Of a stretch of DNA of 64,000 nt, positions 1 to 64,000 are shown piece by piece. Source of the DNA: an uncultured delta proteobacterium (GTDB lineage Bacteria; Desulfobacterota; Desulfobacteria; Desulfobacterales; B30-G6); NCBI GenBank assembly GCA_963823335.1, contig CAWGLD010000005.1, positions 224,001 to 288,000 on the forward strand, given 5' to 3'. The translations under genes were made by a program, and so were the position numbers. The notes beneath the pieces are model-generated. The model had not been told where the DNA came from, did no database searches, and worked only from the letters and a program-made list of their open reading frames with translations. How positions within the stretch are numbered: the first letter of the stretch is position 1; each line of letters opens with the position of its first letter.

Positions 1-34
1 CTGCTCGGTCTTTCTTAATAGCGAAACCTTCTGG

Positions 35-199
35 ATTGAAGAAACTCGCAGCAAGCTACGAGGAATGTTCTGCCGTGCGGCAGAACCTACGGGGAATACG
101 CTCGCTGTTACAAGGAGCCCTAATTGGCTCAAACAGCGCAAATCGCCATCGAATCACCCATTTCGCTCTATCTATGGTGAAAACCGAAAGTTGAGTTAA
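35..199. repeat. Composite of REP-like family B (35-111) and right end of MITE family A (112-199)
   Basis: ATTGAAGAA.CTCGCAGCAAGCTACG...CGCTCGCTGTT matches 49656-49707; AAGGAGCCCTAA...CCGAAAGTTGAGTTAA matches about 44452-44539. Confidence 0.8.
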
Positions 200-249
200 T
201 AAAAATAGCGACAACGTCGCGTTTGATAAATTTATGAAATAAATTTATT

Positions 250-278
250 TTGACATCCAGTGGTCTCTTTGTTAGAAT
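250..278 (+). promoter_or_regulatory. sigma70-type promoter
   Basis: TTGACA (250-255), 17-bp spacer, TAGAAT (273-278) with extended -10 TG; 67 nt upstream of ATG 346. Confidence 0.6.
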
Positions 279-345
279 TTACATATCCATAATGAAAACA
301 CTCACATTTTCTAAACCTGACGGCAGCGCAATTAAGGGGGTCGAT

Positions 346-1101
346 ATGTTTAAAAATTGGATGCTATTGGGTGTGACCTTGTGCTTTGTGTTTGCAGCAA
401 TGCCCTCAGTCGCCGTTGATCTGGGTATCCGAGGATACTACTGGATGCCGGGTCTGGATGGGGAGATCAACTACGATTCCGGGACAAATCTCGATCTGGA
501 AGATGATCTAGGGATGGATACGGAATCATACCCTTTGGTTGACATCTTCGCCGGTTTTGGCGACCATCATCTGCTGTTTACCTATTACAAAGCCGACTAC
601 AGTGGCAGTGAAAAGCTGAAGGATCAAATCGAGTTTGGTGGCAGCACCTACCCGGTTGGTGCCGATGTGAACAGCGAACTCAAATACACGGTCATGGACT
701 TTGCCTACCAGTGGGATGCCATCGATCTTGACAATTTTTTGGCCGGCGCTTCTCTGGGACTCGTGGGGAAGGTGAAGTATCTCGATATCACCTCCGCCAA
801 GGTGGAAGAGAAGGGCGGTGAGAGCGAAGAGGTTGATGTTGCAGGCCCGATCCCCATGGTTGGCGCCAATTTACACGTCGGCATTCTGGCAGACCTCATT
901 GAGGCACGATTCCAGGTGACCGGTATGGGTTACAGCGGCAACAGCGTGGTGGAATTTTTTGGGGACGTCTCCTACACCCCGTTTCCATTTGTGGGCATCC
1001 ATGCCGGATACCGCAGCTTTGCCCTTAATGTGGATGTGGATGACCTGGACGCCAACTTCACCACGGCCGGACCCTACGGAGCAATCACGATAGGTTTTTA
1101 A
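346..1101 (+). CDS. Outer-membrane beta-barrel protein (TIGR04219-like)
   Basis: AAGGGGG RBS before ATG 346; signal peptide; amphipathic beta strands; C-terminal GPYGAITIGF ending in Phe. Confidence 0.7.
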   Translation: MFKNWMLLGVTLCFVFAAMPSVAVDLGIRGYYWMPGLDGEINYDSGTNLDLEDDLGMDTESYPLVDIFAGFGDHHLLFTYYKADYSGSEKLKDQIEFGGSTYPVGADVNSELKYTVMDFAYQWDAIDLDNFLAGASLGLVGKVKYLDITSAKVEEKGGESEEVDVAGPIPMVGANLHVGILADLIEARFQVTGMGYSGNSVVEFFGDVSYTPFPFVGIHAGYRSFALNVDVDDLDANFTTAGPYGAITIGF

Positions 1102-1233
1102 AAACAGTTTCAACACTTTCCTGGGACACAATGACTCAGTTTGGGTGAAACATTCAATCCTCGTGCACTTGTATGGATATTTATCCAACTGACCCATCAG
1201 ATTTTTCCAAAATTCAAGATCTCCTTGACATTT

Positions 1234-1405
1234 TAGAAGCCATCTCAAAAAAAGGGTTTTGGCTCAAGTTCAAGGCGGGCCCGAACTTCAACCCGCAGGT
1301 GCCCGCAGGAAATGCCCTTGGGGTGCATACTCAAGTATTCCGAGGAGTTGAAGCAAGGGACCAACACAGAAATTGGGCTAAAAAACTTTTTTGAGATAGC
1401 TTCTA
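1234..1405. mobile_element. MITE-like element, about 172 bp
   Basis: Terminal inverted repeats TAGAAGCCATCTCAAAAAA / TTTTTTGAGATAGCTTCTA (18/19 match); TTAG/CTAG at the ends; no transposase. Confidence 0.75.
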
Positions 1406-1584
1406 GTCGTTTTGCACCGTAACAGCAATCTCGTTTCCTGCGAAGAACCGTGGGAAATGTGTGCGTTATCGCGGTTCAATACGGCCGGAAACCATTTTTA
1501 AAATTATAGAACTGTCTTGGAAAGAAGGAAACGAGAGATTCGCAACCGATGCGGTATCGTTCAAGCCGGCAGCGTACATATGAT

Positions 1585-2373
1585 ATGAAAAAGCAGGATA
1601 ATGGCAAAAATTCAAGCCGGCTGATTTCCCTGGCCGCTTCCATAACTGAAACCCTTTTCGCTTTGGGCTTAGACGACCGAGTGGTTGGCGTAACGGATAC
1701 CTGCGATTACCCTCCCAAAGTTTCGGATCTGCCGAACATCGGCTGCTGGTTCGAACCAAACTTGGAGACGCTTTACAGCCTAAAGCCGGACCTGGTCATT
1801 GGTTTGGAGACCGCCCATAGCGAATTGGCTGTACCGCTGAAACAAGCCGGTATCGGATTGAAGCTGATCAACCCGACAACCGTAGACCAGGCGATTGGAG
1901 TAATCGCCGAACTTGGAAGTTTTCTGGGGGCTGGCGAGGCAGAAATAATAGTGGATAGATTGAACACAAGGCTTAAGGCTTTGGACAACTCTGTTGCCAA
2001 AATACGTCGCTGTGACAGATTAACAACCTGCCGGATTCTTGAATTTGACGCAGGAGAGGTTTACGTGGCCGGCCCTTTGTCTTTCCAATACGACATTATC
2101 AGGCGGGCGGGTGGGATCAATGTCACCTCGGCACTGGTTGAGGCCTACCCGCGTATACTCCTGGAACAGCTTGTCGAACTTGACCCGAGTTTTATTTTTT
2201 ACTGCGGGTACAACCTGGATTACTTGGATAAAATGATGGGGAATCCGACCTGGCGTTCGATGCGTGCTGTTGAAACAGGTCGGGTTTATCGCTTTCCCTG
2301 CGAGTTGACCTGCCGTTTTGGACCCCGTATTGTGGATATGACCGAATTGCTTTATCAAAGATTGTATATCTGA
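1585..2373 (+). CDS. BtuF-like corrinoid-binding protein with no signal peptide
   Basis: RLISLAASITETLFALG, VVGVTDTCDYP, PNLETLYSLKPDLV, RFGPRIVD; paralogous to 33262-34176; start uncertain. Confidence 0.75.
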   Translation: MKKQDNGKNSSRLISLAASITETLFALGLDDRVVGVTDTCDYPPKVSDLPNIGCWFEPNLETLYSLKPDLVIGLETAHSELAVPLKQAGIGLKLINPTTVDQAIGVIAELGSFLGAGEAEIIVDRLNTRLKALDNSVAKIRRCDRLTTCRILEFDAGEVYVAGPLSFQYDIIRRAGGINVTSALVEAYPRILLEQLVELDPSFIFYCGYNLDYLDKMMGNPTWRSMRAVETGRVYRFPCELTCRFGPRIVDMTELLYQRLYI

Positions 2374-2476
2374 AACTGAACCTATTTGGTGTTACCCGAC
2401 AACCCGGATAGTCGTTTATACTTTGATCTGCCAGGCTAAAAAGGGAATATTAGGAAATATACACAAGGAGGGTATT

Positions 2477-2842
2477 ATGACAAAACTCACTGACGAAGCT
2501 AAAAAGGCTATTGGCGAAATTCGCCCATCGTTGGTTGCTACGGCAAGCAGGACAGGAAAACCAAATGTCTCCGCTAAAGGGTCGTTTCGTGTTCTGGATG
2601 ATGAAAACGTTATATTTGCAGACATAGCGTCTCCCCGAACTGTCGCCAACATCAGGGAGAATCCCCAGGTGGCCATTATCTGCTTGGACGCTGCGACGCG
2701 AAAGAGCTGCCGGATTTGGGGGAAGGGCAGTATCCTCACCTCAGGCGAACTCTTCCAACAATTAGCCGCTGAATATGCCAAGAAGAACATGGAAGTGAAA
2801 AATGTGGTAAAAGTGGCTGTGGAGGAGGTTGAGACCTTTTAA
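2477..2842 (+). CDS. Pyridoxamine 5'-phosphate oxidase-like FMN-binding protein
   Basis: AAGGAGG RBS; VATASRTGKPNVSAKGS, RTVANIRENPQVAI motifs. Confidence 0.8.
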   Translation: MTKLTDEAKKAIGEIRPSLVATASRTGKPNVSAKGSFRVLDDENVIFADIASPRTVANIRENPQVAIICLDAATRKSCRIWGKGSILTSGELFQQLAAEYAKKNMEVKNVVKVAVEEVETF

Positions 2843-3649
2843 ATGGCCAGACTGGGGATAATTGCCTGCCAAATCCTTGAGCTTGAGTTAGCCCATCTGC
2901 TTGTCAATGACATCGAGGTATTCGGTATTACCGTACTTGATAACGGTTTTGGCGATGGATTTTTTCGAGCGCTGAAACAGAAAGGGGAGAAAGCACTCAG
3001 GCTCACCGGAGACACGGGGAAGTATCTATCGCTCGAACCAGATCAGCTTGAGGTTGTTGTTCAGATCATGGAGTTAGGCCTGCACACGGTAATCAGAGCC
3101 CTCCGAACAACTGTGATCGATGCAGTGTCGGAGATGAGCACGCACGTGGATGCAATAGTGCTCGGGTATGGTCTGTGTGGGAATGCGCTCGACAATCACC
3201 AAGAGATCATCAGGGATATCGATATCCCCCTATTCATGCCCATGGATGAGGATCATACTGTGGACGACTGTGTCGGGCTTATCATTGGCGGACGCAAGGC
3301 TTATTATGAAGAGCAGTGCAAAATTGCCGGCACTTTTTTTATGAATGCCGGTTTTTCCCGTCATTGGAAGGACCTTTTACAGAAAGCGAATGCGGTTAAG
3401 TTTGATGAGGCGATGTCCAAGCGTATCATGGCGGGATATGAGAGAAGTCTTTTGCTGATCACGCCGGTTCTTTCCGAAGAGGAGATGGCTGCCAACATAG
3501 AAGATTTCAATCAAACATATGGACTGCGGACCGAGGTTCGTAAGGGAACGCTGGAGATTCTCGAGAGAACGTTGGTCAGGGGAAAGAATTTCGTATTGAA
3601 AAAAGGCGATAACCAGCATACTGATCGCGAAAAAAGAGCGAAAACTTAG
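2843..3649 (+). CDS. DUF1638 family protein (corrinoid methyltransferase-associated)
   Basis: IIACQILE, ELGLH, LGYGLCGNAL, DDCVGLIIGG motifs; starts directly after the upstream stop. Confidence 0.8.
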   Translation: MARLGIIACQILELELAHLLVNDIEVFGITVLDNGFGDGFFRALKQKGEKALRLTGDTGKYLSLEPDQLEVVVQIMELGLHTVIRALRTTVIDAVSEMSTHVDAIVLGYGLCGNALDNHQEIIRDIDIPLFMPMDEDHTVDDCVGLIIGGRKAYYEEQCKIAGTFFMNAGFSRHWKDLLQKANAVKFDEAMSKRIMAGYERSLLLITPVLSEEEMAANIEDFNQTYGLRTEVRKGTLEILERTLVRGKNFVLKKGDNQHTDREKRAKT

Positions 3650-3722
3650 ATTGATCCGCAACAGCGAGCGCTTTTGCGCTGATTGTTCTACAAACCGGGT
3701 GCTGAGCACGCGTTTCTTCAAT
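3650..3722 (-). repeat. Degenerate REP-like family B copy
   Basis: Ends ATTGATCCGCAACAGCGAGCGC and TTTCTTCAAT match 55715-55833. Confidence 0.55.
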
Positions 3723-3829
3723 TTGCTTATTGCCCTCGCGAATAAGCGACAACGTCACAGCCTATAAAATCGATTCTATAATTTTATCCGCCCTCGCAGA
3801 ACCCCACGGGCTTGCCCGTGAGGTCCCAT

Positions 3830-4180
3830 TTAAAAATTAAAAACCTTTCCCTCAGCAATCAAATCGATTAGGTGAGGTGCGCCGTCCAGCAGCATATTGG
3901 AAAAAAACTTGGCCTCGTCCACCTGACGAGCGTTTGCGCACGGCGGTCAGACACCTATGGGAACTTCATTTTCGACCAAATAGGGTAAGTAATCATCGGG
4001 GCAGTCACCGGTAACGCTCTTTTCTTTGAAGTCGCGGGTGTTATCGGCCCACTTGACGCCATCCTCGATCAGGAAGATATTTACATTGTGCCCCTTTTCA
4101 TGGGTAAATTTTGCGAATTGAAAACATCTTGTGGCCAGATTGACATCATTCTTGCTGAGCGTGTATACAAAATTTGCCAT
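3830..4180 (-). CDS. DsrE-family selenoprotein (U-P-P-C), 116 aa
   Basis: GAGGAGG RBS; GHNVNIFLIEDGV DsrE motif; UGA at 3949-3947 reads through to PPCANARQVDEAKFFSNMLLDGAPHLIDLIAEGKVFNF*; SECIS-like hairpin 3930-3914. Confidence 0.9.
3914..3930 (-). promoter_or_regulatory. SECIS-like hairpin (DsrE)
   Basis: CUCGUC-AGGUG-GACGAG, 6-bp stem; loop starts 22 nt after UGA. Confidence 0.8.
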
Positions 4181-4265
4181 TCCACACCTCCTCTAATGAG
4201 ATATATTCGGTTCCATCGTTTTGGCCCTTTATCCTGTTTCCGGGAGCTAACATCCCTAGCAAGGT

Positions 4266-4778
4266 TCAAAGTTTCTGTTGACGGATCCCTGAGTAAACAG
4301 CTTTGCAGATTTCCGAAATACCTCCCTTTAGACCATCAGGGTTTTTGAATCCCTCGGTTCTTTTCAGGCTTTCAATATAGCCCTCTGCGGTTAAAAAAGA
4401 TTTGAGTCCATGCTCATCCGGCTCATCCGGTTTGATTTGGAACACCCAGCCCTCACCATATGGATCCCGTGATATGAGGGGCACATTCAGTTTTGAACTG
4501 TGGTTGAAATGGATGTGTCCGGAAAGAGGGGCATCAATATATTGGATTTTTCCGGTGATGCAAAAAATGACTGTTTGGCCCCTGGGGACGTGTTGCCCAT
4601 CCGATACAAGCCAGTCCAGATCGTTGATGCCCCCGGCCAGAACCAGGGAGGGTTCCGTGAGCCCGAAGACGATGAATTCTTGATTCGATTTGGCCCATAA
4701 TCCCTGCTTCCCAAAATAGCCTCGATCGCCCGGGACGCTTACACGTTTTCCCAAAAATTTTTCAATGACAGCCATCAA
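4266..4778 (-). CDS. GcvH-like (lipoyl-carrier fold) protein with C-terminal extension
   Basis: GLT, TGKIQYIDAPLSG, ISRDPYGEGWVFQIK match H-protein; extra tail GGISEICKAVY. Confidence 0.75.
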   Translation of the reverse strand: MMAVIEKFLGKRVSVPGDRGYFGKQGLWAKSNQEFIVFGLTEPSLVLAGGINDLDWLVSDGQHVPRGQTVIFCITGKIQYIDAPLSGHIHFNHSSKLNVPLISRDPYGEGWVFQIKPDEPDEHGLKSFLTAEGYIESLKRTEGFKNPDGLKGGISEICKAVYSGIRQQKL

Positions 4779-5010
4779 ATCCTCCTAAACCCATGACACT
4801 AAAATCTTTCATGGTGCTAGTTGATCATTAATGTCCTGTGTTGTTATCAGAAGATTATGTGTTGTAGAAAATCGTTTTACAAGCATTATTTTATAGTAAG
4901 AAGGAAGAAACCTCGAAACTGAAAATGCCACGAAAAGAGTATTGATATCTTGAAAAGACCATTGTAACAATACGCATCTTATTTTCATTGTGGCTGAAGG
5001 TGTTTTCAGG

Positions 5011-5961
5011 ATGAGTAAAATCCGGCGATATATTTATCAAACCCAGGGTGTCTGTCCCCCGGAAATTCATTTCCAGGTAAAGGACGCCATTCTTGAAAGT
5101 GTTCGTTTTGTTGGTGGAGGTTGCCCAGGGAATGCCCAACTTGTAGCGCGTCTGCTGGAGAGGAGGCCTATTGCCGAGGTGTTGCCGATCCTAAACGGGA
5201 TCGAGTGCAGCAAAGGAACATCATGCCCGGACCAGTTGTCAGAGGCAATAAGAAGGATGCAGCGCGGAGATCTCCGGCCGACTTCTTCCTTTCGTGTGGA
5301 GCAAGACTTGTCCTCAGAAAAAATGATCGGTCTCATCGGTGACCTAAACGGTGATCACCGGGTACTGCAACAGTTGATCGGATCAATGGCGGCATGTGGC
5401 GTTGAAGCGATTTTTTGCGCCGGTAACCTGACCGGTCCGGAAAAGGCAGATCGAAAGCTGATCAAGGAGATCGACGAAAAGGGTCTTCGGGCCATTACGG
5501 GAGACAGGGACTGGACGTATGCATGTGAAATGGAAGCGGCGAAGTTTCCGTTCATAGACAATAAAACTAGGGATTTTCTCGTCCGCCTACCTCAGGTGAT
5601 CAGCTTTCGCATAGGGGACAGAAATGGCGTGTTGTTTTTCGGCGATTATCTCCAAAGCATGTCGGGATATTCTGATTTTGAACCGTACGCACTGGAAATC
5701 AATATGGTTTGCGGCTTAACGGATTTCATGCGGGACGAAAGCGTATTCCCGGCACTGGAGGCCATGACCCCGCAGTTTCGAGCGGATATCATCGTATTCA
5801 GCCAAACCGGAAGATGGGGACATTGGCACGTGGCTGGCAAAGATTTTATCGGTCTGGGGCCCGCTGTCGGTATGGACGGCATGGCATGGGCGAGCCTGGA
5901 AATCAAATCCGGGGAGTTGAAATTTTCTAAAATAGTCACCAGTAACGCAGGCGGAGTCTAA
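5011..5961 (+). CDS. TSCPD (TIGR03905-like) domain fused to degenerate metallophosphoesterase domain
   Basis: TQGVC..GGGCPGN..CSKGTSCPDQL, then IGDLNGD, CAGNL, TGDRD (calcineurin-like pattern with altered ligands). Confidence 0.75.
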   Translation: MSKIRRYIYQTQGVCPPEIHFQVKDAILESVRFVGGGCPGNAQLVARLLERRPIAEVLPILNGIECSKGTSCPDQLSEAIRRMQRGDLRPTSSFRVEQDLSSEKMIGLIGDLNGDHRVLQQLIGSMAACGVEAIFCAGNLTGPEKADRKLIKEIDEKGLRAITGDRDWTYACEMEAAKFPFIDNKTRDFLVRLPQVISFRIGDRNGVLFFGDYLQSMSGYSDFEPYALEINMVCGLTDFMRDESVFPALEAMTPQFRADIIVFSQTGRWGHWHVAGKDFIGLGPAVGMDGMAWASLEIKSGELKFSKIVTSNAGGV

Positions 5962-5962
5962 T

Positions 5963-6271
5963 ATGGTAGAACTTGTTCTTGTTGATGTGCTGCTAACCGA
6001 TTTCAATCAATGAATCGCCTGTGTCTATATGGCAGAATCGGTAAAGGTTTTACCGGAAGATATCAAGGCGATTATCGACGTTTATGAGTGGGATATGCGT
6101 ACACGTGAGGGTGTACAGCGCTTTAAAGAACTGAAAGCCAAATCCTTGCCGAGTGTCGCCCTGGACGGGAAACTGGTCTGGGAGTCCATTATTCCCATGC
6201 AGGAAGAAATCATTGCCAAAATTCAGGATCTTTACCGCCAAAAGAGTCAAGGAGTTTTAGATGCATCTTGA
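5963..6271 (+). CDS. Thioredoxin-fold selenoprotein (U-I-A-C), 102 aa
   Basis: ATG 5963 with GGAG RBS; MVELVLVDVLLTDFNQ-UGA(6011-6013)-IACVYMAES aligns with QCAACGYMMES of 21079; SECIS-like hairpin 6039-6055. Confidence 0.9.
6039..6055 (+). promoter_or_regulatory. SECIS-like hairpin
   Basis: CGGUAAA-GGU-UUUACCG, perfect 7-bp stem; loop starts 32 nt after UGA. Confidence 0.75.
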
Positions 6272-7241
6272 AGATGTGAATATAGAGGGGTTTAAATCAT
6301 TTTCCGAAGAAACCAACATGAGCTTCCAGCCGGGAATTGGTGTGATTATCGGCAATAACGGTGTGGGGAAGTCAAACATTCTGGACGCGATCGTGTGGGC
6401 GATGGGGGACAATGATCTGAATCGTATTCGCTGTTATGAGCAGGATGAGCTGTTTTTTGCAGGGAGTAAAGATTATCCGCCGGCATCAAGTATACGTGTA
6501 GAACTGAACCTGAAAGAGAGTCAGGAAAAGGACGCTGTTGGAATCAGGTTGGCGCGCGAAATGAACAAAGAGGGCCGTAATCGGTATTATATACAGGAAA
6601 AATCGTGTGATTGGGGCCTGTACAAACAGAATATTGATCGATACCATCTGGCTCATGCACTGAAAACAATTATTCGTCAGGAACACATCAACGACCTGCT
6701 TCGGCTAGATCCCCTGGAACGGGTTCAGTCGATTGGTGAACTGTTAGACAAGAAAGAGGACAATGAGGTGATTGTCCATTTACAGCAGAAAGTCGATCCC
6801 ATTTTCAAACGGTATATGTCCTATCTCATGCCCTCGGCCCATGTGGCCCTTCTCACACCGGAGTTTGACGGGAAGTTTGGAATGGATGTTGAAGTGATGC
6901 TGTCCGGCAACCGCGTGCGTCGTGTGCACCAGCTTTCAGGTGGTGAAAAAGCCGTAACCAGCCTGGCAATTAAGCTGGCCCTGTTTCGCGGGCTTGAAAG
7001 CCCCTTTTATCTGCTCGATGAAGTGGAACCCTCCCTTGACTACACCAACCACAAGTCCATGCAGGCTTTTTTAAAGGACGTTGCTTCCGAGAAACAACTG
7101 ATTATGATTACCCACCTACGCAGCACCATGGAGTTGGCCAACACACTTCACGGGGTACGCACCCGCTGGGACGGATCTTCATTCATGAAGTTCTATTTTG
7201 TTATGGAAGAAAGACTTTTAAGACTCTACAAGTGTTGCTAG
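6261..7241 (+). CDS. Miniature SMC-family ABC ATPase (head domains only), C-terminal CC
   Basis: GFKSF, Walker A GNNGVGKSN, IIRQ Q-loop, LSGGEK signature, LLDEVE Walker B, ITH H-loop; 326 aa, no hinge or long coiled coil. Confidence 0.8.
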   Translation: MHLEDVNIEGFKSFSEETNMSFQPGIGVIIGNNGVGKSNILDAIVWAMGDNDLNRIRCYEQDELFFAGSKDYPPASSIRVELNLKESQEKDAVGIRLAREMNKEGRNRYYIQEKSCDWGLYKQNIDRYHLAHALKTIIRQEHINDLLRLDPLERVQSIGELLDKKEDNEVIVHLQQKVDPIFKRYMSYLMPSAHVALLTPEFDGKFGMDVEVMLSGNRVRRVHQLSGGEKAVTSLAIKLALFRGLESPFYLLDEVEPSLDYTNHKSMQAFLKDVASEKQLIMITHLRSTMELANTLHGVRTRWDGSSFMKFYFVMEERLLRLYKCC

Positions 7242-7361
7242 CCCGGAAACACCACGAACCTGATTGGCCCTGGTGCTAGGTATTTCAGCTAAAGGCAACC
7301 AAAGCATTCCTCGTCAAGTTTTACAAAATAGTCGGGCTAAGCCTGTTTAAAGGGGCACGCT

Positions 7362-8300
7362 ATGCTAACGGAAAAAATCCTCAAGGGGGATATAAAAGCT
7401 GCTGCGCGGTTGATGCGGGATATTGAAGACGACATTCCGGAAACGCACCATGAGCTCAAGCGCTTGTTAGCACATACCGGAGGCGCCCACATCATCGGTC
7501 TGACCGGTGCACCTGGCACAGGCAAATCCACGTTGATAGACAGCATGATCCACCTTCTGCGGAAGGAGGGAAAAAGCGTCGGTATTTTGGCCATCGATCC
7601 CACAAGCCCTTTGTCCGGCGGGGCCATCCTGGGCGATCGTGTGCGCATGCAAAGACATGCCGAGGATAAAAGCGTGTTCATCAAGAGTATTGCCACCCGG
7701 GGTCAATTAGGTGGCCTCGCGCGATCTGCCTTTGGTATCGTTTCGGTCCTGGATGCCATGGGCAAGGATGTAATCCTTGTCGAAACCGTTGGTGTCGGCC
7801 AGGATGAAGTGGATGTCATGCGCCTGGCCCACACCACAATCGTGGTTGTCACGTCGGAAATGGGTGACGGTATTCAGGCTATAAAATCCGGCATATTGGA
7901 GATTGGCGATATCTTTGTTCTCAACAAGGCCGACCAGATGGGCTCGGATACAACACCGAATAAAATCAAGATGATGCTCAACATGCGACAACTCCGGAAA
8001 GGTGCCTGGAATCCTCCGGTTGTGCAGACCATTGCTATTCGTGGTCAAGGTGTCGATGAGCTGCTGCGGCAGGCGCAAAAGCATCTTGTTTTATTAAAGA
8101 CCCAAGGACTGGATCAATTCCGAAAACAAAAGGCGCTTGCCGAACTCACGACCCACTTAAAAACTATTCTGGTTGAGCGTGCCTTATCGACCTTGGAACT
8201 CAAAAATGAGTGGCAAACGATAATTGACGGTATCGTCAAGGGTGAAATCGATCCCTGCAGTGCCGCAGAAGAACTTGTATCTGAACTATTGAAAAAATAA
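7362..8300 (+). CDS. meaB: MeaB/ArgK-family GTPase
   Basis: GAPGTGKST, AIDPTSPLSGGAILGDRVRM, ETVGVGQDE, NKAD. Confidence 0.9.
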   Translation: MLTEKILKGDIKAAARLMRDIEDDIPETHHELKRLLAHTGGAHIIGLTGAPGTGKSTLIDSMIHLLRKEGKSVGILAIDPTSPLSGGAILGDRVRMQRHAEDKSVFIKSIATRGQLGGLARSAFGIVSVLDAMGKDVILVETVGVGQDEVDVMRLAHTTIVVVTSEMGDGIQAIKSGILEIGDIFVLNKADQMGSDTTPNKIKMMLNMRQLRKGAWNPPVVQTIAIRGQGVDELLRQAQKHLVLLKTQGLDQFRKQKALAELTTHLKTILVERALSTLELKNEWQTIIDGIVKGEIDPCSAAEELVSELLKK

Positions 8301-8317
8301 GGGACGATTTACGGAGA

Positions 8318-9364
8318 TCAGGTCTGGGCACGGTCTTTTAGATTTGATTTAAGGCAGGTTCTTAGCTGTTGCAGTATTTCTTCAGCCTGGATATTCCATC
8401 CGATAAATGCCAGTAGCGTTCCTGCTGGTTCCTTCCAATGGGACCATTCAGCTTTGCCTCCAACGAAGTTGACAAAAGCGGCGCGGTCCTGAAACTGAAC
8501 CGGTCCTTTTATACGAAAAAGTTCCCAGGGCAGCCCATGGATAAAAGCGTTGAAACAATCCTCGTCCAGCGCTTCGACGGACTGAAAGGAAAATGTCACG
8601 AACCCGGAAGCATCAATGCCTTTCACGTTTCCACATCCTCCCTCATCAGGTTTTATTTCTCGACTGTCCGAATCCTTTTTCGAGATAGCCGAATCCGGCG
8701 AATAATGCTTGAAGAAGCTGATCGGTTTCAAGTCAACCACATTAGAGGTGTGTTTTTCAAGAAGGGCTGCAGGATCGATATTACACTGGATGGTCGGTAT
8801 CACACGGGTTGTGGGGAAGAGCTCGTGGATTTCTTTCAGGTACGATGATATACGCTGCTTTTGGAGCAGGTCGATTTTGTTCAGTAAAATCAAGTCGGCT
8901 ATTTCAAGCTGATGATAAAACAGAGCCCCGAATATTTCGCGGCCTTCCCACAAATCAGCATCCAGCACGGTAATGGTTTTTGTTAGCGCGAGTTTTCCAA
9001 ACAGGTCTTTTTCCTGGAGTATGGCTCTGATGGATATCGGGTCGGCCACGCCGGAAGGCTCTATCAGAATCCGTGACGGGCTGAAACGTTCCATGATGCT
9101 TTGGAGAGCCTGCCTGAGATCCGCGACGAGCGTGCAGCAGATACATCCGCTGGTCAGTTCGACAACATCCGACCCGCTGTCTTTCAAAAGCGAACCGTCA
9201 ATACCCACATTTCCGAATTCATTCACCAGGACAACCGTACCTGACAGGTCGTCGTCCCATGTCAGAATACGTTTCAATAGCGTTGTTTTCCCTGAACCCA
9301 GAAATCCCGATACTAAAATGACATCTGTGCTGATTTTTTGTGATAATTGAGAAGTATTTTTCAT
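8318..9364 (-). CDS. COG0523/CobW-family metallochaperone GTPase
   Basis: SGFLGSGKTT, NEFG, GCICC, EPSG, NKID, RIKG. Confidence 0.9.
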   Translation of the reverse strand: MKNTSQLSQKISTDVILVSGFLGSGKTTLLKRILTWDDDLSGTVVLVNEFGNVGIDGSLLKDSGSDVVELTSGCICCTLVADLRQALQSIMERFSPSRILIEPSGVADPISIRAILQEKDLFGKLALTKTITVLDADLWEGREIFGALFYHQLEIADLILLNKIDLLQKQRISSYLKEIHELFPTTRVIPTIQCNIDPAALLEKHTSNVVDLKPISFFKHYSPDSAISKKDSDSREIKPDEGGCGNVKGIDASGFVTFSFQSVEALDEDCFNAFIHGLPWELFRIKGPVQFQDRAAFVNFVGGKAEWSHWKEPAGTLLAFIGWNIQAEEILQQLRTCLKSNLKDRAQT

Positions 9365-9478
9365 ATTGATTTCACCTTCCCGATAGTTACACTGCTTTTA
9401 AAATGGTGTCAATTTTGTTATGGTATCACTGTTTGATTTACCGCAGCGGTATGTAAGATATGATTGGAGGTCGGGCGA

Positions 9479-9997
9479 ATGTTAAAATTGAACTGGCAGG
9501 ATGAGTTTGTGCGGGAGGGGCACCGGGTGTTTTTCGCCGGTCAACCCTTTGCCATGCATTGCCATCATTACAATATTAATCTGCAGAAAACACTCGAAGA
9601 CACGCTTGGGGATGAAGGTATACAACTGATAATCCGGTCTGCGGAAGAATCCGGTTATTGTAACTTCCGGAACCTGGTAGATCAGTTCAGTTATCTCAAA
9701 ACCGTAAAATCAAAGCTTGAAATGGCTGCCGCAATGTACCAGAATTACGGCCTTGGGGTCATTCACCTGCAGGAAATCGATACCGGCGGCGGTCGCATCA
9801 TAAGCCCTTCCAGTCACCATGTTACCGGGTGGTTGGCCAAGCATGGAAGGCGAAAGTCGCCTGGTTGCCATTTTACCTGTGGTTGGGTTGCGGGGGTGCT
9901 GGCGGCTATTTTTGACAAGCCCAAGGGGTACTATCACATGGACGAGGTGCACTGTAAAATGGTGGGGGACCCGGATTGTGTTTTCATGGTTTCATAA
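9479..9997 (+). CDS. V4R-domain protein
   Basis: GGAGG RBS; MHCHHYN, GLG, CHFTCGWVAG, EVHCKMVGDPDCVF. Confidence 0.8.
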   Translation: MLKLNWQDEFVREGHRVFFAGQPFAMHCHHYNINLQKTLEDTLGDEGIQLIIRSAEESGYCNFRNLVDQFSYLKTVKSKLEMAAAMYQNYGLGVIHLQEIDTGGGRIISPSSHHVTGWLAKHGRRKSPGCHFTCGWVAGVLAAIFDKPKGYYHMDEVHCKMVGDPDCVFMVS

Positions 9998-10030
9998 AAT
10001 TTAGATTAAGATCCTTACAGGGAACAGCCC

Positions 10031-10633
10031 ATGGCAATAGACGGAAATAAGATCATCCATGCGGTCATGGAAGGCAGCCGAATACGAGAGGCAAAAGGGA
10101 TTATCCCTCTTTTCGGTGTTTACCTCTCCATTTTATCGGTGGGATACTATAATAAGCTCAGTTTTGACTTCGAGCGTAGGATGGGTGATACAAACGCTGT
10201 CGAGGCCCGATCATTATTGACCAGGGCGGCCCAGGAGTGTGGTTACGCTACATTTCAGGGTATACGAAATTCGTGGGAATGGGATGAAATCATTAAACCC
10301 ATGATTGAATCCGAGAAAGACCAGGTCGAAGGATTTATTTCCGTAGCGGTCGCATTCGGGTGGGGGGATCTTGAAGTCAGGGAACTCATACCCAATGAGA
10401 AGCTCATCATTCGTGCGACTGAGTCTTATGAAGCCGGCGGCTATCTCAATGATTATGGTACAGCCGTCTCCAGCAAATGCTATATGCTTCGTGGTGTAGC
10501 GGGAGCTTTTATGGACCTTCTTTATGGGGACGCATATCCTGACGGCTGTTTTACATTTATGGCAGAGGAGCGGTTCTGCCGCGCAAAGGGAGATTCATAC
10601 TGTGAATTCATTGTTCGCAGATCATCTCATTAA
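10031..10633 (+). CDS. V4R-domain protein
   Basis: FGWG, SYEA, CYMLRGVAGA, ERFCRAKGDSYCEF. Confidence 0.8.
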   Translation: MAIDGNKIIHAVMEGSRIREAKGIIPLFGVYLSILSVGYYNKLSFDFERRMGDTNAVEARSLLTRAAQECGYATFQGIRNSWEWDEIIKPMIESEKDQVEGFISVAVAFGWGDLEVRELIPNEKLIIRATESYEAGGYLNDYGTAVSSKCYMLRGVAGAFMDLLYGDAYPDGCFTFMAEERFCRAKGDSYCEFIVRRSSH

Positions 10634-10640
10634 TATCACC

Positions 10641-12857
10641 TTGAGACAGATCGAGCCCGCAGAGAAGCTATCGTGCTGGGAGATGTTTTCGTGCGACAAA
10701 GTTCTCTGCCCGGCTCACCGCCAACATCAGAAAGAGTGCTGGCTTATTCCAAAAACCCACTGTACGACCATCAAGGATGGTGACTTTATTAATAAATTTT
10801 CCTCCTGTCTGAGCTGTTCATATTTTCGTGCCAGAGGTGGGGATCCAAACTTTCGCGGTTGGAATCACTTCATTGCCAGACAACTTAACAATTACAACAT
10901 CCGCGCTCTTGAAAGGATTTATCAGAAGGAAGAGAGCTTTATCGAAATATTAAACCGCATCCCGGACGGGTTGTTTACCACCGACAGAGAGTGGCGCATC
11001 ACCTATTTCAACCCCAGTGCTGAAAAAATCACCGGCTTTTCAGCTCATGATGCAGTCGGAATGTACTGCAAAGATGTATTTAAAAATCCCATCTGTGAAT
11101 CTGATTGCGCGCTGAAGCGTGCGGTCGCAGAGCACCGGAATATTCACAATCGGGAGTACAACATAACCAATATTGACGGGAAAGAAGTTCCCATCATCTG
11201 TTCGACATCCGCTTTTTATGAAAGCTCAGGACGTATTTCGGGCGGATTGGAAATTTTCAAGGACATATCTGAAATTAAGCAGCTGCGGGGAGAAGTTGTT
11301 CGGCGTGAACGTAAATACCGTAGAATTTTCGAGGGAAGTCACGACATGATTTATACGACCAATTTGCTGGGAGATATTCTTGATATAAACCCAGCTGGTG
11401 TCGAGTTGATGGGTTATGAAGATAAGAACGACTTGCTGGAGGACAAAAACGCTTCACACCTGTACCTGCACCCAAAAGGTCGCGAAAAATTTATCAAGGA
11501 GATCAACCGCAAAGGTTATGTTAAAGATTTCGAGACCGATTTTGTGACGAGAAGCGGTAAGCCGCTGCATGTATTGATCTCGAGCCGGAGGTATGAAAAT
11601 CCAACGACAAATGACATCGAGTATGAAGGTATCATCAAAGACATTACCCATCGAAAGCAAACCGAAGAGGTTATCAAGGAGCGAAACCGCGAATTGTCCA
11701 TTCTGAACAGCGTTGCCGTTGCCCTGAATAACACCATGGACATGAACCACATTCTGAAAGTGACGCTGAAAGATGTTCTCAGAGCTCTGCGACTGGAGAA
11801 GGGTGCTCTTTTTCTAATCGATCATGAGAAAGAAAAGGCAAGACTCCAGATCAGGTCTGGTTTTCCCAGACCCCGGGACAACGGAAACATTGTTTTCGGG
11901 GACAAGATGTTGGAAAAGTATCTTCTAAAGAAGGCGCTGCCCCTAAAATCGGAGCCGACCTTCCCTTCATTTAAGGTGCGATATGAATCAAACAGCGGTC
12001 AGATAGTACCCTGGTTGTCGTGCTTCCTTATCACTTTCAAAGGCAAGGGGGTGGGGTTTTTCGGATTTGATCTTGCACTTGATCGAGAATTCAATCCCAA
12101 CGAACTGCATCTTCTCGGGTCAATCGGTAACTTCCTCGGTGGATCCATCGAGAACGCTCAATTGATGAAAATGATCCGGCTGCACCGGCAGGACCTGAGA
12201 CGACTCACGGAAAAACTGTTTCAGAGCCAGGAGGAAGAGCGCCGGCGTATTGCACGGGAACTGCATGACGAGGCCGGTCAATCCCTCACGGCCGTTAAAC
12301 TTGGGCTCGATCATCTGGAGGCTTCCTATGCCGATGAAAATAAAGCCCTCGGGAATGAAATATCCGAAATCCGTATAATGATTCAACGGACCGCGTCTGA
12401 AATCAGACGACTCTCATATCGTCTGCACCCGACGCTGCTGATCGATCTGGGCTTGCAGCCCGCGCTCAAACTCTATTTTAGGGAAATTGAAAATCACTCC
12501 GACCTGGATATCGACTTCAACATGGTGGGATTCGACCATCGGCTGAATGTCGATATCGAGACAGTATTATATCGATTCAGTCAGGAAGCACTTACTAACA
12601 CCCTGAAACATTCCGGTGCCGAAAATTTTCGTATTTCAATAATCAAGGGCTATCCGCGGATTATATTTTTAGCGGAAGATGATGGTATTGGTTTTGATTC
12701 TCAGATTGCCGGCAGGGATCGACGGAGTCTGGGACTGCTGGGAATGAGAGAGAGAACATCTCTTCTGGGTGGAACCTTCCAGCTTCGCAGCAAACCAGGC
12801 CAGGGGACTCGAATCCGGATTGAAATCCCGCTGCCCGAGGATCAAAGTTATGAATAA
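10641..12857 (+). CDS. Soluble sensor histidine kinase (two-CW-like Cys domain, 2x PAS, GAF-like, HisKA_3, HATPase)
   Basis: CWE..C..CPA..CW..C..C..C N-terminus; PAS motifs FNPSAEKITG and INPAGVELMG; ERRRIARELHDEAGQ; DDGIGF, GLLGMRER; no TM segment; start (TTG 10641) uncertain. Confidence 0.88.
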   Translation: MRQIEPAEKLSCWEMFSCDKVLCPAHRQHQKECWLIPKTHCTTIKDGDFINKFSSCLSCSYFRARGGDPNFRGWNHFIARQLNNYNIRALERIYQKEESFIEILNRIPDGLFTTDREWRITYFNPSAEKITGFSAHDAVGMYCKDVFKNPICESDCALKRAVAEHRNIHNREYNITNIDGKEVPIICSTSAFYESSGRISGGLEIFKDISEIKQLRGEVVRRERKYRRIFEGSHDMIYTTNLLGDILDINPAGVELMGYEDKNDLLEDKNASHLYLHPKGREKFIKEINRKGYVKDFETDFVTRSGKPLHVLISSRRYENPTTNDIEYEGIIKDITHRKQTEEVIKERNRELSILNSVAVALNNTMDMNHILKVTLKDVLRALRLEKGALFLIDHEKEKARLQIRSGFPRPRDNGNIVFGDKMLEKYLLKKALPLKSEPTFPSFKVRYESNSGQIVPWLSCFLITFKGKGVGFFGFDLALDREFNPNELHLLGSIGNFLGGSIENAQLMKMIRLHRQDLRRLTEKLFQSQEEERRRIARELHDEAGQSLTAVKLGLDHLEASYADENKALGNEISEIRIMIQRTASEIRRLSYRLHPTLLIDLGLQPALKLYFREIENHSDLDIDFNMVGFDHRLNVDIETVLYRFSQEALTNTLKHSGAENFRISIIKGYPRIIFLAEDDGIGFDSQIAGRDRRSLGLLGMRERTSLLGGTFQLRSKPGQGTRIRIEIPLPEDQSYE

Positions 12858-13512
12858 AAGCATACGAATCCTGATTGCCGACGACCATACCATTGTGCGG
12901 CAGGGGCTTGCCAGGCTGCTTGAGGAACAGGCGGATCTGAAAGTCATCGGTGAGGCAATAAACGGCCAGGATGCCGTGGAAAAAGCACTGGAACTCAAAC
13001 CCGACATCGCCATACTGGATATCGCAATGCCGCGTATGACCGGAATAGAAGCGGCCAAGAGAATTCGAAAGCGTCTGCCGGAAATCAAAATTATTATACT
13101 TTCCATGTACTCCCATGAACATTACATCGACGAACTAATTGAAACAGGTGTGTCGGGATATCTTCTGAAAGATTCGAGCGGCAGGGACATTATCAAAGCG
13201 ATCCGTGCTGCATTGAAAGACGAAACTTTTTTAAGTCCCTATATTTCCAAAAAACTGATAGAGAGCTATCTAACTCCAAAAAAAAATTCACTCAGGACAG
13301 ACAGGTATAAACAACTCACCAACCGGGAACGGGAAATATTTCAGTTAATTGCCGAAGGTCTTACAACCCGCAAGATTGCCGAAATGCTTTTTATCAGTAT
13401 CAGCACCGTTAAATCCCACCGAAACAAGATTATGGAAAAGCTCGAAATCGATTCGTCTGTGAAACTGGTTCACTTTGCCATTAAGCTTGGGCTGGTGGAT
13501 CCAGAGTTGTAA
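12850..13512 (+). CDS. NarL/FixJ-family response regulator
   Basis: ILIADDH, LDIAMP, GYLLK, LTNREREIFQLIAEG LuxR HTH. Confidence 0.93.
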   Translation: MNKSIRILIADDHTIVRQGLARLLEEQADLKVIGEAINGQDAVEKALELKPDIAILDIAMPRMTGIEAAKRIRKRLPEIKIIILSMYSHEHYIDELIETGVSGYLLKDSSGRDIIKAIRAALKDETFLSPYISKKLIESYLTPKKNSLRTDRYKQLTNREREIFQLIAEGLTTRKIAEMLFISISTVKSHRNKIMEKLEIDSSVKLVHFAIKLGLVDPEL

Positions 13513-13753
13513 GTTAGAGGGTGCAACGGCGCGTAAAAAGAGCCTTCCCACCAATTTTAGCTCTCCAACACGCACATTAAGGGTGTCAAGATATAAAATC
13601 AGCCTGTATTAATAAAAAAATCATCCTTTAGACGATAGCTTCCCATCGTATTCTCCGCTAAAGAACATCTTGCGCCCTGTCAATCAAACCCATTTTTTAT
13701 AAAATACAAAGGAACGATAACCACGAACAGAAATATCGGGAGAGGAGGTCGTA

Positions 13754-14710
13754 ATGTTTCAGCTCAGTAAGGAGCAAAAGGTTTGTGAAGTCGGTGGAGT
13801 GAAATTCGGTGGCCAGCCGGGTGAATACCCTTGTGTGTGTGTGAGTTCTATTTTTCAAAAAGGAGATAGGATTTTTGACGGAAAACGGAAGGAAGGCTTT
13901 AACGAGAAGAGGGCTGAGGAACTTTTAAAAGAACAAGAACGTCTGACCGTGGAAACCGGGGTTCCGGGAATGGCGGACATCGTCGCGAATACAGGAGAAG
14001 AGTTTAAAACCTATATCGATTTTGTTTCATCGGTCAGCAACATGCCGTTTTGCATCGACGCCTGGGTAATGAAACCGAAACTGGCCGGAGCGGCATATTG
14101 TGCCGAGAAAGGGTTGATGGATCGCATGTTCTACAACAGTCTCACCGTGTGGGAAAAGGATCTGGAGACTGAAATCCGCGAAATTTATCAACTGGGAGTT
14201 AAACACGTGCTCTTGGTCGCCTTTGACCAGGAAGACCAGATGCCCAGCGGAAGAATTACAGGTACCCAGAGACTGCTGGATGCGATTGATAAGGCGGGGG
14301 CGGAATTTGAAAGCATTTTCGTGGACACATCGGTAATGAACGGTCCGGCCACTGCCTTTTGTAGTATTGCCAATAGAATGATCAAAGAAAAGTGGGGTTT
14401 TCCCACCGGCAGCGCACCCAGCAACGGCTCCTATATGGATCTGACTAGATTCAAGGAAAACCTGGGTTTCAAAGGTTGGTCAGCCACGGATGCGGCTCTT
14501 GAATCTCTAGCTGCTTTTTTTTATCATGACATAATTTTTTCCGGACCAATGGCGGGAGCCGGCCGAATATTTCCTGCGGTTGCAGAAGCGGAGGCGTTTC
14601 TGGCTACCGCTGTTTTTGCCGAAACTAAAAAACTGCCAAAAGAACCGAGTCATCCATTGTACAAACTGTTCCCAGATTTTGTGGAGCAATTAAACGTTTT
14701 AGCCGGATAG
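13754..14710 (+). CDS. MtrH-family methylcorrinoid:pterin/THF methyltransferase (CmuB/MecF/MtgA-like)
   Basis: GAGGAGG RBS; MFQLSKEQKVCEVGGVKFGGQPGEYP N-terminus; FYNS; WGFPTGSAPSN. Confidence 0.85.
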   Translation: MFQLSKEQKVCEVGGVKFGGQPGEYPCVCVSSIFQKGDRIFDGKRKEGFNEKRAEELLKEQERLTVETGVPGMADIVANTGEEFKTYIDFVSSVSNMPFCIDAWVMKPKLAGAAYCAEKGLMDRMFYNSLTVWEKDLETEIREIYQLGVKHVLLVAFDQEDQMPSGRITGTQRLLDAIDKAGAEFESIFVDTSVMNGPATAFCSIANRMIKEKWGFPTGSAPSNGSYMDLTRFKENLGFKGWSATDAALESLAAFFYHDIIFSGPMAGAGRIFPAVAEAEAFLATAVFAETKKLPKEPSHPLYKLFPDFVEQLNVLAG

Positions 14711-14755
14711 ACATAAACTATTATCTACCCAAACATTTTTGAAGGGAGTTGAATC

Positions 14756-15808
14756 ATGGCAGAGCTTACACCAAAAGAACGCGTCATGCGATTATTGCGA
14801 AAAGAACCCATTGACACCATGCCGTTTTTCAGCGGGATGGGTATGGTCGTGATGCCGGGTATCGACAAAGCGGGTGTCAATTTCGCAAGCATTCATACCG
14901 ATGCAGAGCGGATGGCCCGTTCAGCGCTGTGGTCTTCGAGATTAATGGGATTTGACTGTGCAGTCATACCCTATGATATGACCATGGAATCGGAAGCGAT
15001 GGGCAATACGATCAGTCTTTATAAGGACAGTGAAGACATCCTCTATCCAACCATCCCGCAAAAAATATGGAGCACCATAGATGAGGTGAAGATTCCCGAC
15101 AATATCGTCGAACTGGGACGTCTGCCACTGATCCCCAAAGCCATCGAGGTTATCAAGAAGGAAGCTCCCGAGCTTCCCATCGGATGCTGGCAACTGGGGC
15201 CGTTTACACAGGCAGGCCAGATTCTGGAATTGGATTTGATTCTCAAGGGCGTGTTCAAGCAGAAAGCCAAGGTCGAGGAACTGCTGGATAAATTGACTGA
15301 CATGATCATCAAGATCGGTCAGTGGATGCAGGCCTCCGGGTGTGACTATATGACACTTCGTGAGCCAGGTGTTGCCGCCGATCTACTAAGCCCGCGGACC
15401 TTTCGCGATATCATCAAACCCAGGTTGACACGTATTCTGGAAGCGTGGGGCTCACCTAAATTACTGCACATATGTGGACAGACCGATCCGTTGATAGAAA
15501 TGATGAACGAGTGTGGTGCTGATGGTCTGACCGTTGATATAAAATGCAATCTTGCCGAAGCTAGGAAAAAACTGGGTAACGATGTGCTCCTGATGGGAAA
15601 TCTGGACACCTACACCATGACCTGTGATGAGAAAACACCTGTAGATAAGACTGTCGCGCACGTGAAAGAGATCATCGACAGCGGTGTCGACGCCGTTATG
15701 CCGGGATGTGATTTGTGGCCAGCAATCATTGAAGAAAATATGAAAGCTGTTTCGGATACGACCCACACGTACGGGAAAAAACCCAGCCCCGCCGTTGGAA
15801 GACTTTAG
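14756..15808 (+). CDS. MtaA/CmuA-family (UroD fold) Zn methyltransferase, Cys form
   Basis: LTPKERV, ESEAMG, GRLP, GPFT, Zn ligands HICG and PGCD. Confidence 0.88.
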   Translation: MAELTPKERVMRLLRKEPIDTMPFFSGMGMVVMPGIDKAGVNFASIHTDAERMARSALWSSRLMGFDCAVIPYDMTMESEAMGNTISLYKDSEDILYPTIPQKIWSTIDEVKIPDNIVELGRLPLIPKAIEVIKKEAPELPIGCWQLGPFTQAGQILELDLILKGVFKQKAKVEELLDKLTDMIIKIGQWMQASGCDYMTLREPGVAADLLSPRTFRDIIKPRLTRILEAWGSPKLLHICGQTDPLIEMMNECGADGLTVDIKCNLAEARKKLGNDVLLMGNLDTYTMTCDEKTPVDKTVAHVKEIIDSGVDAVMPGCDLWPAIIEENMKAVSDTTHTYGKKPSPAVGRL

Positions 15809-15880
15809 ACGCTCGTAATGTGACACCCTTGCAGGAACGGTTGAAATAAATGAAATCTGAAAAATAAGGAGAGAATACCT

Positions 15881-16540
15881 ATGGCAACAAAAGAAGAGTT
15901 ACTCGAAAAAATGAAAACAGCGGTTATCGAATGGCAGGAAGACGATATCGGCGGATATGCCCAACAGTTTCTGGATGATGGGCACGTGGCCCTGGAAGGG
16001 ATTATGGATGGATTGGCGGCCGGGATGGAAGTTGTCGGTGACTTGTATGATCGTAACGAATACTTCGTTCCCGAGGTGTTGATGTGTGCAGATGCGTTAT
16101 ATGCGGGTCTGGCTGTCCTGAGGCCCCATGTCCCAAAGTCGGAAAGTGGACCCAAAGCCCAGGTCGTTATCGGAAGCATTCAGGGAGATGTACACGATAT
16201 CGGCAAAAATCTGGTCAAGATGATGTTTGACGTGGCCGGATGGGAAGTTCACGACCTGGGTCGCGATGTGCCGCTGGAAAATTTTGTTTCAGAGCAGCTG
16301 CGGACCGATTCGGAAGTTGTGGCCATGTCGGCCATGATGACCACGACCATGATGGGTATGAAGAAGGTCATAAAAATGATCAAAGACAAGAATCCTGACG
16401 TGGCCATCATGCTGGGCGGGGCGCCGGTAACCAAGGATGTGGCCAATCTCTTTGGAGCGGACGGCTATGCCGAATCAGCTGGAAATGCCGTATCGGAAGG
16501 GATTAAAATGATCGGCCGCCTGCGGGAAATGCACAAATAA
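15881..16540 (+). CDS. Methyltransferase corrinoid protein (MtaC/MtbC-like)
   Basis: Cap domain GMEVVGDLY..YFVPEV; GDVHDIGKNLV (DxHxxG); SAMMTTT; GGAP. Confidence 0.93.
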   Translation: MATKEELLEKMKTAVIEWQEDDIGGYAQQFLDDGHVALEGIMDGLAAGMEVVGDLYDRNEYFVPEVLMCADALYAGLAVLRPHVPKSESGPKAQVVIGSIQGDVHDIGKNLVKMMFDVAGWEVHDLGRDVPLENFVSEQLRTDSEVVAMSAMMTTTMMGMKKVIKMIKDKNPDVAIMLGGAPVTKDVANLFGADGYAESAGNAVSEGIKMIGRLREMHK

Positions 16541-16560
16541 AAACAGCCCTGATGGACGAT

Positions 16561-16606
16561 ACCCCGAACCATGAGTATCCCGTGAGAAGTGGTTCGGGGT
16601 TTGTTG
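16561..16606 (+). terminator. Hairpin / possible partial terminator after corrinoid gene
   Basis: ACCCCGAACCA...TGGTTCGGGGT followed by TTGTTG. Confidence 0.45.
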
Positions 16607-16673
16607 TGCGCTGAACATAAGTCATCCGCGTACGGTAGGCAATGCTAATTCAATTTGAGGAGGAATCTGGCGA

Positions 16674-18734
16674 ATGAGCGACGATAAAGCAATGGTAATC
16701 TTTCAGCCTTCTGGCCGAAGAGGGGAGATTGCTAAAGGGACCAATATAATTGAGGCATCTCGGTTGCTCGGGGTGGATATCGAAGCCCTTTGCGGGGAGA
16801 AGAAAGTCTGCGGGAAATGTGTTGTACGTATTGAAGAGGGGACTTTCGAAAAATACGGTATTACATCGAGTATAGAGAATGTGAGTTCATGGCAGGAGGA
16901 AGAGGAAAAATTCATCAATGCGGAGCGAAAACAGAAGGGATTTCGCTTGGGGTGTATGGCGAAGATCAACGATGATGTCCTCATTTTCGTTCCCGAGGAG
17001 TCACGTGCAGGGAAACAGGTGGTGAGCAAGGCTGCCCGAGATATTCACATCGAGCACGACCCGGCCGTGAAGGTTTACCATGTGCAGGTGGCGCCGCCAA
17101 CCTTTGAGGAACCCCTGGGTGATTTTGAGCGGGTTTGCCGGGGACTTCAACGGGAACACGGTCTAGGCGATCTGGGCATCGATGTTTTTGCACTCAGACA
17201 GCTGCCGGTTGCTCTGCGAGATGGGGACTGGGCCGTGACCGTGAGTGTGTGGAACGACAAAGAGGTCATCCGTGTTCGGCCCGGCAAGGAAGAGAAGTCA
17301 TACGGCTTGGCTATCGACGTTGGGACGACGACCGTTGCCGCTTATTTTTGCGACCTGACGACCATGGAAGTTATTGACACGGTTTCCATGATGAACCCTC
17401 AGTGTAAATACGGTGAAGACGTGATGGCACGCATCACGTACCATATGACCACACCGGATGGTCTTAAGCGGATGAGCGACGACATCATCGAAGGCGTAAA
17501 CGAGATGATCGACAAGGCGATTGATAACACCTTCCCGCCCAAGAAAAAGAAGAAGAAAAGAAAAGGGGAGGAGGGACCGGTAGAATATGTGGAAGCCCCT
17601 GAAGAAGGAAAGACCTACCTGAGGCTAACACATGAGGACATCGAGGATATCACCATCGGATTTAACACGGCCATGCACCATATATTTCTCGGGTTGGATC
17701 CGGAGTTTGTCGGACTTGCACCATTTCCGCCGGTCATTCACCATAGTATGGACATCAAAGCCAGAGACCTGGGTATCGGCATCAATCCTTCGTCCTACCT
17801 GTTCGTGCTTCCCATTGAAGCCGGATTTGTAGGTGCGGACAATGTGGGGGTACTGCTTGCCGAAGAACCCTATAAGCATGAAGAGAATCAACTGATCATC
17901 GATATCGGTACCAATGGTGAGTTGGTGCTGGGTAACCGGCACAAGTTGATTTCATCGTCATGTGCAACGGGCCCGGCCCTCGAAGGTGCTCAGATCGCAT
18001 TTGGTATGCGGGCGGCACCGGGAGCCATCGAACGGATATTGATCGACCCGGTAACCAAGGAGACAGACTACAAGGTCATCGGGCGTGATGCCTGGCGAAA
18101 GTTTTCCAAACCCAAGGATATGAAAGCCAAGGGCATCTGCGGTTCGGGTATTCTTGACCTTCTGGCCGAGTTGTACACATCGGGTGTGATCTTAAAAAGC
18201 GGTGTGTTTAACAAGAAGGCCCTGAAGGATCACCCCCGTTTCAGAATCAACCCGGATACCAAACAACCCGAGTTTGTTCTGGCCTGGGCTGAAGAGTCGA
18301 GTATCGACAAAGATATCGTCGTGACACAAAAGGATATCCGGCAGATTCAACTGGCCAAGGGGGCCTTGTATGCCGGCTGTAAACTGATGGTCAAACGGAT
18401 GGGACTTGAGAAGGTCGACCGGGTTAAAATAGCGGGTGCATTCGGCACACATGTGGATCGAACCAAGGCTCTGGTCATGGGTTTGTTCCCTGATTGTGAT
18501 ATCGACAAGATCGAAGGTGTCGGCAATGCCGCGGGTGACGGCTGTAGAACCGCCCTGTTGAACAGGAAGAAGCGTGCGGAAGCCAACTGGTGTTCTCAAA
18601 ATGTTGAATATATCGAACTTACCGTCGAAGAGACATTTCAGCAGGAATTTATGGAAGCCATGCAACTGCCGCATATGACGGATAAATTCCCACACCTCAA
18701 GGGTATCGTTCCGGATGACATTCTAAACCAATAA
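16674..18734 (+). CDS. ASKHA-type reductive activator of corrinoid proteins (RACo/DUF4445) with N-terminal 2Fe-2S
   Basis: CGEKKVCGKC..RLGC; DVGTTT; YGEDV; GFVGAD; DIGTNGE; GICGSG; AGAFG; GNAA. Confidence 0.92.
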   Translation: MSDDKAMVIFQPSGRRGEIAKGTNIIEASRLLGVDIEALCGEKKVCGKCVVRIEEGTFEKYGITSSIENVSSWQEEEEKFINAERKQKGFRLGCMAKINDDVLIFVPEESRAGKQVVSKAARDIHIEHDPAVKVYHVQVAPPTFEEPLGDFERVCRGLQREHGLGDLGIDVFALRQLPVALRDGDWAVTVSVWNDKEVIRVRPGKEEKSYGLAIDVGTTTVAAYFCDLTTMEVIDTVSMMNPQCKYGEDVMARITYHMTTPDGLKRMSDDIIEGVNEMIDKAIDNTFPPKKKKKKRKGEEGPVEYVEAPEEGKTYLRLTHEDIEDITIGFNTAMHHIFLGLDPEFVGLAPFPPVIHHSMDIKARDLGIGINPSSYLFVLPIEAGFVGADNVGVLLAEEPYKHEENQLIIDIGTNGELVLGNRHKLISSSCATGPALEGAQIAFGMRAAPGAIERILIDPVTKETDYKVIGRDAWRKFSKPKDMKAKGICGSGILDLLAELYTSGVILKSGVFNKKALKDHPRFRINPDTKQPEFVLAWAEESSIDKDIVVTQKDIRQIQLAKGALYAGCKLMVKRMGLEKVDRVKIAGAFGTHVDRTKALVMGLFPDCDIDKIEGVGNAAGDGCRTALLNRKKRAEANWCSQNVEYIELTVEETFQQEFMEAMQLPHMTDKFPHLKGIVPDDILNQ

Positions 18735-18757
18735 ATAGTATTGAGATCGAAACACAC

Positions 18758-19156
18758 ATGCAGAAAAAACAACATGAGAGCGAATCTGCACGAAATGTAT
18801 CCGTAACATCACATGCGGTCTGTATTCATGTGATGCCCGGTATCTGCGGATTTACCGCTGTTATCAGCGCATGCAAACTGGAAAATAAGAAAATACGTTT
18901 CCAGATTTCAGATTCAGAGTGTGGGCAGATCAAGATGCTTGCGGCAACTTTGCAAGAAATGGATTGGAAAGACCTGTTTGTGCCCCTGACACGCAACCCG
19001 GTGTATGTAAATGCCGAGAAATCAGGATGCCACCCGTCATGTGTCATACCTGCGGCGATGCTCAAAGCCGCAGAGGTAGCGATGGGAATGGCGATTCCAA
19101 AAGATGTTTATTTCCGATTTCAACCGTGTGACGGGGAGCCGATCCATGAAGACTAA
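18758..19156 (+). CDS. DUF6951-like Cys-containing protein
   Basis: PGICGF, SEC, CHPSCVIPAAMLKAAEV...PKDV. Confidence 0.65.
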   Translation: MQKKQHESESARNVSVTSHAVCIHVMPGICGFTAVISACKLENKKIRFQISDSECGQIKMLAATLQEMDWKDLFVPLTRNPVYVNAEKSGCHPSCVIPAAMLKAAEVAMGMAIPKDVYFRFQPCDGEPIHED

Positions 19157-19742
19157 AACGGTGGTACCGTTTCGATCCAATGCAGGCATATCTTACGCGT
19201 TGATGAACCGGCTTTTGAGCAGCGGAAAAAAATACGGGCTGAACGCAATATTCCCATTCAGCCCGGAAAAAATTGTCGTTGCCGAATGGGTACTTTTAAA
19301 GTGCCAGTACGGCTGCAGTTGCTACAATACCAACTGGACATGTCCCCCAACGACACCGGATCCTGAAAGGGCACGCGCGATTCTAAACGAATACTCGTTG
19401 GCGTTGTTTCTCGTCGGCAGCAGGAACTGCTCAGATTTTTACCTGGACAACTCGCGTAAACGCGCCAGTCAGGTAAAATGTTGGAAAGGCACCATATCAC
19501 TGGAAAGGATGCTTTTTCTTGAAGGTTACTATAAAGCGTTCAGTCTTGTGGGTGAATGCTGCGCTCTGTGCAAGAGCTGTGCATATCCGGAAGTTTGCCG
19601 GTTTCCACAGGAAAAAAGGCCCGCAGTGGAGTCTTTTTCGATCGATGTGATCAGCACCTTGCACAATCTTGAGACGAACTCGACCGTGGCAACAAAACTG
19701 GACGACAATTTCAACTATTTCTCGATCATTCTTCTTGAATAG
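19146..19742 (+). CDS. DUF2284 predicted metal-binding protein
   Basis: KCQYGCSCYNTNWTCPP, CALCKSC..CRFP..RPAVES. Confidence 0.8.
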   Translation: MKTKTVVPFRSNAGISYALMNRLLSSGKKYGLNAIFPFSPEKIVVAEWVLLKCQYGCSCYNTNWTCPPTTPDPERARAILNEYSLALFLVGSRNCSDFYLDNSRKRASQVKCWKGTISLERMLFLEGYYKAFSLVGECCALCKSCAYPEVCRFPQEKRPAVESFSIDVISTLHNLETNSTVATKLDDNFNYFSIILLE

Positions 19743-20016
19743 ACAAAGGCAGACGATCTTTTAACAATCGCTACATTTTAGTTTTTTAACTTGACTATAA
19801 TGGCAGAAATCTTCATCCTAAAAGAGCCAGATTTCTGCACATTGATGGTAAAAAAGCGGCAGACCGGTCTGAACAACGAATCGCAAAAATATTAGATGAC
19901 GGAAAATGCCGGTCCAGTTGCTGTAACCCGCACAATTCTGAAAGGGGGTGATACGCAGGAAGCTCAATTTCAACCCACCTAAAACAATTACCTATTATCA
20001 GGAAAGGAGAGAAGCA

Positions 20017-21051
20017 ATGGCCAAACAAATGCTCATAGATGCTTATCGGGGAAAGATGACGCCCAAAGCACCGTGGGTACCGTATGCTGGTGTGCATTGT
20101 GCATTCTTGATCGAAGAAGAAGCCGATACAATGCTAAAAGATCCGGAACTTCTTGCAAAGGGTGTTGTGGAGGCAGCAAAACGGTACAAAGCAGACGGTA
20201 TCCCCCTTCTATTCGATCTCTCGGTGGAAGCCAACTCCATTGGTTGTGACTTGAAATGGTGGCCGGACAATGTTCCTTCTGTCCAGAATCATCCCTGTTC
20301 AGACAAAACCCCTCAGGACGCAGGACTTAAGCTCCCCACCAAGGATTCCGGCAGGTGGCCCGTTATTTTTGAGGCTGCAAGAATCGCCAAACCTCAACTG
20401 CAAGAGCTTGACTGCGCTCTTATGGGTCTTTTTTGTGGCCCGTTGACACTGGCGTCCCATCTGGCTGGTGTGCGTATCTTTACCGATGTATACAAAAACA
20501 GGGAATTTGCCCACGAAGTCGTGAAATTTGCAGGTGCGGTGGGTGCATTATCTGCACAATTCTATGCGGAAATGGGTTGTGAGATCATTGCCTGTGTGGA
20601 CCCGGTTGCCTCACAGATTAAGTCCGAAACCTTCAAGGAGTTCGTTACGCCTAATTGTCAAGAGGCGATTAAGGTTATTCACGACGCCGGATTGACCTCA
20701 TCCTTTTTTATTTGTGGCGACTGTACCAGGGTCATGGAAGATGTTTGCCAGATCGGTACGCATGGGTTTGCCATCGATGAACAGCTGAACTTGAATTTTG
20801 TACGCGACCTTGCGCGCAAACACGGTGTCGGGTTTGGTGGCAACTTGAAGCTGACCCTTGCTTTGAGCCTGGGTTTGATCTCCTCCAGAGAAGATGCCAT
20901 CGTGAGCCTTGCCGCCGGAGGGCAACACGGCTACACGTTTGCACCCGGCTGAGATATGCCATACGATGTTCCGGTGGAACATATGGACCAAGCGCTCGAA
21001 GTCAGGGATTGGTATGAACAATTCTATGCCAAGTATCCGGAATCTTGGTAA
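20017..21051 (+). CDS. MtaA/CmuA-like (UroD fold) methyltransferase selenoprotein, 344 aa, Sec312
   Basis: AAGGAG RBS; APWVPYAGVH, GPLTLA, FICGD; APG-UGA(20950-20952)-DMPYDVPVEHMDQALEVRDWYEQFYAKYPESW* aligns with PGCD of 14756; SECIS-like hairpin. Confidence 0.92.
20959..20986 (+). promoter_or_regulatory. SECIS-like hairpin
   Basis: CCAU-(ACG bulge)-AUGUUCC-GGU-GGAACAU-AUGG; loop starts 20 nt after UGA. Confidence 0.85.
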
Positions 21052-21078
21052 ACCATTTATGAAAGGAGACTTCGGATT

Positions 21079-21468
21079 ATGGCAGATAAAATACACATAG
21101 ATGTTCTGACCCTGGACAGTGTTCAATGCGCTGCCTGCGGGTACATGATGGAGTCGATTGCCGCGCTCCCAGGTGATATACAGGCGGTGATCGAATACAA
21201 GGAACACTCGATTAAAAACAAAGAAGGTGTCGGTAAATTTCTCGAGCTCAAAGGCAAGGTGCTCCCAACGATTTGCATTGAGAACGATCTGGTGTTTGAG
21301 AGTATCATCCCGCAATACGAGGAACTCATCGACGCTATGGCTCAAAGAGCACCCAACGATGAATTACGGGAAAAGATTAAAGCCCTTCGCGAGCACGGTT
21401 TCGAGTTTGACAAAATACAGGAAAACCTGGCCAAGGCGGGCTCCGGTCAAAAAACGCGCGCGAACTGA
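21079..21468 (+). CDS. Thioredoxin-fold protein (C-A-A-C)
   Basis: AAGGAG RBS; DVLTLDSVQCAACGYM, VLPTI, FESIIP. Confidence 0.85.
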   Translation: MADKIHIDVLTLDSVQCAACGYMMESIAALPGDIQAVIEYKEHSIKNKEGVGKFLELKGKVLPTICIENDLVFESIIPQYEELIDAMAQRAPNDELREKIKALREHGFEFDKIQENLAKAGSGQKTRAN

Positions 21469-21511
21469 GAATAAGCGTTTAAAAGAACGAACATCAACTA
21501 TTTGCAATGAT

Positions 21512-21549
21512 GCGATTGGGGGCCCCTCGGGGCCCTCAATCGCCTTCTT
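21512..21549 (+). terminator. Putative intrinsic terminator
   Basis: GCGATTGGGGGCCCC-TCG-GGGCCCTCAATCGC followed by CTTCTT. Confidence 0.55.
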
Positions 21550-21602
21550 GGGAATGACAACTTTTTCGAAAACGGATAGTTCCCGATTATAGGGTCCCCA
21601 CT

Positions 21603-21905
21603 ATGTCCATAAATCATCTTGAGGGGGTACTGGCGTTAAAGCAGCTTGTAATTAGGCATGGACTGCCGAGAGACGATTATGCGTTCTTTGGTGTCAAATG
21701 TCCTTATTGCGGGAAAATGGATCGCATCTGCCGTTTGGATCCTCCCGGGAGACTGAAGCAGGCTATGGGTCCCGAGGACACACTGTCATATGCAGAGCGT
21801 TGGAATACGGTTTCCCTTCCTGATCATTTGTTGGGTGTGTGTAAATTTTGCCACAACCTCCTGAAGCTGGACGAGACGATGAAGGCCGCCCCCCTGGCCG
21901 AGTAA
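21603..21905 (+). CDS. Hypothetical Zn-finger-like protein
   Basis: CPYCGK and CKFC pairs. Confidence 0.65.
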   Translation: MSINHLEGVLALKQLVIRHGLPRDDYAFFGVKCPYCGKMDRICRLDPPGRLKQAMGPEDTLSYAERWNTVSLPDHLLGVCKFCHNLLKLDETMKAAPLAE

Positions 21906-22040
21906 CACCCTATTGTAGTAATTTAATTCACTGCCGAACCCGCTGCCCGATGAAGGCGAATCCACATGTTTCTTTATAACTATTTTGGAAGATCAAGCCA
22001 ATGAGAACCCCCCATGCAAACCTGATACTGGAGGAAGATA

Positions 22041-22286
22041 ATGAAAGTTGAAGTTTTGGGACCGGGATGCAAACGATGTGAAAAACTTTACACCAACACG
22101 ACCGAGGCTGCATCGGCTTTCAGTGCCTCAAACACGATTGAGGTTGTAAAGGTGAAAGACATAAAATATTTTGCAAAAATGGGGGTATTCATGACGCCCG
22201 GGCTAGTTATCGACGGTGAGCTTATTTCAACCGGAAAAGTGTTATCCCCCGAAGAAATCAAAAAGAAAATTGAGGAGAAAATGTGA
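22041..22286 (+). CDS. Small redox-active disulfide protein (thioredoxin family)
   Basis: GGAGG RBS; VLGPGCKRC, GVFMTPGLVIDG. Confidence 0.88.
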   Translation: MKVEVLGPGCKRCEKLYTNTTEAASAFSASNTIEVVKVKDIKYFAKMGVFMTPGLVIDGELISTGKVLSPEEIKKKIEEKM

Positions 22287-22289
22287 TCC

Positions 22290-23324
22290 ATGTTTGACAC
22301 GACGCGGGTATATTTAATTACGGGTTTTCTCGGAAGCGGCAAAACCACATTGTTGAATCGGATTATCGACGGCTTCCCCAAGGACAAAAAACTGACCCTC
22401 CTGGTAAACGAATTCGGCGAGGTAGGTGTGGACGGCACCTTGGTGGAGGGTGACGACATCGATATGATGGAAATCAGCAAAGGGTCGATTTTCTGTGTCT
22501 GTGTCAAAACCGATTTTATCAAAGGCCTGTATGAACTCAACACGAAAGTCAAACCCGATGTCCTTTTGATCGAATCCACCGGGGTGGCAAACCCCACTGA
22601 CCTGAAAAGAGATCTCAAACTTCCTATATTCAACGATCGGTTTCATTTTCAGGAGCAGTTCTGCGTCATCGATGCCGTCCATTTTATGGATGCTTTCGAA
22701 GTCTATGCTTCCCTCGAAAAACAGATTGCCTCGTCCAGTGTCTTTATTATTAATAAAACGGATATCGCAACGCCTGAAGGTATCGAAGCGATCAAAAAGG
22801 TGGTCCGGCAATTTCATCCGGACCCCTTGTTTTATGAGACCACCTATGCTGATTTACCACTGAATCGATTTTTTGACTTCAATGGGGGGCACAACCCGGA
22901 TACGCAGAGAACAAAAGCTTTGGTTGAGCATACCCATGTGCTATCCGAACAGGAGTTGGAGAGATTTCTCGATGATATGCTCGACAATCCTGACCTGGAA
23001 ATCACCCCACCGGATGCCCTTGTTTCCGTGGCCTATCAATGGGAAGGCAACAACCTTGAGCAGATTAAAAACATGGCCAGGGCATTGCCTGCCGATATCG
23101 TGCGTGCGAAAGGTTTTGTTGTCGCAGAGGGCAGCTTATTTATTTTCAACTATGTCATGGGAACCTGGAGTATAGAACCATCGAGGAAGCCGATGGAGCG
23201 CGTCGTTCATAAAAACATCATTGTCTTCATCGGTCCTCAGGAAACGATGGCAGGAATTGAATCTGTGATAAGCGGTGAAAACTGGAAAAGCAGGGGGATT
23301 TTTCAGCCCTATTCCGAGGGATAG
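22290..23324 (+). CDS. COG0523/CobW-family GTPase (atypical GSIFCVC motif)
   Basis: TGFLGSGKTT, NEFGEVGVDG, ESTG, NKTD, RAKG. Confidence 0.88.
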   Translation: MFDTTRVYLITGFLGSGKTTLLNRIIDGFPKDKKLTLLVNEFGEVGVDGTLVEGDDIDMMEISKGSIFCVCVKTDFIKGLYELNTKVKPDVLLIESTGVANPTDLKRDLKLPIFNDRFHFQEQFCVIDAVHFMDAFEVYASLEKQIASSSVFIINKTDIATPEGIEAIKKVVRQFHPDPLFYETTYADLPLNRFFDFNGGHNPDTQRTKALVEHTHVLSEQELERFLDDMLDNPDLEITPPDALVSVAYQWEGNNLEQIKNMARALPADIVRAKGFVVAEGSLFIFNYVMGTWSIEPSRKPMERVVHKNIIVFIGPQETMAGIESVISGENWKSRGIFQPYSEG

Positions 23325-23367
23325 CGTTGCGATTCAAACATCATTTGCAGACGATTGAGTTGAAAAG

Positions 23368-24291
23368 GTGACGATGGATATGTATGATTTGATGATTGTT
23401 GGTGCGGGACCTGCAGGCATGACCGCTGCATTGTATGCGCAGAGGATGGGGCTGGATGTGCTTGTTTTTGGCGATATTGCCGGGGGCAGCACGTATATGA
23501 TCGAACAACTGAACAATTTTCCCGGGTTTATGAACGGGATTCCTGGAACCCAGTTCGGTCTTCAAACGTTTCAGCAGGCACAGCAAGAAGGCGCTTTCTT
23601 TACCATGACCCGGTTGGACGGCCTTTCTTTTGCAAACGGGCGGTTTATCGGAACCGATGCGGCCGGGAAATCGATCGTCGCAACGTGTGCCATTGTCGCT
23701 ACCGGAAGAACCCCCCAAAGATTGGACATTCCAAACGCAAATCTGAAAGGCATTCATTTCTGCTCGATATGCGATGGCCCTCTTTACAGGAACAAGCATG
23801 CGCATCTATCGGTCATCGGAAGCGATAACGCTGCCGGGCAGCATGCCATAGCCCTATCACGGGTGGCGGACAAAGTGCTCTTGGTTTGTCGGAGCGAGCA
23901 GCTGCTGATGGATGCTGTGCACCGGAAACAGATCGCATCCAAACAGAATCTCGATGTGCTTTGCGGAGTCGAAGTCTTGGGCTACGAGGGTCTCGACATG
24001 ATCGAGGGCATGAGGGTCAGGACAATGGAAGGTACTGAAAAACTATTGCCGGTGGATGGTGTCTTTCTGGCCATTGGCTGGCAACCGAATACAGGAATGC
24101 TGGATCTTGCCGCCGATACCACAGCGGAGGGCTATTTGAAGACCGATGAAAAATTAATGACCTCATTTCCAGGACTTTTTGCCGCCGGAGATGTCCGTAA
24201 TACAGATATGTGGCAGGTGTTGACGGCGTGTGCCGACGGCGCAAGGGCTGCCAAGCATGTTGCTGGGTTTTTATCGATCAGCCGACAATAA
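23368..24291 (+). CDS. Thioredoxin reductase-like flavoprotein
   Basis: GAGPAG, NFPG, ATG, CSICDG, GLFAAGDV; second Rossmann motif altered (GSDNAA). Confidence 0.85.
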   Translation: MTMDMYDLMIVGAGPAGMTAALYAQRMGLDVLVFGDIAGGSTYMIEQLNNFPGFMNGIPGTQFGLQTFQQAQQEGAFFTMTRLDGLSFANGRFIGTDAAGKSIVATCAIVATGRTPQRLDIPNANLKGIHFCSICDGPLYRNKHAHLSVIGSDNAAGQHAIALSRVADKVLLVCRSEQLLMDAVHRKQIASKQNLDVLCGVEVLGYEGLDMIEGMRVRTMEGTEKLLPVDGVFLAIGWQPNTGMLDLAADTTAEGYLKTDEKLMTSFPGLFAAGDVRNTDMWQVLTACADGARAAKHVAGFLSISRQ

Positions 24292-24316
24292 AATAGTCAT
24301 AAGAGGAGGCAGCCGA

Positions 24317-25462
24317 GTGAAAGCACCGAAACCATTGACGCCAAACTCACCGGTCAAACTGATATTTACCGGTGGATTTCTAGGAACGGGCAAAACCACA
24401 GCCCTTGCAGTATTGGCAAGAGAACTCATCGGTCAGGGTAAACGGGTCGGAATTATAACCAACGACCAAAGCGAAAACCTGGCGGATACGATCATTGTCA
24501 AGCAGTTACTCGGCGAGTTGGGTGTGCCGGTAGAGGAGGTTGTTGAGGGTTGTTTCTGCTGCAAATTCGATGAGCTTATCGATCAGATGGAGAAAATTCT
24601 CGTACACAAACCGGATGTCCTGATGGGTGAACCTGTGGGGAGTTGTACCGATTTTGTCGCGGCGGTTGCCAACCCCATAAAGATTCATTACAGGGATGCT
24701 TTCAGATTCGCACCATTTTCAACCATGGTAGACCCTGTTCGGGTTGGGGAATTTCTGATGGAGGACACCCAGACGACTTTTCCAGAGGAAGTGTCCTATC
24801 TTTTTCGCAAGCAGCTGGAGGAAGCGGACCTGATTGTGCTGAACAAGATCGACCAGTTATCCGATCCGGAAAGAGAGCGGCTTGTGGACGTTCTCAAGAA
24901 AAACTATCCTAAAAAGGAAGTGATGCCTGTGTCGGCAAAATACGGAAACGGTATGTCCGAATGGCTCGATGTCTTGCTTTCCGGAAGCCCCGGTGCGGAC
25001 ACGGTTTTGCATGAAATCGACTACGATCGTTATGCCAGAGCCGAGGCAGTGCTGGGATGGCTCAATGCTGCCGTAAAAATTACCGCCGACCGGTCGTTCG
25101 ATTCCGCAGTATGTTTGCGGGATCTGGCAGTAAAGTTAAGAGATGCCTTCCGGGAGATAAATGCCGGTATCGGCCATATAAAAATTGTCATGACCAGTGC
25201 CGGAAAATCCATGTGGGTCAATCTTACCCACCTGGCCGCCGAACCGATGCTCAGCGATAAACAGCTGGGAGATATCCCCGGGGGCAGTCTCATTGTCAAC
25301 GCCAGGGTTCAGATCGTTCCCGAGGTACTGGAAACCATCGTGCGCAGCGCCATTGAAGAGACATCCGTTTCACAAGGCTTTCGATGGGAAATCATCGACC
25401 TGCAATGCTTCAGCCCGGCATATCCTAACCCGCCTTACCTGGTTCGTGAAGAAAGCGTCTAA
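24317..25462 (+). CDS. COG0523-like GTPase
   Basis: GAGGAGG RBS before GTG; GGFLGTGKTT, TNDQ, GCFCC, EPVGSC, NKID. Confidence 0.85.
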   Translation: MKAPKPLTPNSPVKLIFTGGFLGTGKTTALAVLARELIGQGKRVGIITNDQSENLADTIIVKQLLGELGVPVEEVVEGCFCCKFDELIDQMEKILVHKPDVLMGEPVGSCTDFVAAVANPIKIHYRDAFRFAPFSTMVDPVRVGEFLMEDTQTTFPEEVSYLFRKQLEEADLIVLNKIDQLSDPERERLVDVLKKNYPKKEVMPVSAKYGNGMSEWLDVLLSGSPGADTVLHEIDYDRYARAEAVLGWLNAAVKITADRSFDSAVCLRDLAVKLRDAFREINAGIGHIKIVMTSAGKSMWVNLTHLAAEPMLSDKQLGDIPGGSLIVNARVQIVPEVLETIVRSAIEETSVSQGFRWEIIDLQCFSPAYPNPPYLVREESV

Positions 25463-25496
25463 CCACGATTTTTGTCGAATGATAAAGGAAAACCCC

Positions 25497-25790
25497 ATGA
25501 AAGAGATAGAAAAAATCCATCTCGAAGTACTGCACGAAGGTGCGCATTGAATCCCCTGCGAATACATGACCAGGGTGGTCGAATCTGTGGCGCCGGATTT
25601 TGGTGAGCGTTTGCAATGGGAAAAAGTCGTGACCAAAGAAATGAAAGGTGCCTTGAGGTACGGAGAATTATCAAAAAGCATCGGGCGCCCGGCGCCTGTT
25701 CCCTCTATCTTTATCAATGGAAAACTGGTTTTTGAACAGACGCCGAGCACTGAGGATCTTGCGGGGTTCCTGGAAAAACTGGTTGTTTGA
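25497..25790 (+). CDS. Thioredoxin-fold selenoprotein (U-I-P-C), 97 aa
   Basis: AAGGA RBS; MKEIEKIHLEVLHEGAH-UGA(25548-25550)-IPCEYM..APVPSIFINGKLVF aligns with CLPCFYM..APVPSLFIDGELVF of 28170; SECIS-like hairpin. Confidence 0.9.
25567..25581 (+). promoter_or_regulatory. SECIS-like hairpin
   Basis: UGACCA-GGG-UGGUCG; loop starts 22 nt after UGA. Confidence 0.7.
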
Positions 25791-25810
25791 TGCCAAAAGG
25801 AGATATTTGT

Positions 25811-26056
25811 GTGATCCGGATTGAAGTTATCGGTTTAGACCCCCCTTGCAGGAAATGCAACGAGCTGTTCGCCAACGTAAAACAGGCACTGGAGGAAATG
25901 GGGTTCGAAGCCGAAGTCTCAAAAAAATGGACCCTGTCCCAAGAAATTCGAACTGCATACGGCCTGCTGCTCAGCCCGGCACTGGCAATTGAAGGCGTGG
26001 TGGTTTTCCAGGGTAAGGTGTTCAAACCGGAACGTATTAAGGACCTTTTACGCTGA
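25811..26056 (+). CDS. Small thioredoxin-family protein
   Basis: AAGGAG RBS before GTG; IEVIGLDPPCRKC, SPALAIEG. Confidence 0.8.
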   Translation: MIRIEVIGLDPPCRKCNELFANVKQALEEMGFEAEVSKKWTLSQEIRTAYGLLLSPALAIEGVVVFQGKVFKPERIKDLLR

Positions 26057-26062
26057 ATCGTT

Positions 26063-26365
26063 ATGAAAACAAGGAATAAGAAATCCGACGCCAATGCCCG
26101 TGAATTGTATAAAAAGGGATGCGAGCTGAAGCGTGCCGGCAACCTCAGGGCGGCTGTCGCCAGTTTTTCAAAAGCGATCGATTGCGACACTCAATTTGCG
26201 GAAGCCTATTTTTCGAGAGGTGCGAGTTATTATCTGCTGGGCCAATATCAACTTGCCGGGATGGATATGGATGCGGCTGTGCTGCTTGGATGCCAGGATG
26301 CCCAGTTGTGGAGCAGATTCGACATGCATTATATGACGGAATCAGACGAGGACAGGGATACCTAA
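26063..26365 (+). CDS. TPR protein
   Basis: FSKAI..AEAYFSRG..LGQY..A TPR pattern. Confidence 0.7.
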   Translation: MKTRNKKSDANARELYKKGCELKRAGNLRAAVASFSKAIDCDTQFAEAYFSRGASYYLLGQYQLAGMDMDAAVLLGCQDAQLWSRFDMHYMTESDEDRDT

Positions 26366-26467
26366 CGCCACAGGGAGGGCGCGCTTTTTAGCTTCCGGGT
26401 CCGCTTTTCGCCATAACAGGTGTGATGACCGTTGTATGACATGTTCAGAAATGGCGATACATGGTGA

Positions 26468-27967
26468 TCATGAATCCAAATCGAGGAGTTCGAGTGCAGC
26501 GTCGGTTGGAGACATTCGACCCTCTTTTACGGCGCCGGTCAGTTTCAGAACCTTGGTTTTAGATCGTTTGTAAAACCGCTCTTTTAAACCTTCTTCCACA
26601 AGCGACCACATCCAATTTACGGATTGCCGGCGTCTTTTCTGTGAAAACTCACCCGATGCTTCCATTCTGGATCGGTAGTCCGAAATGGCCTGCCATATGT
26701 CGATGATGCCGTCCATGTTTTTTGAACTGCAGGTGAGAACCGGTACTTTCCATGCCGGGGACTCCTGTTTGACGATGCTCAGTGCGGATTCATAAATTTT
26801 TTTTGCTTCCCTGGCTTTTTCAATGTTGTCCCCATCGGCCTTGTTGATGACGATGGCATCCGCCAGTTCCAATATGCCTTTCTTGATCCCTTGAAGTTCG
26901 TCTCCTGCACCGGTGATCATCAACATCAGAAAAAAATCGACCATTGATGCCACATGTGATTCCGACTGACCGATACCCACGGTTTCCACCAGCAAGATTT
27001 CATATCCTGCAGCCTCGCAGATGACCATACTTTCTTTGGTTTTTTTTGCGATGCCGCCTAAAGTGCCGCCGGAGGCAGAGGGGCGGATAAATGCGTTCGG
27101 ATGGCCCGAGAGCCGTTTCATTCGGGTTTTGTCTCCTAGAACACTACCTCCGGTTTTCGAACTGCTGGGATCTACCGCTAGAACCGCCACACGATGCCCC
27201 ATATCGGCGAGCATTGTCCCGAAACTTTCTATAAATGTACTTTTACCTGCACCTGGAACGCCTGATATGCCGATGCGTAAAGCTTTACCCGATAAAAGCA
27301 GCAGTTGTTCGATAAGTTGGTCGGCTACCTGGCGATGTCCGGCCCGAGTGTCTTCAATGAGGGTTATGACCTTGGCGATAACCGCCCTGTCCCCGGCAAC
27401 GACGCCATCGATACATTGTCTCAGCTCAGGACGGGTTTGTTTTCTTTCCTCTAAATGGTAGAGTAATCGAGATAACCCCGATACTATATCATGACCAATA
27501 TCCAGGACTTCGTCGAAGCCGAATTCCTGATGTTTGTTTTCGACTTCCTCAAAGGCCTGCTTCCAGGCGACATTTAAAATTTTGCCACCCGATGCAACAG
27601 AAACAGCTTCCACCAGTCGGGTGACGGATGATTCCGATAGTTTGTAATCGAACGGAAACAGGACAGCATGGACATCGTTCTCAACGGCAGCTCGGGCTGT
27701 TTGTCCATGGGGAAGCCCTCCGGGATGGATATCCACGTCAAACCCCCACTGGGAAAAGGCGGTGGGAACGAGATTGTCAATACGGTTCGCGCTATTTGAT
27801 ACAATGCCACAAAGAAGAATTCTTGGCCGGCGCCCCATCCTTTGTTCGAAAAGGTCCGTTCTCCGGTTGAGAGTATGAGAGATGGTGTTGTCCAGAAGAA
27901 TGCTTTTAAAGCGTGCGAACAGGTTTCGGTTCCCAGGTCGCGTTTTATTTGCTTGGATTTGGCGCAT
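26468..27967 (-). CDS. meaB: Fusion of degenerate mutase-type B12-binding domain and MeaB GTPase
   Basis: GRRPRILL..GFDVDI..ARAAVENDVH without DxHxxG; then GVPGAGKST, DPSS..GGSVLGDKTRM, ETVGIGQSE, NKAD. Confidence 0.85.
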   Translation of the reverse strand: MRQIQANKTRPGNRNLFARFKSILLDNTISHTLNRRTDLFEQRMGRRPRILLCGIVSNSANRIDNLVPTAFSQWGFDVDIHPGGLPHGQTARAAVENDVHAVLFPFDYKLSESSVTRLVEAVSVASGGKILNVAWKQAFEEVENKHQEFGFDEVLDIGHDIVSGLSRLLYHLEERKQTRPELRQCIDGVVAGDRAVIAKVITLIEDTRAGHRQVADQLIEQLLLLSGKALRIGISGVPGAGKSTFIESFGTMLADMGHRVAVLAVDPSSSKTGGSVLGDKTRMKRLSGHPNAFIRPSASGGTLGGIAKKTKESMVICEAAGYEILLVETVGIGQSESHVASMVDFFLMLMITGAGDELQGIKKGILELADAIVINKADGDNIEKAREAKKIYESALSIVKQESPAWKVPVLTCSSKNMDGIIDIWQAISDYRSRMEASGEFSQKRRRQSVNWMWSLVEEGLKERFYKRSKTKVLKLTGAVKEGRMSPTDAALELLDLDS

Positions 27968-28169
27968 ATGATATGGCAGTATAAAAACTTAGGTGTTGCG
28001 ATGCATGCGTGTCACATCTCATGGTCCGATTTTACCGCCGAAACATATTTGAAAAACCGGCCCATGTCAACAGAATGACTCATGTACAGTGGTCGAATCG
28101 TTTTGCAACACTTCTTCCCGAAATATGGGCGAAAAATTCTGATCAATACATGAAAGGTCAACTTACAAT

Positions 28170-28508
28170 ATGGGAAACGGAAATAAAATTCTACTGGAAG
28201 TGATGTACAAGGCAAGTTATTGCCTGCCCTGTTTCTATATGGATGAAACCGTACTCGAAATTCTCCCGCAATATGCAGATCAGGTGGAGTATCGTCGGGT
28301 GGAATTCATGAAGGGAAGTGGAAAGAAACGCTTTTTCGAGTTGTCTTACGCACTTTTCGGAAAGGAAAACGTCCACAAATATGCCCGTGTGGCACCTGTC
28401 CCCTCACTGTTTATCGATGGTGAACTGGTTTTCGATGCCATTCCGCCCATGTTCGAACTGGAAGAGGCGATTCTTGAGGCATTGGAAAAAAGGGGAATTG
28501 ATACTTGA
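28170..28508 (+). CDS. Thioredoxin-fold protein (C-L-P-C)
   Basis: YCLPCFYM, APVPSLFIDG; Cys paralog of 25497. Confidence 0.82.
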   Translation: MGNGNKILLEVMYKASYCLPCFYMDETVLEILPQYADQVEYRRVEFMKGSGKKRFFELSYALFGKENVHKYARVAPVPSLFIDGELVFDAIPPMFELEEAILEALEKRGIDT

Positions 28509-28512
28509 AATT

Positions 28513-29031
28513 TTATTTTTCGATGCCGACGCGTGCCTTTACACCGCTCTGATAATAGTGCTTACGGGCTTTCATCTGGGTCACCGTATCTGCATTTTCG
28601 ATTACGCGAGGTGACGCATAGCGCCCGGTGATGATCAATTCCAGAGAATGGGGTTTGTTGATAATTAATCCCAGGAGATCGTTTGCGGCAATTAATCCGA
28701 GTCTGACGGCCACGGTGATTTCATCCAAGACCATCATGTTATATTTGTTTTCAGCCATGATGGTCCTAACCCGTTTTAACCCGATCTGGGCCGCGAGAAT
28801 ATCTTCGGGTTTGGGGTTCCTGTCGGTAAACGTTCCGAGACCGTATTGCTCTACCGTTATTTGGTCGCTGAGTCTTCTGAACGCTTTGATTTCACTATAC
28901 TCCCCTTTTTTTACAAACTGTGCGAAAAATATCTTGAAGCCTGAGCCTGCAGCCCTTATGGTCAGACCTATGGCTGCTGTTGTTTTCCCCTTGCCATCAC
29001 CTGTGAGAACATGTACATAGCCCTTAGACAT
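28513..29031 (-). CDS. cobO: Cob(I)alamin adenosyltransferase CobO/BtuR
   Basis: TGDGKGKTTAAIG, QFVK, VLDE, ITGR, KHYY..G..GIE. Confidence 0.9.
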   Translation of the reverse strand: MSKGYVHVLTGDGKGKTTAAIGLTIRAAGSGFKIFFAQFVKKGEYSEIKAFRRLSDQITVEQYGLGTFTDRNPKPEDILAAQIGLKRVRTIMAENKYNMMVLDEITVAVRLGLIAANDLLGLIINKPHSLELIITGRYASPRVIENADTVTQMKARKHYYQSGVKARVGIEK

Positions 29032-29182
29032 GATTTTCCCATTTCTGAAATGTTTGATTTAATACAGGATATTGCCTGTATTTATTAACAGTCGGCATTT
29101 TGACTGTCAATTCATTTTTATATGGCTGCATGCCGTGGCACCTCTTTTGTTGTCACACCGTTGTTGTAAGGGATAACCTGGA

Positions 29183-30487
29183 ATGTCCATTCTGTTTGAA
29201 AAAACGCGCCTCAACAATCTGACGCTGAACAACCGTTTTATTCGGTCTGCCACATGGGCCGGCATGGCAGGCGAAGACGGTATCGTGACACCGAAACTCC
29301 TAAAGCTGATGGGCGATCTTGCCGACGGGGGCGTGGGTCTGATTATCACCGGTCATGCCTATGTGCACCCGAATGGAATCCATTCTGCCGGACAACTTGG
29401 CATCGACCGGGATCTGCTTATACCGGGATTGGAGCAGATGACACGTTTGGTGCATGAGAAAAGCGCAAGAATTTTCGCCCAGCTTGGATACGGGGGCTCC
29501 TATCTGTCCCAATCCAGGGTGGCCAATATGTCGACCATGGATATAGGGGCTGTCAGTGACGCCTTCGCTTTGGCAGCGGACAGGGCCAGACGTGCCGGGT
29601 TTGACGGGGTTCAGATTTTAGCGGCCCACGGGTTTTTGCTGAGCCAGTTTCTCTGCCCGAGATACAACCCGCGTCGGGACGGATACGGGGGATCACTTGA
29701 AAACCGTGCCAGAATGCTACTGGAAGTTCTGAATGCCATAAGGAAAACAGTCGGTTCCGAATTTCCGGTGCTCGTAAAATTAAATGCCAGCGACGGGGTC
29801 GAAAACGGCATGACCCTGCAGGAATCCCTAAAAGTTGCCGATAGGCTTCAGGAAGAGGGGGTCGATGGTATAGAACTCAGTGGAGGCTTGTTGAACGTCG
29901 CCAATCTTATGGAGGCTAGCGGCGGCGATGAAGAGAACAACGTTTACTTCGAAGACGCAGCCGGTATCTATAAAAAATCCATTCATGTCCCTCTAATACT
30001 GGTGGGTGGTATTCGATCTTTTGCAAAGGCTGAAAGTCTGGTTTCATCCGGCACGGCTGATTATATCGGCATGTGCAGGCCCCTGATTTGTGAGCCGGAT
30101 CTGGTTTCCCGCTGGAAATCTGGAAACACGGAAAAGGCGTCATGCATTTCGTGCAATAATTGTGTTCAGGAAGCCATAAGAGGATCGGGGATAGCATGTG
30201 CGCCACCACAGGAAAAAAAAGTGGAACAGACCTTTTTTCCCCATAAGGAGATCCGGCTGCCTGCCGGACTTCCTTTTCCGCCGGGTACAAGTTATATTGT
30301 ATCCATCGGTCTTGAGCAATGGGGCGCCACCTACCTGCCGGTGACCAAGATTCAGATGCTTGTTAATGGGAAGACTCTGGGACACGGGCTCTCCATCCCC
30401 CAAGACAGTCGAGACAGACAGAAAATATTCCGGGTGGTAGAAACGCTCATGTCCGGGGATGTTGAGAAGGAAAACACCAACAAATGA
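29183..30487 (+). CDS. NADH:flavin oxidoreductase (OYE family) with C-terminal extension
   Basis: NRFIRSATW, AGFDGVQILAAHGFLLSQFL, N.R.D.YGGSLENR, CISCNNC. Confidence 0.88.
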   Translation: MSILFEKTRLNNLTLNNRFIRSATWAGMAGEDGIVTPKLLKLMGDLADGGVGLIITGHAYVHPNGIHSAGQLGIDRDLLIPGLEQMTRLVHEKSARIFAQLGYGGSYLSQSRVANMSTMDIGAVSDAFALAADRARRAGFDGVQILAAHGFLLSQFLCPRYNPRRDGYGGSLENRARMLLEVLNAIRKTVGSEFPVLVKLNASDGVENGMTLQESLKVADRLQEEGVDGIELSGGLLNVANLMEASGGDEENNVYFEDAAGIYKKSIHVPLILVGGIRSFAKAESLVSSGTADYIGMCRPLICEPDLVSRWKSGNTEKASCISCNNCVQEAIRGSGIACAPPQEKKVEQTFFPHKEIRLPAGLPFPPGTSYIVSIGLEQWGATYLPVTKIQMLVNGKTLGHGLSIPQDSRDRQKIFRVVETLMSGDVEKENTNK

Positions 30488-31128
30488 TCAAAAATGTTTG
30501 GGTGCTGGGTGCGGGAAAATTTGGTCTTAAAGCGGTTGAGCGGGTCAAACAGATGCACCCGGAGGTGGATTTAACCGTTATTGATATAATAGAGCATCCC
30601 GGGTCGATGCTTTCAGCCCATGGCGTGGTGTATGTTCGCAGAGACGGGATCGAATTTCTCGATAAGAAGCTGTTAGAAACCGGAGGACCGGATTGGATTA
30701 TTCCGGCCATTCCGGTTCATGTAGCCTGTGAGTGGATAAAACGCAGGCTGTCCTCGATCCGTGCTGTTCAGAACATGAATCTGCCCGAACGGTTAGCAGA
30801 CCTGCTCCCCAACACCTTGCAGGGAACACACGGGGAATTGTACAGCAGCATGGCCGATTTTTTATGTCCGGACGACTGTATCGAACCCTATGGCATTTGT
30901 ACAATTACAAATGAGAAAAGGGCTTATCGGCTATACGATTTGCTGTCATCGATTCAGCTCGAGCCCTACAAAACAGTGGTTGTCAAAAGTCGGCAGATAT
31001 GTGCCGGTGTCGGGGGGTATCGGCCGGCTGACTTAATCGGCACCCTGGAAGATATCCGGCGGTATGACGCACCCATATTGTTGAGCACATCCTGTAAATG
31101 CCATGCGGTAGTAAGTGCTTTTCAGTAG
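30484..31128 (+). CDS. Hypothetical Rossmann-fold, Cys-rich protein
   Basis: VLGAGKFG; CPDDCIEP..C; STSCKCH. Confidence 0.65.
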   Translation: MIKNVWVLGAGKFGLKAVERVKQMHPEVDLTVIDIIEHPGSMLSAHGVVYVRRDGIEFLDKKLLETGGPDWIIPAIPVHVACEWIKRRLSSIRAVQNMNLPERLADLLPNTLQGTHGELYSSMADFLCPDDCIEPYGICTITNEKRAYRLYDLLSSIQLEPYKTVVVKSRQICAGVGGYRPADLIGTLEDIRRYDAPILLSTSCKCHAVVSAFQ

Positions 31129-31261
31129 ACCCCATAGTTGCATAAACAACATGGCAAAGTATAGATAATAAGCTGTTATTATATACAATACCGTTGCGAT
31201 AGCGCCATTCTTTTGCAACACTGGGGTAGATTGTCCGGTCCAGGACATCTGACCTGGATAT

Positions 31262-31777
31262 CTATTTTTCGATACCCTTCCTTGCCGGAACACCTTTCTG
31301 GTAATAGTGCTTTATCTCTATCATCTCGGTAACAAGATCGGCTGCCTCCATGACGACAGGTGCCGCCCCCCTTCCCGTGATCACCAGCTCAATTTCATTG
31401 GGTTTGGCGGCAATAAGATCGAGAAGACGCTGGACGTCGAAAAGCCCGCAGGCGGTTGCCACGTTGCCCTCCTCGATGATGATTAGGTCGTATTTGCGGG
31501 AGAGAAGGACACGTTCTATACGCTCTAGACCGGCCTGCGCAGCATCGACCTCATCCTGGGGTGGTTTGTCCTTGATAAAATGACCAAGACCATACTGTTC
31601 GACACTAATGAGATCGGAAAATTTGGCAAGCGTTTTTATCTCGCTGTAATCACCCTTTTTCAGAAACTGGGCGATGAATACTTTCAGGTCAGCCCCGGCG
31701 GCGCGTATGGCTAAACCTATCGCTGCTGTGGTTTTCCCTTTACCGTTTCCCGTGTATATCTGTACAAATCCCTTCAT
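31262..31777 (-). CDS. cobO: Cob(I)alamin adenosyltransferase CobO/BtuR, second copy
   Basis: TGNGKGKTTAAIG, QFLK, ITGR, KHYYQKG; ATGA overlap with upstream gene. Confidence 0.9.
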   Translation of the reverse strand: MKGFVQIYTGNGKGKTTAAIGLAIRAAGADLKVFIAQFLKKGDYSEIKTLAKFSDLISVEQYGLGHFIKDKPPQDEVDAAQAGLERIERVLLSRKYDLIIIEEGNVATACGLFDVQRLLDLIAAKPNEIELVITGRGAAPVVMEAADLVTEMIEIKHYYQKGVPARKGIEK

Positions 31778-33000
31778 GGCTGTATCTTTCTTATCAGATC
31801 GTTTGGGATACATTTGTTTTCGAGTTCAATGATGACCGAGCTGCCAGGCTGGGCAAATGGGACCGGTTGATTATTTAGATCCTTTATCTCAATGATCTTG
31901 TCAATTGTATTGGGGCCCTTTTTCGTGATTATTTCAATTTTATCATGGCTATAAATTTTGTTCCTGACGTCTACCCGGGCATGTCGAGCATCGATTTCCT
32001 CTTTCACTTTTGCGACGAAGCGAAATCCGCTGCTGCCGGTTTCCGAATAGTTGGGAGTGATATGGTCCGCATTGCCCAAATAGAACCCGGTGCCGTATCC
32101 TCTGTTACTGAGTTTAGCCAGCTCTTCGACCCACCATTTTTTCACTGTGTAGGCCTGTGGATCGTCCATGTAGCTGTCGACTGCTTCCCGGTAAACCTTC
32201 ACGGTCGATGCCAGGTAGTTGATTCCTTTCATGCGGCCTTCAATTTTCAGGGAAATTATCCCCGAATCGATCATGTCCGGTATATGCTCAATCATGCAAA
32301 GGTCACGAGAATTGAAGATATAGGACCCTCTCTTATCCTCGGCGATAGGGTAGTACTGCCCCGGTCGCTTTTCTTCACAAACCGTATAACTGAAGCGGCA
32401 GGGTTGACAGCACATGCCACGGTTGCCGTCCCTGTTTTCCATGAAGTTGCTCAAAAGGCATCTTCCGGAATAGGAGATGCACATGGCGCCGTGTACAAAG
32501 GCCTCAATCTCAAGAGTGGTGTGCTCAGCAATTGCTTCTATTTCCGGCAGGCTCAGCTCTCTCGCCACGTTGACTCTTTTGACGCCCTGAGATTCCCAGA
32601 ACCGGGCGGCATTGTAGTTGGTCGTGTTGGTCTGGGTACTGAGGTGTATAGGTGTCTGTGGCATTCGTTCCCTGGACATGGCAAGGATGCCGGGGTCTGA
32701 AATAATGATGGCGTCCGGATCCATGCTCCCCAGGGAGGTCAGGAAATCGGCGATGGCCACCTGTTCGTGGTTGCGCGGGAAAATGTTGCAGGCCACATAC
32801 ACCTTTACCCCTTTTTCATGGGCAAAGGCGATGGCCTGTTGCATTTCGTCCAGTGTGAAATTGCCGGAAAAATTTCGCAGGCTGAAATCTTTGCCGGACA
32901 AATACACGGCATCCGCGCCGAAGTGGACGGCGATCTCGAGTTTTTCAAAATTTCCAGCGGGAGCCAGAAGTTCCGGTTTTGATGGTGCCTGGTATTCCAT
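31774..33000 (-). CDS. U32-peptidase family protein (TrhP-like tRNA hydroxylation)
   Basis: PELLAPAG, HLSTQ, HGAMCISYSGRC, CCQPCR, SLKIEGR. Confidence 0.9.
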   Translation of the reverse strand: MEYQAPSKPELLAPAGNFEKLEIAVHFGADAVYLSGKDFSLRNFSGNFTLDEMQQAIAFAHEKGVKVYVACNIFPRNHEQVAIADFLTSLGSMDPDAIIISDPGILAMSRERMPQTPIHLSTQTNTTNYNAARFWESQGVKRVNVARELSLPEIEAIAEHTTLEIEAFVHGAMCISYSGRCLLSNFMENRDGNRGMCCQPCRFSYTVCEEKRPGQYYPIAEDKRGSYIFNSRDLCMIEHIPDMIDSGIISLKIEGRMKGINYLASTVKVYREAVDSYMDDPQAYTVKKWWVEELAKLSNRGYGTGFYLGNADHITPNYSETGSSGFRFVAKVKEEIDARHARVDVRNKIYSHDKIEIITKKGPNTIDKIIEIKDLNNQPVPFAQPGSSVIIELENKCIPNDLIRKIQP

Positions 33001-33261
33001 TGGATTACTTTAAGGGGCATACGGCAAATATTCAAGTCTATAATTGGATGATCGCCCACTGCTTTCAGCGCGGGGTATCATCCAATTAGCGTGAAACGGA
33101 ATTATTCGCGTTTGCATATTGCCATTATTTATACTAATACCTGATCCAAGCCGGTCGGGAATCGTTACTTTTTGCGCAAGATGATATGCCAGGCGGGGCT
33201 ATAAGGCTGGAATGCTACAGACAACGCATGGCCCTAGGCTATAAGCAGTAAATAAGTATAG

Positions 33262-34176
33262 GTGGAACAGATGAATTTACGCTCCCTATTGATCTTTTCT
33301 CTGATAATCCTGGGATCGATATTTTCCTCCCCGGCCTGTGCTCAAAAGGTCAATGTTACGGACCTGCTGGGGCGACGCATGGCCATACCCAAAGATCCCG
33401 TGCGGGTGGTGTCCCTGGCGCCGAACATCACGGAGATCGTCTATGCACTGGGGCAGGCGCATCGCCTGGTGGGCGTCACGACCTACAGCGATTACCCGGC
33501 AGAGGCCGCCTCACTTCCCAAAGTCGGTTCTTATGTCCATCTCGATCTGGAGCGCATCGTATCCCTGGCGCCGGATTTATGCCTGGCCATCAAGGATGGC
33601 AACCCCATAGCGGCTGCATCGCGCCTGGAATCTTTAGGTATACCGGTATATGCTGCCGACCCGCGGGATCTTGAGAGTGTCATGGATACCATGTCCAGAA
33701 TCGGCAAACTTTTACAGGCCGATAAACAGGCAGAACAACTCGTGCAAGGCATGCAGCGTCGGATCCAGGCAGTGGAAGACCTGGTGGCCAAAACCGACCA
33801 CCGGCCGGGTCTGTTTTTTCAAATTGGTGTATCACCCATCGTATCCGTGGGAACCAACACATTTATCCATGAATTGATCATTCGGGCCGGTGCCAGGAAT
33901 CTTGCGGAGGGAGATGTTTCGTATCCAAGATTCAGCAAGGAGCAGGTATTGGGGATGATGCCGGATATCATCATTACGTCTTCCATGGCCCGCGCAGACG
34001 TTTTTGAGAAAATTAGAGCAGATTGGTACCAATGGAAGAATCTGCCGGCGGTAAAAAATGATCGAATTTATTTTCAGGACTCGAACCTTTTCAATCGGCC
34101 CTCACCCAGACTTGTGGATGCTCTGGAAATCCTGGTGCGGTTGGTCCATCCTGAAATGTTCAAGGAAGGTCCATGA
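33262..34176 (+). CDS. btuF: Cobalamin ABC transporter binding protein
   Basis: Signal peptide; RVVSLAPNITE, SDYP, RPSPRL. Confidence 0.85.
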   Translation: MEQMNLRSLLIFSLIILGSIFSSPACAQKVNVTDLLGRRMAIPKDPVRVVSLAPNITEIVYALGQAHRLVGVTTYSDYPAEAASLPKVGSYVHLDLERIVSLAPDLCLAIKDGNPIAAASRLESLGIPVYAADPRDLESVMDTMSRIGKLLQADKQAEQLVQGMQRRIQAVEDLVAKTDHRPGLFFQIGVSPIVSVGTNTFIHELIIRAGARNLAEGDVSYPRFSKEQVLGMMPDIIITSSMARADVFEKIRADWYQWKNLPAVKNDRIYFQDSNLFNRPSPRLVDALEILVRLVHPEMFKEGP

Positions 34177-35183
34177 ATAGAGACCATTCTTATATTATAA
34201 AACGTTTATCAACGGTTTCCGGGCTGTTGCTGATCGTTCTGGTGGCTGTGATGCTGGTGGGTATTTCCATCGGGTCTTCCGGGAGCGGGGTCACATCTCT
34301 ATGGCACATCGTCACGGATCAGGATCAAGCAGATCCTATGCTCTTCACCATTATATGGAAGCTCCGTTTGCCAAGGGTATTGCTGGCTGCACTGGTGGGG
34401 GCGGCGCTTTCTCTTGGTGGCCTGGTATTTCAGGCGATTTTGAGAAACCCCCTGGCAGAGCCCTATATTCTAGGAATATCCGGGGGGTCGGCCATCGGTG
34501 CCATTATAGGGATATTGCTGGGACTTTCCCAGTTTCCGGGAATCACCCTGACATCATTTGCCGGCAGTCTTGCTACGCTGCTGCTGATTATTGGTATTTC
34601 CGCGGGGCAGTCGATTCTGCAAAAAAACGCCCTGCTTCTGTCCGGTGTGATGGTGAATGCCTTTTGTTCGGCCGTGATCATGTTTCTGGTCTCCATGACC
34701 CATGACACACGTCTTCACAATATCATCTTCTGGTTAATGGGGGATCTGTCACTGGGGAACCTGCAGCATACCGGAATTCTGGCCTTGGCTTTGATCCCCT
34801 GCTTCGCGATTATTTTCTGGTTTTCAAACACCATGAATCTCATGCTGATGGGAAAGGAGATGGCCCTGAGCATGGGGGTGAATATCAAGCGTGCCACGGT
34901 CATTCTGCTGGTAACGACGTCGTTGATGGTGAGCGCCTGTGTCAGCCAGTGCGGGCTCATCGGATTTGTAGGGCTTGTCATTCCCCACCTTTTTCGCCTG
35001 ATGCTGGGGTCTGATCATCGGATTCTGTTACCTGCCTGTATTCTGGGAGGGGGGGCCTACATGGTTGTCTGTGATCTACTGGCAAGAGCCCTTCCCCAGC
35101 ACGGGGAAATGCCGGCAGGGGTGATAACCGCATTGATCGGCGCACCGTTGTTTATCTATCTTCTCAAACGGAGCGGACGATGA
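34173..35183 (+). CDS. btuC: FecCD/BtuC-type ABC permease
   Basis: LRLPR, RNPLAEPYILGISGG, IGFVGLVIPH. Confidence 0.87.
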   Translation: MNRDHSYIIKRLSTVSGLLLIVLVAVMLVGISIGSSGSGVTSLWHIVTDQDQADPMLFTIIWKLRLPRVLLAALVGAALSLGGLVFQAILRNPLAEPYILGISGGSAIGAIIGILLGLSQFPGITLTSFAGSLATLLLIIGISAGQSILQKNALLLSGVMVNAFCSAVIMFLVSMTHDTRLHNIIFWLMGDLSLGNLQHTGILALALIPCFAIIFWFSNTMNLMLMGKEMALSMGVNIKRATVILLVTTSLMVSACVSQCGLIGFVGLVIPHLFRLMLGSDHRILLPACILGGGAYMVVCDLLARALPQHGEMPAGVITALIGAPLFIYLLKRSGR

Positions 35184-35977
35184 AACACGCCATCGCCCTG
35201 GAAAAGATCCAGTATTCCTATGCCAGGACACCGGTATTGCGGGATATTACATTTTCGGTGACCCCGGGTGATTTTTTCATTATCATAGGACCCAATGGAT
35301 CCGGAAAAACAACCCTGATGAAACTGATTGCAGGCATCGTCCCGCCGGACAGCGGCTTGTTGAATATTCTTGAGCGCCCGATTCATTCCTACAGCCGAAA
35401 GATCCTGGCAAGACAGATCGCATTTGTGCCCCAGTCGGTTCCCATTGACTTCCCCTTTACCGTAAAAGAAGTTGTATTGATGGGGCGATCTCCCTACCAG
35501 GGGATGCTGGGTCTGGAAAACAAAGAAGATATGGAAAAGACCCAGCAGGCCATCACTTTTACGGGCATGACGCATCTGGCTGATCGAAACATGAATCAGT
35601 TGAGCGGTGGTGAATGTCAGCGGGCCTTTATCGCCAGGGCCATTTGTCAGGAGCCGAGTGTGCTTCTTCTGGACGAGCCAACGGCATCTCTCGATCTCTC
35701 TCATCAGATACGCATCATGGACCTGATGGAAAAATTAAAAGCGGAAAAACAGATCACAATTGTCATGGTGTCGCATGATGTGAATCTGGCTGCCATGTAT
35801 GGTAACCGTTTGCTGTTGCTTGACAAAGGTCGTATCGCCGAAATCGGCCCGCCCCGGGAGGTTCTGACATACCAGAATCTTGAGAAATCCTATGGTTGTA
35901 CGCTTCTGGTGGATAAAAACCCCCTGGGGGATGTTCCCAGGGTGACCCTTGTTCCAGGGAAATTTGTGCCCAAATAA
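35180..35977 (+). CDS. btuD: BtuD/FecE-type ABC ATPase
   Basis: GPNGSGKT, LSGGE, LLLDEP, SHD. Confidence 0.87.
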   Translation: MKHAIALEKIQYSYARTPVLRDITFSVTPGDFFIIIGPNGSGKTTLMKLIAGIVPPDSGLLNILERPIHSYSRKILARQIAFVPQSVPIDFPFTVKEVVLMGRSPYQGMLGLENKEDMEKTQQAITFTGMTHLADRNMNQLSGGECQRAFIARAICQEPSVLLLDEPTASLDLSHQIRIMDLMEKLKAEKQITIVMVSHDVNLAAMYGNRLLLLDKGRIAEIGPPREVLTYQNLEKSYGCTLLVDKNPLGDVPRVTLVPGKFVPK

Positions 35978-36089
35978 TAATATCGCGGGGCGATATTATC
36001 TGACGCACCTGCGGTGCTTTTTTTGGTTTATAGGTTCGAAAAAATAAAATAGCTTGACGAACCTTCCAATATTCATTATCAGCTTTATA

Positions 36090-36296
36090 AGGTTCAGGTG
36101 CGAATCGATTCAAAAATAACAATGATATTTTTGAATGCTTAACAGGGAACTCCGTTAAATTCGGAGACGGACCCGCCGCTGTAACCCCTCCCTGATCACA
36201 GGGAACCCTTTCAGCCTCTGCGAGCCACTGTTCTGCTATAATAAGGATGGGAAGGCCGCTGAAAGGGTGGGGGAGTCAGAAGACCTGCCTGAATCT
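36090..36296 (+). ncRNA. Cobalamin riboswitch
   Basis: AGGUG..AACAGGGAA.UCCG..AAUUCGG..CCCGCCGCUGUAA..GCCACUG..GGGAAGG..B12 box AGUCAGAAGACCUGCCU; upstream of btuB operon. Confidence 0.95.
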
Positions 36297-36355
36297 TGGA
36301 TGGCGTCCCCGTGGCCAGGGACCCATTGACAGATCAGTGGATAAAAAAGGGCAAT

Positions 36356-36388
36356 CCCGGATCGATGCAATCGGTCCGGGTTTTTTTA
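36356..36388 (+). terminator. Riboswitch expression-platform terminator
   Basis: CCCGGATCGAT-GCA-ATCGGTCCGGG followed by a 7-T run. Confidence 0.85.
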
Positions 36389-36463
36389 TGCCGGACCCGT
36401 TCTGATGTCGATGTTCTGTGGGAACATCATTCTTGAAACGAAACAAAAATTAGAAACGGGGAA

Positions 36464-37252
36464 ATGAACATGAAAAAAATGATGTGGGTTATTGTGGGTC
36501 TGCTTTTCCTGTCGATTCCATCGGCAGATGCTGAAATCGTAACATTCGACGATTTAAATCTCGGTCCGGACTCTTTTTACAATGGTTCTGACGGAGCTGG
36601 TGAATTCGAGAGCAATGGCGTTGTCTTCAATATATTTTACGATGACGAATTTGGCCCCTATTGGGAAGGCGTTGCCTACTCCAACACCACCGATACGACC
36701 ACACCGGACTTTACAAATCAATACAGTGCCATTACCGGAACAGGCGCCGATAACTCCAGCATCTATGGTGTCGCCTATTTGGGATTCTACGGTATCATAC
36801 CTACCATCACTTTTGCAGATGAAGTCAATCTTGCCAAGGCCTATATCACCAACACCACCTACGCATTCTTGGCTATGCAGGATGGAAATGCGCCTGCCAA
36901 AAAATTTGGCGGAGACGACGGAGATGATCCGGACTGGTTTTTATTGACCATTACCGGAAAAGATGTGGATGAAAACGTTACAGGTGTTATCGAATTCTAC
37001 CTGGCGGATTTTCGTTTTGCTGACAATTTACAGGATTATATTATTGATGATTGGACTGCCGTAGACCTTGGCAGTCTAGGCATGGTCAAGACGGTCGAAT
37101 TTTCTGTTTCTTCATCGGACGTGGGTGATTTTGGCATCAACACACCCACATATTTTGCCATCGACAGCATCGTCATCGATGATGATGATGGCGGCAATGG
37201 CGGCAATGGCGGCAATAATTCCACCTGCTTTATACGCTCTTTGGGTATGTAG
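36464..37252 (+). CDS. DUF4465 (BtuJ-like) secreted B12-binding protein with C-terminal CFI tag
   Basis: Signal peptide; WEGVAYSN, NQYSAI, TNTTY, SSD..GINTPTYFAID; tail DDDDGGNGGNGGNNSTCFIRSLGM*. Confidence 0.8.
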   Translation: MNMKKMMWVIVGLLFLSIPSADAEIVTFDDLNLGPDSFYNGSDGAGEFESNGVVFNIFYDDEFGPYWEGVAYSNTTDTTTPDFTNQYSAITGTGADNSSIYGVAYLGFYGIIPTITFADEVNLAKAYITNTTYAFLAMQDGNAPAKKFGGDDGDDPDWFLLTITGKDVDENVTGVIEFYLADFRFADNLQDYIIDDWTAVDLGSLGMVKTVEFSVSSSDVGDFGINTPTYFAIDSIVIDDDDGGNGGNGGNNSTCFIRSLGM

Positions 37253-37337
37253 TAAAGCCATAAGTCATAAGCGCTAAGCTGCTCACAGCTTACACCTTAT
37301 AGCTTAAAGCTTACCGCTTTTAGCTGCAAGAACAACC

Positions 37338-39377
37338 ATGATACGACATCGAAAAATAAATAGCTTTCCCGGCGTGATCTTCTTGGGTCTTCTTCTCCTT
37401 TTATTGCATATGGGCAACATCCCCTCGTTACAGGCCCAAGAGACGCCGGAGGAGCGTACGGTTTCTGAAACAGGGCAAAACCCGCCGCGTTTCGAGCTGG
37501 ACGAAATTGTGGTGACCGCCAGTGCTATGCAAGAACCCCTCAATACCGTTCCCAGAAACATAACCGTGGTTACCCGCGAGGACATCGAACAGGCTCCCAG
37601 CAAGAACATTGTGGACCTGTTGAACCGTGAGGCCGGTATCAATATGCGCAGTCTTTTCGGCAGTGACAAACAGGCGGTTATCGACATGCGTGGTATGGGG
37701 GCCACCGCGGCCAGCGATGTCATTGTCATGGTGGACGGCATCCGTATGAACTCATCGGACATGTCCGGGGTCGATTTTTCCAGCATTCCACTGGAGATGA
37801 TCGAGCGCATCGAAATTGTCCGGGGAGCCGGGTCAGTTATCTACGGCAGCGGAGCGGTGGGTGGTGTGATCAACATCGTGACCCGTAAAGGTACCCCTCA
37901 TAAGGAAACGAGGCTCTATGCCGCCTATGGCAGTTACGACACCAGAGATACACGGGCCGGTATGAGTGGCAGTGTTCAAGATCTGGGATATCATCTTAGT
38001 GCCGGGTACTATGATTCCGAAGGTTACCGGGATAACGGTGATCTGACCAAAAAGGATCTGGGGGGTGTCTTTGACTATTTTCTCACGGATATGATCACCT
38101 TGAACCTGTCCGGGGCCTACCACAAAGATGACTATGGACTGCCGGGTCCCGTGGGAAAACAGGATGTCGACTCCGGCAAAGACCGCATCAAGACCGATTT
38201 TCCCAAAGACGACGGGGAAACCATTGATAAACGAATCTCCGGTGGGTTTGATATCGATACAGATCACTGGGGATCCCTGAAGCTGGATGGGGGTTTTCGC
38301 TGGCGGAACAATCAATATATCGTGGGATACAGCCCCCTGTTATCGAAATCCGACCAGACAGACGAAATCGAAGAAAAATCAAATACCATGACACTGATCT
38401 ATGAAAAAGGCTATTCTCTTTTTGAACGGGCACATACATTTCAGCTCGGTATGGATCACTTTTTCACCGATTATGTACGCGAAGAGAATCCCGGGGGGCC
38501 ACGACAGAACAGCCAGATGACCTCGTTGGGTATTTTTACCAATAACCACTGGGCTTTATCCGAAAAGGCAGAATTTCAGTGGGGCTACAGGGTGAACCAG
38601 GTGGACGTAAAATTCCGCACAGATGAACAGGTTTCGTTTGGGGGGGTTCAGCGCTGGGTAAATGGTGATACCGATCACCCCGATTGGCGGAACACAGCCT
38701 ATGATGTGGGCTTGACTTACCGTTTGTTATCCGGGTTGACCATGTACACGAACTATGCCGCCCATTTCAGGGTTCCCAATGTTGATGAGCTTGCCGAGGC
38801 CGAACCGGGTCTGAAACCTCAGGAGGGAACCCAGGTGGAAGCGGGAGGACGTATGCAATTCGGCGATAACATGGAAGCTGCCATGACCCTCTTCACTATC
38901 ACCATCGAGGATGAAATATATTTCAGCGAAATCAACCGCAATTATGACCACAAGACAGTTCGAAACGGCATTGAAACAGATCTAAAATGGTACCCCAAAC
39001 CATTTTTGTTCATTTGGGGCAACTATTCTTATACCGAAGCAAGATTTAAAGGGGACGATGCGACGGTGCCGCTGGTTCCCCGCCACAAGGGATCTTTGGG
39101 CGTCGAGTGGGAGGCTGTACATGGTTTGACCCTCTCTGCAACCGGTACGTATGTCGGCTCGAGATATGATGGCAACGATGTGGACAACGACCGTTATGAG
39201 AAACTGGATGCCTACCAGGTCTTTGACACCAAAGCGACCTATGGGAAAAAAAGTCTCACGGTTTTTGTCGGTGTCAACAACCTTCTGGATGAACGATACG
39301 AAACGTCTTCATTCAGCGAAAGCTATTACCCCATGCCCGGCCGGAATTATTATGCCGGGGCGGAGATGAAGTTTTAA
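37338..39377 (+). CDS. btuB: TonB-dependent cobalamin receptor
   Basis: TonB box DEIVVTA, IERIEIVRG..YG..AVGGVINI plug, C-terminal Phe; riboswitch-controlled. Confidence 0.88.
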   Translation: MIRHRKINSFPGVIFLGLLLLLLHMGNIPSLQAQETPEERTVSETGQNPPRFELDEIVVTASAMQEPLNTVPRNITVVTREDIEQAPSKNIVDLLNREAGINMRSLFGSDKQAVIDMRGMGATAASDVIVMVDGIRMNSSDMSGVDFSSIPLEMIERIEIVRGAGSVIYGSGAVGGVINIVTRKGTPHKETRLYAAYGSYDTRDTRAGMSGSVQDLGYHLSAGYYDSEGYRDNGDLTKKDLGGVFDYFLTDMITLNLSGAYHKDDYGLPGPVGKQDVDSGKDRIKTDFPKDDGETIDKRISGGFDIDTDHWGSLKLDGGFRWRNNQYIVGYSPLLSKSDQTDEIEEKSNTMTLIYEKGYSLFERAHTFQLGMDHFFTDYVREENPGGPRQNSQMTSLGIFTNNHWALSEKAEFQWGYRVNQVDVKFRTDEQVSFGGVQRWVNGDTDHPDWRNTAYDVGLTYRLLSGLTMYTNYAAHFRVPNVDELAEAEPGLKPQEGTQVEAGGRMQFGDNMEAAMTLFTITIEDEIYFSEINRNYDHKTVRNGIETDLKWYPKPFLFIWGNYSYTEARFKGDDATVPLVPRHKGSLGVEWEAVHGLTLSATGTYVGSRYDGNDVDNDRYEKLDAYQVFDTKATYGKKSLTVFVGVNNLLDERYETSSFSESYYPMPGRNYYAGAEMKF

Positions 39378-39570
39378 GGGCAGGGTATGGATCTGAGGGT
39401 TGGAGGGGTAAAAGGGCAGGGTTGGAGGTTTGGAGGGTGCAGGGCTAAGAGAGCAGGAAAAGGAATTGTCTAGTTTTATTCTATCATATAAAACCTGATC
39501 CTTTGGGCCCGGGTTTCTACTGTTTAAAAAATCATATAATACTATAAGTTATATCGAGTAACTTAAAGTT

Positions 39571-40416
39571 ATGGTTAAGGTAAATGTAACAAGTATGATT
39601 AAGAAAAACATGATTGGCTTTCTTTTTTTTACGATGCAGTTGGTTGCTGTGTCGCTGACCTGGGCGGGGCCTTATCCACCCAGTGCGGACGAGTTCGGAT
39701 CCCATGCCATATCCATGAATGATTCTGCGCTGATATCCTGGGCCATCGGATACAGCGACTATCTTGTGGGGCAAAATGTGGATAAGACCTGGCAGGTTCC
39801 GGGAAATGCATTGGGGCCGGCAGAAGGTAATTCCTTTGACATCGTCGCCTTGGGAAGCGGCGGCAGGATCACGCTGAGATTTGATCCGCCCATCGAAAAC
39901 GGTGAGGGCTGGGATTTTGCTGTCTTTGAGAATTCTTTCAGCGATCGATATCTGGAACTGGCTTATGTAGAGGTTTCATCCAACGGAATTGATTTTGTTC
40001 GTTTTGATGCCATTTCTCTGACCCCCCATCCCGTACCGGGGTTCGGTAACATCGATCCTACGGATGTGGATGGTCTGGCCGGTAAATATCGACAGGGTTA
40101 CGGGACCCCTTTTGATCTCGAGGAGATTTCGGATAAGCCCGGAGTGCTTTCCGGAGATGTCGACCTTTCCAGTATATCCTTCATCAGAATTGTCGATGTC
40201 GTTGGTGACGGTACCTTTCTGGACAGTCTCGGGGAGGTCATCTATGATCCATATCCCACGGCCGGTAGCGCGGGATTCGATCTCGATGCCGTGGGGGTTT
40301 CAAACGGCGCACCTTATCCGGACGGCGAATATATCCCACCCAGCGCCCCGCCGGAAAATGGCGATTCCGGGTTTGGTGAGGATACGGGGTGCTTTATTTC
40401 AGCAGTGCTGTCGTAA
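39571..40416 (+). CDS. Secreted BtuH-like protein with C-terminal CFI tag
   Basis: Signal peptide; [38 protein letters not shown]; tail [18 protein letters not shown]; start uncertain. Confidence 0.6.
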
Positions 40417-41038
40417 AAATAGCCAGATTTCCCAGGATATGGATGGTTATGGGCACCATGAGGTTTTTTTCTTTTTCATAGGCCAGGGCAAACAGGATGC
40501 CGCCGACGATCTGTGGCAATGGAATCCGATGGAAGATTGCATGGGCCAAGACGAAGGCAGTCGTGCTGAAAAGAAGCGCCGCCCACATTCCCCAGCGCCG
40601 GAAGTACCCATAGAGCATGCCCCGGAAAAAAATCTCTTCGGCCACCGGACTGATGATACCGCCCACCACAAATAATAAAAACAGGCCTGGTTGTGTTGAG
40701 GAGATATTGGCGGCAATCAGATCTGCGGGATGCAGACCAGTTATCATCAGAATGACAGCCACCAGACCGACCATCAATCCGAACCCCGCCGACCAGAGAA
40801 ACCCTCTTAACAGACCATAGGTGATACGTTTCGGGAGAATACCGAGTGTTTTGATGCCGCCTGACTCGGTCATGTAGACGATCGTCAGAAGGAGTATGAT
40901 TTCGAGACTCCTGGCGCCACCGACAATGAGAATGGCTGCAGCGCTAAGGTTGTTCATGAGCGTTGCCAGCGATTCAATTATCAGAATGGCCGCCATGCCA
41001 AGCCCTACAGTTTTCAGTTTGATGCGATCTGTTTCCAA
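40394..41038 (-). CDS. CPBP (Abi/CAAX-like) intramembrane glutamic endopeptidase
   Basis: EEIFFRG, FVLAH, HILGN; multiple TM segments. Confidence 0.9.
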
Positions 41039-42537
41039 CCCAGTTTCCTCAGTGCATTATAGGCGTATAACTGGACATACCAGTGATCAGACGTCTTAAT
41101 AGTTTCCAGAAGTCTTGCCGTGGTTTTCCGGAATTTCCTTTTTCCCATGCTGTAAAGCGCCTGACACACCACATTGGGGTGGGGATCTCGCATGAGGGTG
41201 ATCAGGTGTGTTTCGTCATCGGGGTGCCTGCCTGTTCCCAGGTTTCTGGCCAGCCAGTAACGAACCGGTATCGATGGGTGCTGTGACAGGTCTTTGGTAA
41301 GATCGAATTGATGCAGATCCAACCTGTTTGCTTCAATCTGCTTGAGTGCCTGGACCGTATCTTTCCAGTTGTCCGACGCAAGCATTCCGGGCAGGCTCTC
41401 AATTGTGAGGTCTTTTTTATCCCGCATGGGCATCAACATGAGCAACAGGATGCCCAACAGGCAGCAGACGACGATGCCGGCAATGGCAGATGACTGCCTG
41501 CCAAGGAAGCATGAGAATCCCCGGCACAACAGTCCGTTGAACAGCCAATAGAGTATCAGGGGGAATCCCACCAGCAATGATATTGATGTTGCTGCGCGAA
41601 AATGGATATAGGCATCATTGCTCTTGGACAGATCCTGCAGGATTTGTCGCGTATTTTCAAAAAAATCCTGCAGATCCGTCTCTATGACTGCCTGTCGACT
41701 TCCAGACAATCGTATACGTTCTTTTTCGACCGTGACTTCAAGGTCCGCCTTTCCCCTTCCATCGATCAATAAATAGTCGTAGTTGCCGAGCTTTCTTTTT
41801 AATTGCTTATATTCCCGGGAACCTTCTGACCCCGAGAGGTGATAGGTCTTGATCAGTTTTTGATTCAGGTTGCGAAAGACTTCTGCTGGATACAGGGTAT
41901 ACTGATAATAGAAGTCGTTGAGGTGTACGCCCGGAGCATTCGACAATAAAAGGTTGTCTCTGATATTGATATAGAGAGAGGCATTCATCTGGGTCGACCA
42001 GAGAAAGGCCAACAGCGAAACGACCAGAAAATGCAGCGATAGCGTCAGCCGGGAATGCCGTCCCGGATCGTTGGGGCTTAAAAGCAGGAAAAGTATGACC
42101 ACAACAGCAGGAATAAGGATGGCATGCAGGGTCGGCATGAGCACGAAGCCATGCCAGTTAAGGGCTGTTATCGACGATGCCCACAGCCCCAGGAAGACAA
42201 ATAGAAAACCCTTGTTCATGCGGCACAGGTATTTCCAGATCCAGACACACGCCAGGGATGCCAGAGAAATGCCCACCCCTACAGTGAGGGTGAAAAAGAG
42301 CCCACCGTTAAAGGCAGGGGATATCATTTTGAGTGTCGGTAATATCTTTTGGTTGGGGACCGTGAGAAAGCCGGCCTGGGCAAGCCAAAACATTTTCTCA
42401 TAAAGCGCCAGGTTGCTGATGAATACCTGTACCGTGCCAATTGTCTGTGCCAGGAGTAGGCCGGAACCGACAGATATGGATGCTGAAAACCGTGTTTTCA
42501 ATGTGCAGGTTCCTTTTTGTCTCGGAGCTATGAACAA
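41014..42537 (-). CDS. Polytopic membrane protein with C-terminal HEAT repeats
   Basis: Several TM segments; [30 protein letters not shown]. Confidence 0.7.
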   Translation of the reverse strand: MFIAPRQKGTCTLKTRFSASISVGSGLLLAQTIGTVQVFISNLALYEKMFWLAQAGFLTVPNQKILPTLKMISPAFNGGLFFTLTVGVGISLASLACVWIWKYLCRMNKGFLFVFLGLWASSITALNWHGFVLMPTLHAILIPAVVVILFLLLSPNDPGRHSRLTLSLHFLVVSLLAFLWSTQMNASLYINIRDNLLLSNAPGVHLNDFYYQYTLYPAEVFRNLNQKLIKTYHLSGSEGSREYKQLKRKLGNYDYLLIDGRGKADLEVTVEKERIRLSGSRQAVIETDLQDFFENTRQILQDLSKSNDAYIHFRAATSISLLVGFPLILYWLFNGLLCRGFSCFLGRQSSAIAGIVVCCLLGILLLMLMPMRDKKDLTIESLPGMLASDNWKDTVQALKQIEANRLDLHQFDLTKDLSQHPSIPVRYWLARNLGTGRHPDDETHLITLMRDPHPNVVCQALYSMGKRKFRKTTARLLETIKTSDHWYVQLYAYNALRKLGWKQIASN

Positions 42538-42853
42538 AAAGAAGGTGAATATCGCGGCTGCTGGATAATCCCTGTTCGACTGTGAAAAACTCAGACAGTT
42601 TCACAGTCACTCAGAGATCACCCATCAGCCTTAGGGTCTTACCTCTGTTTGGTTTACAGGCCCGTTTTGTTTAATGTTTGAGACTTATAGCGATGACGTA
42701 TACCATATATGGCAACCCTTGGGCAAATACCAATCTTTTCTTGTCTATTCAAAGGAATTGGGATATAAAAATCGTTTTATTGAAGAGCATCCATAAGCCG
42801 TAAGCTATTTGCGGCTTATGGCTTAATGCTTACAGCTTGAAAAAGAGGTTATC

Positions 42854-44227
42854 ATGAAAATTATCGTGGCAGGTACAGGGTATGTAGGGCTCGTCCATGC
42901 AGCGGTCTGCTCGGAGTTCGGTCATGAAGTGATCGCTTATGATAATGATGAAGAGAAAATAGAGGCATTCTCCAGTGGGGAGACGGACCGAATCCTTCAA
43001 TATGTCAATGAGCCTGGATTGGCCGACATCATCCGGAAGGTCTATGGGAAGCATCTTTTCTTTTCTACGAGCCTGAAGGATATTGTCGAGGGAACGGATG
43101 TGATTTTTCTGTGTCTGCCTACGCCTCCCAACCTGGATGGCTCCACCAACCTGACCTATTACGATGCCGCCCTTGAAGTTATCGCAAAACACCTGCAGGA
43201 CCGGAAAGATCTGAGACGGGTCGTGGTCGTCAACAAAAGCACCGTACCCATCGGTACGGCAAACCACCTGAAATCGGTCCTGGAGCGCAACAAGGTCGAA
43301 AATGTCGGTGTGGCCTCCAATCCTGAGTTTCTTGCCGAGGGGACAGCGGTGCCGGAGGCCAGAAAACCGGATAGAATCATCGTGGGATGTAATGATGATG
43401 AAGATTTTATCCTTCTGCAGCGGGTTTATTCCAAATTCGTTCACCATGTGCAGACAAAATATATCGAGACCTCCCCGGAAACCGCCGAAGCCATCAAGTA
43501 TGTGGCCAATACCATGCTTCTGACCTATATATCGTTCTGGAACGGCATCGGTGCAAAACTGGGTGAGAAAATACCGAATGTGAAGATCGACGACCTGCGG
43601 CTTGGCGTCACGGCAGACAAACGCATCAGTACCTGGGGCTCGTTTGTCAGTAACGGTGCCGGTGGGAGCTGCTTTGGCAAGGATATCGCCTCCCTGATAT
43701 ACCAATTGCGACGGGCGAACGTCGACACAAAGATGTTGGAGGCTTCCTTCGAGGTCAATGAAAACCAGAAAGTCTATCTGGTGGATCGTGCCATCACCGA
43801 AAGTGGTTTCCAGTTCAATAACAAAACCATAGCTGTACTGGGTCTGGCTTTCAAGAAAAACACCAACGACATGCGTGATGCATCATCCATCAAGGCCATA
43901 GAACGTTTGCTGGGCAAAGGTGTTTCGTCCATAAGAGCTTACGATCCCCTGGCCAATGATGCTGCCAGGCTGGAATTCAATCCTTCCAGAAATGTGTTGT
44001 TTGAAAAAATACAGTATTTTGACTCGGCCAGGTCGGCCATCAAAGGATCGGATGCCCTGTTTATTTCTTCGGATTGCGAAGAATTTCGAGGGCTTTCCCG
44101 AACCATCGAAGATACGGCGGCCCCGCCGTATCTTATCTTGGATGGCAGACGCATGATCCCGGACTTTGAAATACTTGTGAAAAAAGGGTATACATACTTG
44201 GCAGTCGGATCCATGGTAATGGGTTAG
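42854..44227 (+). CDS. ugd: UDP-glucose/GDP-mannose 6-dehydrogenase
   Basis: GTGYVG, KSTVPIGT, SNPEFL, GGSCFGKD, GLAFK. Confidence 0.92.
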   Translation: MKIIVAGTGYVGLVHAAVCSEFGHEVIAYDNDEEKIEAFSSGETDRILQYVNEPGLADIIRKVYGKHLFFSTSLKDIVEGTDVIFLCLPTPPNLDGSTNLTYYDAALEVIAKHLQDRKDLRRVVVVNKSTVPIGTANHLKSVLERNKVENVGVASNPEFLAEGTAVPEARKPDRIIVGCNDDEDFILLQRVYSKFVHHVQTKYIETSPETAEAIKYVANTMLLTYISFWNGIGAKLGEKIPNVKIDDLRLGVTADKRISTWGSFVSNGAGGSCFGKDIASLIYQLRRANVDTKMLEASFEVNENQKVYLVDRAITESGFQFNNKTIAVLGLAFKKNTNDMRDASSIKAIERLLGKGVSSIRAYDPLANDAARLEFNPSRNVLFEKIQYFDSARSAIKGSDALFISSDCEEFRGLSRTIEDTAAPPYLILDGRRMIPDFEILVKKGYTYLAVGSMVMG

Positions 44228-44283
44228 GCTTGGATCCAGGCGGCTATTAGCATGTAGCTGTTAGCTGATAGCTCGATTAAAAG

Positions 44284-44539
44284 TTAAATCTCAACTTTCG
44301 GGGTTCAGTGAACGCGAAATGAATAATCCCCTGGCGCTTTGCGAACTCGCCGCAAGGGCTCCTAACATCAGCACTTGCCATAAAGTTTAACAGGTATGAC
44401 TGTTAAATGATCGGGTTTTCATATTGGATTTTCATTGTCCTGCGCTGATGTAAGGAGCCCTAAGCGCCTCAAACAGCGCAAATCGCCATTGGATCACCCA
44501 TTTCGCTCTATCTATGACGAAACCCGAAAGTTGAGTTAA
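44284..44539. mobile_element. MITE family A, full-length copy (about 256 bp)
   Basis: TIRs TTAAATCTCAACTTTCGGG / CCCGAAAGTTGAGTTAA; right end repeated at 112-199 and 55832-55877. Confidence 0.75.
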
Positions 44540-44646
44540 GTGTCTTGTTACCATCGGACAAAAGCAGATGAGAGAAGCGGGAATTATTAAAATAAGCGGC
44601 GAAGCCGCGTCAAATAAAATCACGCAGTGATTTTATGGGGGTATGG

Positions 44647-47451
44647 ATGGATTACAAACAAACCTTGAATTTGCCCAAGACGAAATTTCCCATGAAGGCC
44701 AATCTGGCGGTTCGTGAGCCGGAACAGATTGCTGAATGGGAAACCTTAAAACTTTATGACAGAATTCGTGAGGAATCCAGGGAGCGGGAACCCTTTATCC
44801 TGCATGACGGCCCTCCTTATGCCAACGGCAATATTCATATCGGTACGGCCTTAAACAAGATTCTGAAAGATATTATTGTTCGTTCGCGCCAGATGTCCGG
44901 GTTCAATGCCACCTACGTTCCTGGATGGGACTGCCACGGCCTGCCCATCGAGCATAATGTCGACAAGGAAATGGGTGACAGGAAAAAAGAGATTTCCCAG
45001 GCGGATTTCCGTCGCAAGTGTCGGGCCTATGCTGAAAAGTGGATAGATATACAGCGGGAAGAATTCAAACGGCTGGGGGTCATGGGTGAATGGGAGAACC
45101 CGTACCTGACCATGAAATACCGCTACGAAGCGATTATCGCCACCGAATGCCTGAAGTTCGGGCTCAACGGCACTCTTTTCAGAAGCAAGAAACCGATTCA
45201 CTGGTGCTGTAGCTGTCAAACCGCCCTGGCAGAAGCCGAAATCGAATACCATGATGAAACCTCCCCATCCATTTATGTCAAATTTCCCATGATTGACGGG
45301 CTGGATGACGAAATACCGGCACTCAAGGGCAAGACGGTATCGGTAATTATCTGGACAACGACACCCTGGACGATACCGGCAAATCTGGCCATTACCCTGC
45401 ATCCCAATTTTATCTATGCGGCTGTGGATGTGGGCAACAACGATGTTTATATCCTCGCCAGGGAACTGGTGGAAAACTGCATGCAGACTTTCGGTATTTC
45501 CGACTATACAATTCTGGCCGAAATCGAGGCGTCGACACTGGAACGGAAAAAATGCCGTCATCCCCTTTACGACAGGGAATCCATGCTGATACTTGGCGAC
45601 CATGTAACCCTGGAAGCTGGAACCGGCTGTGTTCACACGGCTCCGGGTCATGGCCGGGAAGACTACGAAGTTGGGCTGGCATACGGTATCGACGCCTATT
45701 CTCCGGTGGACGATGACGGTCGTTTCACCGATGAGGTGGATCTTTTCAAGGGTGGCTTTGTTTTTGACACCAATAAAGCCATCAATGACACCTTGAATGA
45801 AGCCGGGGCCTTGCTGGCCAGTGAAAGCATCAAGCATTCCTATCCCCATTGCTGGCGGTGCAAAAAACCCGTGATATTCCGGGCAACTCCCCAGTGGTTT
45901 ATCTCGATGGATAAGACCGGTCTGAGGGAAAAGAGCCTGAAAGCCATTGATAAGGTTGAGTGGATACCGCATTGGGGAAAAGACCGGATATTCGGAATGA
46001 TCGAAAACCGCCCGGACTGGTGTATCTCACGGCAGCGGGCGTGGGGGGTTCCCATTGCGGCTTTTTATTGCAAAGACTGTGAAACACTGCTCTTGAACCA
46101 GGAGATGATCGACAACGTATTTCGATTGTTTGAAGCGCACGGCGCTGATGCATGGTTTGAAAGGGATACCAGTGAAATACTTCCCAAAGACGCAAGCTGT
46201 GAAAACTGTGGGAGTCAAACATTTGTCAAGGAAACCGATATTCTGGATGTGTGGTTTGACTCCGGTGTGAGCCACGCTGCCGTGCTCGAAGATCGGGACT
46301 ACTTGCGATGGCCCGCGGAACTCTATCTGGAAGGGAGCGATCAGCACCGGGGCTGGTTTCACAGCTCACTTCTGACTGCGGTGGGCACCCGGGGAAGTGC
46401 GCCCTATAAATCTGTTTTGACCCATGGGTTCGTGGTGGATGCCGATGGCCGCAAGATGTCAAAATCCATCGGAAACGTCATTGCACCCAAAAAAGTGATC
46501 GATAAATACGGCGCAGAGATTTTGCGTCTCTGGGTGGCGGCATCCGATTACAGGGACGATATCCGCATTTCTGAAAATATCTTGAGACAGCTCAGCGATG
46601 CCTATCGCCGTATTCGCAACACAAGTCGTTTCATGCTTGGAAACCTGTACGACTTTGATCCTGAAAAGGACAGTGTCACTTATGACGAAATGCCGGAAGT
46701 CGATCAATATGCACTGCATCGGCTTTACAGAATCATCGAAAAGACGCGCAAGGCCTACAACACCTATGAATTTCATGTGATTTATCATGCACTCTACAAT
46801 TTTTGTACACTGGATCTGTCTGCTTTCTATCTGGATATCCTGAAGGACCGTCTTTATACGTCACCACCGACGTCCGTGGCAAGACGAAGCGCCCAGACCG
46901 TCATGTGTGCCATCCTGGATGCCATGGGACGACTGATGAGCCCGATTCTACCTTTCACGGCTGAGGAGATCTGGAAATATATGCCCGGCCGGAATGAACA
47001 AGGAGAGAGTATCCATCTGCAGAGTCTCCCTGAGGCCAAGACCGTATGGAAAAACGATGCATTGGCCAAAAACTGGAAACTGTTGCTCGAGATCCGTGGC
47101 GAGGTTACCAAAGCGCTCGAAGAGGCCAGAACGCAGAAACTGATCGGTCACCCCCTCGATGCCGCTGTGACCTTGTCCGTTGATCCAGAAACGTATAAAA
47201 AATTGAAGCCATATTCAGAGGATCTAAGATTTATCCTCATTGTGTCCCAGGCGGATCTGACCAAGGGTCCCCTGGACGGGCACACTTTTCAGAGCGACGA
47301 TATCGAGGGCCTCAGCATAGAAGTGGCGCCTTCGCAAGGGACAAAATGTGAGCGGTGTTGGACGCACAGTCCCTCTGTCGGGTCACATGAGAGCTTTCCC
47401 ACCATCTGTGATCGTTGCGTGGGCACCATGGAGAAGTTAGATATAGCTTGA
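44647..47451 (+). CDS. ileS: Isoleucyl-tRNA synthetase
   Basis: [35 protein letters not shown]-terminal CERCW. Confidence 0.98.
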
Positions 47452-47472
47452 GTGCTTCAATAAAAGGAATAT

Positions 47473-47994
47473 TTGGAATATGAGCTTAGAAGTGGGGGCC
47501 CCGTGTCGGCAATTTTAGGAAACCGGTATGCCAAACTGGTGATGATCGCCGGAACTGTCTGCATCGTGGATCAGCTTGTGAAGGCCCTGATTGTATCCAT
47601 GGTTCCTGTATACCAGACGATTTCGGTCATTCCTGGATTTTTTAACCTGACACACATATATAATCCCGGAGGGGCATTTGGCTTCTTGTCCGGCAGTCCA
47701 TCGGAGCTGCGACATCTTTTTTTTGTGGTCGCATCGGTGGTGGCTATGGGTCTGATCATCTTTCTCTATGCCAAGACACCGTCCGGCCAGGGCTTGCTGG
47801 AATTCGGGCTGTCTTTGATCCTGGGTGGGGCTGTCGGTAATATTATAGACAGAATTCGTCTTGGAAAGGTGATCGACTTTCTCGATGTTTATGTCAAAGG
47901 TATTCACTGGCCTGCATTTAATGTCGCCGACAGTGCCATCACCATAGGTATCGGCTTATTTATTTATCATCTGCTCTTCAAAGAACTCAATTGA
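47473..47994 (+). CDS. lspA: Lipoprotein signal peptidase II
   Basis: DQLVK, NPGGAFG, GNIIDR, VIDF, FNVAD. Confidence 0.96.
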   Translation: MEYELRSGGPVSAILGNRYAKLVMIAGTVCIVDQLVKALIVSMVPVYQTISVIPGFFNLTHIYNPGGAFGFLSGSPSELRHLFFVVASVVAMGLIIFLYAKTPSGQGLLEFGLSLILGGAVGNIIDRIRLGKVIDFLDVYVKGIHWPAFNVADSAITIGIGLFIYHLLFKELN

Positions 47995-49274
47995 CGTCCA
48001 TCAAACACAACGAGATTCAGCAGTATTTAAAGCGCTTAAGCCAGGACAAAGGATCGGTTTTTTATCCGGTTTGCCTGTTGCACGGAGAGGAAGTGTTGAC
48101 CAAGGCCGCGCTTCAAAGCGTGTTGAACCTTCTCATGCCTGGGTCAGCCAGGCAATACAGTTACGAAACCTGGGAAGGCATACCTGAGAACGTCTTTGCT
48201 GCTGTGCAGTATTTGAACACCTATGCGCTGCTTAACAGCGGCAAGGTTGTGGCCCTGCTGAACAGTTCTCTTTTCTCTGCAACCCAAAAAGGAACACCCC
48301 CGTCTGACGACGCCCGTCAAGGACGGTCGACACCCGGTGATGCCGCTGAAATACTGATGACGGCCCTGTCGGAAAAATTTCCAGACAATCATTATTTAAT
48401 CATGACGGCAGAATCCGTTGATAAACGTCGACGGCTCTACAAGGTTGTGGAAAATGCCGGTCTGGTGGTTGACTGTTCCGTGCCACAGGGTGACCGTCAG
48501 GCGGACAGGGTCGCACAGGAGTCCGTTCTCAGAGAAAGCATGCAGAGCCTTCTTTCACAACACGATAAAATTCTGGAACCTTCAGCATTTGAAGCGCTCT
48601 GTGACATGACCGGGTTCGACATCCGAACATTTCAGAACAATCTCAACAAGCTTATCGATTATGTAGGTGACCGGAAAAATATCGCTCTGGAGGACATTTC
48701 GATTGCCCTGGAGCGGACCAAGCAGGACCCTATTTATGCATTCACGAATGCCTTGTCGGAAAAAGATGTTGGGAACGTGTTGTTTTATATGGATTCACTG
48801 CTTTCGAACGGATATCACGAACTGCAGCTTGTGGCGGCAGCGGTCAATCAGATCAGGCGTTTGCTGGTCATCAGAGACTTTGCGACAACAGTTGCCGGTG
48901 GTACCTGGCAGGCCGGTATGTCCTACAATACTTTCCGGGGCCATGTCATGCCCCTGATTCAAAAGCATGACACGGCTTTGAAGGAACAGCTCGCGGATTG
49001 GGACCGGTCTCTTGCGGGTGACGCGGAGACGGCCGGTGAGTCAAAAAAGCGAGTGACCGGGAGCGACCTTTTGATTGCTCCGAACCCGAACAATGCCTAT
49101 CCTGTTTACAAACTGATGCAAAATGCTGTGACATTCCATGTTGCAGAACTTCTTGACGCGCTGAAGACGCTCGGTCGAGCGGACCGGTATCTCAAATCTT
49201 CGGGGCAGCCACCCAGAGCGATTCTGGCCGATGCAGTATTGAATATATGTAGTGGGTTAAGATCGCATAGTTAA
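47991..49274 (+). CDS. holA: DNA polymerase III delta subunit
   Basis: LLHGEE, VDKRRRLYK, LNKLIDY, ADRYLKS. Confidence 0.8.
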   Translation: MTSIKHNEIQQYLKRLSQDKGSVFYPVCLLHGEEVLTKAALQSVLNLLMPGSARQYSYETWEGIPENVFAAVQYLNTYALLNSGKVVALLNSSLFSATQKGTPPSDDARQGRSTPGDAAEILMTALSEKFPDNHYLIMTAESVDKRRRLYKVVENAGLVVDCSVPQGDRQADRVAQESVLRESMQSLLSQHDKILEPSAFEALCDMTGFDIRTFQNNLNKLIDYVGDRKNIALEDISIALERTKQDPIYAFTNALSEKDVGNVLFYMDSLLSNGYHELQLVAAAVNQIRRLLVIRDFATTVAGGTWQAGMSYNTFRGHVMPLIQKHDTALKEQLADWDRSLAGDAETAGESKKRVTGSDLLIAPNPNNAYPVYKLMQNAVTFHVAELLDALKTLGRADRYLKSSGQPPRAILADAVLNICSGLRSHS

Positions 49275-49303
49275 ATAAAAACATGAGGGTTTGCGGGGCA
49301 ATA

Positions 49304-49415
49304 AATGACGCGCGTAGCGCTAATGACGCCTGAAAGGCAAATGTCATCCGCAGGATAAATTGCACCCGTAAGGGTAAATATCGTCCGAAGGACTAATGAC
49401 ACCCGAAGGGCAAAT
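49304..49415. repeat. Tandem array of six 18-19 nt mini-hairpin units
   Basis: AATGAC-like linker plus 4-bp stem and GNA loop; stems differ between units but stay paired. Confidence 0.85.
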
Positions 49416-49418
49416 AGT

Positions 49419-49631
49419 ATGCTAAAGTTTGTTAAACAACAGGAACAAAAATTGGCCATGCGGCTCCTGGCCTGGCACTATGAGAAAAACTCCATTGTGA
49501 TGCCGCCGCCTTCCGAATTGAGGCAACAGGCCGAGCGTCTTGTCAATGACGCCCATCGCATCGCGAGGGAGAGGGGACGCAATGTGATGTCGATTATCAA
49601 GGACCTGGTTGCGGATATCAAGAAAGGTTAG
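49419..49631 (+). CDS. Small helical hypothetical protein
   Basis: 70-aa ORF, amphipathic helical pattern, same strand as neighbours. Confidence 0.6.
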   Translation: MLKFVKQQEQKLAMRLLAWHYEKNSIVMPPPSELRQQAERLVNDAHRIARERGRNVMSIIKDLVADIKKG

Positions 49632-49655
49632 AAACCCGTAGCACACTGTTCATCA

Positions 49656-49707
49656 ATTGAAGAACCTCGCAGCAAGCTACGGGGAATGCGCTCGCTGTTG
49701 CGGTTCA
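49656..49707 (+). repeat. REP-like family B copy
   Basis: ATTGAAGAACCTCGCAGCAAGCTACGGGGAATGCGCTCGCTGTTGCGGTTCA. Confidence 0.8.
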
Positions 49708-49811
49708 TTATCGGTTGCAAAAAAGAAAACGAGTATGTTAAGAAAATAATTTAATAGCGATAAGCGATAAGCCGTTAGCAGCGTATTGCTTATACACAGG
49801 TTAATAAACAC

Positions 49812-50870
49812 ATGACAAACCAGGGAAATAAAAGAATCACCGTCGGTATCATAGGGGCGACCGGTTATGCGGGTGCGGAACTTGTGAGAATCCTTTCCGG
49901 TCATCCCCATGTGACCGTGACAGTGCTGACATCACGTCAGTACACCGGGATCCGGTTCGACCAGGTATACCCGGCAATGAAGGACCGCATGCCGCTGGTA
50001 TGTGAAACGCTTTCCATGGAGAGACTGGACAATGCCTGTGAAGTGATATTTATGGCACTCCCGCATCAGATACCCATGACCATTGCTCCCGAACTGATTG
50101 CAAAAGGGAAACGCGTCATCGATCTCTCAGCCGATTTTCGATTCAACGACCCCAGTCTATATGAATCCGTATATCAACGCCATACTGCAATAGAGCTGCT
50201 GGGTGATGCTGTTTACGGTCTGAGTGAAATATATCCGGAGGCTATTCAGGATGCCGTGTTGATCGGAAATCCAGGTTGTTATCCTACCAGCGCGCTTTTA
50301 CCGATTATTCCACTTTTGCGGAGTGGGTTGATCGACTTGACGTCGATTATCATCGACGCTAAATCAGGGGTTAGTGGTGCCGGGCGTTCCTTGTCTCTGG
50401 GTACTCACTTCTGCCAGGTAAACGATTCCTTCAAGGCTTACAAGGTAGCCGAACATCGTCACAATCCTGAAATCGACGCCATCTTGAGCCGCGAAGCCGC
50501 AGAATCTGTGAGCGTTCTTTTTGTACCCCACCTGGTGCCAATGACCCGGGGTATGCTGACGACCATGTACGCAGGCTTGCAAAATCAGGTGACAGGGGAT
50601 GATATTCGGGCTTGTCTGAATGCATTCTATGGCAAGCGCCCCTTTGTGCGTATCTGCCCGGAAGGAAGCCTGCCGGAAACCCTTCATGTCAAAGGAACCA
50701 ATTACTGTGATATCGGTTTCAAGCTGGATCAAAAACAGGGTCGGGTCATCCTGATATCCGCCATCGACAATCTGGTAAAAGGTTCTGCAGGGCAAGCTGT
50801 TCAAAACATGAACATCATGTGTGGTTTTGATGAAAGCGCTGGATTGATGCAGATGCCATACCCGGTCTGA
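49812..50870 (+). CDS. argC: N-acetyl-gamma-glutamyl-phosphate reductase
   Basis: GATGYAG, DLSADFR, NPGCYPT, SGVSGAG, DNLVKG. Confidence 0.97.
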   Translation: MTNQGNKRITVGIIGATGYAGAELVRILSGHPHVTVTVLTSRQYTGIRFDQVYPAMKDRMPLVCETLSMERLDNACEVIFMALPHQIPMTIAPELIAKGKRVIDLSADFRFNDPSLYESVYQRHTAIELLGDAVYGLSEIYPEAIQDAVLIGNPGCYPTSALLPIIPLLRSGLIDLTSIIIDAKSGVSGAGRSLSLGTHFCQVNDSFKAYKVAEHRHNPEIDAILSREAAESVSVLFVPHLVPMTRGMLTTMYAGLQNQVTGDDIRACLNAFYGKRPFVRICPEGSLPETLHVKGTNYCDIGFKLDQKQGRVILISAIDNLVKGSAGQAVQNMNIMCGFDESAGLMQMPYPV

Positions 50871-50949
50871 CCCAAGCACTTGACATGATCCGGTTCATGC
50901 AATAAAACCGTTTTACTATCAATTATTTATTCAGGAAAGGAGAGCCATT

Positions 50950-51864
50950 ATGACAGCAACGCTGATCAAAGGGACCGAGATTCGCGAAGAAATCTTGGAA
51001 GAAATTACAGCAGAAGTAGCTGAAATTAAAGCCAAACATGGTGTCGTTCCAGGTCTTGTCACTATTCTTGTTGGCGAGAGTCCCGCGTCCATATCCTATG
51101 TCACGCTAAAGATAAAAACAGCCCACAGAGTCGGATTCAAGGAAATTCAGGACAGCCAGCCGGTTGATATCTCAGAAGAGGCCCTGTTGGCCCTGATCGA
51201 CAAGTATAACAATGATGAATCCATCAACGGTATTCTTGTTCAACTACCGCTTCCCAAACATATCAATGAAAAGAAAGTGCTCAATGCCATCGACCCGGAC
51301 AAGGATGTGGACGGATTCCATCCTGTCAATGTCGGTAGGTTAATGATTGGCGGCGACGAGGTCAAGTTTCCTCCCTGCACACCCTATGGTATTCAAGAGA
51401 TGATTATTAGGGCCGGTGTTGAGACAAGTGGTGCCGAGGTGGTGGTTGTCGGCCGATCCAATATCGTTGGAAAACCCATCGCCAATATGATGGTTCAAAA
51501 AGGACCGGGTGCCAACGCCACTGTCACGGTGGTGCATACGCGGACCAAGGATCTTGCCGCACATTGTCTACGCGCAGATATTCTTATCGTTGCTGCCGGT
51601 GTTCCTGGATTGGTCAAACCGGAGTGGATCAAACCCGGTGCCTGTGTCATCGATGTCGGTGTGAACCGCGTCGGCGAAAAACCTAGCCAGAAGAATCCCG
51701 GGAAAATGGTCGCAATACTAAAAGGCGATGTCGACTTTGACGAAGCCAAGGAAATTGCAGGTTTTATTACACCGGTTCCTGGGGGCGTCGGTCCCATGAC
51801 CATTACCATGCTCATGCTGAATACCCTGAAAGCACTCAAATTTAAGCTCGGTATAGCCGCCTAA
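50950..51864 (+). CDS. folD: Methylene-THF dehydrogenase/cyclohydrolase
   Basis: GILVQLPLP, KDVDGFH, PCTP, GRSNIVGKP, TPVPGGVGPMT. Confidence 0.97.
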   Translation: MTATLIKGTEIREEILEEITAEVAEIKAKHGVVPGLVTILVGESPASISYVTLKIKTAHRVGFKEIQDSQPVDISEEALLALIDKYNNDESINGILVQLPLPKHINEKKVLNAIDPDKDVDGFHPVNVGRLMIGGDEVKFPPCTPYGIQEMIIRAGVETSGAEVVVVGRSNIVGKPIANMMVQKGPGANATVTVVHTRTKDLAAHCLRADILIVAAGVPGLVKPEWIKPGACVIDVGVNRVGEKPSQKNPGKMVAILKGDVDFDEAKEIAGFITPVPGGVGPMTITMLMLNTLKALKFKLGIAA

Positions 51865-51872
51865 TCTGGATT

Positions 51873-51916
51873 TTTTCCGTGAAGCACCGTTCTTGCCGGC
51901 GGTGCTTCATGGAAAA
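51873..51916 (+). terminator. Hairpin terminator after folD
   Basis: TTTTCCGTGAAGCACCG...CGGTGCTTCATGGAAAA. Confidence 0.6.
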
Positions 51917-52119
51917 CGTTCTTCGCTGTCTGATTGTAGAAAAAACATGGCCATGTCATGCTGGAGGCCAGGGACACCAGCCCAGGCTTGACAGGCTGTT
52001 TCAATCGTGGTAAAAATAAACTTTAGCAAATTCGATATCCTTATAATAGACCATTGAAAAGAGGATCTAATATGTTTTAAGATCCTGTTTTCAATTGGAC
52101 GATTGCAGAGCGCATAGTC

Positions 52120-53043
52120 ATGAAGAAAATGACCTTTTTTGTTTTGAGCAATACCGGTTCACGGGCCAGTCAGATTTCGGTGCCGGGTAGTCTTATTTAT
52201 GTTTCCTTTGCCGCTATTTTTATCGCTCTATCGATTCTGGGTTATTTAGCCTACGATTATTATCAGCTCAGAACAGTCGGTCTGGTCAATCAAGCATATG
52301 AAAGACAGATCGATGATCAAAAGGATACCATTGCCGGTCAGCAAGCCCAAATCCAGACCTTTACTTCCGAAATAAACAAGCTGAAATCAAAACTGGTGAC
52401 ACTCAATAATTTTGAAAAGAAGATCCGCGTGATTGCCAATCTTGATCAAGAGAACGATCAGGAAAATCTTTTCGGGGTTGGTGGCTCAATACCGGAAGAC
52501 CTTGAAACCGATCTTGATTTGACAAAAAGACAGACGGGTCTGCTCCGGGAGATGCACGAACAGGTCGATAACTTGAATCTGGCGACTTCCAATCAGAAGA
52601 CCGGTTTTTCATCCCTTCTGGAGGCCCTTGAAGGCCAGAAAAATCTTCTGGCATGTACCCCAGCTCTCAGACCTGTCAAGGGATGGATGACATCTCGATT
52701 CGGGTACCGAAAGTCTCCTTTTACGGGTCGTAAAGAACTTCACAAGGGGCTTGATATCGCCAACAGAGAAGGCACTCAGATAATTGCACCTGCCGATGGG
52801 ATAGTAAAATTTACAGGCAGAAAAGGGCTTTTAGGTAAGTCGATGGATATCGATCACGGCCACGGTATGATAACCCGTTACGGTCATCTCAAAGAGATAT
52901 TAAAAAAGCGGGGTGAGCCGGTCAAAAGAGGAGATATCATTGCAGAAATGGGTGACACAGGACGAAGTACCGGTCCGCACCTTCACTATGAGGTTCATCT
53001 CAACAGTGTACCCGTCAATCCAATCAAGTATATCCTAAACTAG
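52120..53043 (+). CDS. M23 metallopeptidase
   Basis: N-terminal TM and coiled coil; HKGLD, TGPHLHYEV. Confidence 0.92.
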   Translation: MKKMTFFVLSNTGSRASQISVPGSLIYVSFAAIFIALSILGYLAYDYYQLRTVGLVNQAYERQIDDQKDTIAGQQAQIQTFTSEINKLKSKLVTLNNFEKKIRVIANLDQENDQENLFGVGGSIPEDLETDLDLTKRQTGLLREMHEQVDNLNLATSNQKTGFSSLLEALEGQKNLLACTPALRPVKGWMTSRFGYRKSPFTGRKELHKGLDIANREGTQIIAPADGIVKFTGRKGLLGKSMDIDHGHGMITRYGHLKEILKKRGEPVKRGDIIAEMGDTGRSTGPHLHYEVHLNSVPVNPIKYILN

Positions 53044-53188
53044 TTATGGCATCGCTGCCGCGCTGCCATCCAATCCAGGCTGCAATCTTTTTAAAATCAA
53101 ATTGCGTAATATGGGTTTTACCATTGCCTTGGTGATCTTTATGTATTAATTCGTGAAGCGAATTTATTTTCGGAGGGAACACTTCCAC

Positions 53189-55717
53189 ATGGTTATGAAT
53201 TTTTTGACAAAAATATTCGGCAGTAAAAATGAACGGGAACTAAAAAAGCTTCAACCCATGGTTGGTCAAATCAACCTACACGAGCCGACTGTTCAGGCCA
53301 TGAACGATGGGCAGCTGACGCAGCAGACCTTGCGCTTCAAAGAACGATTGACGAATGGTGAGTCCCTGGACGACATTCTGCCCGAAGCGTTTGCTACAGT
53401 TCGTGAAGCGTCTGTACGCACATTGGGGATGCGTCATTTCGACGTTCAGCTCATCGGCGGGATAGTACTCCACAATGGATGTATCGCTGAAATGAAGACC
53501 GGTGAGGGCAAAACACTTGTGGCCACACTGCCGGCTTATTTGAATGCTTTGGCGGGAAAAGGCGTCCATATTATCACGGTCAATGACTATCTGGCAAAAC
53601 GTGATACTGAGTGGATGGGAAAGCTCTATAATTTTCTCGGCTTGTCTGTCGGTACTATCGTTCATGGAATAAATGACAACGAGCGTAAAACAGCCTATGG
53701 CTCAGACATTACCTATGGAACAAACAACGAGTTCGGTTTTGATTATCTGCGGGACAACATGAAGTTTGACCACAAGACTCTGGTGCAATCCGAGTTGAAT
53801 TATGTCATCGTCGATGAAGTGGACAGCATCCTGATCGATGAGGCGCGAACCCCATTGATTATTTCCGGCCCTGCTGAAAAATCAACCCATCTCTACTACC
53901 AGGTTAACAGCATTATTCCCAAACTAAAGCGTGAACATGATTTTACCATTGACGAAAAGGCACGATCCGCTGTTCTTACAGAAGAAGGTGTCGCCAATGC
54001 AGAGCGTATCCTGAATGTCGACAATCTGTACGATCCCAAACAGATCGAGCTTTTGCATCATATCAACCAGGCTGTCAAAGCCCACGCCCTGTTCAAAAGA
54101 GATGTAGACTATATCGTTAAAAACGGTGAAGTCATCATTGTGGATGAATTCACCGGGCGTTTGATGCCGGGAAGGCGCTATAGTGAAGGTTTGCACCAGG
54201 CGCTCGAAGCCAAAGAGAACGTTAAAATCGAAAATGAGAATCAGACCCTGGCTACGGTCACATTCCAGAATTATTTCAGAATGTACAATAAACTTGCCGG
54301 TATGACCGGCACCGCGGACACGGAAGCGGCTGAATTCAAAAAGATCTATCAACTTGATGTCTTGGTCGCTCCAACCAACCAGCCCATGATCCGCAAAGAT
54401 TTTTCGGATGTTATCTATAAAACACGCAGGGAAAAATTCGAAGCGGTCATGGATGAAATCGTAGAACTCAATCAAAAAGGCCAACCGGTTTTAGTGGGAA
54501 CCATCTCCATCGATGTTTCCGAAGAACTGAGCAAAAAACTGAAAAAGAGAGGTATCCAGCATGAAGTTCTGAATGCCAAGAACCACGAGAAAGAGGCAGA
54601 GATCATTTCAATGGCCGGTCAAAAAGGGGCTGTAACAATCTCCACCAACATGGCGGGTCGCGGTACAGATATCGTGTTGGGTGACGGTGTTGTCGATCTG
54701 GGGGGGCTCCATATTTTAGGAACCGAGCGTCATGAGAGCCGTCGAATCGACAATCAGCTCAGGGGGCGGTCCGGTCGTCAGGGGGATCCGGGGTCCTCAC
54801 GTTTTTATCTTTCCCTGGAAGACGATCTTCTGCGGATTTTCGGTGGTGAAAGGATTACCGGAATCATGGAAAAACTTGGCATGGAGGAGGGTGAGCCTAT
54901 TGAGCATAGTCTGATCAGTCGCGCCATCGAGAATGCACAGGCCAAGGTTGAAGGTCATAATTTTGATATTCGTAAACACCTGCTCGAGTACGACGATGTC
55001 ATGAACCAACAGCGTGAAGTCATTTACAAACAGCGCCGTGAGGCGCTGGATGGGAAGAATCTGAAGGAAACCATTCAGGATATCATATTTGACAAGGCTT
55101 CAGGGATAGCTGAATTGTTTGCAGACGAAAAGATTTTGCCCGAAGAATGGGATTTCAAGGGGATTGATGAAGCGGTTTTTAAGCAGTTCAACTTGAGGAT
55201 CGGTAAACCTGATGACGATACACTCGATGGCCTGACGGGCGAGGGGCTTACTCAGTTGATTCACGACGTTGCCGTCTCAGCCTACCATGAAAAAGAAACC
55301 CTTATCGGTCCTGATGAATTTAGAAATCTGGAACGCTATATTCTGCTGCAGACGGTGGACCAGTTGTGGAAGGACCATCTGCTCAGCATGGATCACCTGA
55401 AAGAAGGGATAGGACTCAGGGGATATGCCCAGCAGAACCCATTGCTTGTGTATAAAAAAGAGGGGTTTGAGATGTTTCAGGATATGATCTCAAGGGTTCA
55501 GGAAGAGACGCTTTCGATTCTATACCGAATTCAGCTGGCAGAACCTGAGAATCTGAAGGAACTACAAAAGCCCGAGGAACCACCGCTGATGTTTTCCGGT
55601 GGCGATATGGCAGCTGCCAAGAAAAAGCCGGCGACACGATCTGACAAGAAAGTTGGCCGCAATGCACCATGCCCCTGTGGCAGCGGGAAAAAATATAAAA
55701 AATGCTGCGGGCAGTGA
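53189..55717 (+). CDS. secA: Preprotein translocase SecA
   Basis: [48 protein letters not shown]. Confidence 0.98.
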
Positions 55718-55877
55718 ACCGAAACAGCGAGCGCATTCCCCGTAGCTTGCTGCGGGGTTAGCGAGCGAATCTAAATTAGACAGAATTCCTTACGGTCGAA
55801 GATTCCTCGTAGCTTGCTGCGAGGTTCTTCAATCACCCATTTCACTCTGTCGATGGCGAAACCCGAAAGTTGAGTTA
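55715..55877. repeat. Family B copy (reverse, 55715-55833) abutting family A right end (55832-55877)
   Basis: TGAACCGAAACAGCGAGCGCATTCCCCGTAGCTTGCTGC..CGTAGCTTGCTGCGAGGTTCTTCAAT plus CACCCATTTC..CCCGAAAGTTGAGTTA. Confidence 0.8.
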
Positions 55878-55907
55878 TAAAGCGTAAAGGGTATCAATTG
55901 CATAGTC

Positions 55908-56411
55908 ATGCCTACAGAACTTCAAATATCAGACTACATTGAATCAACATCCTGGACCATTGGTGTCATCTCCGATACACACGGACTGTTACGCCCGGAA
56001 GTGATGAAATCCTTTGAAGGTGTGGATCTCATTCTCCATGCAGGTGATGTCGGAGACCCGGAAGTGATTGATCTCCTGGAATCCGTTGCACCGCTGGTTG
56101 TGGTCAGGGGTAACATGGATTACGGGAGTTGGGCGGATCGACTTCCCGTTTCAACATCCCTTGTCATCGATAAAATCAAGCTGTTTCTAATTCATGATAT
56201 TGAGCGGGTCGATGCTAAAATGAAACTGCAAAACTATCAGGTCGTTATTACCGGGCATACCCATTGCCCGCTTATCGAAAAGCAGGACAACATTCTATTT
56301 ATAAATCCAGGCAGCGCAGGGCCTCAAAGAAACCGGCATTCCGTGTCGATTGGAAAACTGACCTTCTTCGATGGCCAACTGGATGCCCAACTTGTAGAAC
56401 TGGATGTCTGA
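55908..56411 (+). CDS. YfcE-family metallophosphoesterase
   Basis: SDTH, HAGD, GNMD, GHTH, NPGS. Confidence 0.9.
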   Translation: MPTELQISDYIESTSWTIGVISDTHGLLRPEVMKSFEGVDLILHAGDVGDPEVIDLLESVAPLVVVRGNMDYGSWADRLPVSTSLVIDKIKLFLIHDIERVDAKMKLQNYQVVITGHTHCPLIEKQDNILFINPGSAGPQRNRHSVSIGKLTFFDGQLDAQLVELDV

Positions 56412-56536
56412 TCTGGATGCCTCTTTACAAAGCAGTGTCTTGATGCTTATAGTATAGATACTGTTGTGCCGGCCTTGTGAGTGCCGCTTCAATAATGTTA
56501 ATAAATATAGATGGATGTGCGCAGGAACAGGCAAAA

Positions 56537-56851
56537 ATGAACATGTCAAAAACCGATATCACGGCCGATGCGCAGACCAGGACCCGTAAACGCGTTCAAG
56601 AGCCGCCGCTGTACCGGGTGCTACTCCATAATGACGATTATACCACCATGGAGTTTGTCATCGAGGTCTTGAAGGTTGTTTTCAATCGGTCCATGGAGGA
56701 TGCGACGCAAATCATGCTGAATGTCCACAGAAATGGTATCGGCATTTGCGGTGTCTATCCATATGAGATTGCGGAAACCAAAGTGGAGATTGTAGAGGTG
56801 CTTGCCAGAACAAATGACTTTCCTTTAAAATGCTCCATGGAGAAAGCGTAA
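56537..56851 (+). CDS. clpS: ClpAP adaptor ClpS
   Basis: YRVLLHNDDYTTMEFV, MLNVH, AETK, FPL. Confidence 0.96.
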   Translation: MNMSKTDITADAQTRTRKRVQEPPLYRVLLHNDDYTTMEFVIEVLKVVFNRSMEDATQIMLNVHRNGIGICGVYPYEIAETKVEIVEVLARTNDFPLKCSMEKA

Positions 56852-56854
56852 AAA

Positions 56855-59125
56855 ATGATCAGTAAAGAACTCAGCGAAACATTGGGATTCGCTGTCAAAG
56901 AAGCCAAAAAAAGACGGCATGAATATGTGTGCGTGGAGCATGTACTTTACGCTATCCTGCATGACGAGAGCGGTGTCGATATCGTTGAAAACTGTGGTGG
57001 GAACGTAGAGAACCTCAAAGCATTGCTTGAAAAATTCTTTTCAGAGAAGGTAGAACGCATCCCTGAAGGATCTGAATACGTCCTGCAGCAGACCATCGGT
57101 TTTCAGCGGGTCATCCAGCGGGCTGTCAACCATGCACGTTCGGCTGAAAAACAGGAAGTGGCCGTGGGGGATATCCTGGCATCCATTTTCCAGGAGAAGA
57201 ATTCCCATGCCGATAACTTTTTAAAATCGGAGGGTGTAACGCGCTTCGATATTCTGAATTATATATCGCACAATATCCACAACGAAGCTTTAAAACCCGG
57301 GGACAGCAGAATATCCAGACCGGATCAGAAAGAGAAAAAGAAATCAGATCCCCTGGCACTTTTTACCATCGATCTTATGGAAAGAGCCGCCCAAGGAAAA
57401 CTGGATCCGTTGATCGGCAGGCAGCTTGAATTGGAACGAACCATGCAGGTCCTCTGCAGACGGCGCAAGAACAACCCTGTTTTTGTCGGTGATCCCGGTG
57501 TTGGAAAGACTGCGATGGCTGAAGGTCTGGTACAACGGATTGTGGCAGGGGCTGTCCCGGATATCCTGAAAGGTATTCGGATTTACGCTCTCGACCTGGG
57601 GGCGCTCCTGGCCGGAACAAAGTTTCGGGGTGATTTTGAGCAGCGTCTTAAAGGGGTCATTTCAAAGCTGATCAGTACCCCGAATTCGATCCTCTTTATC
57701 GATGAAATCCACACCATTGTGGGAGCAGGTGCCACGAGTTCCGGCTCCATGGACGCTTCCAACATTTTGAAACCAGTACTCGGTTCCGGTGACTTGCGCT
57801 GTATCGGCTCAACGACCTATGAGGAATACAAAAATCATTTTGATAAAGATCGAGCCTTTTCCCGCCGTTTCGAAAAAATCGAAATTGCGGAACCACCTGT
57901 GGATGAAACAGTGAAAATACTGAAAGGCCTGCGTTCGCGGTATGAGGCGCACCACAATATACGTTACAGCGACACGGCATTGAAGGCTGCAGCAGAACTG
58001 TCTGCCAAGCATCTGAATGACCGATATCTCCCTGATAAGGCCATCGATGTCATCGACGAGGCAGGCGCGTTCGTCCGGCTTTCAGGATCCACCCGCCGGA
58101 AGAGAATCAATCCGACCGATATCGAAAAAATCGTTGCAAAAATGGCCCGGATTCCCACCAGGAGTGTTTCCATAAATGACAGGACCAGGCTGTCGACACT
58201 TGAAAACCGACTCAAAGAATATGTTTACGGCCAGGACGAAGCCATTACTTCACTGGTAACCTCCATCAAGCGCTCCAGGGCCGGGCTGGGGTTTCCCGGT
58301 CATCCCATCGGTTCATTTCTGTTTACCGGACCAACGGGTGTGGGCAAGACAGAGGTGGCCATCCAGATAGCTAAGAATCTGGGTATCGAATTCATGCGAT
58401 TCGACATGAGCGAATATATGGAGAAACACGCCATTGCACGGTTGATCGGTGCGCCGCCGGGTTATATCGGATTCGAACAGGGGGGACTGTTGACGGACGG
58501 TATCCGCAAACATCCCTACTGTGTCCTTCTGCTGGATGAAATTGAAAAGGCCCACCTGGATCTCTTCAATATATTGTTGCAGGTGATGGACCATGCTACC
58601 TTGACAGACAACAACGGCAAAAAGGCAGACTTTCGCAATGTCATCCTGATCATGACCACCAACGCCGGCGCCCGTGAAATGAGCTCCCAGTCCATTGGTT
58701 TTGGGGATCCCAAATCTGATACGGTCTTCAAGGGGAAAAAGGCCATTGAAAAAATATTCAACCCGGAATTCAGGAATCGTCTCGATGCCATCATCACATT
58801 CAATTCATTATCGAAGGATATCATGGGGTTGATTGTGGATAAGTTTATCAAAGAATTGAATGACCAGTTGGTTCCCCGAAATGTAAGGATAGAGCTTTCA
58901 GCGGAGGCAAGGGAATGGATGGCCCAAAAGGGTCATGACCCCCAGTATGGTGCCAGACCCCTGACAAGATTGATACAGACCGAAATCAAGAATATGCTGT
59001 CCGATGAAATTCTTTTCGGAAAACTGGAAAAGGGTGGTCATGTGCTCGTTGAAAGGGACGGTGACAAACTTTCTTTAAATACGACAGCGAAGCAAAAGGC
59101 CATTGCTGAAGCCCCGGCTGTATAA
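56855..59125 (+). CDS. clpA: Clp protease ATPase ClpA
   Basis: Two AAA modules GDPGVGKT and GPTGVGKT; DMSEY; follows clpS. Confidence 0.97.
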   Translation: MISKELSETLGFAVKEAKKRRHEYVCVEHVLYAILHDESGVDIVENCGGNVENLKALLEKFFSEKVERIPEGSEYVLQQTIGFQRVIQRAVNHARSAEKQEVAVGDILASIFQEKNSHADNFLKSEGVTRFDILNYISHNIHNEALKPGDSRISRPDQKEKKKSDPLALFTIDLMERAAQGKLDPLIGRQLELERTMQVLCRRRKNNPVFVGDPGVGKTAMAEGLVQRIVAGAVPDILKGIRIYALDLGALLAGTKFRGDFEQRLKGVISKLISTPNSILFIDEIHTIVGAGATSSGSMDASNILKPVLGSGDLRCIGSTTYEEYKNHFDKDRAFSRRFEKIEIAEPPVDETVKILKGLRSRYEAHHNIRYSDTALKAAAELSAKHLNDRYLPDKAIDVIDEAGAFVRLSGSTRRKRINPTDIEKIVAKMARIPTRSVSINDRTRLSTLENRLKEYVYGQDEAITSLVTSIKRSRAGLGFPGHPIGSFLFTGPTGVGKTEVAIQIAKNLGIEFMRFDMSEYMEKHAIARLIGAPPGYIGFEQGGLLTDGIRKHPYCVLLLDEIEKAHLDLFNILLQVMDHATLTDNNGKKADFRNVILIMTTNAGAREMSSQSIGFGDPKSDTVFKGKKAIEKIFNPEFRNRLDAIITFNSLSKDIMGLIVDKFIKELNDQLVPRNVRIELSAEAREWMAQKGHDPQYGARPLTRLIQTEIKNMLSDEILFGKLEKGGHVLVERDGDKLSLNTTAKQKAIAEAPAV

Positions 59126-59215
59126 GCTGTAGACTGTTAGGCTATTAGACTGTAGGCTGTTGAGCGCCTAATGGCCTAATAGTCTACAGCCTAACCAAGC
59201 TAATCTCTTAAACTC

Positions 59216-59905
59216 ATGCCTGTTTATCTTTTGTCAGAAGCCCTCACGTTTCCTCCTCCCCGTTTGGCATCCCAGGAAGGGTTGCTCGCTGTGGGCGGGG
59301 ATCTGAGCCCGGAGCGCTTGCTGGCGGCATATGGTCAGGGCATCTTTCCATGGTTTTCAGAAGGCGAGCCCATTCTGTGGTGGTCGCCGGACCCGCGCCT
59401 GGTTCTCTTTCCCCATGAATTCAAGATCTCCAAAAACCTTAAAAAAATTATCAGACGATCTTTTTTCGAAATCACGGTTGATCAGGCGTTTCAAAAGGTG
59501 ATTACCGAATGTGCCGAGATCCGGGTGAAACAGAAAGAACCTACCTGGATCGTGGGGGACATGATCGATGCGTATTGCCGGTTGCATGAATCCGGCTTTG
59601 CCCACTCGGTGGAAGCCTGGCAGGGTGGTGTGCTGGCGGGTGGTCTGTATGGCGTTTCCCTGGGTAAATGCTTTTTCGGCGAGTCCATGTTTGCCAGGGC
59701 CAGCAACGCATCCAAAATCGCGCTTGCCTGGTTAGTGGATTTCTTGCGGTCGCATGCGTTTCACCTGATTGATTGCCAGGTCACCACGACACATCTGGTC
59801 AGTCTGGGGGCAAGGGAGATCCCACGAGACAGGTTTCTGAAACTGCTGAAGACAGCATTAAAGGAACCGACCATCAAGGGCAAGTGGCAATATCTTGACG
59901 GGTGA
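59216..59905 (+). CDS. aat: Leu/Phe-tRNA-protein transferase
   Basis: GGDL, GIFPW, WWSPDPR, AHSVE, FFGESMF. Confidence 0.96.
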   Translation: MPVYLLSEALTFPPPRLASQEGLLAVGGDLSPERLLAAYGQGIFPWFSEGEPILWWSPDPRLVLFPHEFKISKNLKKIIRRSFFEITVDQAFQKVITECAEIRVKQKEPTWIVGDMIDAYCRLHESGFAHSVEAWQGGVLAGGLYGVSLGKCFFGESMFARASNASKIALAWLVDFLRSHAFHLIDCQVTTTHLVSLGAREIPRDRFLKLLKTALKEPTIKGKWQYLDG

Positions 59906-60078
59906 TGATGCTATAGGGGTTGTCAGAAAAACGTTCCGACGGTTTATTTGTACATTATCAGATGTGAAAACAGTATATTAGGCTTAATAAAAAAACGTTG
60001 AAATTCTGATAATTCCCGAATTAGATGAAATCTTCTATTTCGCAGATGCCCAGATTGCTATGATTTGCATTCACATAA

Positions 60079-60397
60079 ATGGTGAGCACACAAGATCTCT
60101 GGGAAATTAGAGCTTCTGCTGGCTCGAACATTTTTCGGCTTATTGGCTTTTTTGATGGCGCCAATATTGTGGTTGTGGCACATGGGTTTCAAAAAAAGAC
60201 CCAAAAAACACTCAAAGAGCCATTGAACTTGTCGAAGAGAGAAAAATAGACTATTCCAGGAGGAAAAAGATATGAGTGATCTTCAAAAATATATAAATAG
60301 AAGAAAGTCTCTCGATAGCAACTTTGCAGAAGGATATCCATTCGAAGCTATCCATTTTATCGATGATCCTTTGAAAAAGGGTCTGCGGCAACTTTAA
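60079..60397 (+). pseudogene. Decayed RelE/ParE (Gp49-like) toxin and truncated antitoxin
   Basis: LWEIRASAGSNIFRLIGFFDG..HGFQKKTQKT, frameshifts to AIELVEERKIDY; N-terminus missing; antitoxin MSDLQKYINRRK..FAEGY stops before any HTH. Confidence 0.75.
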
Positions 60398-60550
60398 TTC
60401 AGTCAATAAACGGCCCGAGTATTCTGTTTCCTGCTGGTCGGTGACAGGTTGTTTTTGAAAGCTGATTGACAGTAATAAGTAAAAATACATAAAATAGGGT
60501 AAACGTATAACTTTTGGGGTCGTTGTACTGAATAAAAAGAGGGGGTAAAT

Positions 60551-62482
60551 TTGGCTGAAAATAAAAAAGAGACTTTACATTCTTTAAGCTACGGTTGGTG
60601 TGGAAAAATTTTAAAGGTTGATCTTTCTTCAGGCGTCATCACAAAGATTGACACCCAGCCGTATGCAGACCGTTTTTTAGGTGGACGGGGAATCGCTACT
60701 CGTCTCTATTGGGAAAATGTACCTGCCGCAGCCAAGGCGTTTGACCCGGAAAATCATTTGATTTTCATGACAGGACCAATCACGGCTACCGGTGCTCAAG
60801 GCGCATCGAGGTTTTCCATCATCGGAAAATCGCCAATGCTGATGCCAGAGGGGTTTTGCTACGGCAATATGGGCGGATACTGGGGCGCTTCATTAAAAAG
60901 AGCTGGTTTTGACGGACTGATGGTATCCGGCAAGGCGGAGAGACCTGTTTACCTGTTCATTTCTGACGGGAACGCAACAATAGAGGATGCATCCGGGATT
61001 CATCTTGAAGGGGTTAAACAGGTCGAGGAGTATTTGCGCCAGACCCACGGGAAAAAAACACATTTCATTACAACAGGCCCAGCCGGGATGAATCTATGCC
61101 GCAATGCGAACCTGATGACGGATAATGAGGGCAGTGCAACCGGGGGGTTTGGCGCGATTCTAGGTGCAAAAAATTTAAAGGCAATTGCAGTGATAGGCAC
61201 TCAATCTCCCCGGGTAAGCGACCCTGTGGCGCTAAAGGAACTCAATCAGTTCACCATAAAGTTAAACAAGCGTGATACTTCCTTTAATCCATATCCGCCT
61301 GATCAGATTTCCCGTAAAGGAAAAGCTTCATGTTTTCAGTGTGGCTTGGACTGTGTCATGCGATCCACCTATAAAACCCAATCGAACAGAGAGGTTGTCA
61401 GAAAGTGTCAGGCCATGTTTGTGTATTTCCCTTGGGTAATGGGACGCCAGGGGGAACCGGCTGAAACAGCTTTAAATGCAACCGGACTGTGCAACGATTT
61501 GTCCATATGCACGATGGAGATGGCAAATATCATTCAGTGGATAAGTGCGGGTTACAAGGCTGGCTATTTAAACGATGCCCAAACCGGTCTTGAAATTGAC
61601 AAACTGGGCACATGGCAGTTTTTTGAAGACCTGTGCGACATGATCGCCTATCGAAAAGGATTTGGTAATCTTTTGGCCGAAGGTCTTTTAAGAGCGGGAG
61701 AAACCTTGGGGGAGGAAGCCAAAAACCTGTTTGCCAATGAGGTTGCAGGTGTCGGCGACGGTGCCACGTATTCTGCAAGAGAGTACCTGATGAATGGTTT
61801 GCTGTATGCCTTTGAACCCCGACAGCCCATTGCCATGCTGCATGAGGTCAGCAGAACGATTGGCATGTGGGTTATGAACTTGCAATATCCAGGATCAACA
61901 CCGGTTTCCGCAGATGTTTACCGGGCAGCAGCAGCTAAATTCTGGGGCCATGAAAAGGCCTGGGACCTGAATACGCATGAAGGAAAAGCCATGGCTGCCA
62001 CACGCATAATTGATCGCACTTATGTTAAGGACAGCCTGGGGCTATGTGATTCCTGCTGGCCATTGATGTTTTCACACCACACAGACGATAATGTGGGCGA
62101 TTCAACCTTGGAAGTCCGCACATTCAATGCAGTTACTGGAAAAGAAATCGATGAAGACGCTTTGTTGAAAATCGGTGAAATCATTTTTAATCAACAGCGT
62201 GCTATCCTATTACGGGAAGGTTGGAACCCAAGGAAAGATGATACTATTGCAGACTTCAATTTCACCGATCCGGTCCAATCAGTTTTTATGAACGATGAGG
62301 TGCTTATCCCTGGCGAGGGTACTGTTGTTTTAAACCGTAAAGGCCAAGTTCTGGACCGTGAAGTCTTCGAGGAAATGCGGGATGAGTTTTATCGATTAAG
62401 AGGGTGGGATCCAGAAACAGGATATCCTGGGGCAAAAAAACTTCACGAACTTGGACTCTTAGACCTTTTAGATGCGAAGTGA
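60551..62482 (+). CDS. Aldehyde:ferredoxin oxidoreductase (W/Mo AOR family)
   Basis: GKILKVDLS, LGGRG, AGFDG, GAKNLKAI, CFQC..C, DSLGLC, YRLRGWD. Confidence 0.9.
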   Translation: MAENKKETLHSLSYGWCGKILKVDLSSGVITKIDTQPYADRFLGGRGIATRLYWENVPAAAKAFDPENHLIFMTGPITATGAQGASRFSIIGKSPMLMPEGFCYGNMGGYWGASLKRAGFDGLMVSGKAERPVYLFISDGNATIEDASGIHLEGVKQVEEYLRQTHGKKTHFITTGPAGMNLCRNANLMTDNEGSATGGFGAILGAKNLKAIAVIGTQSPRVSDPVALKELNQFTIKLNKRDTSFNPYPPDQISRKGKASCFQCGLDCVMRSTYKTQSNREVVRKCQAMFVYFPWVMGRQGEPAETALNATGLCNDLSICTMEMANIIQWISAGYKAGYLNDAQTGLEIDKLGTWQFFEDLCDMIAYRKGFGNLLAEGLLRAGETLGEEAKNLFANEVAGVGDGATYSAREYLMNGLLYAFEPRQPIAMLHEVSRTIGMWVMNLQYPGSTPVSADVYRAAAAKFWGHEKAWDLNTHEGKAMAATRIIDRTYVKDSLGLCDSCWPLMFSHHTDDNVGDSTLEVRTFNAVTGKEIDEDALLKIGEIIFNQQRAILLREGWNPRKDDTIADFNFTDPVQSVFMNDEVLIPGEGTVVLNRKGQVLDREVFEEMRDEFYRLRGWDPETGYPGAKKLHELGLLDLLDAK

Positions 62483-62868
62483 AGCCAGGCCAGAATACAG
62501 CAAATATTCTGGTTAGATTTATACTACATTACAAGTTTCATAAAGGAGTTTTCTGCTTGAAAAAATGTAGGCCTATTTAAGATTTGCTCATTCTACCAGA
62601 TTTTGGCGAATTAATACTTTGGTATACGGCAGTGCGGCAGGTCTTAATCTCAATTTGAGGTTTTGACACCTTATTTCCAGATAAAAGGTTTGACATCCGG
62701 CCGTCAAGACGGGTAATAATTGAAAAATATAGGGTGGAAGATGCCTTCGATATCTATCTCACAATCGGATTGCTTTCGATTTGTACCCTGGCGCACATAC
62801 TCCTCTCAAAGATTCAAACACGCTCCAACATCACCAACGAAAACCCTTTCAACTATGGGAGGCTCCAA

Positions 62869-63348
62869 ATGATCAAAACCATCCAATTTACCCTCAACGA
62901 CAAACCCGTTCGTGTCGAAGTCGACACGGAGCGGACACTCCTATGGGTTTTGCGAACTGATCTGGGCCTTACCGGTGCAAAATATGGTTGCGGAGAGGGT
63001 TTGTGCGGTGCTTGCACGGTCCTTTTAGACGACGAGGCGGTTCCCTCGTGTCAAATGTCCGTAGGGTCCGTCGCGGGTGGGAACATAAAAACAATTGAAG
63101 GTCTCGCCAAGAACGGGCAGATGCACCCCATCCAACGGGCCTTTATCAAGCACGATGCCCTTCAATGCGGGTTTTGCACGCCCGGCATGATTCTCAAGGC
63201 CTATAGTCTCCTGGTTTCGAATCCAAAACCGACCCGCGATCAAATCATTTCGGGAATGGACGCCAATCTTTGCCGCTGTGGCACCCATATTCGGATTGTT
63301 CAAGCCATTCAAACCGCATCCGAAGAGCTGAAAGGAGGCAGACCATGA
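62869..63348 (+). CDS. 2x[2Fe-2S] small subunit of xanthine-oxidase-family enzyme (IorA/CoxS-like)
   Basis: GGGAGG RBS; GCGEGLCGAC, QCGFC, NLCRC. Confidence 0.93.
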   Translation: MIKTIQFTLNDKPVRVEVDTERTLLWVLRTDLGLTGAKYGCGEGLCGACTVLLDDEAVPSCQMSVGSVAGGNIKTIEGLAKNGQMHPIQRAFIKHDALQCGFCTPGMILKAYSLLVSNPKPTRDQIISGMDANLCRCGTHIRIVQAIQTASEELKGGRP

Positions 63349-64000
63349 TGACAAAAGAGACCTTCGTGGGAAATGAAATCGGCCAAACTGCCCCTTTCGC
63401 ATCGCTAAGTAGAAGGGAGTTTATAAAACGCATGGGCCTGATGGGCGGTGGCCTCATCGTCTATTGTACCATAGGAGATATAACAGCCCAGGCCCGGGCT
63501 CCGAGAGAGGGCTATGCCGGTAGTAATGTACCCACCGATTTCAACGCTTTTCTGCGAATCGGCATAGATAACCGGGTAACCTGTTTTGTGGGGAAAATTG
63601 AAATGGGCCAAGGCCCCATTACCTCCTTTGCCCAGATGCTGGCCGAAGAGCTTGACGTCGCATATGAGTCGGTGGACATGGTCATGGGGGATACGGACAG
63701 ATGCCCGTGGGACGCGGGAACGTGGGGATCCCTGTCGACCCGCTATTATGGTATCTTCGTGAAAGAAGCCGCCGCAGAGGCCAAAGGGGCCCTGAAGGAA
63801 TTGGCCGCCGAAAGACTTTTATGTCCTGTAACGCGCTTGGTCACGGAGAATGGTATCATATCCGACAGAAAACATCCTATGTCCCGAGTGACCTACGGAG
63901 AGCTGACTACCGGGAAAATCATTGAACGGCATTTGAAAGAGCTGCCCCCTCTTAAGCCTGCATCCGAATATATCATCAGTGGCAAGTCCTATTTGCGAAG
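63345..64000 (+). CDS. Tat-exported molybdopterin large subunit (IorB-like), runs off the window
   Basis: SRREFIK Tat motif; AFLRIG, GKIEMGQG, MLAEELDV, GDTD..GTWGS. Confidence 0.88.
   Translation, partial: MMTKETFVGNEIGQTAPFASLSRREFIKRMGLMGGGLIVYCTIGDITAQARAPREGYAGSNVPTDFNAFLRIGIDNRVTCFVGKIEMGQGPITSFAQMLAEELDVAYESVDMVMGDTDRCPWDAGTWGSLSTRYYGIFVKEAAAEAKGALKELAAERLLCPVTRLVTENGIISDRKHPMSRVTYGELTTGKIIERHLKELPPLKPASEYIISGKSYLR

Follow-up and report, generated by a model that had tools for sequence, protein, structure and literature searches.

The soluble coenzyme M methyltransferases MtaA, MtbA and MtsA, together with the solved MtaA of Methanosarcina mazei (4AY7/4AY8), are among the closest known systems to the gene cluster described here. 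The URO-D TIM-barrel fold of MtaA is common to both MtaA-like proteins encoded in the window (the whole stretch of DNA analysed, 64 kb), which lie alongside genes for a corrinoid protein and an activase, and one of the two (gene 14756; genes are named by their first coordinate) retains the HxC...C motif. The second, a predicted selenocysteine (Sec) enzyme, differs from MtaA in two ligand residues, Phe substituting for the zinc-binding His and Sec for the distal Cys ('FFICGD' aligned with 'LHICGN' and 'APGUD' with 'APGCG'), in belonging to a separate clade and in its coupling to a thioredoxin (Trx)-like CxxC protein; in the NCBIfam scan both window proteins stay under the curated thresholds for TIGR01463 and PRK06252, and the host is bacterial. 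Coenzyme M is not known to us from bacteria of this kind. Type 1 mlp clusters (Kountz and Balskus, bioRxiv 2023, PMC10418091) are, like the window cluster, found in anaerobes and linked to selenium, and, with several MtaA-like genes next to corrinoid-protein and activase genes, have been proposed to act on methyl-sulfur or methyl-selenium compounds, the substrate class also proposed here. As far as the accessible text of that paper goes, they are without a tetrahydrofolate methyltransferase, are almost all of the His-Cys-Cys type described there as the zinc sphere of S-methyltransferases of this superfamily, and come mostly from Firmicutes, whereas the window cluster has MtrH, one Phe-Cys-Sec enzyme and an attached Trx relay; that text mentions neither a Sec-containing Mlp nor Desulfobacterota.

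The mec cassette, compared by its description in the accessible part of bioRxiv 10.1101/2021.08.30.458270, likewise combines a sensor kinase and regulator with MtaA/CmuA-type and MtrH-type proteins, a corrinoid protein, RACo and proteins of unknown function, but it has a PocR-domain kinase and an antiporter (MecJ), and neither selenoproteins nor Trx, CobW, DsrE or GcvH genes are described for it. Among known selenoproteins, a DsrE-like family with a UxxC motif, shared by the window's DsrE-family protein, appears in the accessible parts of PMC1976440, PMC2398784 and PMC13188914. The selenoprotein operons SAO and Tso (PMC13188914, accessible part) also gather several selenoprotein genes in one specialised pathway, with organometallic or soft-atom hints; the window cluster is instead centred on corrinoid methyltransferases, and none of the 38 window proteins scanned matched the SAO and Tso family models.

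All gene classes named in the earlier note on this DNA were recovered with Pfam and NCBIfam (Table 1): MtrH, two URO-D/MtaA-like proteins, a B12-binding corrinoid protein, RACo and DUF1638, as well as V4R proteins, a PAS histidine kinase, a LuxR-type regulator, a Trx reductase (TrxR)-like flavoprotein, DsrE and a GcvH-related protein. Its count of six Trx-fold proteins (starts at 5963, 21079, 22041, 25497, 25787 and 28170) also held. The island encodes three CobW-type and two MeaB-type G3E GTPases and two CobO adenosyltransferases; these, with DUF6951, DUF2284 and the TSCPD protein, had received little stress before. The two V4R-type proteins are paralogous (E 6e-11), the GcvH-related protein retains the Lys matching the lipoyl-Lys of H protein (alignment to 1ONL), and the 21603 protein is, from its motifs, a possible zinc ribbon. 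The top PDB matches of the DUF6951 model were IscU chains (E 0.03-0.3, none at E<=0.001), a weak lead towards an IscU-like fold. No tRNA genes and no selA, selB, selC or selD were seen within the 64-kb window.

Table 1. Coordinates of the cluster and adjoining genes in the window, with predicted functions
Feature	Coordinates	Strand	Basis or remark
BtuF/TroA-like binding protein (Peripla_BP_2)	1549..2373	+	Pfam; NCBIfam
PNPOx-like flavoprotein	2423..2842	+	Pfam
DUF1638 protein	2843..3649	+	Pfam, 120 bits
DsrE-like selenoprotein, U-P-P-C	3830..4180	-	Sec codon 3949-3947
SECIS-like hairpin of DsrE-like gene, 6-bp stem, loop AGGUG	3914..3930	-	Hairpin analysis
GcvH-related protein (NF045810)	4266..4778	-	NCBIfam 248.7 bits, cutoff 150
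TSCPD-domain protein, metallophosphoesterase-like C-terminal part	4990..5961	+	Pfam; NCBIfam TIGR03905
Trx-like selenoprotein, Q-U-x-A-C type	5963..6271	+	Sec codon 6011-6013
SECIS-like hairpin CGGUAAA-GGU-UUUACCG	6038..6056	+	Compensatory A-U to C-G changes in relatives
SMC_N/ABC-type ATPase	6261..7241	+	Pfam; recurs with preceding two genes (synteny)
MeaB-type G3E GTPase	7362..8300	+	Pfam; NCBIfam
CobW/COG0523-type GTPase, GCICC motif	8318..9364	-	Pfam; motif
Two V4R-type small-molecule sensor proteins	9464-9997 and 10031-10633	+	Pfam V4R under gathering score
PAS histidine kinase (HisKA_3) and LuxR-type response regulator	10524..13512	+	Pfam; upstream of operon
MtrH-family methyl-corrinoid:pterin (tetrahydrofolate) methyltransferase	13754..14710	+	Pfam; PRK00979 286.2 bits (cutoff 287); MtgA-like
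Canonical MtaA-like methyltransferase, HxC...C (His-Cys-Cys)	14756..15808	+	Pfam/NCBIfam; HxC clade
Corrinoid protein (B12-binding_2 + B12-binding, DxHxxG)	15881..16540	+	Pfam; NCBIfam
RACo-type reductive activator of corrinoid proteins	16674..18734	+	Pfam
DUF6951 Cys-rich protein	18758..19156	+	Pfam; AF2 pLDDT 82
DUF2284 predicted metal-binding protein	19104..19742	+	Pfam
Sec-containing MtaA-fold (URO-D family) enzyme	20017..21051	+	Sec codon 20950-20952; active-site motifs F-I-C, P-G-U-D
SECIS-like hairpin AUGUUCC-GGU-GGAACAU	20966..20982	+	Codons +5 to +9 free of synonymous change
Trx-like CxxC protein (Q-C-A-A-C), proposed partner of Sec enzyme	21079..21468	+	Kept downstream; fused to URO-D in relatives
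Small protein, two CxxC pairs	21603..21905	+	Sequence motifs
MTH895/ArsE-family Trx_3 protein	22041..22286	+	Pfam; NCBIfam
CobW-type GTPase without CxCC motif	22290..23324	+	Pfam; motif
TrxR-like flavoprotein, CSIC redox motif	23368..24291	+	Pfam; NCBIfam
CobW-type GTPase, GCFCC motif	24230..25462	+	Pfam; motif
HUIPC-motif Trx-like selenoprotein	25497..25790	+	Sec codon 25548-25550; NF047660 151.8 bits, cutoff 105
SECIS-like hairpin of HUIPC gene, 6-bp stem, loop GGG	25567..25581	+	Hairpin analysis
Second MTH895/ArsE-family Trx_3 protein	25787..26056	+	Pfam; NCBIfam
B12-binding domain fused to MeaB GTPase	26468..27967	-	Pfam; NCBIfam
Cys paralogue (C-L-P-C) of HUIPC family	28170..28508	+	Directly upstream of HUIPC selenoprotein gene in relatives
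ATP:corrinoid adenosyltransferase (CobO), first copy	28513..29031	-	Pfam; NCBIfam
ATP:corrinoid adenosyltransferase (CobO), second copy	31262..31813	-	Pfam; NCBIfam

The order MtrH, MtaA-like, corrinoid protein, RACo, DUF6951, DUF2284, Sec-MtaA-like, Trx-like, CobW, TrxR-like is kept. Across 80 related Desulfobacterota loci, counting for each gene only those whose contig extends to its position, the 21079-type Trx-like gene follows the Sec enzyme in 73/75, and DUF6951 (66/69), the 22290-type CobW (58/61), the TrxR-like flavoprotein (48/54), RACo (51/58), the corrinoid protein (47/53), the HxC MtaA-like gene (44/49), MtrH (31/46), the 21603-type two-CxxC protein (48/71) and an upstream LuxR-type regulator (33/44) recur with it. 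The accessory genes accompany the methyltransferases elsewhere too, a point on which the earlier note had made its reading depend. MtrH, RACo and the corrinoid protein had no match in the examined stretch of some loci (for example L074, L077 and L078; in L074 the sole MtaA-like match is set apart upstream), and therefore the two modules may not form one obligate pathway. The cluster is common to many sulfate-reducing bacteria and is of the corrinoid methyl-transfer type, as had been claimed, with four predicted selenoproteins.

Four in-frame TGAs, at 3949-3947 (minus strand), 6011, 20950 and 25548, had been put forward as Sec codons at Cys-equivalent positions, each followed by a GG-loop hairpin; all four are present, and homologues or paralogues have Cys at each of these positions. 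They lie in the motifs GV-U-PPC (DsrE-like), NQ-U-IAC (Trx-like), APG-U-DMP (URO-D/MtaA-like) and AH-U-IPC (second Trx-like), and the hairpins that follow have, in the same order, stems of 6, 8, 7 and 6 bp, loops AGGUG, GGU, GGU and GGG, and loop starts 25, 35, 23 and 25 nt past the U of UGA. Hairpins of this type whose stem has 6 bp or more follow 4/4 candidates and 74/2476 TGA trinucleotides of the window (3.0%; 229/2476, or 9.2%, if 5 bp suffice). A window-wide scan for TGA plus hairpin inside an ORF returned ten matches, the four candidates among them; each of the remaining six overlaps a recognised gene, on its opposite strand or in another frame.

That the UGAs are ordinary stops, the genes truncated or split and the hairpins coincidental, is barely credible. 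Public gene calls do end or start at them: 116 of the 120 listed MtaA-like entries measure 307-311 aa, three DsrE-like database forms (77 aa) stop just ahead of the Sec position, and those of the 5963 protein (76-80 aa) are N-truncated or render TGA as Trp. Yet in-frame protein sequence past each UGA is conserved over 19 to 80 genomes, including the 32-residue tail of the MtaA-like protein in the 80 related loci, and full-length Cys forms exist, with Cys and the tail in all four MtaA-like entries of 341-344 aa and Cys in five 116-aa DsrE-like homologues. The codon itself is TGA in 79/80 and TGC in 1/80 loci for the MtaA-like gene, TGA in 19/19 for the Q-U-x-A-C type, TGA in 17 and TGC in 5 for the HUIPC type, and TGA in the DsrE-like orthologue of locus L023. 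Synonymous-site constraint falls exactly on the MtaA-like hairpin (codons +5 to +9, without any synonymous change over 81 sequences, against 0.5-1.9 bits of variation in the codons on either side), and Cys forms of the HUIPC protein are without the hairpin. The Cys pairing, the frame kept on both sides and the conserved hairpins support Sec codons, and on such sequence evidence the four proteins appear to be genuine selenoproteins. Genes 5963, 21079 and 28170 encode relatives of the HUIPC protein that fall below its NF047660 cutoff (41.3, 33 and 73 bits against 105), and the Q-U-x-A-C protein is a separate Sec-containing Trx-like type. A HUIPC-motif thioredoxin-like selenoprotein was reportedly described by Haft and Tolstoy in 2025.

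The closest solved relative of the Sec enzyme is M. mazei MtaA, 4AY7 (sequence E 1.4e-20; TM-score 0.88 for a model of pLDDT 96.5), with which the 14756 protein aligns end to end (E 2.5e-48). FastTree placed 14 of 15 FxC..C rows, the window's Sec enzyme included, in one group (support 91) that holds all four Trx-fused rows retained in the tree; gene 14756 falls in a separate HxC clade (support 99). A C-terminal CxxCxYM domain of Trx-like type, homologous to the 21079 gene, was found in 7/16 FxC..C and 0/32 HxC..C proteins of a set of 74 full-length representatives, and fusion is confined to the His-less FxC…C/U clade; 9/16 FxC..C representatives are without it, so the link to a Trx partner is not universal, and one fusion (P0156) retains neither the Cys residues of its URO-D part nor the CxxC. 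A natural fusion (P0132), a homologue ~35% identical to the window's enzyme and used in place of the window's own pair, was divided into its two domains and modelled as a complex, which scored 0.78 (best control, 0.02), a mark attained by 58/80 solved complexes and 2/110 mismatched pairs, counts that are rough because our own alignment went in. Runs shared at least 95% of contacts, with a partner pLDDT of at least 84, and the interface comprised the FxC cysteine (232-234), residue 315 beside PGC312D and C381-A-P of the CxxC. The model thus places the CxxC of the fusion in the active-site funnel; a tethered domain may dock there for reasons besides catalysis.

We propose a conserved Desulfobacterota corrinoid methyl-transfer cluster with four selenoproteins in which the Sec enzyme runs a Trx-coupled redox cycle, a whole to which we give an even chance. 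The MtrH-family enzyme would exchange methyl groups between a pterin (tetrahydrofolate being the likeliest) and the corrinoid protein, the His-Cys-Cys enzyme would exchange them with a thiol- or selenol-type compound, and RACo would reactivate the cobalt centre. The Cys/Sec pair of the second MtaA-fold enzyme would hold or attack S or Se, the soft atom of whichever compound donates or accepts the methyl group, and in every cycle the downstream Trx-like CxxC would enter the funnel and reduce or otherwise complete that pair. Reducing equivalents would probably pass through the TrxR-like flavoprotein and a relay made up of the Trx_3 proteins, both Sec Trx-like proteins, the Sec DsrE-like protein and the TSCPD and GcvH-related proteins, while metal or corrinoid would be loaded by the CobW and MeaB GTPases. 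The substrate is most likely a methyl-sulfur or methyl-selenium compound. Of the thiol/persulfide handling suggested earlier for the leaving group, a thiol/selenol relay is supported by the Trx fusions and the complex model, while the persulfide reading is unproven.

The Trx-like, TrxR-like and CobW proteins might instead serve maintenance only, re-reducing an oxidised site and reinserting metal outside the catalytic cycle much as RACo repairs cobalt, with the Cys/Sec site binding zinc as in MtaA and a carboxylate or the substrate replacing His. Three CobW-type GTPases adjoin Trx_3 genes, two with a CxCC metal motif, the oxidised zinc enzyme MetE (1XR2), of related fold, is among the fold matches, and a nearly invariant D-E pair past the FxC strand could provide a ligand. 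Repair should, however, serve the HxC clade equally, in which the fused domain is absent, and the modelled CxxC lies inside the substrate funnel; we regard this reading as rather doubtful. Improbable, to a greater degree, is direct metal(loid) chemistry, in which the Sec/Cys pair binds As, Se, Te or Hg, a methyl group is added (from methyl-tetrahydrofolate through the corrinoid to the atom) or removed, and the resulting enzyme disulfide or selenenylsulfide is reduced by the Trx-like partner. The disulfide cascade of ArsM resembles such a scheme. The operon's DUF2284 protein resembles, below cutoffs, the C-terminal domain of MbdU and ArsM/DUF2284 selenoproteins, the Trx_3 proteins belong to a family that NCBI names MTH895/ArsE, the N-terminal half of an ArsM/DUF2284 selenoprotein (341 bits, model positions 1-202) adjoins the Sec-DsrE gene and the cluster in L023, and a MIP channel fused to a Trx_3 domain adjoins it in L074. 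These last two are single-locus associations (each 1/80), the window has no ars or mer genes, and the sensors are of V4R/PAS rather than ArsR/MerR type. In favour of this reading, Sec variants of HgcA, HgcB and MerB-like proteins also appear in the accessible part of a 2026 review (PMC13188914).

Catabolism of halomethanes or dichloromethane of the CmuAB or mec type, although the gene classes shared with the mec cassette speak for it, is very unlikely. In CmuA the methyltransferase and corrinoid domains are fused, whereas they lie on separate proteins here, the cluster contains no chloride or proton transporter, and with a halide as leaving group neither a Cys/Sec pair nor a Trx relay would have an evident function. 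The kinase, moreover, has PAS domains beside V4R proteins where that of mec has PocR, and close Mec homologues (>35% identity) are, in the accessible part of bioRxiv 10.1101/2021.08.30.458270, confined to a few Peptococcaceae and related metagenomes.

The novelty claimed for the combination is narrower than the earlier note held, since two of the Sec families, DsrE-like and HUIPC thioredoxin-like, are already catalogued, NCBIfam has a model dedicated to the GcvH-related protein and comparable MtaA-like clusters have been proposed (PMC10418091, accessible text). What stands is that the Sec MtaA/URO-D enzyme and the Q-U-x-A-C Trx-like type have no dedicated NCBIfam model and are absent from accessible published selenoprotein lists; a Sec-containing MtaA-type methyltransferase has apparently not yet been listed as a selenoprotein. 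The main new point is that this enzyme belongs to a His-less clade (FxC…C/U), the sole clade with a fused Trx CxxC domain of the downstream type, and the fusions and the complex model directly link a single Trx-like protein with the active site of a Sec-containing, His-less MtaA-fold enzyme.

The window has a G+C content of 48.5% and contains no N. Reading TGA as selenocysteine (U) across open reading frame (ORF) pieces yields four joined proteins, and a local hairpin lies 3' of each of the four in-frame UGAs (see table). When all TGAs on both strands were screened for a hairpin at the right distance whose stem has 6 bp or more and no more than one G-U pair and whose 3-7-nt loop contains GG, 74 of the 2476 window TGAs (3.0%) qualified versus four of the four candidates; with a 5-bp stem the background was 229 of 2476 (9.2%). 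The earlier note's claim of four in-frame UGAs with hairpins is thus correct and lies far beyond chance. A window-wide scan for TGA plus hairpin inside ORFs returned ten matches, comprising the four candidates and six others that were rejected as Sec sites because each runs antisense to a recognised gene or is not in frame with one. When the 65 nt 3' of each UGA were folded by minimum free energy (MFE), the Q-U-x-A-C thioredoxin (Trx)-like gene alone reached significance (z -4.46), the other three giving z +1.77, -0.82 and +0.13; this test alone is therefore insufficient for a Sec claim, and the argument rests on the local-hairpin control and comparative data. An Rfam gathering search of the window matched no SECIS family, a cobalamin riboswitch being the sole match. 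A fifth Sec codon, at a TGA upstream of the gene at 21603, was rejected for its unconvincing N-terminal extension, as were stops in the DUF6951 matches of six related loci, which are terminal stops or a frameshift. A further TGA with a hairpin, at 45 nt upstream of an ORF and in frame with it (last rows of the table but one), is probably due to chance, since that ORF overlaps other ORFs.

Features of the window, with the number of loci carrying a gene among those whose contig reaches far enough to be counted
Feature	Position (strand)	Details	Loci carrying/loci reaching
DsrE-like protein	3830-4180 (-)	UGA 3949-3947; 116 residues, GV-U-PPC; stem 6 bp, loop AGGUG	
GcvH-related protein	4266-4778		
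Trx-like protein, Q-U-x-A-C type	5963 (+)	UGA 6011; 102 residues, NQ-U-IAC; stem 8 bp, loop GGU	
MeaB GTPase	7362-8300 (+)		
Kinase	10524		
MtrH-family protein	13754		31/46
MtaA-like protein, HxC type	14756		44/49
Corrinoid protein	15881		47/53
RACo activase	16674		51/58
DUF6951 protein	18758-19156 (+)		66/69
DUF2284 protein			53/71
Sec enzyme, URO-D/MtaA-like	20017-21051 (+)	UGA 20950; 344 residues from ATG at 20017, APG-U-DMP; stem 7 bp, loop GGU	
Trx-like CxxC partner	21079		73/75
Trx_3 protein			58/67
CobW protein			58/61
TrxR-like protein	23368-24291 (+)		48/54
Trx-like protein, HUIPC type	25497 (+)	UGA 25548; 97 residues, AH-U-IPC; stem 6 bp, loop GGG	
MeaB GTPase fusion	26468-27967 (-)	methylmalonyl-CoA-mutase-type B12-binding domain	
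CobO adenosyltransferase	28513-29031 (-)		
CobO adenosyltransferase	31262-31813 (-)		
U32-family protein	31774-33000 (-)		
BtuFCD-like ABC transporter	33262-35977 (+)	Peripla_BP_2, FecCD, ABC_tran	
Cobalamin riboswitch	36079-36306 (+)	RF00174, 85.7 bits	
DUF4465 gene and TonB-dependent receptor	36464-39377		
TGA with hairpin	40019 (+)	stem 6 bp, loop GGT	
ORF downstream of this TGA	40064-40675		
folD	50950		

Comparative data came from a scan of one genome per species, which gave 220 relatives of the Sec enzyme gene, the best 80 of the 220 being kept as loci. All 80 belong to Desulfobacterota, mostly as MAGs, and they include Desulfatitalea alkaliphila M08but, the Olavius Delta 1 symbiont and a Desulfococcaceae isolate; the best identity among them is 88%, the source genome not being in the set. 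The Sec codon is TGA in 79 of the 80 loci and TGC in one, and the tail is kept in all. The hairpin codons GAT GTT CCG GTG GAA have zero synonymous variation in 81 sequences (window plus loci), while neighbouring codons of conserved residues in the same sequences vary by 0.5-1.9 bits; such synonymous constraint is what a functional RNA element within a coding sequence would be expected to leave. Among the 120 database matches listed, 116 are 307-311 aa long, and the two of the short kind that were aligned end at ...APG; the remaining four (341-344 aa) show Cys in place of U, followed by the same 32-residue tail. Homologues ending at the UGA, which the earlier note had named as counter-evidence, do exist as these short entries, but the Cys forms and a tail conserved in 80 of 80 loci speak against taking them as complete. 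The sole TGC form, at 7580 of L061 (a Desulfonema sp. MAG), has an almost intact hairpin, with the stem kept and a GUU loop, and therefore suggests a recent Sec-to-Cys change; on that contig no homologue of the Trx-like partner follows the MtaA-like gene.

In the locus and homologue alignments of the Sec candidate genes, the frame is conserved on both sides of the UGA. The Q-U-x-A-C gene has TGA in 19 of 19 loci within a conserved context, TDFxQ-U-xACVYMAESV, and its hairpin (CGGUAAA-GGY-UUUACCG) is likewise maintained, in some loci through compensatory replacement of A-U by C-G pairs. Its public entries include N-terminal truncations of 76-80 aa; the eight full-length entries aligned have W at the Sec position in seven (P0392, P0396, P0400, P0402, P0415, P0429 and P0443), probably through gene callers reading TGA as Trp, and R in one (P0403). 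No Cys orthologue of this type occurs in the 19 loci or the eight full-length entries, its only Cys equivalents being the paralogous Trx-like partner and the domains fused to URO-D proteins. Orthologues of the HUIPC gene carry TGA (n = 17) or TGC (n = 5), and all five TGC forms lack the hairpin. For the DsrE-like protein, Cys stands at the U position in five of five full-length (116-aa) homologues aligned, three 77-aa database forms stop just before that position, and the one orthologue among the loci (L023, a Desulfatiglandales MAG) has TGA. The UGAs accordingly fall at Cys-equivalent positions, as had been claimed, on the evidence of Cys homologues for the MtaA-like, DsrE-like and HUIPC proteins and of paralogues or fused domains for the Q-U-x-A-C protein. 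That the UGAs are ordinary stops, a reading with which the short database entries would agree and which the conserved tails and hairpin codons oppose, is almost certainly wrong.

The window has no tRNA and, among the proteins scanned, no sel genes. A putative SelD adjoining the cluster in L006 (D. alkaliphila) was rejected, the AIR-synthase-like gene being sll0787/methanogenesis-marker-2-like. The Olavius Delta 1 symbiont (L009), which shares the TGA in its MtaA-like gene, is reported to have 57 selenoproteins, SelD included (PMC1976440).

The URO-D TIM-barrel fold of the Sec enzyme is closest to MtaA, and among solved structures M. mazei MtaA matches it best (sequence E 1.4e-20; TM-score 0.88, from an enzyme model with pLDDT 96.5). 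Aligned with MtaA, LHICGN faces FFICGD and APGCG faces APGUD, that is, the Cys of HxC is kept, His is replaced by Phe and the distal Cys, at a metal-ligand position, by Sec; the HxC MtaA-like protein of the window retains His-Cys-Cys. His-Cys-Cys is described as the zinc sphere of S-methyltransferases in this superfamily (PMC10418091), and the exact MtaA residues named here are the presumed ligands. A search of 1.84 billion cluster representatives gave 1455 matches at E<=1e-3, 60 of them at E<=1e-30, and 74 of the best 150 of the 1455 are full length: 32 are HxC..C, 16 are FxC..C and the others are without one or both Cys, among them an LxR..W group that has neither. In a quick FastTree tree of 72 rows (three of the 75, comprising the reference, the 74 representatives and the HxC protein, were dropped for short cores), whose support values are local only, 14 of 15 FxC..C rows form one group (support 91) with the window's enzyme and all four fused rows kept, apart from an HxC clade (support 99) that holds the HxC protein of the window.

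A C-terminal CxxCxYM Trx-like domain is fused to seven of the 16 FxC..C proteins versus none of the 32 HxC..C proteins, and it aligns over its full length with the separate Trx-like partner encoded in the window; Pfam Thioredoxin_3 was found in three of nine proteins scanned. Among individual fusions, P0129 joins URO-D, Trx-like CxxC and Trx_3-like domains, mirroring the window's gene order, and P0156 has lost the URO-D Cys pair and the CxxC together. The window enzyme in full length is available only by reading through its TGA; complex modelling therefore used as its stand-in a natural fusion, P0132, divided into a URO-D (1-336) and a Trx-like (366-458) domain. Three runs scored the pair at 0.78, while the highest of three controls stayed at 0.02; 58 of 80 solved complexes and 2 of 110 mismatched pairs attain that mark, counts that apply only roughly here, as our own alignment was used. 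At least 95% of contacts agree between runs, with partner pLDDT of at least 84, and they link the CxxC loop (376-386, including C381-A-P) with the conserved DPxxSQ segment (195-199), with the FxC cysteine (232-234) and with residue 315, next to PGC312D. With a stand-in of 35% identity, the model supports, short of showing, binding of the Trx-like domain at the URO-D active site; we know of no solved complex of this URO-D/Trx-like kind.

Comparison of 38 window proteins with the 80 loci by tblastn revealed a conserved neighbourhood. V4R proteins, the kinase and a regulator are followed by the core module of MtrH, HxC MtaA-like protein, corrinoid protein and RACo, then by DUF6951, DUF2284, the Sec enzyme and its Trx-like CxxC partner, and then by a small Cys4 protein, Trx_3, CobW and the TrxR-like protein. 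Beyond these, in variable order, come the GcvH-related protein, CobW, Trx_3, TPR, a Cys and Sec HUIPC pair, a trio of TSCPD, Sec-Trx and SMC-like ATPase proteins, and CobO. Accessory genes, the TrxR-like and CobW genes for example, thus co-occur with the methyltransferases elsewhere, as the earlier note expected. In a few deeper-branching loci (L074, L077 and L078) the regulators lie directly 5' of DUF6951 and the Sec enzyme, and the stretch examined has no MtrH, RACo or corrinoid-protein match, so that the Sec module can occur separately from the core module. At least one carrier of the cluster, D. alkaliphila M08but, is cultured.

The surroundings of the window cluster are devoted to corrinoids, with two CobO genes, two MeaB genes (one a B12-binding fusion) and a BtuFCD-like transporter that adjoins the cluster; no mutase large subunit for this adenosylcobalamin set was seen in the window. 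The cobalamin riboswitch lies upstream of the DUF4465 gene and the TonB-dependent receptor, and with this unit the corrinoid island runs past 31777, where the earlier note had ended it. The U32-family gene shares 40 nt with the end of the second CobO gene, and its best models are TrhP (prephenate-dependent tRNA U34 hydroxylase) and UbiU, both below cutoffs. In two other loci, L033 (14865-16767) and L062 (227-2900), the cluster is bordered by genes for a cobalt-type ECF transporter, CbiM/CbiQ(/O).

Among the redox or metal-binding motifs of the cluster are CSIC (TrxR-like protein), CxCC (two of the three CobW proteins) and DxHxxG (corrinoid protein). The TrxR-like protein keeps CSIC while its second dinucleotide-binding motif is degenerate (GSDNAA); judged by these motifs, it may be of a ferredoxin-dependent type that does not use NAD(P)H. 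DUF6951 has conserved C30, C34, C55, C91, H92 and C95, and its model (pLDDT 82) has a weak likeness to IscU/SufE-type scaffolds for sulfur or metal (best E 0.03, TM-score 0.44-0.48), the fold search giving no match at E<=0.001; an ESM Atlas search returned only DUF6951 clusters. We regard the predicted IscU-like fold as a lead only.

Several of the families are already known. The HUIPC protein (motif AHUIPC) matches NF047660, the HUIPC motif thioredoxin-like (seleno)protein, at 151.8 bits (cutoff 105), the Q-U-x-A-C protein reaches 41.3 bits, below that cutoff, and the GcvH-related protein is NF045810 (NCBIfam). The DsrE-like protein matches PF02635 (56.1 bits versus 22.7), and its UPPC motif fits the UxxC of DsrE-like selenoproteins, which published lists have included from the 2000s onwards (PMC1976440, PMC2398784 and a table in a 2026 review, PMC13188914). 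Only general MtaA/CmuA models match the Sec enzyme, under their cutoffs (TIGR01463, 116.8 bits versus 235.4), and the HxC protein also stays below them (TIGR01463, 205 versus 235.4; PRK06252, 233.7 versus 244). The terms MtaA, CmuA, PF01208, TIGR01463, uroporphyrinogen and methylcobal are absent from the text and table of the 2026 review (PMC13188914), and no Sec-containing MtaA/URO-D family is named in the Olavius, GOS, ISME 2016 and deep-Sep papers, as judged by their main texts. Literature searches on MtaA/corrinoid, URO-D/UroD, DUF2284 or HUIPC selenoproteins brought up no description of a Sec-MtaA protein. The HUIPC family was reportedly established by Haft and Tolstoy 2025, whose account may already cover some of the neighbouring genes. 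With main texts as the literature covered, any claim of novelty is provisional. Within that literature the MtaA-fold enzyme that has Sec and lacks His, together with its Trx-like partner, appears undescribed. The DsrE-like and HUIPC proteins, by contrast, belong to catalogued Sec families, which leaves two of the four; the combination is a novel form built from known kinds.

The general interpretation of the earlier note, that the island is a selenium-dependent corrinoid methyl-transfer system, holds. In the mechanism that we propose, MtrH would couple the corrinoid protein to tetrahydrofolate (the window also has a folD gene), the HxC enzyme would handle a thiol- or selenol-type substrate, and the Sec enzyme would act on a soft atom through its Cys/Sec pair, with which the partner's CxxC would exchange. 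The TrxR-like, other Trx-fold, TSCPD, GcvH-related, DsrE-like and possibly IscU-like DUF6951 proteins would form a supply or acceptor chain. More specifically, the His-less Sec enzyme and its partner might be a new kind of corrinoid methyltransferase with a selenenylsulfide/dithiol cycle, acting on a protein-bound thiol, selenol, persulfide or perselenide, or on As, Se, Te or Hg, a proposal that we put forward as speculative and rather improbable in this full form. The cluster resembles type 1 mlp clusters in having at least two MtaA-like genes, a corrinoid protein and a RACo activase; by the published definition the MtaA-like proteins of such clusters fall in the Mlp2 and Mlp3 sequence clusters (PMC10418091), and mlp clusters typically lack a tetrahydrofolate methyltransferase, whereas the window has an MtrH-family gene.

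The same relay of Trx-fold and accessory proteins might be concerned purely with repair or metal insertion, which we consider unlikely though far from negligible. Methylation or demethylation of a metal(loid) is hinted at by the DUF2284 protein in the cluster, by an ArsM/DUF2284 selenoprotein fragment adjoining it in L023 and by a MIP-Trx_3 fusion in L074, and is on balance quite improbable. The L023 ORF (3784-4392, minus strand) is the N-terminal half of an ArsM/DUF2284 double selenoprotein (NF041536, 341 bits), covers only model positions 1-202 and neighbours the Sec-DsrE orthologue, a further URO-D gene and the cluster; in L074, a Syntrophobacteraceae MAG, the gene for the MIP-family channel with a Thioredoxin_3 domain (4549-5760, plus strand) adjoins the cluster. 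Use of halomethanes is very improbable as the function of the cluster; MecA of the mec dichloromethane cassette, a cassette recognised by reciprocal-best-hit orthologues of MecE and MecF, is a PocR-domain sensor kinase, whereas the kinase of the window has PAS domains only.

For the selenium-dependent methyl-transfer system, Sec at a zinc-ligand position of the MtaA fold and a Trx-like domain modelled into the active site together suggest a mechanism not described for corrinoid methyltransferases. If the Sec readings are right, selenoprotein catalogues would gain one or two families, a Sec URO-D/MtaA-type methyltransferase and the Q-U-x-A-C Trx-like protein; the former occurs in no fewer than 220 species-level genomes, from sulfate reducers and bacteria related to them, and is truncated in 116 of the 120 public entries listed. 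Were the metalloid case true, this widespread Desulfobacterota cluster would join HgcAB as a second corrinoid pathway by which organo-metal(loid) compounds are formed or broken down in anoxic sediments. To our knowledge, few genes have been assigned to the turnover of methylated sulfur, selenium or metalloid compounds by sulfate reducers under anoxic conditions, and the cluster is a concrete, testable candidate for this role.

Follow-up and report, generated by a model that had tools for sequence, protein, structure and literature searches.

The window, i.e., the whole stretch of 64,000 nt analyzed here, carries a corrinoid-dependent methyl-transfer island in which four in-frame UGAs are, judged from the sequence by every test run, real selenocysteine (Sec) codons. 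One of them lies in the gene of MtaA2, a protein of the UroD/MtaA fold that is apparently an undescribed selenoenzyme and that, according to gene linkage, forms a portable module with a thioredoxin (Trx2) and a COG0523 GTPase. We tentatively favor the reading that this module would transfer methyl groups reversibly between methyl-corrinoid and a thiol, possibly sulfide, and would thereby feed a relay to folate. The proposal of the first-pass annotation, a corrinoid methyl-transfer system combined with Sec recoding, is supported; all gene classes it named are present, including six Trx-fold proteins, and no described system matching the combination was found in the literature searched. The parts of the island are given below by window position and strand, with n/80 denoting the MtaA2 loci that have the gene nearby; statements cited by PMC number refer to the accessible portions of those papers.

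1585–2373, plus: BtuF-like periplasmic binding protein (PF01497), peripheral, 5/80
2477–2842, plus: FMN-binding PNPOx-like protein (PF01243); a 31% homologue adjoins MtrH in the MtaB operon L215
2843–3649, plus: DUF1638 (PF07796), linked to corrinoid reactivation (PMC5764234)
3830–4180, minus: Sec-DsrE (UxxC), UGA 3949–3947, 116 aa, GV-U-PPC, PF02635; loosely linked to the cluster
3914–3930, minus: SECIS-like hairpin of DsrE
4266–4775, minus: GcvH-related protein (NF045810 over cut-off), 11/80
5011–5961, plus: TSCPD-metallophosphoesterase fusion (domain match), 7/80
5963–6271, plus: Trx1, Sec thioredoxin-fold protein, UGA 6011, 102 aa, Q-U-IAC; paralogue of Trx2 (42%)
6038–6056, plus: SECIS-like hairpin of Trx1
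6261–7241, plus: short SMC-type ATPase with a Cys-Cys end, 8/80
7362–8300, plus: MeaB-type GTPase (profile match)
8318–9364, minus: COG0523/CobW GTPase 1 (profile match)
9479–9997 and 10031–10633, plus: two V4R-type proteins (weak matches)
10524–13512, plus: PAS/HisKA_3 sensor kinase (start uncertain, without PocR) and LuxR-type regulator (12850–13512)
13754–14710, plus: MtrH-family methyltransferase (PF02007; NF002142 286.2 against a cut-off of 287)
14756–15808, plus: MtaA1, UroD-fold methyltransferase with intact His-x-Cys...Cys, variable across loci
15881–16540, plus: corrinoid protein (PF02310, PF02607)
16674–18734, plus: RACo reductive activator (profile match)
18758–19156, plus: DUF6951, 58/80
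19104–19742, plus: DUF2284 ORF, 45/80
20017–21051, plus: MtaA2, Sec-bearing UroD/MtaA-fold protein, UGA 20950, 344 aa, APG-U-DMP
20966–20982, plus: SECIS-like hairpin of MtaA2, 7-bp stem, 3-nt loop starting GG
21079–21468, plus: Trx2 (CAAC), constant partner of MtaA2
21603–21905, plus: 100-aa protein with two CxxC motifs, no family, 35/80
22041–22286, plus: Trx3, MTH895/ArsE-family thioredoxin (TIGR00412 over cut-off)
22290–23324, plus: COG0523 GTPase 2, third member of the module
23374–24291, plus: TrxB-like flavoprotein disulfide reductase (TIGR01292 233 bits, below the cut-off of 343), 38/80
24317–25462, plus: COG0523 GTPase 3 (profile match)
25497–25790, plus: Trx4, HUIPC-family selenoprotein, UGA 25548, 97 aa, H-U-IPC, hairpin 25568–25580
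25787–26056, plus: Trx5, TIGR00412-like
26063–26365, plus: TPR protein
26468–27967, minus: B12-binding-domain/MeaB fusion
28170–28508, plus: Trx6 (CLPC), HUIPC-like Cys form, 39/80
28513–29031, minus: CobA/BtuR corrinoid adenosyltransferase 1
29183–30487, plus: OYE-type flavoprotein, peripheral, 5/80
30484–31128, plus: 214-aa protein, no family, peripheral, 5/80
31262–31777, minus: CobA/BtuR corrinoid adenosyltransferase 2

Positions and frames of the four in-frame TGAs were verified, and reading through each of them yields a complete protein. As the annotation had held, the UGAs are Cys-equivalent: the codon is kept in 80/80 homologues of MtaA2, 27/28 of Trx1, 16/24 of Trx4, and 14/15 of DsrE, with Cys in the remaining eight Trx4 homologues and the one remaining DsrE, as well as at the Sec position of the Cys-form MtaA2 homologues P0023/76/108/116; for Trx1, the Cys equivalent is found only in its paralogue Trx2. 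The genome encodes selA, selB, and selD above their cut-offs together with tRNA-Sec (selC), the machinery for which the annotation had called. The annotation had seen the hairpins 20–32 nt past each UGA, and the first G of the loop follows, in agreement, at 21, 23, 24, and 33 nt. All four sites pass a single hairpin rule, formulated after these sites had been inspected, compared with 34 of 1,423 TGA-ending long ORFs of the genome. Among homologues, this strict rule is passed by 73/80 MtaA2, 21/26 Trx1, and 0/16 Trx4 homologues, against 0/76, 2/35, and 0/8 of the respective Cys-coded controls. The Trx4 hairpin is the weakest of the four, its stem of just 4–5 bp showing no compensatory change, yet it is kept in 17/17 sequences; that of DsrE is kept in the 14 TGA loci and missing from the Cys locus. 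Of 192 conserved multi-codon positions in MtaA2, only D317, V318, P319, and E321 are fixed to one codon, and these four codons form the hairpin stem. None of 12 other TGA-ending genes checked reads through. The presence of the sel genes, the conserved UGAs, the Cys replacements, and the conserved hairpins thus lead us to read the four UGAs as Sec codons.

Two of these selenoproteins, Sec-DsrE with its listed UxxC motif and Trx4, belong to already listed families. Trx4 passes the HUIPC thioredoxin model NF047660 (151.8 against a cut-off of 105 bits), with Trx6 (73.4) and Trx1 (41.3) below; Trx1 with its QUIAC motif is closer to Trx2 and may, by sequence, constitute an unlisted subfamily. The 2026 list of 119 selenoprotein families contains no Sec-bearing UroD/MtaA-fold family; MtaA2 would add one, in an enzyme fold that the list lacks. 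In databases the protein is truncated at the UGA, 116 of the best 120 entries nearest MtaA2 comprising only 307–311 aa. The Cys-form family is large, with at least 7,176 proteins at E 1e-60 or better among 7,999 scored, and no paper on it was found in the literature searched.

The closest structural match of MtaA2 is Methanosarcina mazei MtaA (TM 0.85, E 2e-20, 22% identity), and its Sec312 aligns with the last zinc-ligand Cys of MtaA (APGC). Here the Cys-equivalence claimed for the UGA held with a nuance, since Phe231 takes the position of the His ligand; the other residues noted are Cys233, Asp254, and an N-terminal His27. None of the 80 homologues has His at this position (Phe in 76, Leu in 4), and in distantly related loci with a fused thioredoxin His27/Phe231/Cys312 are kept in 74/80. 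The His-x-Cys...Cys zinc site is therefore not present in MtaA2, and because the His ligand is lost in 80/80, MtaA-like zinc catalysis is not assured. MtaA1, in contrast, has both zinc-site motifs intact (LHICG and PGCD) and matches the M. mazei MtaA structure at E 2.5e-48. Both proteins stay below the cut-offs of NF004889 and TIGR01463 (MtaA/CmuA, 235.4 bits; MtaA1 205.0, MtaA2 116.8).

Wherever the locus leaves room for it, MtaA2 is followed immediately by a thioredoxin (76/76 Sec and 76/76 fused loci); in thousands of Cys relatives the two are one protein. A COG0523 GTPase accompanies MtaA2 in 54/58 Sec and 34/38 fused loci. Among loci of 12 kb or more, a corrinoid gene is nearby in 39/54 Sec and 19/25 fused cases. 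The first-step companions of this trio vary: MtaA1/MtrH in the window, MtmB and MttB beside the genome's own paralogue and the relatives of that paralogue, and MtaB in L141, L213, and L214; a quick tree places MtmB contexts in two Sec subclades and one Cys fusion. Over the same 32 loci, median identity to the window is 84% for MtaA2 and 82% for the corrinoid protein, but 61% for MtaA1, which ranges from 48 to 85% between loci. The annotation had further read DsrE, GcvH, and the thioredoxins as machinery for the leaving group of a single substrate. This is not borne out, as the trio accompanies unrelated first-step enzymes, and DsrE and GcvH are, by their distribution, peripheral to the methyl-transfer cluster: near MtaA2 they occur in 1/80 and 11/80 loci (DsrE of the window lying ~16 kb away, beyond a 10-kb flank, which affects its count), neither occurs in 25 long fused loci, and no island gene was found within 1.5 kb in any of 14 other DsrE loci.

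The same counts weigh on the view that the island is dedicated to demethylating a single methyl-sulfur compound (DMS or methanethiol) and that thioredoxins, DsrE, and GcvH-like carriers take care of the sulfur set free. The Se module also stands beside amine- and methanol-type first-step enzymes, and MtaA1 is as variable as given above. Its His-Cys-Cys site is nonetheless typical of S-methyltransferases (PMC10418091), the host is a sulfate-reducing bacterium (dsrA) with acetyl-CoA synthase, and the view overlaps with our favored reading if the thiol is sulfide; we rate it as rather improbable. Of the substrates suggested by the annotation, methyl-sulfur chemistry stays plausible because MtaA1 retains His-Cys-Cys, while methylselenide scavenging and halomethane use are unlikely on the features tested.

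A complex model of the Cys homologue P0023 with the corrinoid protein of the window scored 0.70 compared with 0.00 for the best control, passing a mark attained by 116/157 solved and 2/215 mismatched pairs; P0023 is a stand-in from another organism, and the pass may reflect family likeness. At least 44% of the contacts are shared between runs, the partner has a pLDDT of 73 or more, and the predicted interface involves the conserved stretches RIFTDVYK and SQI. MtaA2 may, according to this model, dock on the corrinoid protein. Together with the swapping of partners, this suggests that the Se/thioredoxin apparatus serves the corrinoid step rather than a single substrate.

Under our favored reading the island would consist of two layers. 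In the corrinoid relay, MtaA1 (Zn, His-Cys-Cys) would put the methyl group on the corrinoid protein and the MtrH-family enzyme would transfer it to folate, where the Wood-Ljungdahl pathway would oxidize it; RACo and DUF1638 would bring the cobalt back to Co(I). The portable layer would bind to that corrinoid protein irrespective of the first-step enzyme, MtaA2 most likely acting like MtaA/MtbA/MtsA by shuttling methyl groups in either direction between methyl-corrinoid and a small thiol (CH3-S-X), with sulfide/methanethiol as a first guess. Its site would be made up of Cys233 and Sec312 as a remodelled pair, Asp254, and possibly His27; Trx2 and TrxB would keep it reduced, and the GTPase would load its metal. 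It speaks for this reading that in the fused loci no MtrH was found in the 25 long ones and no pterin-binding family among 108 neighbor ORFs, so that a non-folate second step is wanted there. It speaks against it that the module is dispensable for methyl transfer to folate, because the window has a folate-directed enzyme and L215 has the corrinoid protein-RACo-MtrH-MtaA1 block with MtaB and without the Sec module, and that no gene in the neighborhood points to sulfide as acceptor.

A competing explanation, which we regard as fairly unlikely, is corrinoid maintenance instead of methyl flux: Cys233/Sec312 would strip wrong upper ligands (thiolate, others) from Co(III) or reduce Co(III), Trx2/TrxB would reduce the resulting selenenylsulfide, and the GTPase would help to load the cofactor. 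The Cys/Sec pair with a dedicated thioredoxin and the missing His ligand, the generic occurrence of the module and its dispensability in L215, and the neighborhood of RACo, DUF1638, a methionine-synthase activation domain, two CobA, two MeaB, and B12 uptake genes are in line with it, and the complex model fits equally well. However, in many fused loci no other methyltransferase-fold gene is recognizable beside the corrinoid protein and RACo, and a PocR-AraC small-molecule regulator often stands ahead of them (nine loci), an arrangement resembling a catabolic unit; we also know of no repair enzyme in the UroD/MtaA fold.

That activation domain adjoins MtaA2 in the C7 operon and L184, which, with the UroD/MetE fold and the methionine synthase served by RACo and DUF1638 in Phaeobacter (PMC5764234), would suit MtaA2 as a corrinoid-dependent homocysteine methyltransferase forming a split methionine synthase with MtrH. 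Since the genome already has three separate homocysteine S-methyltransferase domains and a sensor-controlled 30-kb island absent from 9/9 same-genus genomes is unlike housekeeping, this is improbable. Equally improbable is that MtaA2 (de)methylates a metal(loid), e.g., As(III), in an ArsM-like methylation/thiol-reduction cycle with methyl-corrinoid as donor. The Cys/Sec pair with Trx and TrxB, MIP channel and PadR genes (11/80 loci each), ArsE-family thioredoxins (one fused in P0126), and NF041536, a DUF2284-ArsM fusion, point in this direction; ArsR, Acr3, and ArsC were, however, not found in 32 recurrent neighbor ORFs or 108 fused-locus ORFs, and the hutUH and MtaB contexts are unrelated to arsenic.

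A bolder version of the favored reading, which we consider doubtful, makes the MtaA2-Trx-COG0523 trio the methyl-corrinoid:sulfide methyltransferase of non-methanogenic anaerobes, with a thioredoxin-recycled Cys/Sec site and no His-Cys-Cys zinc: fermenters would get rid of methyl groups in the form of methanethiol, and sulfate reducers that have an MtaA1-MtrH relay would reverse it, oxidizing methanethiol/DMS. Sulfate reducers reportedly dominate methanethiol/DMS oxidation in mangrove sediment, and we know of no bacterial enzymes assigned to sulfide methylation or to these oxidation steps. Expression of the Cys forms requires no recoding and methylcobalamin can serve in their assay, which renders the question directly testable. 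In freshwater sediments, methanethiol and DMS derive largely from sulfide methylation (PMC7374477).

With regard to known systems, the features tested do not place the cluster among the type-1 mlp, mec, cmu, or cdm systems. With the last three it shares a UroD-fold first-step enzyme, corrinoid protein, second methyltransferase, and activase (PMC9768040, PMC13222342), and with halomethane dehalogenation also a DUF1638-type helper and a two-component system. These classes are generic, though; the window kinase is of PAS/HisKA_3 rather than PocR type, MecJ-type cation transporter and CmuA-type methyltransferase-corrinoid fusion are lacking in the window, CdmB is zinc-free in contrast to MtaA1 with its ligands (and has no entry among the solved-structure matches listed), and the accessible text of both papers describes no Sec module. 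A halomethane function is accordingly very improbable. So is the scavenging of methylselenide known from type-1 mlp clusters and from SdmABC of M. voltae, which combine several MtaA-like genes with a corrinoid protein and Ram/RACE in Sec-using anaerobes and for which methyl-S/Se chemistry was proposed, ClMlp2 methylating selenide and, more slowly, sulfide (PMC10418091, PMC11097638). Two MtaA-like genes, a corrinoid protein, and RACo are co-directional at 14756–21051 in a Sec-using genome, with a largest core gap of 1.3 kb (limit 2 kb), in agreement with criteria 1–3 of PMC10418091, which call for two or more Mlps. The type-1 definition, however, demands a His-Cys-Cys site, absent from MtaA2, and, as criterion 4, no folate methylase within 20 kb, whereas the MtrH-family gene is adjacent; MtaA2 is 22% identical to MtaA compared with 25% in the working definition, and Sec in Mlps, a thioredoxin array, or a COG0523 module go unmentioned in the accessible part of that paper. 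Sdm-like genes are moreover upregulated on Se starvation (PMC11097638), which would handicap a cluster spending Se on three or four proteins.

Closer in layout is the methanol operon of Desulfofundulus kuznetsovii 17 and D. salinus, with two MtaA, UroD-like and corrinoid proteins, P47K (COG0523), ferredoxin-type activators, an MtrH-like and an FMN-binding protein (PMC5770442, PMC11206085), a likeness by listed gene classes. Homology on sequence level is found for the block of corrinoid protein, activase, MtrH-like, FMN-binding, and MtaA-like genes in the MtaB operons L213 and L215, the latter (G526, of Desulfofundulus-type layout) reaching 60% for the corrinoid protein, 51% for RACo, 46% for MtrH, and 45% for MtaA1, with PNPOx and DUF6951 homologues in addition. 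L215 lacks Sec-MtaA2 and the thioredoxin array, whereas no window ORF matches MtaB (PF12176). With MtaA/MtbA/MtsA (M. mazei MtaA, PDB 4AY7/4AY8), finally, MtaA2 shares the fold, two zinc-ligand positions occupied by Cys233 and Sec312, and the recurring layouts of first methyltransferase, corrinoid protein, and MtaA-like protein with MtaB and MtmB; it differs from them in having Phe where the His ligand stands, Sec in place of the last Cys, the conserved N-terminal His27, and thioredoxin and COG0523 partners.

The first-pass annotation had proposed four selenoproteins in the island, the window's methyl-transfer gene cluster. All four in-frame TGAs were found, and each of the four proteins is complete on read-through:

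UGA 3949-3947, minus strand: Sec-DsrE
UGA 6011: Trx1, a thioredoxin (Trx)-fold protein with the motif QUIAC
20017-21051, UGA 20950: MtaA2, a UroD/MtaA-fold protein with selenocysteine (Sec) at position 312
UGA 25548: Trx4, with the motif HUIPC

The window spans C5:224001-288000 of genome G000 (4.37 Mb), which contains dsrA and acetyl-CoA synthase, and the window's closest named homologues belong mostly to Desulfobacterales. The genome's Sec machinery comprises selA, selB and selD, all above cut-offs, and a tRNA-Sec; selD (L083, G000:C5:144246-145172) has an in-frame TGA of its own. TGA is conserved among homologues at each of the four sites, with Cys forms for MtaA2, Trx4, and DsrE. At the MtaA2 site it occurs in 80/80 loci (the best 80 of 162), and 116 of the 120 nearest database proteins are 307-311 aa long, as a product ending at the UGA would be; the remaining 4 are full length with Cys at the Sec site. 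TGA was likewise found in 27 of 28 Trx1 matches (the site is not covered in the 28th), in 16 Trx4 homologues of at least 45% identity, alongside 8 with Cys, and in 14 of 15 DsrE loci, the window's own counted; the single DsrE Cys locus has no hairpin. Sequencing error or a pseudogene at the UGAs was ruled out by this conservation and the Cys/Sec pairs. No additional hidden Sec appeared at 12 other TGA stops checked. Among the homologous loci, a stop within the match of a Trx6-like gene (L217, near 10929) is a possible further Sec form, and an ArsM-like methyltransferase ORF adjoining a Sec-DsrE (L012:3787-4395), possibly a further read-through, matches positions 1-202 of the selenoprotein model NF041536, which is 459 positions long.

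The hairpin claimed after each UGA is also present, its loop G lying 21-33 nt downstream. Under the hairpin rule, devised after viewing the four sites, the pass rate is 34/1423 for ordinary TGA stops, 2/119 for Cys-coded controls, 73/80 for MtaA2 homologues (best 80 of 162), and 21/26 for Trx1 homologues; this strict rule missed all Trx4 homologues (0/16). For Trx4, a shorter stem is kept in 17/17 sequences without compensatory change, and the Trx1 stem shows two compensatory sequences, both at one pair. In MtaA2, 4 of 192 conserved multi-codon sites are frozen to a single codon, and those four form the hairpin stem. An Rfam scan gave no match within the island, its only hit being a cobalamin riboswitch outside it (36079-36306, RF00174, 85.7 bits). 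This riboswitch is part of an adjoining B12 uptake block (33262-39377) together with a BtuF/BtuC/BtuD-type ABC transporter, DUF4465, and a TonB receptor.

The MtaA2 model (pLDDT 90) is closest in structure to MtaA of M. mazei (TM 0.85), with Sec312 aligned to the APGC cysteine and Cys233 to the HxC cysteine. The aligned MtaA positions bind zinc according to PMC10418091. Among the best 80 of 162 loci, the position of the MtaA His ligand is occupied by Phe (76/80) or Leu (4/80). Asp254 never varies, and 76/80 retain His27; in our own reading of the alignment, Asp254 probably corresponds to the exchangeable carboxylate. MtaA1 (14756-15808), only 21% identical to MtaA2, retains His-Cys-Cys.

Regarding novelty, Trx4 is a HUIPC protein of family NF047660, and Trx1, scoring 41 against this model, is 42% identical to Trx2, a further Trx-fold protein. 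DsrE-like UxxC selenoproteins are already listed, and a UroD/MtaA entry is absent from the whole of Table 1 of PMC13188914, which covers 119 selenoprotein families. A term search in the accessible text of PMC1976440 and PMC12013277 gave no mention of MtaA or uroporphyrinogen. No NCBIfam model (June 2026) was passed by MtaA2, and the ESM Atlas returned UroD and glutaredoxin-like clusters only. In the literature covered, neither a Sec-MtaA nor an MtaA-Trx-COG0523 unit is the subject of any paper. At the centre of the island stands a selenoprotein family that appears to be unlisted. The 2025 work of Haft and Tolstoy is reportedly the source of HUIPC and may describe this neighbourhood.

Neighbours were counted within 10 kb of 80 Sec loci (best 80 of 162), many on short contigs. 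Trx2 was found in 76, the COG0523 GTPase CobW2 in 64, DUF6951 in 58, RACo in 49, the corrinoid protein in 44, TrxB in 38, MtaA1 in 37, MtrH in 23, GcvH in 11, and DsrE in 1. A dedicated methyl-sulfur demethylase with DsrE and GcvH as carriers, a reading on which these last counts bear, appears improbable to us. Once loci too short to show the neighbour are set aside from the best 80 of 162, MtaA2 is followed by a thioredoxin in every case (76/76), and 54/58 have a COG0523 gene. The GcvH-related protein (4266-4775) keeps the Lys of ITGK in 10 and a C-terminal GICKAVY in all of 11 homologues. An SMC-type ATPase without long coiled coil and with a Cys-Cys end (6261-7241) follows Trx1 in 8/80 loci, and PadR and MIP occur in 11/80 each (both best 80 of 162); a sub-cassette of PadR (N-terminal CxC), CobW3, Trx5, and MIP channel recurs in L002, L010, L045, L048, and L075. 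Further variants are a B12-dependent radical SAM gene between regulator and MtaA1 (L002:2638-4515, also L026, L030-L034), in most of these loci at the window's MtrH position, and a sensor kinase with N-terminal corrinoid-binding domain adjoining a Sec-MtaA2 operon (L075:16940-19618, also L073, L077).

In Cys relatives of MtaA2 (27-38% identity), the protein continues into a fused Trx2-like domain. All 80 metagenome loci of this fused form contain the Trx domain; COG0523 occurs in 62 of them, a corrinoid gene in 39, RACo in 16, and 74 retain His/Phe/Cys. A triple fusion, MtaA2-like/Trx2-like/MTH895/ArsE-type thioredoxin (P0126 and 539-aa matches), has named entries mostly from Prolixibacteraceae. 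Methionine-synthase pieces lie near the fused form in 1/80 loci only. The 108 neighbour ORFs scanned (106 of 116 selected, with 11 near-duplicate loci dropped, plus two others) included PocR-AraC regulators at 9 loci, MtaB at one, and further UroD proteins at 4, and no pterin-binding, homocysteine-methyltransferase, or ars family. Homocysteine methylation and metalloid methylation by MtaA2 are both very improbable readings.

The module of MtaA2, Trx2, and COG0523 GTPase occurs with different partners. A second Sec-MtaA2 copy, 69% identical, lies in the following operon:

Contig C7 of the same genome: corrinoid protein, pyrrolysine-free MtmB-like gene, methionine-synthase activation domain, MttB; faces hutU-hutH

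Relatives retain this operon type, mostly with Trx2 and CobW2. The C7 copy (L084:6420-7494) reads into a short tail like the Trx2 end and is without both genes, though most relatives have them, which looks like a deletion. The operon (L084:2610-15661; L107-L113), under a HutC-type regulator, is a candidate N-methylhistidine demethylation pathway. The window also shares an intergenic stretch (about 1230-1405) whose reverse-frame translation nearly equals an ORF on C7 (L085:6742-7122), suggesting a dispersed repeat.

The MtaA2 family is present in 10 of 14 same-family genomes, in 11 of 400 of a phylum sample (8 TGA, 2 Cys, 1 distant), and in 18 of 162 from the class of G041 (17 with TGA). Cultured carriers include Desulfotomaculum copahuensis (L052) and Desulfococcaceae HSG9 (L021). 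MtaA1 is found in 0 of 9 same-genus and 4 of 40 related genomes, this patchy presence being the sole sign of recent transfer. Composition gave no such sign (GC flat across the island, 0.46-0.52). In a quick tree of 97 rows, all 70 Sec rows group together (clade SH-aLRT 94); MtmB neighbours occur in two Sec subclades and one Cys fusion. Across the 32 loci shared by all three, median identity to the window is 61% for the variable MtaA1, 84% for MtaA2, and 82% for the corrinoid protein. Contigs from RNA libraries cover 26-30 of 30 bins in three estuary runs and 3 of 30 in one marine-sediment run; contigs are no proof of transcription, DNA may have been present, and we base no conclusion on them.

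A complex model of P0023, a Cys homologue 80% identical to MtaA2, with the window's corrinoid protein scored 0.70 vs 0.00 for the best control. Among solved pairs 116 of 157 attain the mark used, and among mismatched pairs 2 of 215, counts that are approximate with our own alignments. Model runs share at least 44% of contacts (partner pLDDT at least 73), which connect conserved residues 152-160 and 200-205 with the corrinoid cap motif 62-68. This modelling is support for, not proof of, binding of the corrinoid protein by the MtaA2 family, and could also reflect family likeness.

We propose two layers. In the first, MtaA1, the corrinoid protein, the MtrH-family enzyme, RACo, and DUF1638 would run the established three-component scheme to methyl-folate; in the second, MtaA2, Trx2, and COG0523 would act on the corrinoid protein, independent of the first step. 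A reversible methyl-corrinoid:thiol transferase is the most likely, if still tentative, reading of this second layer, because of the fold of MtaA2 and because it stands as MtaA/MtbA do beside MtaB/MtmB, often without a nearby folate enzyme. The Sec module lies beside MtaB in L213 and L214, from the class of G041. A third MtaB operon, L215, is without it; homologous to the window there are the corrinoid protein, RACo, MtrH, PNPOx, MtaA1, and DUF6951. That the module is dispensable there, that MtaA2 has lost the His ligand, and that B12-handling genes surround the module favour the main rival, corrinoid repair, which we regard as unlikely, the transferase remaining our preferred reading. The earlier observation is confirmed, and its interpretation stands in part: its Sec proteins are supported, while methylselenide scavenging and halomethanes as substrate are the least probable readings of all.

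Among known systems, the window departs from mec and cmu in the features tested, having no PocR kinase, MecJ, or fusion, and from type-1 mlp, in the defining features tested, by the adjacent MtrH-family gene and by an MtaA2 without His-Cys-Cys. L215 has the gene classes that PMC11206085 and PMC5770442 give for the D. kuznetsovii operon induced by methanol. In its operation, the island would resemble the MtaA/MtsA-type and Desulfofundulus-type corrinoid systems.

Follow-up and report, generated by a model that had tools for sequence, protein, structure and literature searches.

An uncultured delta proteobacterium carries, side by side on one strand of a 64,000-nucleotide stretch of its DNA (the window, the whole stretch that we analyzed), a gene for a homolog of the glycine cleavage H protein and a gene for a DsrE-like protein with a TGA codon inside its reading frame. 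What do these two proteins do, and do they do it together? A preliminary description of this minus-strand pair had proposed that they form a sulfur relay like those of sHdr systems and accept the thiol or sulfane product of demethylation. Our literature search for GcvH-like proteins together with DsrE returned only work on sHdr and LbpA, with nothing on the present pair, and a search linking glycine cleavage H protein with corrinoid, thioredoxin reductase or CobW returned nothing relevant. We began with the features of the upstream gene, which are as follows.

4266..4775, minus strand: GcvH-related protein gene, 169 amino acids from the ATG at 4775, stop codon included.
4548..4550, minus strand: codon of Lys77 (in ITGK), at the lipoyl-lysine position of H-proteins, placed by profile alignments and the model.
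4269..4346, minus strand: C-terminal arm, residues 145-170, motif KNPxGxKGGxSxxCKAVYSG, from the family alignment and the model.
4305-4307, minus strand: codon of the invariant Cys158 on the C-terminal arm.

Residues are numbered on the TTG-start form of the protein (P0002, 170 amino acids, minus-strand ORF 4266-4778). Translation likely begins at the ATG at 4775, with AGGAGG read from the sequence 6 nt ahead of it, and this agrees with the N-terminus of every GcvH-related relative, which is MAVIEKF. The protein matches the NCBIfam model NF045810 (GcvH_rel_desulf) with 248.7 bits (cut-off 150) over model positions 1-167 of 167, and Pfam GCV_H with an E value of 2.7e-8. The gcvH equivalog models fall short, with 24.8 bits for TIGR00527 (cut-off 115.85) and 38 bits for NF002270 (cut-off 117). 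The AF2 model has a core with the GcvH fold (TM 0.85 to 1onl), the fold of both GcvH and LbpA, and likewise has a Lys at the lipoylation position. Its hairpin, however, is one residue shorter, with ITGK instead of ESVK, and the protein has in addition a pair of strands at the N-terminus and a Cys tail of 30 residues at the other end; the window's protein carries this C-terminal extension, ...GGISEICKAVYSGIRQQKL. We found 559 relatives, mostly from Desulfobacterales and about 169 amino acids long, and several sources label such genes as glycine cleavage H protein. The window's protein shares with the family its length, the ITGK hairpin and the invariant C-terminal Cys tail (the tail being our own description of the family), and no defining feature differs. 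It is a member of this curated, uncharacterised family. A protein atlas search gave no match at 0.8 or above.

A role in glycine cleavage was considered first. Our Pfam scan covered 56 ORFs of the window (31 + 25), which are most of the non-overlapping ORFs of at least 110 amino acids out of 98 listed. The GcvP and GcvT families had no match among these 56 ORFs, nor in the neighbor clusters of 72 related loci described below. Unlike GcvH and LbpA, the GcvH-related protein stands without P, T or L proteins, shdr genes or lipoate ligase genes nearby. The preliminary description was therefore correct in placing an H-protein homolog outside glycine cleavage, with no gcvP or gcvT in the window.

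Next, we asked which residue of this protein could carry a substrate. In the AF2 model, Lys77 sits in the turn that joins strands 69-74 and 78-82, and it stands opposite the lipoyl-lysine in 5/5 of the profile alignments shown, a point whose failure the preliminary description would have counted against its idea. The context it had called atypical is indeed so, with I-T-G-K-I where solved H-proteins have E-S-V-K-A/T. In the family, this position is K in 178/188 sequences and R in the remaining 10/188, and the Arg forms make up one clade. Two tested members of this clade score 262 and 256 bits on NF045810 and are full family members. Therefore, lipoate cannot be essential to the GcvH-related family. 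The lipoyl-lysine is described as strictly conserved in GcvH and LbpA in excerpts of a preprint (bioRxiv 10.64898/2026.10.01.755906), a strictness that the GcvH-related family does not share. On the other side, Lys77 is kept in all 13 sequences of a separate alignment (A4) as well as in the 178/188, so it has a role that a model built on the cysteine arm leaves unexplained. Lys77 may be lipoylated in most GcvH-related members.

The C-terminal arm shows a different pattern. Nine residues on it (N146, P147, G152, G153, S155, C158, K159, V161 and Y162) are invariant in 188/188 sequences, and the extra ICKAVY segment seen in the preliminary description is the part that holds Cys158. In alignment A4, which includes the query and relatives 27-53% identical to it, Cys158 is kept in 12/13 sequences. 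Another cysteine of the window's protein, Cys73 (FCITGK), is shared by just 23/188 family sequences. By the family alignment, then, the invariant element is the tail cysteine and not Lys77. The arm has a pLDDT of about 33 in the AF2 model and is therefore predicted to be flexible. Cys158 on this flexible arm is likely the working group of the protein.

The second gene of the pair has the following features.

3830..4180, minus strand: DsrE-like UxxC selenoprotein gene, 116 amino acids with the TGA read through, from Pfam DsrE.
3947..3949, minus strand: in-frame TGA, predicted Sec78, with TGA at the same codon in 9/9 orthologues.
3938-3940, minus strand: codon of Cys81.
3912..3931, minus strand: candidate bacterial SECIS hairpin with a 7-bp stem, one bulged A and the loop AGGUK, from a consensus fold.

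The DsrE-like protein matches Pfam DsrE (PF02635) with an E value of 5.2e-15 and 56.1 bits (cut-off 22.7), and its TGA sits in the context V-U-P-P-C, the UPPC of the preliminary description. Both genes of the pair are true genes and not chance ORFs, because they have strong profile matches and conserved orthologues. We read the in-frame TGA as selenocysteine on three grounds, namely that it is kept in 9/9 orthologues, that a conserved hairpin follows it and that the frame downstream is under purifying selection. The candidate hairpin begins 15 nt past the TGA, is conserved in the consensus fold of 9 sequences and includes one compensatory pair (C-G to U-A); we take a GGU-loop hairpin at this spacing to fit a bacterial SECIS. 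The single-sequence fold after the TGA was no better than shuffles (z -0.03), and its minimum-energy structure is not the conserved hairpin. Codon changes after the TGA comprise 12-17 synonymous against 2-8 non-synonymous per comparison, as is expected from purifying selection on the frame. None of selA, selB, selC and selD was found among the 56 window ORFs scanned.

The model of the DsrE-like protein is confident (AF2, pLDDT 90.4), and its nearest folds are YchN (1jx7) and DsrE (2hy5_A). A phmmer search against PDB sequences gave no match at E values up to 0.1, and the relatives came by profile and fold searches. The fold is shared with DsrE of DsrEFH (2hy5_A) and TusD of TusBCD (2d1p_A), and Sec78 aligns with Cys78 of the DsrE chain, which is presumably the persulfide-carrying residue. 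The sequence match to TusD is weak (18.6 bits against a cut-off of 89). Furthermore, the window's protein has no DsrF/H or TusB/C partners nearby, and it has UPPC where DsrE and TusD lack a CxxC-type motif (the alignment shows CVAAA). We also considered SaoD of the SAO system as the identity of this protein; no SaoD model matched, with only weak TusD matches, and this candidate was rejected.

PF02635 membership, the UxxC motif and Cys orthologues are all common to the window's protein and the DsrE-like UxxC selenoprotein family. As the preliminary description had stated, this is a known class, in print since 2005. Its redox motif is listed in excerpts of Zhang, Fomenko and Gladyshev 2005 (PMC1088965) and of a 2026 review (PMC13188914), and the former class UxxC DsrE-like proteins as candidate thiol-dependent redox selenoproteins. 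The family is also among the known ones detected in the Olavius delta-1 symbiont, according to part of a further paper (PMC1976440). Four positions of the window's branch (C19, C60, C/U78 and C81) are invariant in 20/20 sequences. C19 and C60 are thus two invariant cysteines beyond the motif, and to judge from the class description the branch would be a sub-branch of the family. The Sec78 position is Cys in 90/93 full-length (116 amino acid) relatives, as CTPC, CPPC, CIPC or CVPC. Among the 120 relatives listed, 19 are stumps of 77 amino acids, and 3 translate the TGA as Trp.

The Cys orthologues go by the name "predicted peroxiredoxin" in some sources, and this raises the reading of a lipoyl-dependent antioxidant pair, in which a lipoylated GcvH-related protein would reduce the DsrE-like protein, as is thought for GcvH-like proteins with OsmC/Ohr. 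In Hyphomicrobium, a GcvH-like protein has been suggested to supply OsmC with electrons, according to excerpts of the preprint on LbpA (bioRxiv 10.64898/2026.10.01.755906), and a TrxR-like flavoprotein such as the one in the window could replace dihydrolipoamide dehydrogenase. However, peroxidase activity is not known for the present DsrE branch, the K-to-R clade speaks against a need for lipoate, the invariant tail has no explanation in this reading, and the gene neighborhoods are corrinoid or Tso in character, not oxidative stress. We consider the antioxidant pair very unlikely.

To place the pair in its setting, the remaining features of the window that bear on it are listed here.

2423-2842, plus strand: PNPOx-like flavoprotein, convergent with the pair.
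2843-3649, plus strand: DUF1638 protein, convergent with the pair.
4854..4882, minus strand: promoter-like site upstream of the pair, from a consensus scan only.
4990..5961, plus strand: TSCPD (4-Cys) domain fused to a metallophosphoesterase, divergent from the pair (TIGR03905, 68.3 bits against a cut-off of 67.7).
13754..20952, plus strand: corrinoid methyltransferase core, with MtrH-like, MtaA/CmuA-like, corrinoid protein, RACo-type activator, DUF6951, DUF2284 and second MtaA-like genes.
22290..25462, plus strand: CobW-like, TrxR-like (CSIC motif) and CobW-like genes.

The spacer between the two genes of the pair is 88 nt, with GAGGAGG ahead of the DsrE-like ATG and no terminator-like site between them. 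The window's TrxR-like protein retains its CxxC motif (CSIC), and Trx-like proteins with CxxC are encoded at 21079-21468 and 25811-26056. DUF1638 has been tied genetically to RamA-type corrinoid reactivation (excerpted from PMC5764234). We also compared the methyltransferase core with the dichloromethane "mec" cassette; the two share types of genes, but sets of this kind are generic, and the identification was dropped as undecidable. The part of the "mec" account consulted (10.1101/2021.08.30.458270) lists no GcvH or DsrE gene.

We then collected 72 loci of the GcvH-related gene from independent species-level genomes. One of them (L064), in Desulfatitalea alkaliphila M08but, holds a copy 52% identical to that of the window. 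A thiol or selenol redox gene (TsoB, TsoC, rhodanese, Grx/Trx-like, TrxR-like, TSCPD or DsrE-Sec) lies near it in 60/72 loci. Excerpts of the 2026 review (PMC13188914), the only literature that our search on TsoB and TsoC returned, describe the Tso or "three selenoprotein operon" after Haft and Tolstoy 2025. TsoB is near the GcvH-related gene in 29/72 loci, TsoC in 34/72, and either of them or a rhodanese part in 35/72, and within the Tso operon the GcvH-related relatives stand directly after TsoB and TsoC. Corrinoid-related genes are near it in 30/72 loci and methyltransferase core genes in 16/72. It is close to TrxR-like and CobW genes in 18-19/72, typically with the TrxR-like gene on one side and the last of the CobW genes on the other, and relatives of the TSCPD-metallophosphoesterase are beside it in 9/72. 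The window's copy, unlike most relatives, lies neither by Tso genes nor between TrxR-like and CobW genes, and TsoB and TsoC have no match in the window. Other neighbors, met once or twice, include ChrB (2 loci), a low-molecular-weight phosphatase, Metal_resist, CobT, CobA, a PduO-type adenosyltransferase, a B12-radical SAM protein, methylmalonyl-CoA mutase with MeaB, and CbiM.

The second gene of the pair is a less constant companion. DsrE-Sec is near the GcvH-related gene in 8/72 loci, all within 10 kb, and in 7/8 of them it lies 0.5-1.6 kb downstream on the same strand; it follows a Tso neighborhood in 7/8. The fullest example (L025) has on one strand, with short spacers, ArsR, an HTH protein, TsoB, TsoC, the GcvH-related gene, a HUIPC-type Trx-like protein, DsrE-Sec and an ArsM/DUF2284 double selenoprotein that adjoins DsrE-Sec. 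PNPOx-like and DUF1638 families occur just past DsrE-Sec in this locus and in L036, as they do in the window. DsrE-Sec is absent from 64/72 loci, and from 53/59 loci in which the sequence continues downstream for 2 kb or more; therefore, it is not an obligate partner of the GcvH-related gene.

This absence, and the fact that none of the 72 loci has the window's layout of the pair by TSCPD and a methyltransferase core, could mean that the two genes are merely neighbors without a shared function. However, eight species-level genomes out of 72 keep the pair within 10 kb, and in seven of these the two genes share a strand and are no more than 1.6 kb apart; in genomes of several Mb, chance should bring two single genes this close far less often. 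In the window, furthermore, the 88-nt spacer has no terminator-like site. Mere adjacency is in our view highly improbable.

The neighborhoods also bear on the relay of the preliminary description, in which an LbpA-like carrier bearing lipoate would work with a DsrE sulfurtransferase, in the manner of sHdr, to take up the thiol or sulfane that corrinoid-dependent demethylation yields. Several points agree with it: Lys77 is aligned with the lipoyl-lysine and kept in 178/188 sequences, LbpA works with sHdr (in part from PMC6067878 and bioRxiv 10.64898/2026.10.01.755906), and the carrier gene occurs inside methyltransferase islands (core genes in 16/72 loci). Rhodanese and DsrE, the classic partners in sulfur relays, are near the carrier (TsoB 29/72, DsrE-Sec 8/72), and ArsR-rhodanese fusions lie upstream of it in 5 loci. 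Against these stand the K-to-R clade, whose members belong fully to the family by score, and a DsrE with a redox-type UxxC motif and two further invariant cysteines. No shdr gene was found in the window (56 ORFs) or within 3 kb in the 72 loci, the near-exceptions being a CCG/Fer4 protein (L030) and a DrsE_2 fusion (L014). Lipoate ligase genes (such as sLpl(AB)) and lipoate synthase genes were likewise missing over this range, which gave no BPL_LplA_LipB match. Radical SAM proteins, looked at as LipS1/S2 candidates, were singletons in L014, L060 and L071. Synteny with the methyltransferase core, which had been named as a check, held for the carrier alone (16/72) and not for the pair, which is linked in 8/72 loci and occurs together with the core in 0/72. 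We therefore regard a lipoate relay of the sHdr type as quite unlikely, and the data give no sign that the pair receives a demethylation product.

We favor a different reading, held tentatively and at somewhat less than an even chance, in which the pair makes up a small operon encoding two links of a cytoplasmic Cys/Sec (thiol-selenol) relay that is neither glycine cleavage nor a lipoate system of the sHdr/LbpA type. The GcvH-related protein would contribute an H-protein barrel-sandwich core with a flexible arm of about 30 residues bearing Cys158, and the DsrE-like protein a Sec in U-x-x-C at the active-site position (Cys78 of DsrE). The Cys158 arm would carry a disulfide or a persulfide/perselenide, Sec78 would attack it, and the Se-S intermediate would then be resolved by Cys81, with reducing power coming from the TrxR-like and thioredoxin-like proteins of the island. 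What we observed is the families to which the proteins belong, their residues, the signals for Sec decoding and the neighborhoods of the genes; the chemical steps, a direct contact between the proteins and the substrate are inferred. The relay probably serves the Tso and corrinoid methyltransferase systems, either by maintaining thiols or selenols in the reduced state or by handing on sulfur or selenium, because the same carrier gene is found in those operons and islands of related Desulfobacterales. It probably does not accept a demethylation product.

Fusions of the GcvH-related domain suggest another kind of cargo. A word-index search for longer or fused forms found none; an exhaustive search then gave a few. 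In one (P0277) an ArsR-HTH is fused to the GcvH-related domain and tail, and in another (P0271) the GcvH-related core is fused to an arsenite-methyltransferase-like domain. The Cys arm and the four-Cys/Sec DsrE-like protein might thus bind a thiophilic atom (As, Se, Te or Hg species, or corrinoid cobalt) and hand it to methylating enzymes (ArsM-like, or a corrinoid protein with MtaA-like) or to B12 chaperones. Consistent with this, ArsM/DUF2284 is next to DsrE-Sec in L025, a SAM-methyltransferase family is near the carrier in 9/72 loci, ArsR in 18/72 and MIP in 4/72, CobW genes flank it in 14-17/72, and the occasional neighbors include ChrB, Metal_resist, CobT, CobA and CbiM. Excerpts of a preprint (10.1101/2022.07.06.499078) also place SaoD, a DsrE-like CxxC protein, in a proposed organometallic system. 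However, our DsrE-like protein matches no SaoD model, the carrier has just one invariant Cys, and the pair is without a demonstrated metal-binding motif. The ArsR family also holds sulfur sensors, and the HTH part of the ArsR fusion scores 61 bits on the BigR model. We consider the handling of a metal(loid) or corrinoid possible but less likely than the thiol-selenol relay. The ArsR, ArsM-like, MIP and CobW neighbors and fusions suit metal(loid) handling equally well.

There is also a broader and more speculative proposal, for which we would claim only a minor chance. Here, the GcvH-related protein would be a new kind of carrier, an H-protein scaffold with the invariant cysteine on a swinging C-terminal arm instead of, or besides, lipoyl-lysine, which would shuttle a group of one atom or one carbon (sulfane sulfur, selenium, a metalloid or methyl) between corrinoid methyltransferases or B12 chaperones and selenoproteins (DsrE-like, TsoB, TsoC and ArsM/DUF2284).

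Both proteins are new members of known, uncharacterised families, catalogued without an assigned function, and both are common among the sulfate-reducing Desulfobacterales that live in marine sediments and in symbioses. Two cautions follow for annotation: GcvH-related genes should not be annotated as glycine cleavage H protein, and the DsrE-like gene should not be cut at the TGA, as in the 77-amino acid stumps found in databases. Both families probably pass sulfur, selenium or electrons between proteins. What had been an "H-protein homologue" becomes a testable carrier hypothesis, that of a protein with an invariant Cys arm and a "lipoyl" Lys whose loss is tolerated, which travels with selenoprotein operons and with corrinoid and B12-chaperone islands.

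The GcvH-related gene is listed as a minus-strand open reading frame at 4266-4778 with a TTG start. The true start is likely the ATG at 4775, with AGGAGG 6 nt before it, because MAVIEKF opens all relatives. Residues are numbered below as in protein P0002 (170 aa). The gene product gave a weak match to Pfam GCV_H (E 2.7e-8), failed the gcvH equivalog model (24.8 bits vs 115.85), and matched NCBIfam NF045810, “GcvH-related protein,” over the whole model length and with a high score (248.7 bits vs a cut-off of 150). An AlphaFold model built on a 26-sequence alignment (pLDDT 72.4) predicts the GcvH core with confidence and leaves the tail unstructured at residues 145–170 (pLDDT about 33); its top structural match is the Thermus H-protein 1onl, with a TM score of 0.85 on the target. 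The minus-strand pairing of this gene with a selenocysteine-containing DsrE gene, reported in the preliminary description, was borne out in every point by profile matches, sequence reading, and a Pfam scan. That scan, covering 56 window ORFs, returned no GcvP, GcvT, Hdr, lipoate-ligase, or selenocysteine-machinery protein, and so agrees with the earlier statement that the window has no gcvP or gcvT.

The second gene of the pair and its associated hairpin are as follows:
3830-4180, minus strand: DsrE-like ORF with start at 4180, TGA at 3947-3949, and in-frame TAA at 3830-3832; 88 bases downstream of the GcvH-related gene, after GAGGAGG
3912-3931, minus strand: candidate SECIS hairpin starting 15 nt after the TGA, with seven pairs, one bulged A, and loop AGGUK

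With the TGA read as U, the ORF encodes a 116-aa DsrE-family protein with V-U-P-P-C (Pfam DsrE, E 5.2e-15). The TGA occupies the identical codon and is followed by xPC in 9/9 sequences (the window and eight orthologues from related loci); the motif is UPPC in eight and UIPC in one, from locus L016. Codon changes 3′ of the TGA, each counted against the window, are 12–17 synonymous vs 2–8 non-synonymous, which shows that the frame beyond the TGA is translated. Public annotation of the selenoprotein is often wrong. Among the 120 relatives listed, 19 are 77-aa stumps stopping at the TGA and 93 are 116 aa; in these 93, residue 78 is Cys in 90 (85 CTPC, 2 CPPC, 2 CIPC, 1 CVPC) and “W” in three (W-I-P-C), a TGA translated as Trp.

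The hairpin is kept in all nine sequences with one compensatory change (C-G to U-A), and its codons show synonymous changes only (1–2 of 7 codons per comparison). Single-sequence fold energy after the TGA was not better than that of shuffles, and support for the hairpin is therefore comparative, not thermodynamic. Its spacing and GGU loop fit a bacterial SECIS. When PDB sequences were searched with a family profile, residue 78 lay opposite the Cys of DsrE chain 2hy5_A (residue 78 of that chain by counting along the printed alignment) and the Cys of TusD 2d1p_A. The predicted structure is confident (pLDDT 90.4), with YchN 1jx7 and DsrE 2hy5_A as the nearest folds, and C19, C60, C/U78, P80, and C81 are invariant in 20/20 aligned members. 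The assignment of the TGA as selenocysteine is sound. The protein belongs, as the preliminary description held, to a known class: UxxC DsrE-like selenoproteins have been published since 2005 (PMC1088965), appear in the tally for the Olavius delta-1 symbiont (PMC1976440), and are included in a 2026 review (PMC13188914).

We tested by alignment whether the Lys of the GcvH-related protein falls at the lipoylation site. With the family profile, Lys77 lies opposite the lipoyl-lysine in 5/5 printed alignments (1onl, two E. coli and two M. tuberculosis chains), in a hairpin one residue shorter than that of H-proteins; with a single-sequence query, the alignments to M. tuberculosis chains were shifted by one. 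In the model, Lys77 forms part of the turn joining strands 69–74 and 78–82. A family alignment of 188 sequences was assembled from 121 search proteins (query included) and 67 locus translations, with some redundancy possible. The Lys77 position is Arg in 10/188, whereas N146, P147, G152, G153, S155, C158, K159, V161, and Y162, all in the tail, are unchanged in 188/188. The ten Arg forms make up one clade, being 80–99% identical among themselves and about 63% identical to the window protein, and the two scored on NF045810 (262 and 256 bits) are full members. This difference in conservation points to the cysteine arm as the invariant functional element of the family. Lys77 matters, yet Arg can substitute for it, which should not be tolerable for a lipoyl attachment site.

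A smaller alignment of 13 sequences (the query and 12 exhaustive-search relatives, 27–53% identical to it) keeps the Lys in 13/13 and a tail of the form GSPTCKxxYSGI in 12/13, the exception being a fusion with an arsenite-methyltransferase-like domain in the tail’s place. Database fusions include P0277 (294 aa), an ArsR/SmtB HTH with a GcvH-related domain including the Cys tail, and P0271 (405 aa), a GcvH-related core with an arsenite-methyltransferase-like domain and without the tail. Ordinary GcvH domains also occur in unusual fusions: P0281 (1391 aa) joins three to FAD-linked oxidase, 4Fe-4S, and CCG domains, and P0288 (626 aa) joins one to a dihydrolipoamide-dehydrogenase-like flavoprotein.

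A single scan of species-representative genomes returned 72 loci with the GcvH-related gene, nearly all from Desulfobacterales MAGs, along with one isolate, Desulfatitalea alkaliphila. We searched them by tblastn with window proteins and neighbour-cluster representatives (at least 35% identity over at least half of the query). Three recurrent settings emerged:
Setting A, same strand, tightly packed: ArsR-type regulator, small HTH protein, TsoB, TsoC, GcvH-related gene, often further genes
Setting B, 19/72 loci, GcvH-related gene on the opposite strand: CobW-like gene on one side, TrxR-like gene on the other
Setting C, 9/72 loci, as in the window: TSCPD-metallophosphoesterase gene, small protein, SMC_N-type ATPase, CobW, V4R proteins, two-component system, MtrH

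Frequent followers in setting A, seen in detail in locus L025, are an HUIPC-type thioredoxin-like gene, the DsrE-like selenoprotein gene, an ArsM/DUF2284 double selenoprotein, PNPOx, and DUF1638. TsoB, a selenoprotein that fuses rhodanese and DsbD parts, matches NF045694 (744 bits for its larger piece), and TsoC corresponds to NF045708; TsoB is present in 29/72 loci, TsoC in 34/72, and any Tso gene in 35/72. The Tso “three selenoprotein operon” and the selenoproteins that flank it are known from Haft and Tolstoy (mSystems 2025, via PMC13188914). NF045810 directly follows NF045809 (TsoX), and this numbering suggests that the two models may have been drawn from one set of neighbourhoods.

Ordinary ORF calling cuts TsoB of L025 (7905-9653) into 118-aa and 450-aa pieces. 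Its rhodanese ORF and DsbD-TM/thioredoxin ORF, a gene pair seen in about 26 other loci, are one frame crossing two in-frame TGA codons (…FY-U-AGLT-U-VRS…) and matching the NCBIfam TsoB model, “rhodanese/DsbD fusion-like selenoprotein.” In TsoC (L025:9656-9973), a TGA falls in frame at NEPNGKP-U. The ArsM-like methyltransferase (L025:11952-12944) has a TGA after 202 aa (…SWFQ-U-EGGA…), continues into a DUF2284 part, and matches the model “arsenite methyltransferase/DUF2284 domain selenoprotein.”

Setting B continues with CobW, small Trx-like, MtaA-like, DUF2284, DUF6951, RACo, corrinoid protein, MtaA-like, and MtrH genes, in an order identical to window 13754-25462. A TrxR-like gene lies near the GcvH-related gene in 18/72 loci. 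Window 1-40000 is a cobalamin island. It includes two occurrences of a BtuF-like binding protein, along with FecCD and ABC-transporter genes, a TonB receptor, and DUF4465; its GTPases are three CobW-like and two MeaB-like (one a 499-aa fusion); the remainder includes two CobA-type adenosyltransferases, a RACo-type activator, an old-yellow-enzyme-like protein, a U32 peptidase, and DUF1638, a family with a genetic tie to RamA-type corrinoid reactivation (PMC5764234, PMC12478193). Three small thioredoxin-fold-like proteins are also encoded: one with CAAC (21079-21468; weak HUIPC-family match, 33 bits, below cut-off), one with CRKC (25811-26056; MTH895/ArsE family, 52.6 bits, under the cut-off of 62), and one without any Cys motif (6029-6271), whose relatives lie near the GcvH-related gene in 21/72 loci. 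The listed ORFs for the second V4R-like protein (10031-10633) and the PAS histidine-kinase (10524-12857) overlap by 110 nt, and the true kinase start is probably further downstream.

The DsrE-like selenoprotein gene is in the flanks of 8/72 loci, and of 6/59 that have 2 kb or more of downstream sequence. Setting A accounts for seven of the eight, in which the gene is on the same strand 0.5–1.6 kb downstream; in locus L069, it is 8 kb away. Given these arrangements, we regard it as very improbable that the two genes are mere neighbours. The suggested synteny with the methyltransferase core held elsewhere for the carrier gene, near core genes in 16/72 loci, but not for the pair, as the selenoprotein gene and the core shared 0/72 loci (tblastn, at least 35% identity, at least half of the query). 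In L025, an MtaA/CmuA-like gene lies at a distance, 8 kb downstream. The GcvH-related gene has corrinoid-related genes nearby in 30/72 loci and a thiol/selenol redox gene of some kind in 60/72; both Tso and corrinoid genes are missing from fourteen of the 72, most of them short contigs.

Pfam scans of neighbours covered the common clusters and 119 further representatives of at least 150 aa. Single B12-related neighbours were CobT, CobA, a PduO-type adenosyltransferase, a B12-radical SAM protein, methylmalonyl-CoA mutase with MeaB, MtrA, and CbiM; single metal-related ones were ChrB, a low-molecular-weight phosphatase, Metal_resist, and a multicopper oxidase. Fusions and neighbours of the ArsR and ArsM-like kinds speak for metal(loid) or corrinoid handling by the pair, a reading we consider rather unlikely. 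SaoD, a DsrE-like CxxC protein, belongs to a proposed organometallic system (10.1101/2022.07.06.499078).

The same scans found no lipoate ligase, lipoyl synthase, GcvT, GcvP, or Hdr operon around the 72 loci; a sole CCG-domain protein was found in locus L030 and a sole DrsE_2 fusion in L014. In published systems, LbpA occurs with sHdr and dedicated ligases, and a GcvH-like protein is a proposed OsmC donor (PMC6067878; bioRxiv 10.64898/2026.10.01.755906). The preliminary description had proposed an sHdr-style relay, in which a lipoate carrier and DsrE take the thiol or sulfane product of demethylation. The alignment of Lys77 would suit such a carrier; the Arg forms and the scanned neighbours speak against it, and we now find it improbable. 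A lipoyl-dependent antioxidant pair, which would call on the same lysine, seems slightly more doubtful still.

Our tentative preference, somewhat short of an even prospect, is a cysteine/selenocysteine relay between the GcvH-related and DsrE-like proteins, the chemistry of which we infer throughout. The carrier’s flexible arm, bearing Cys158, would meet Sec78 of the DsrE-like protein, and a Se-S intermediate between them would be resolved by Cys81. Electrons may come from the island’s TrxR-like flavoprotein (CSIC) and the CAAC and CRKC thioredoxin-like proteins, and the Tso and corrinoid systems would be those served. Our literature searches found no paper on the GcvH-related/DsrE pair nor any connecting the GcvH-related protein with corrinoid islands. 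The two genes add new members to families already catalogued but uncharacterised, and their interest lies in an invariant Cys arm on an H-protein scaffold, a natural Lys-to-Arg clade, and a double association with selenoprotein operons and B12/methyltransferase islands.
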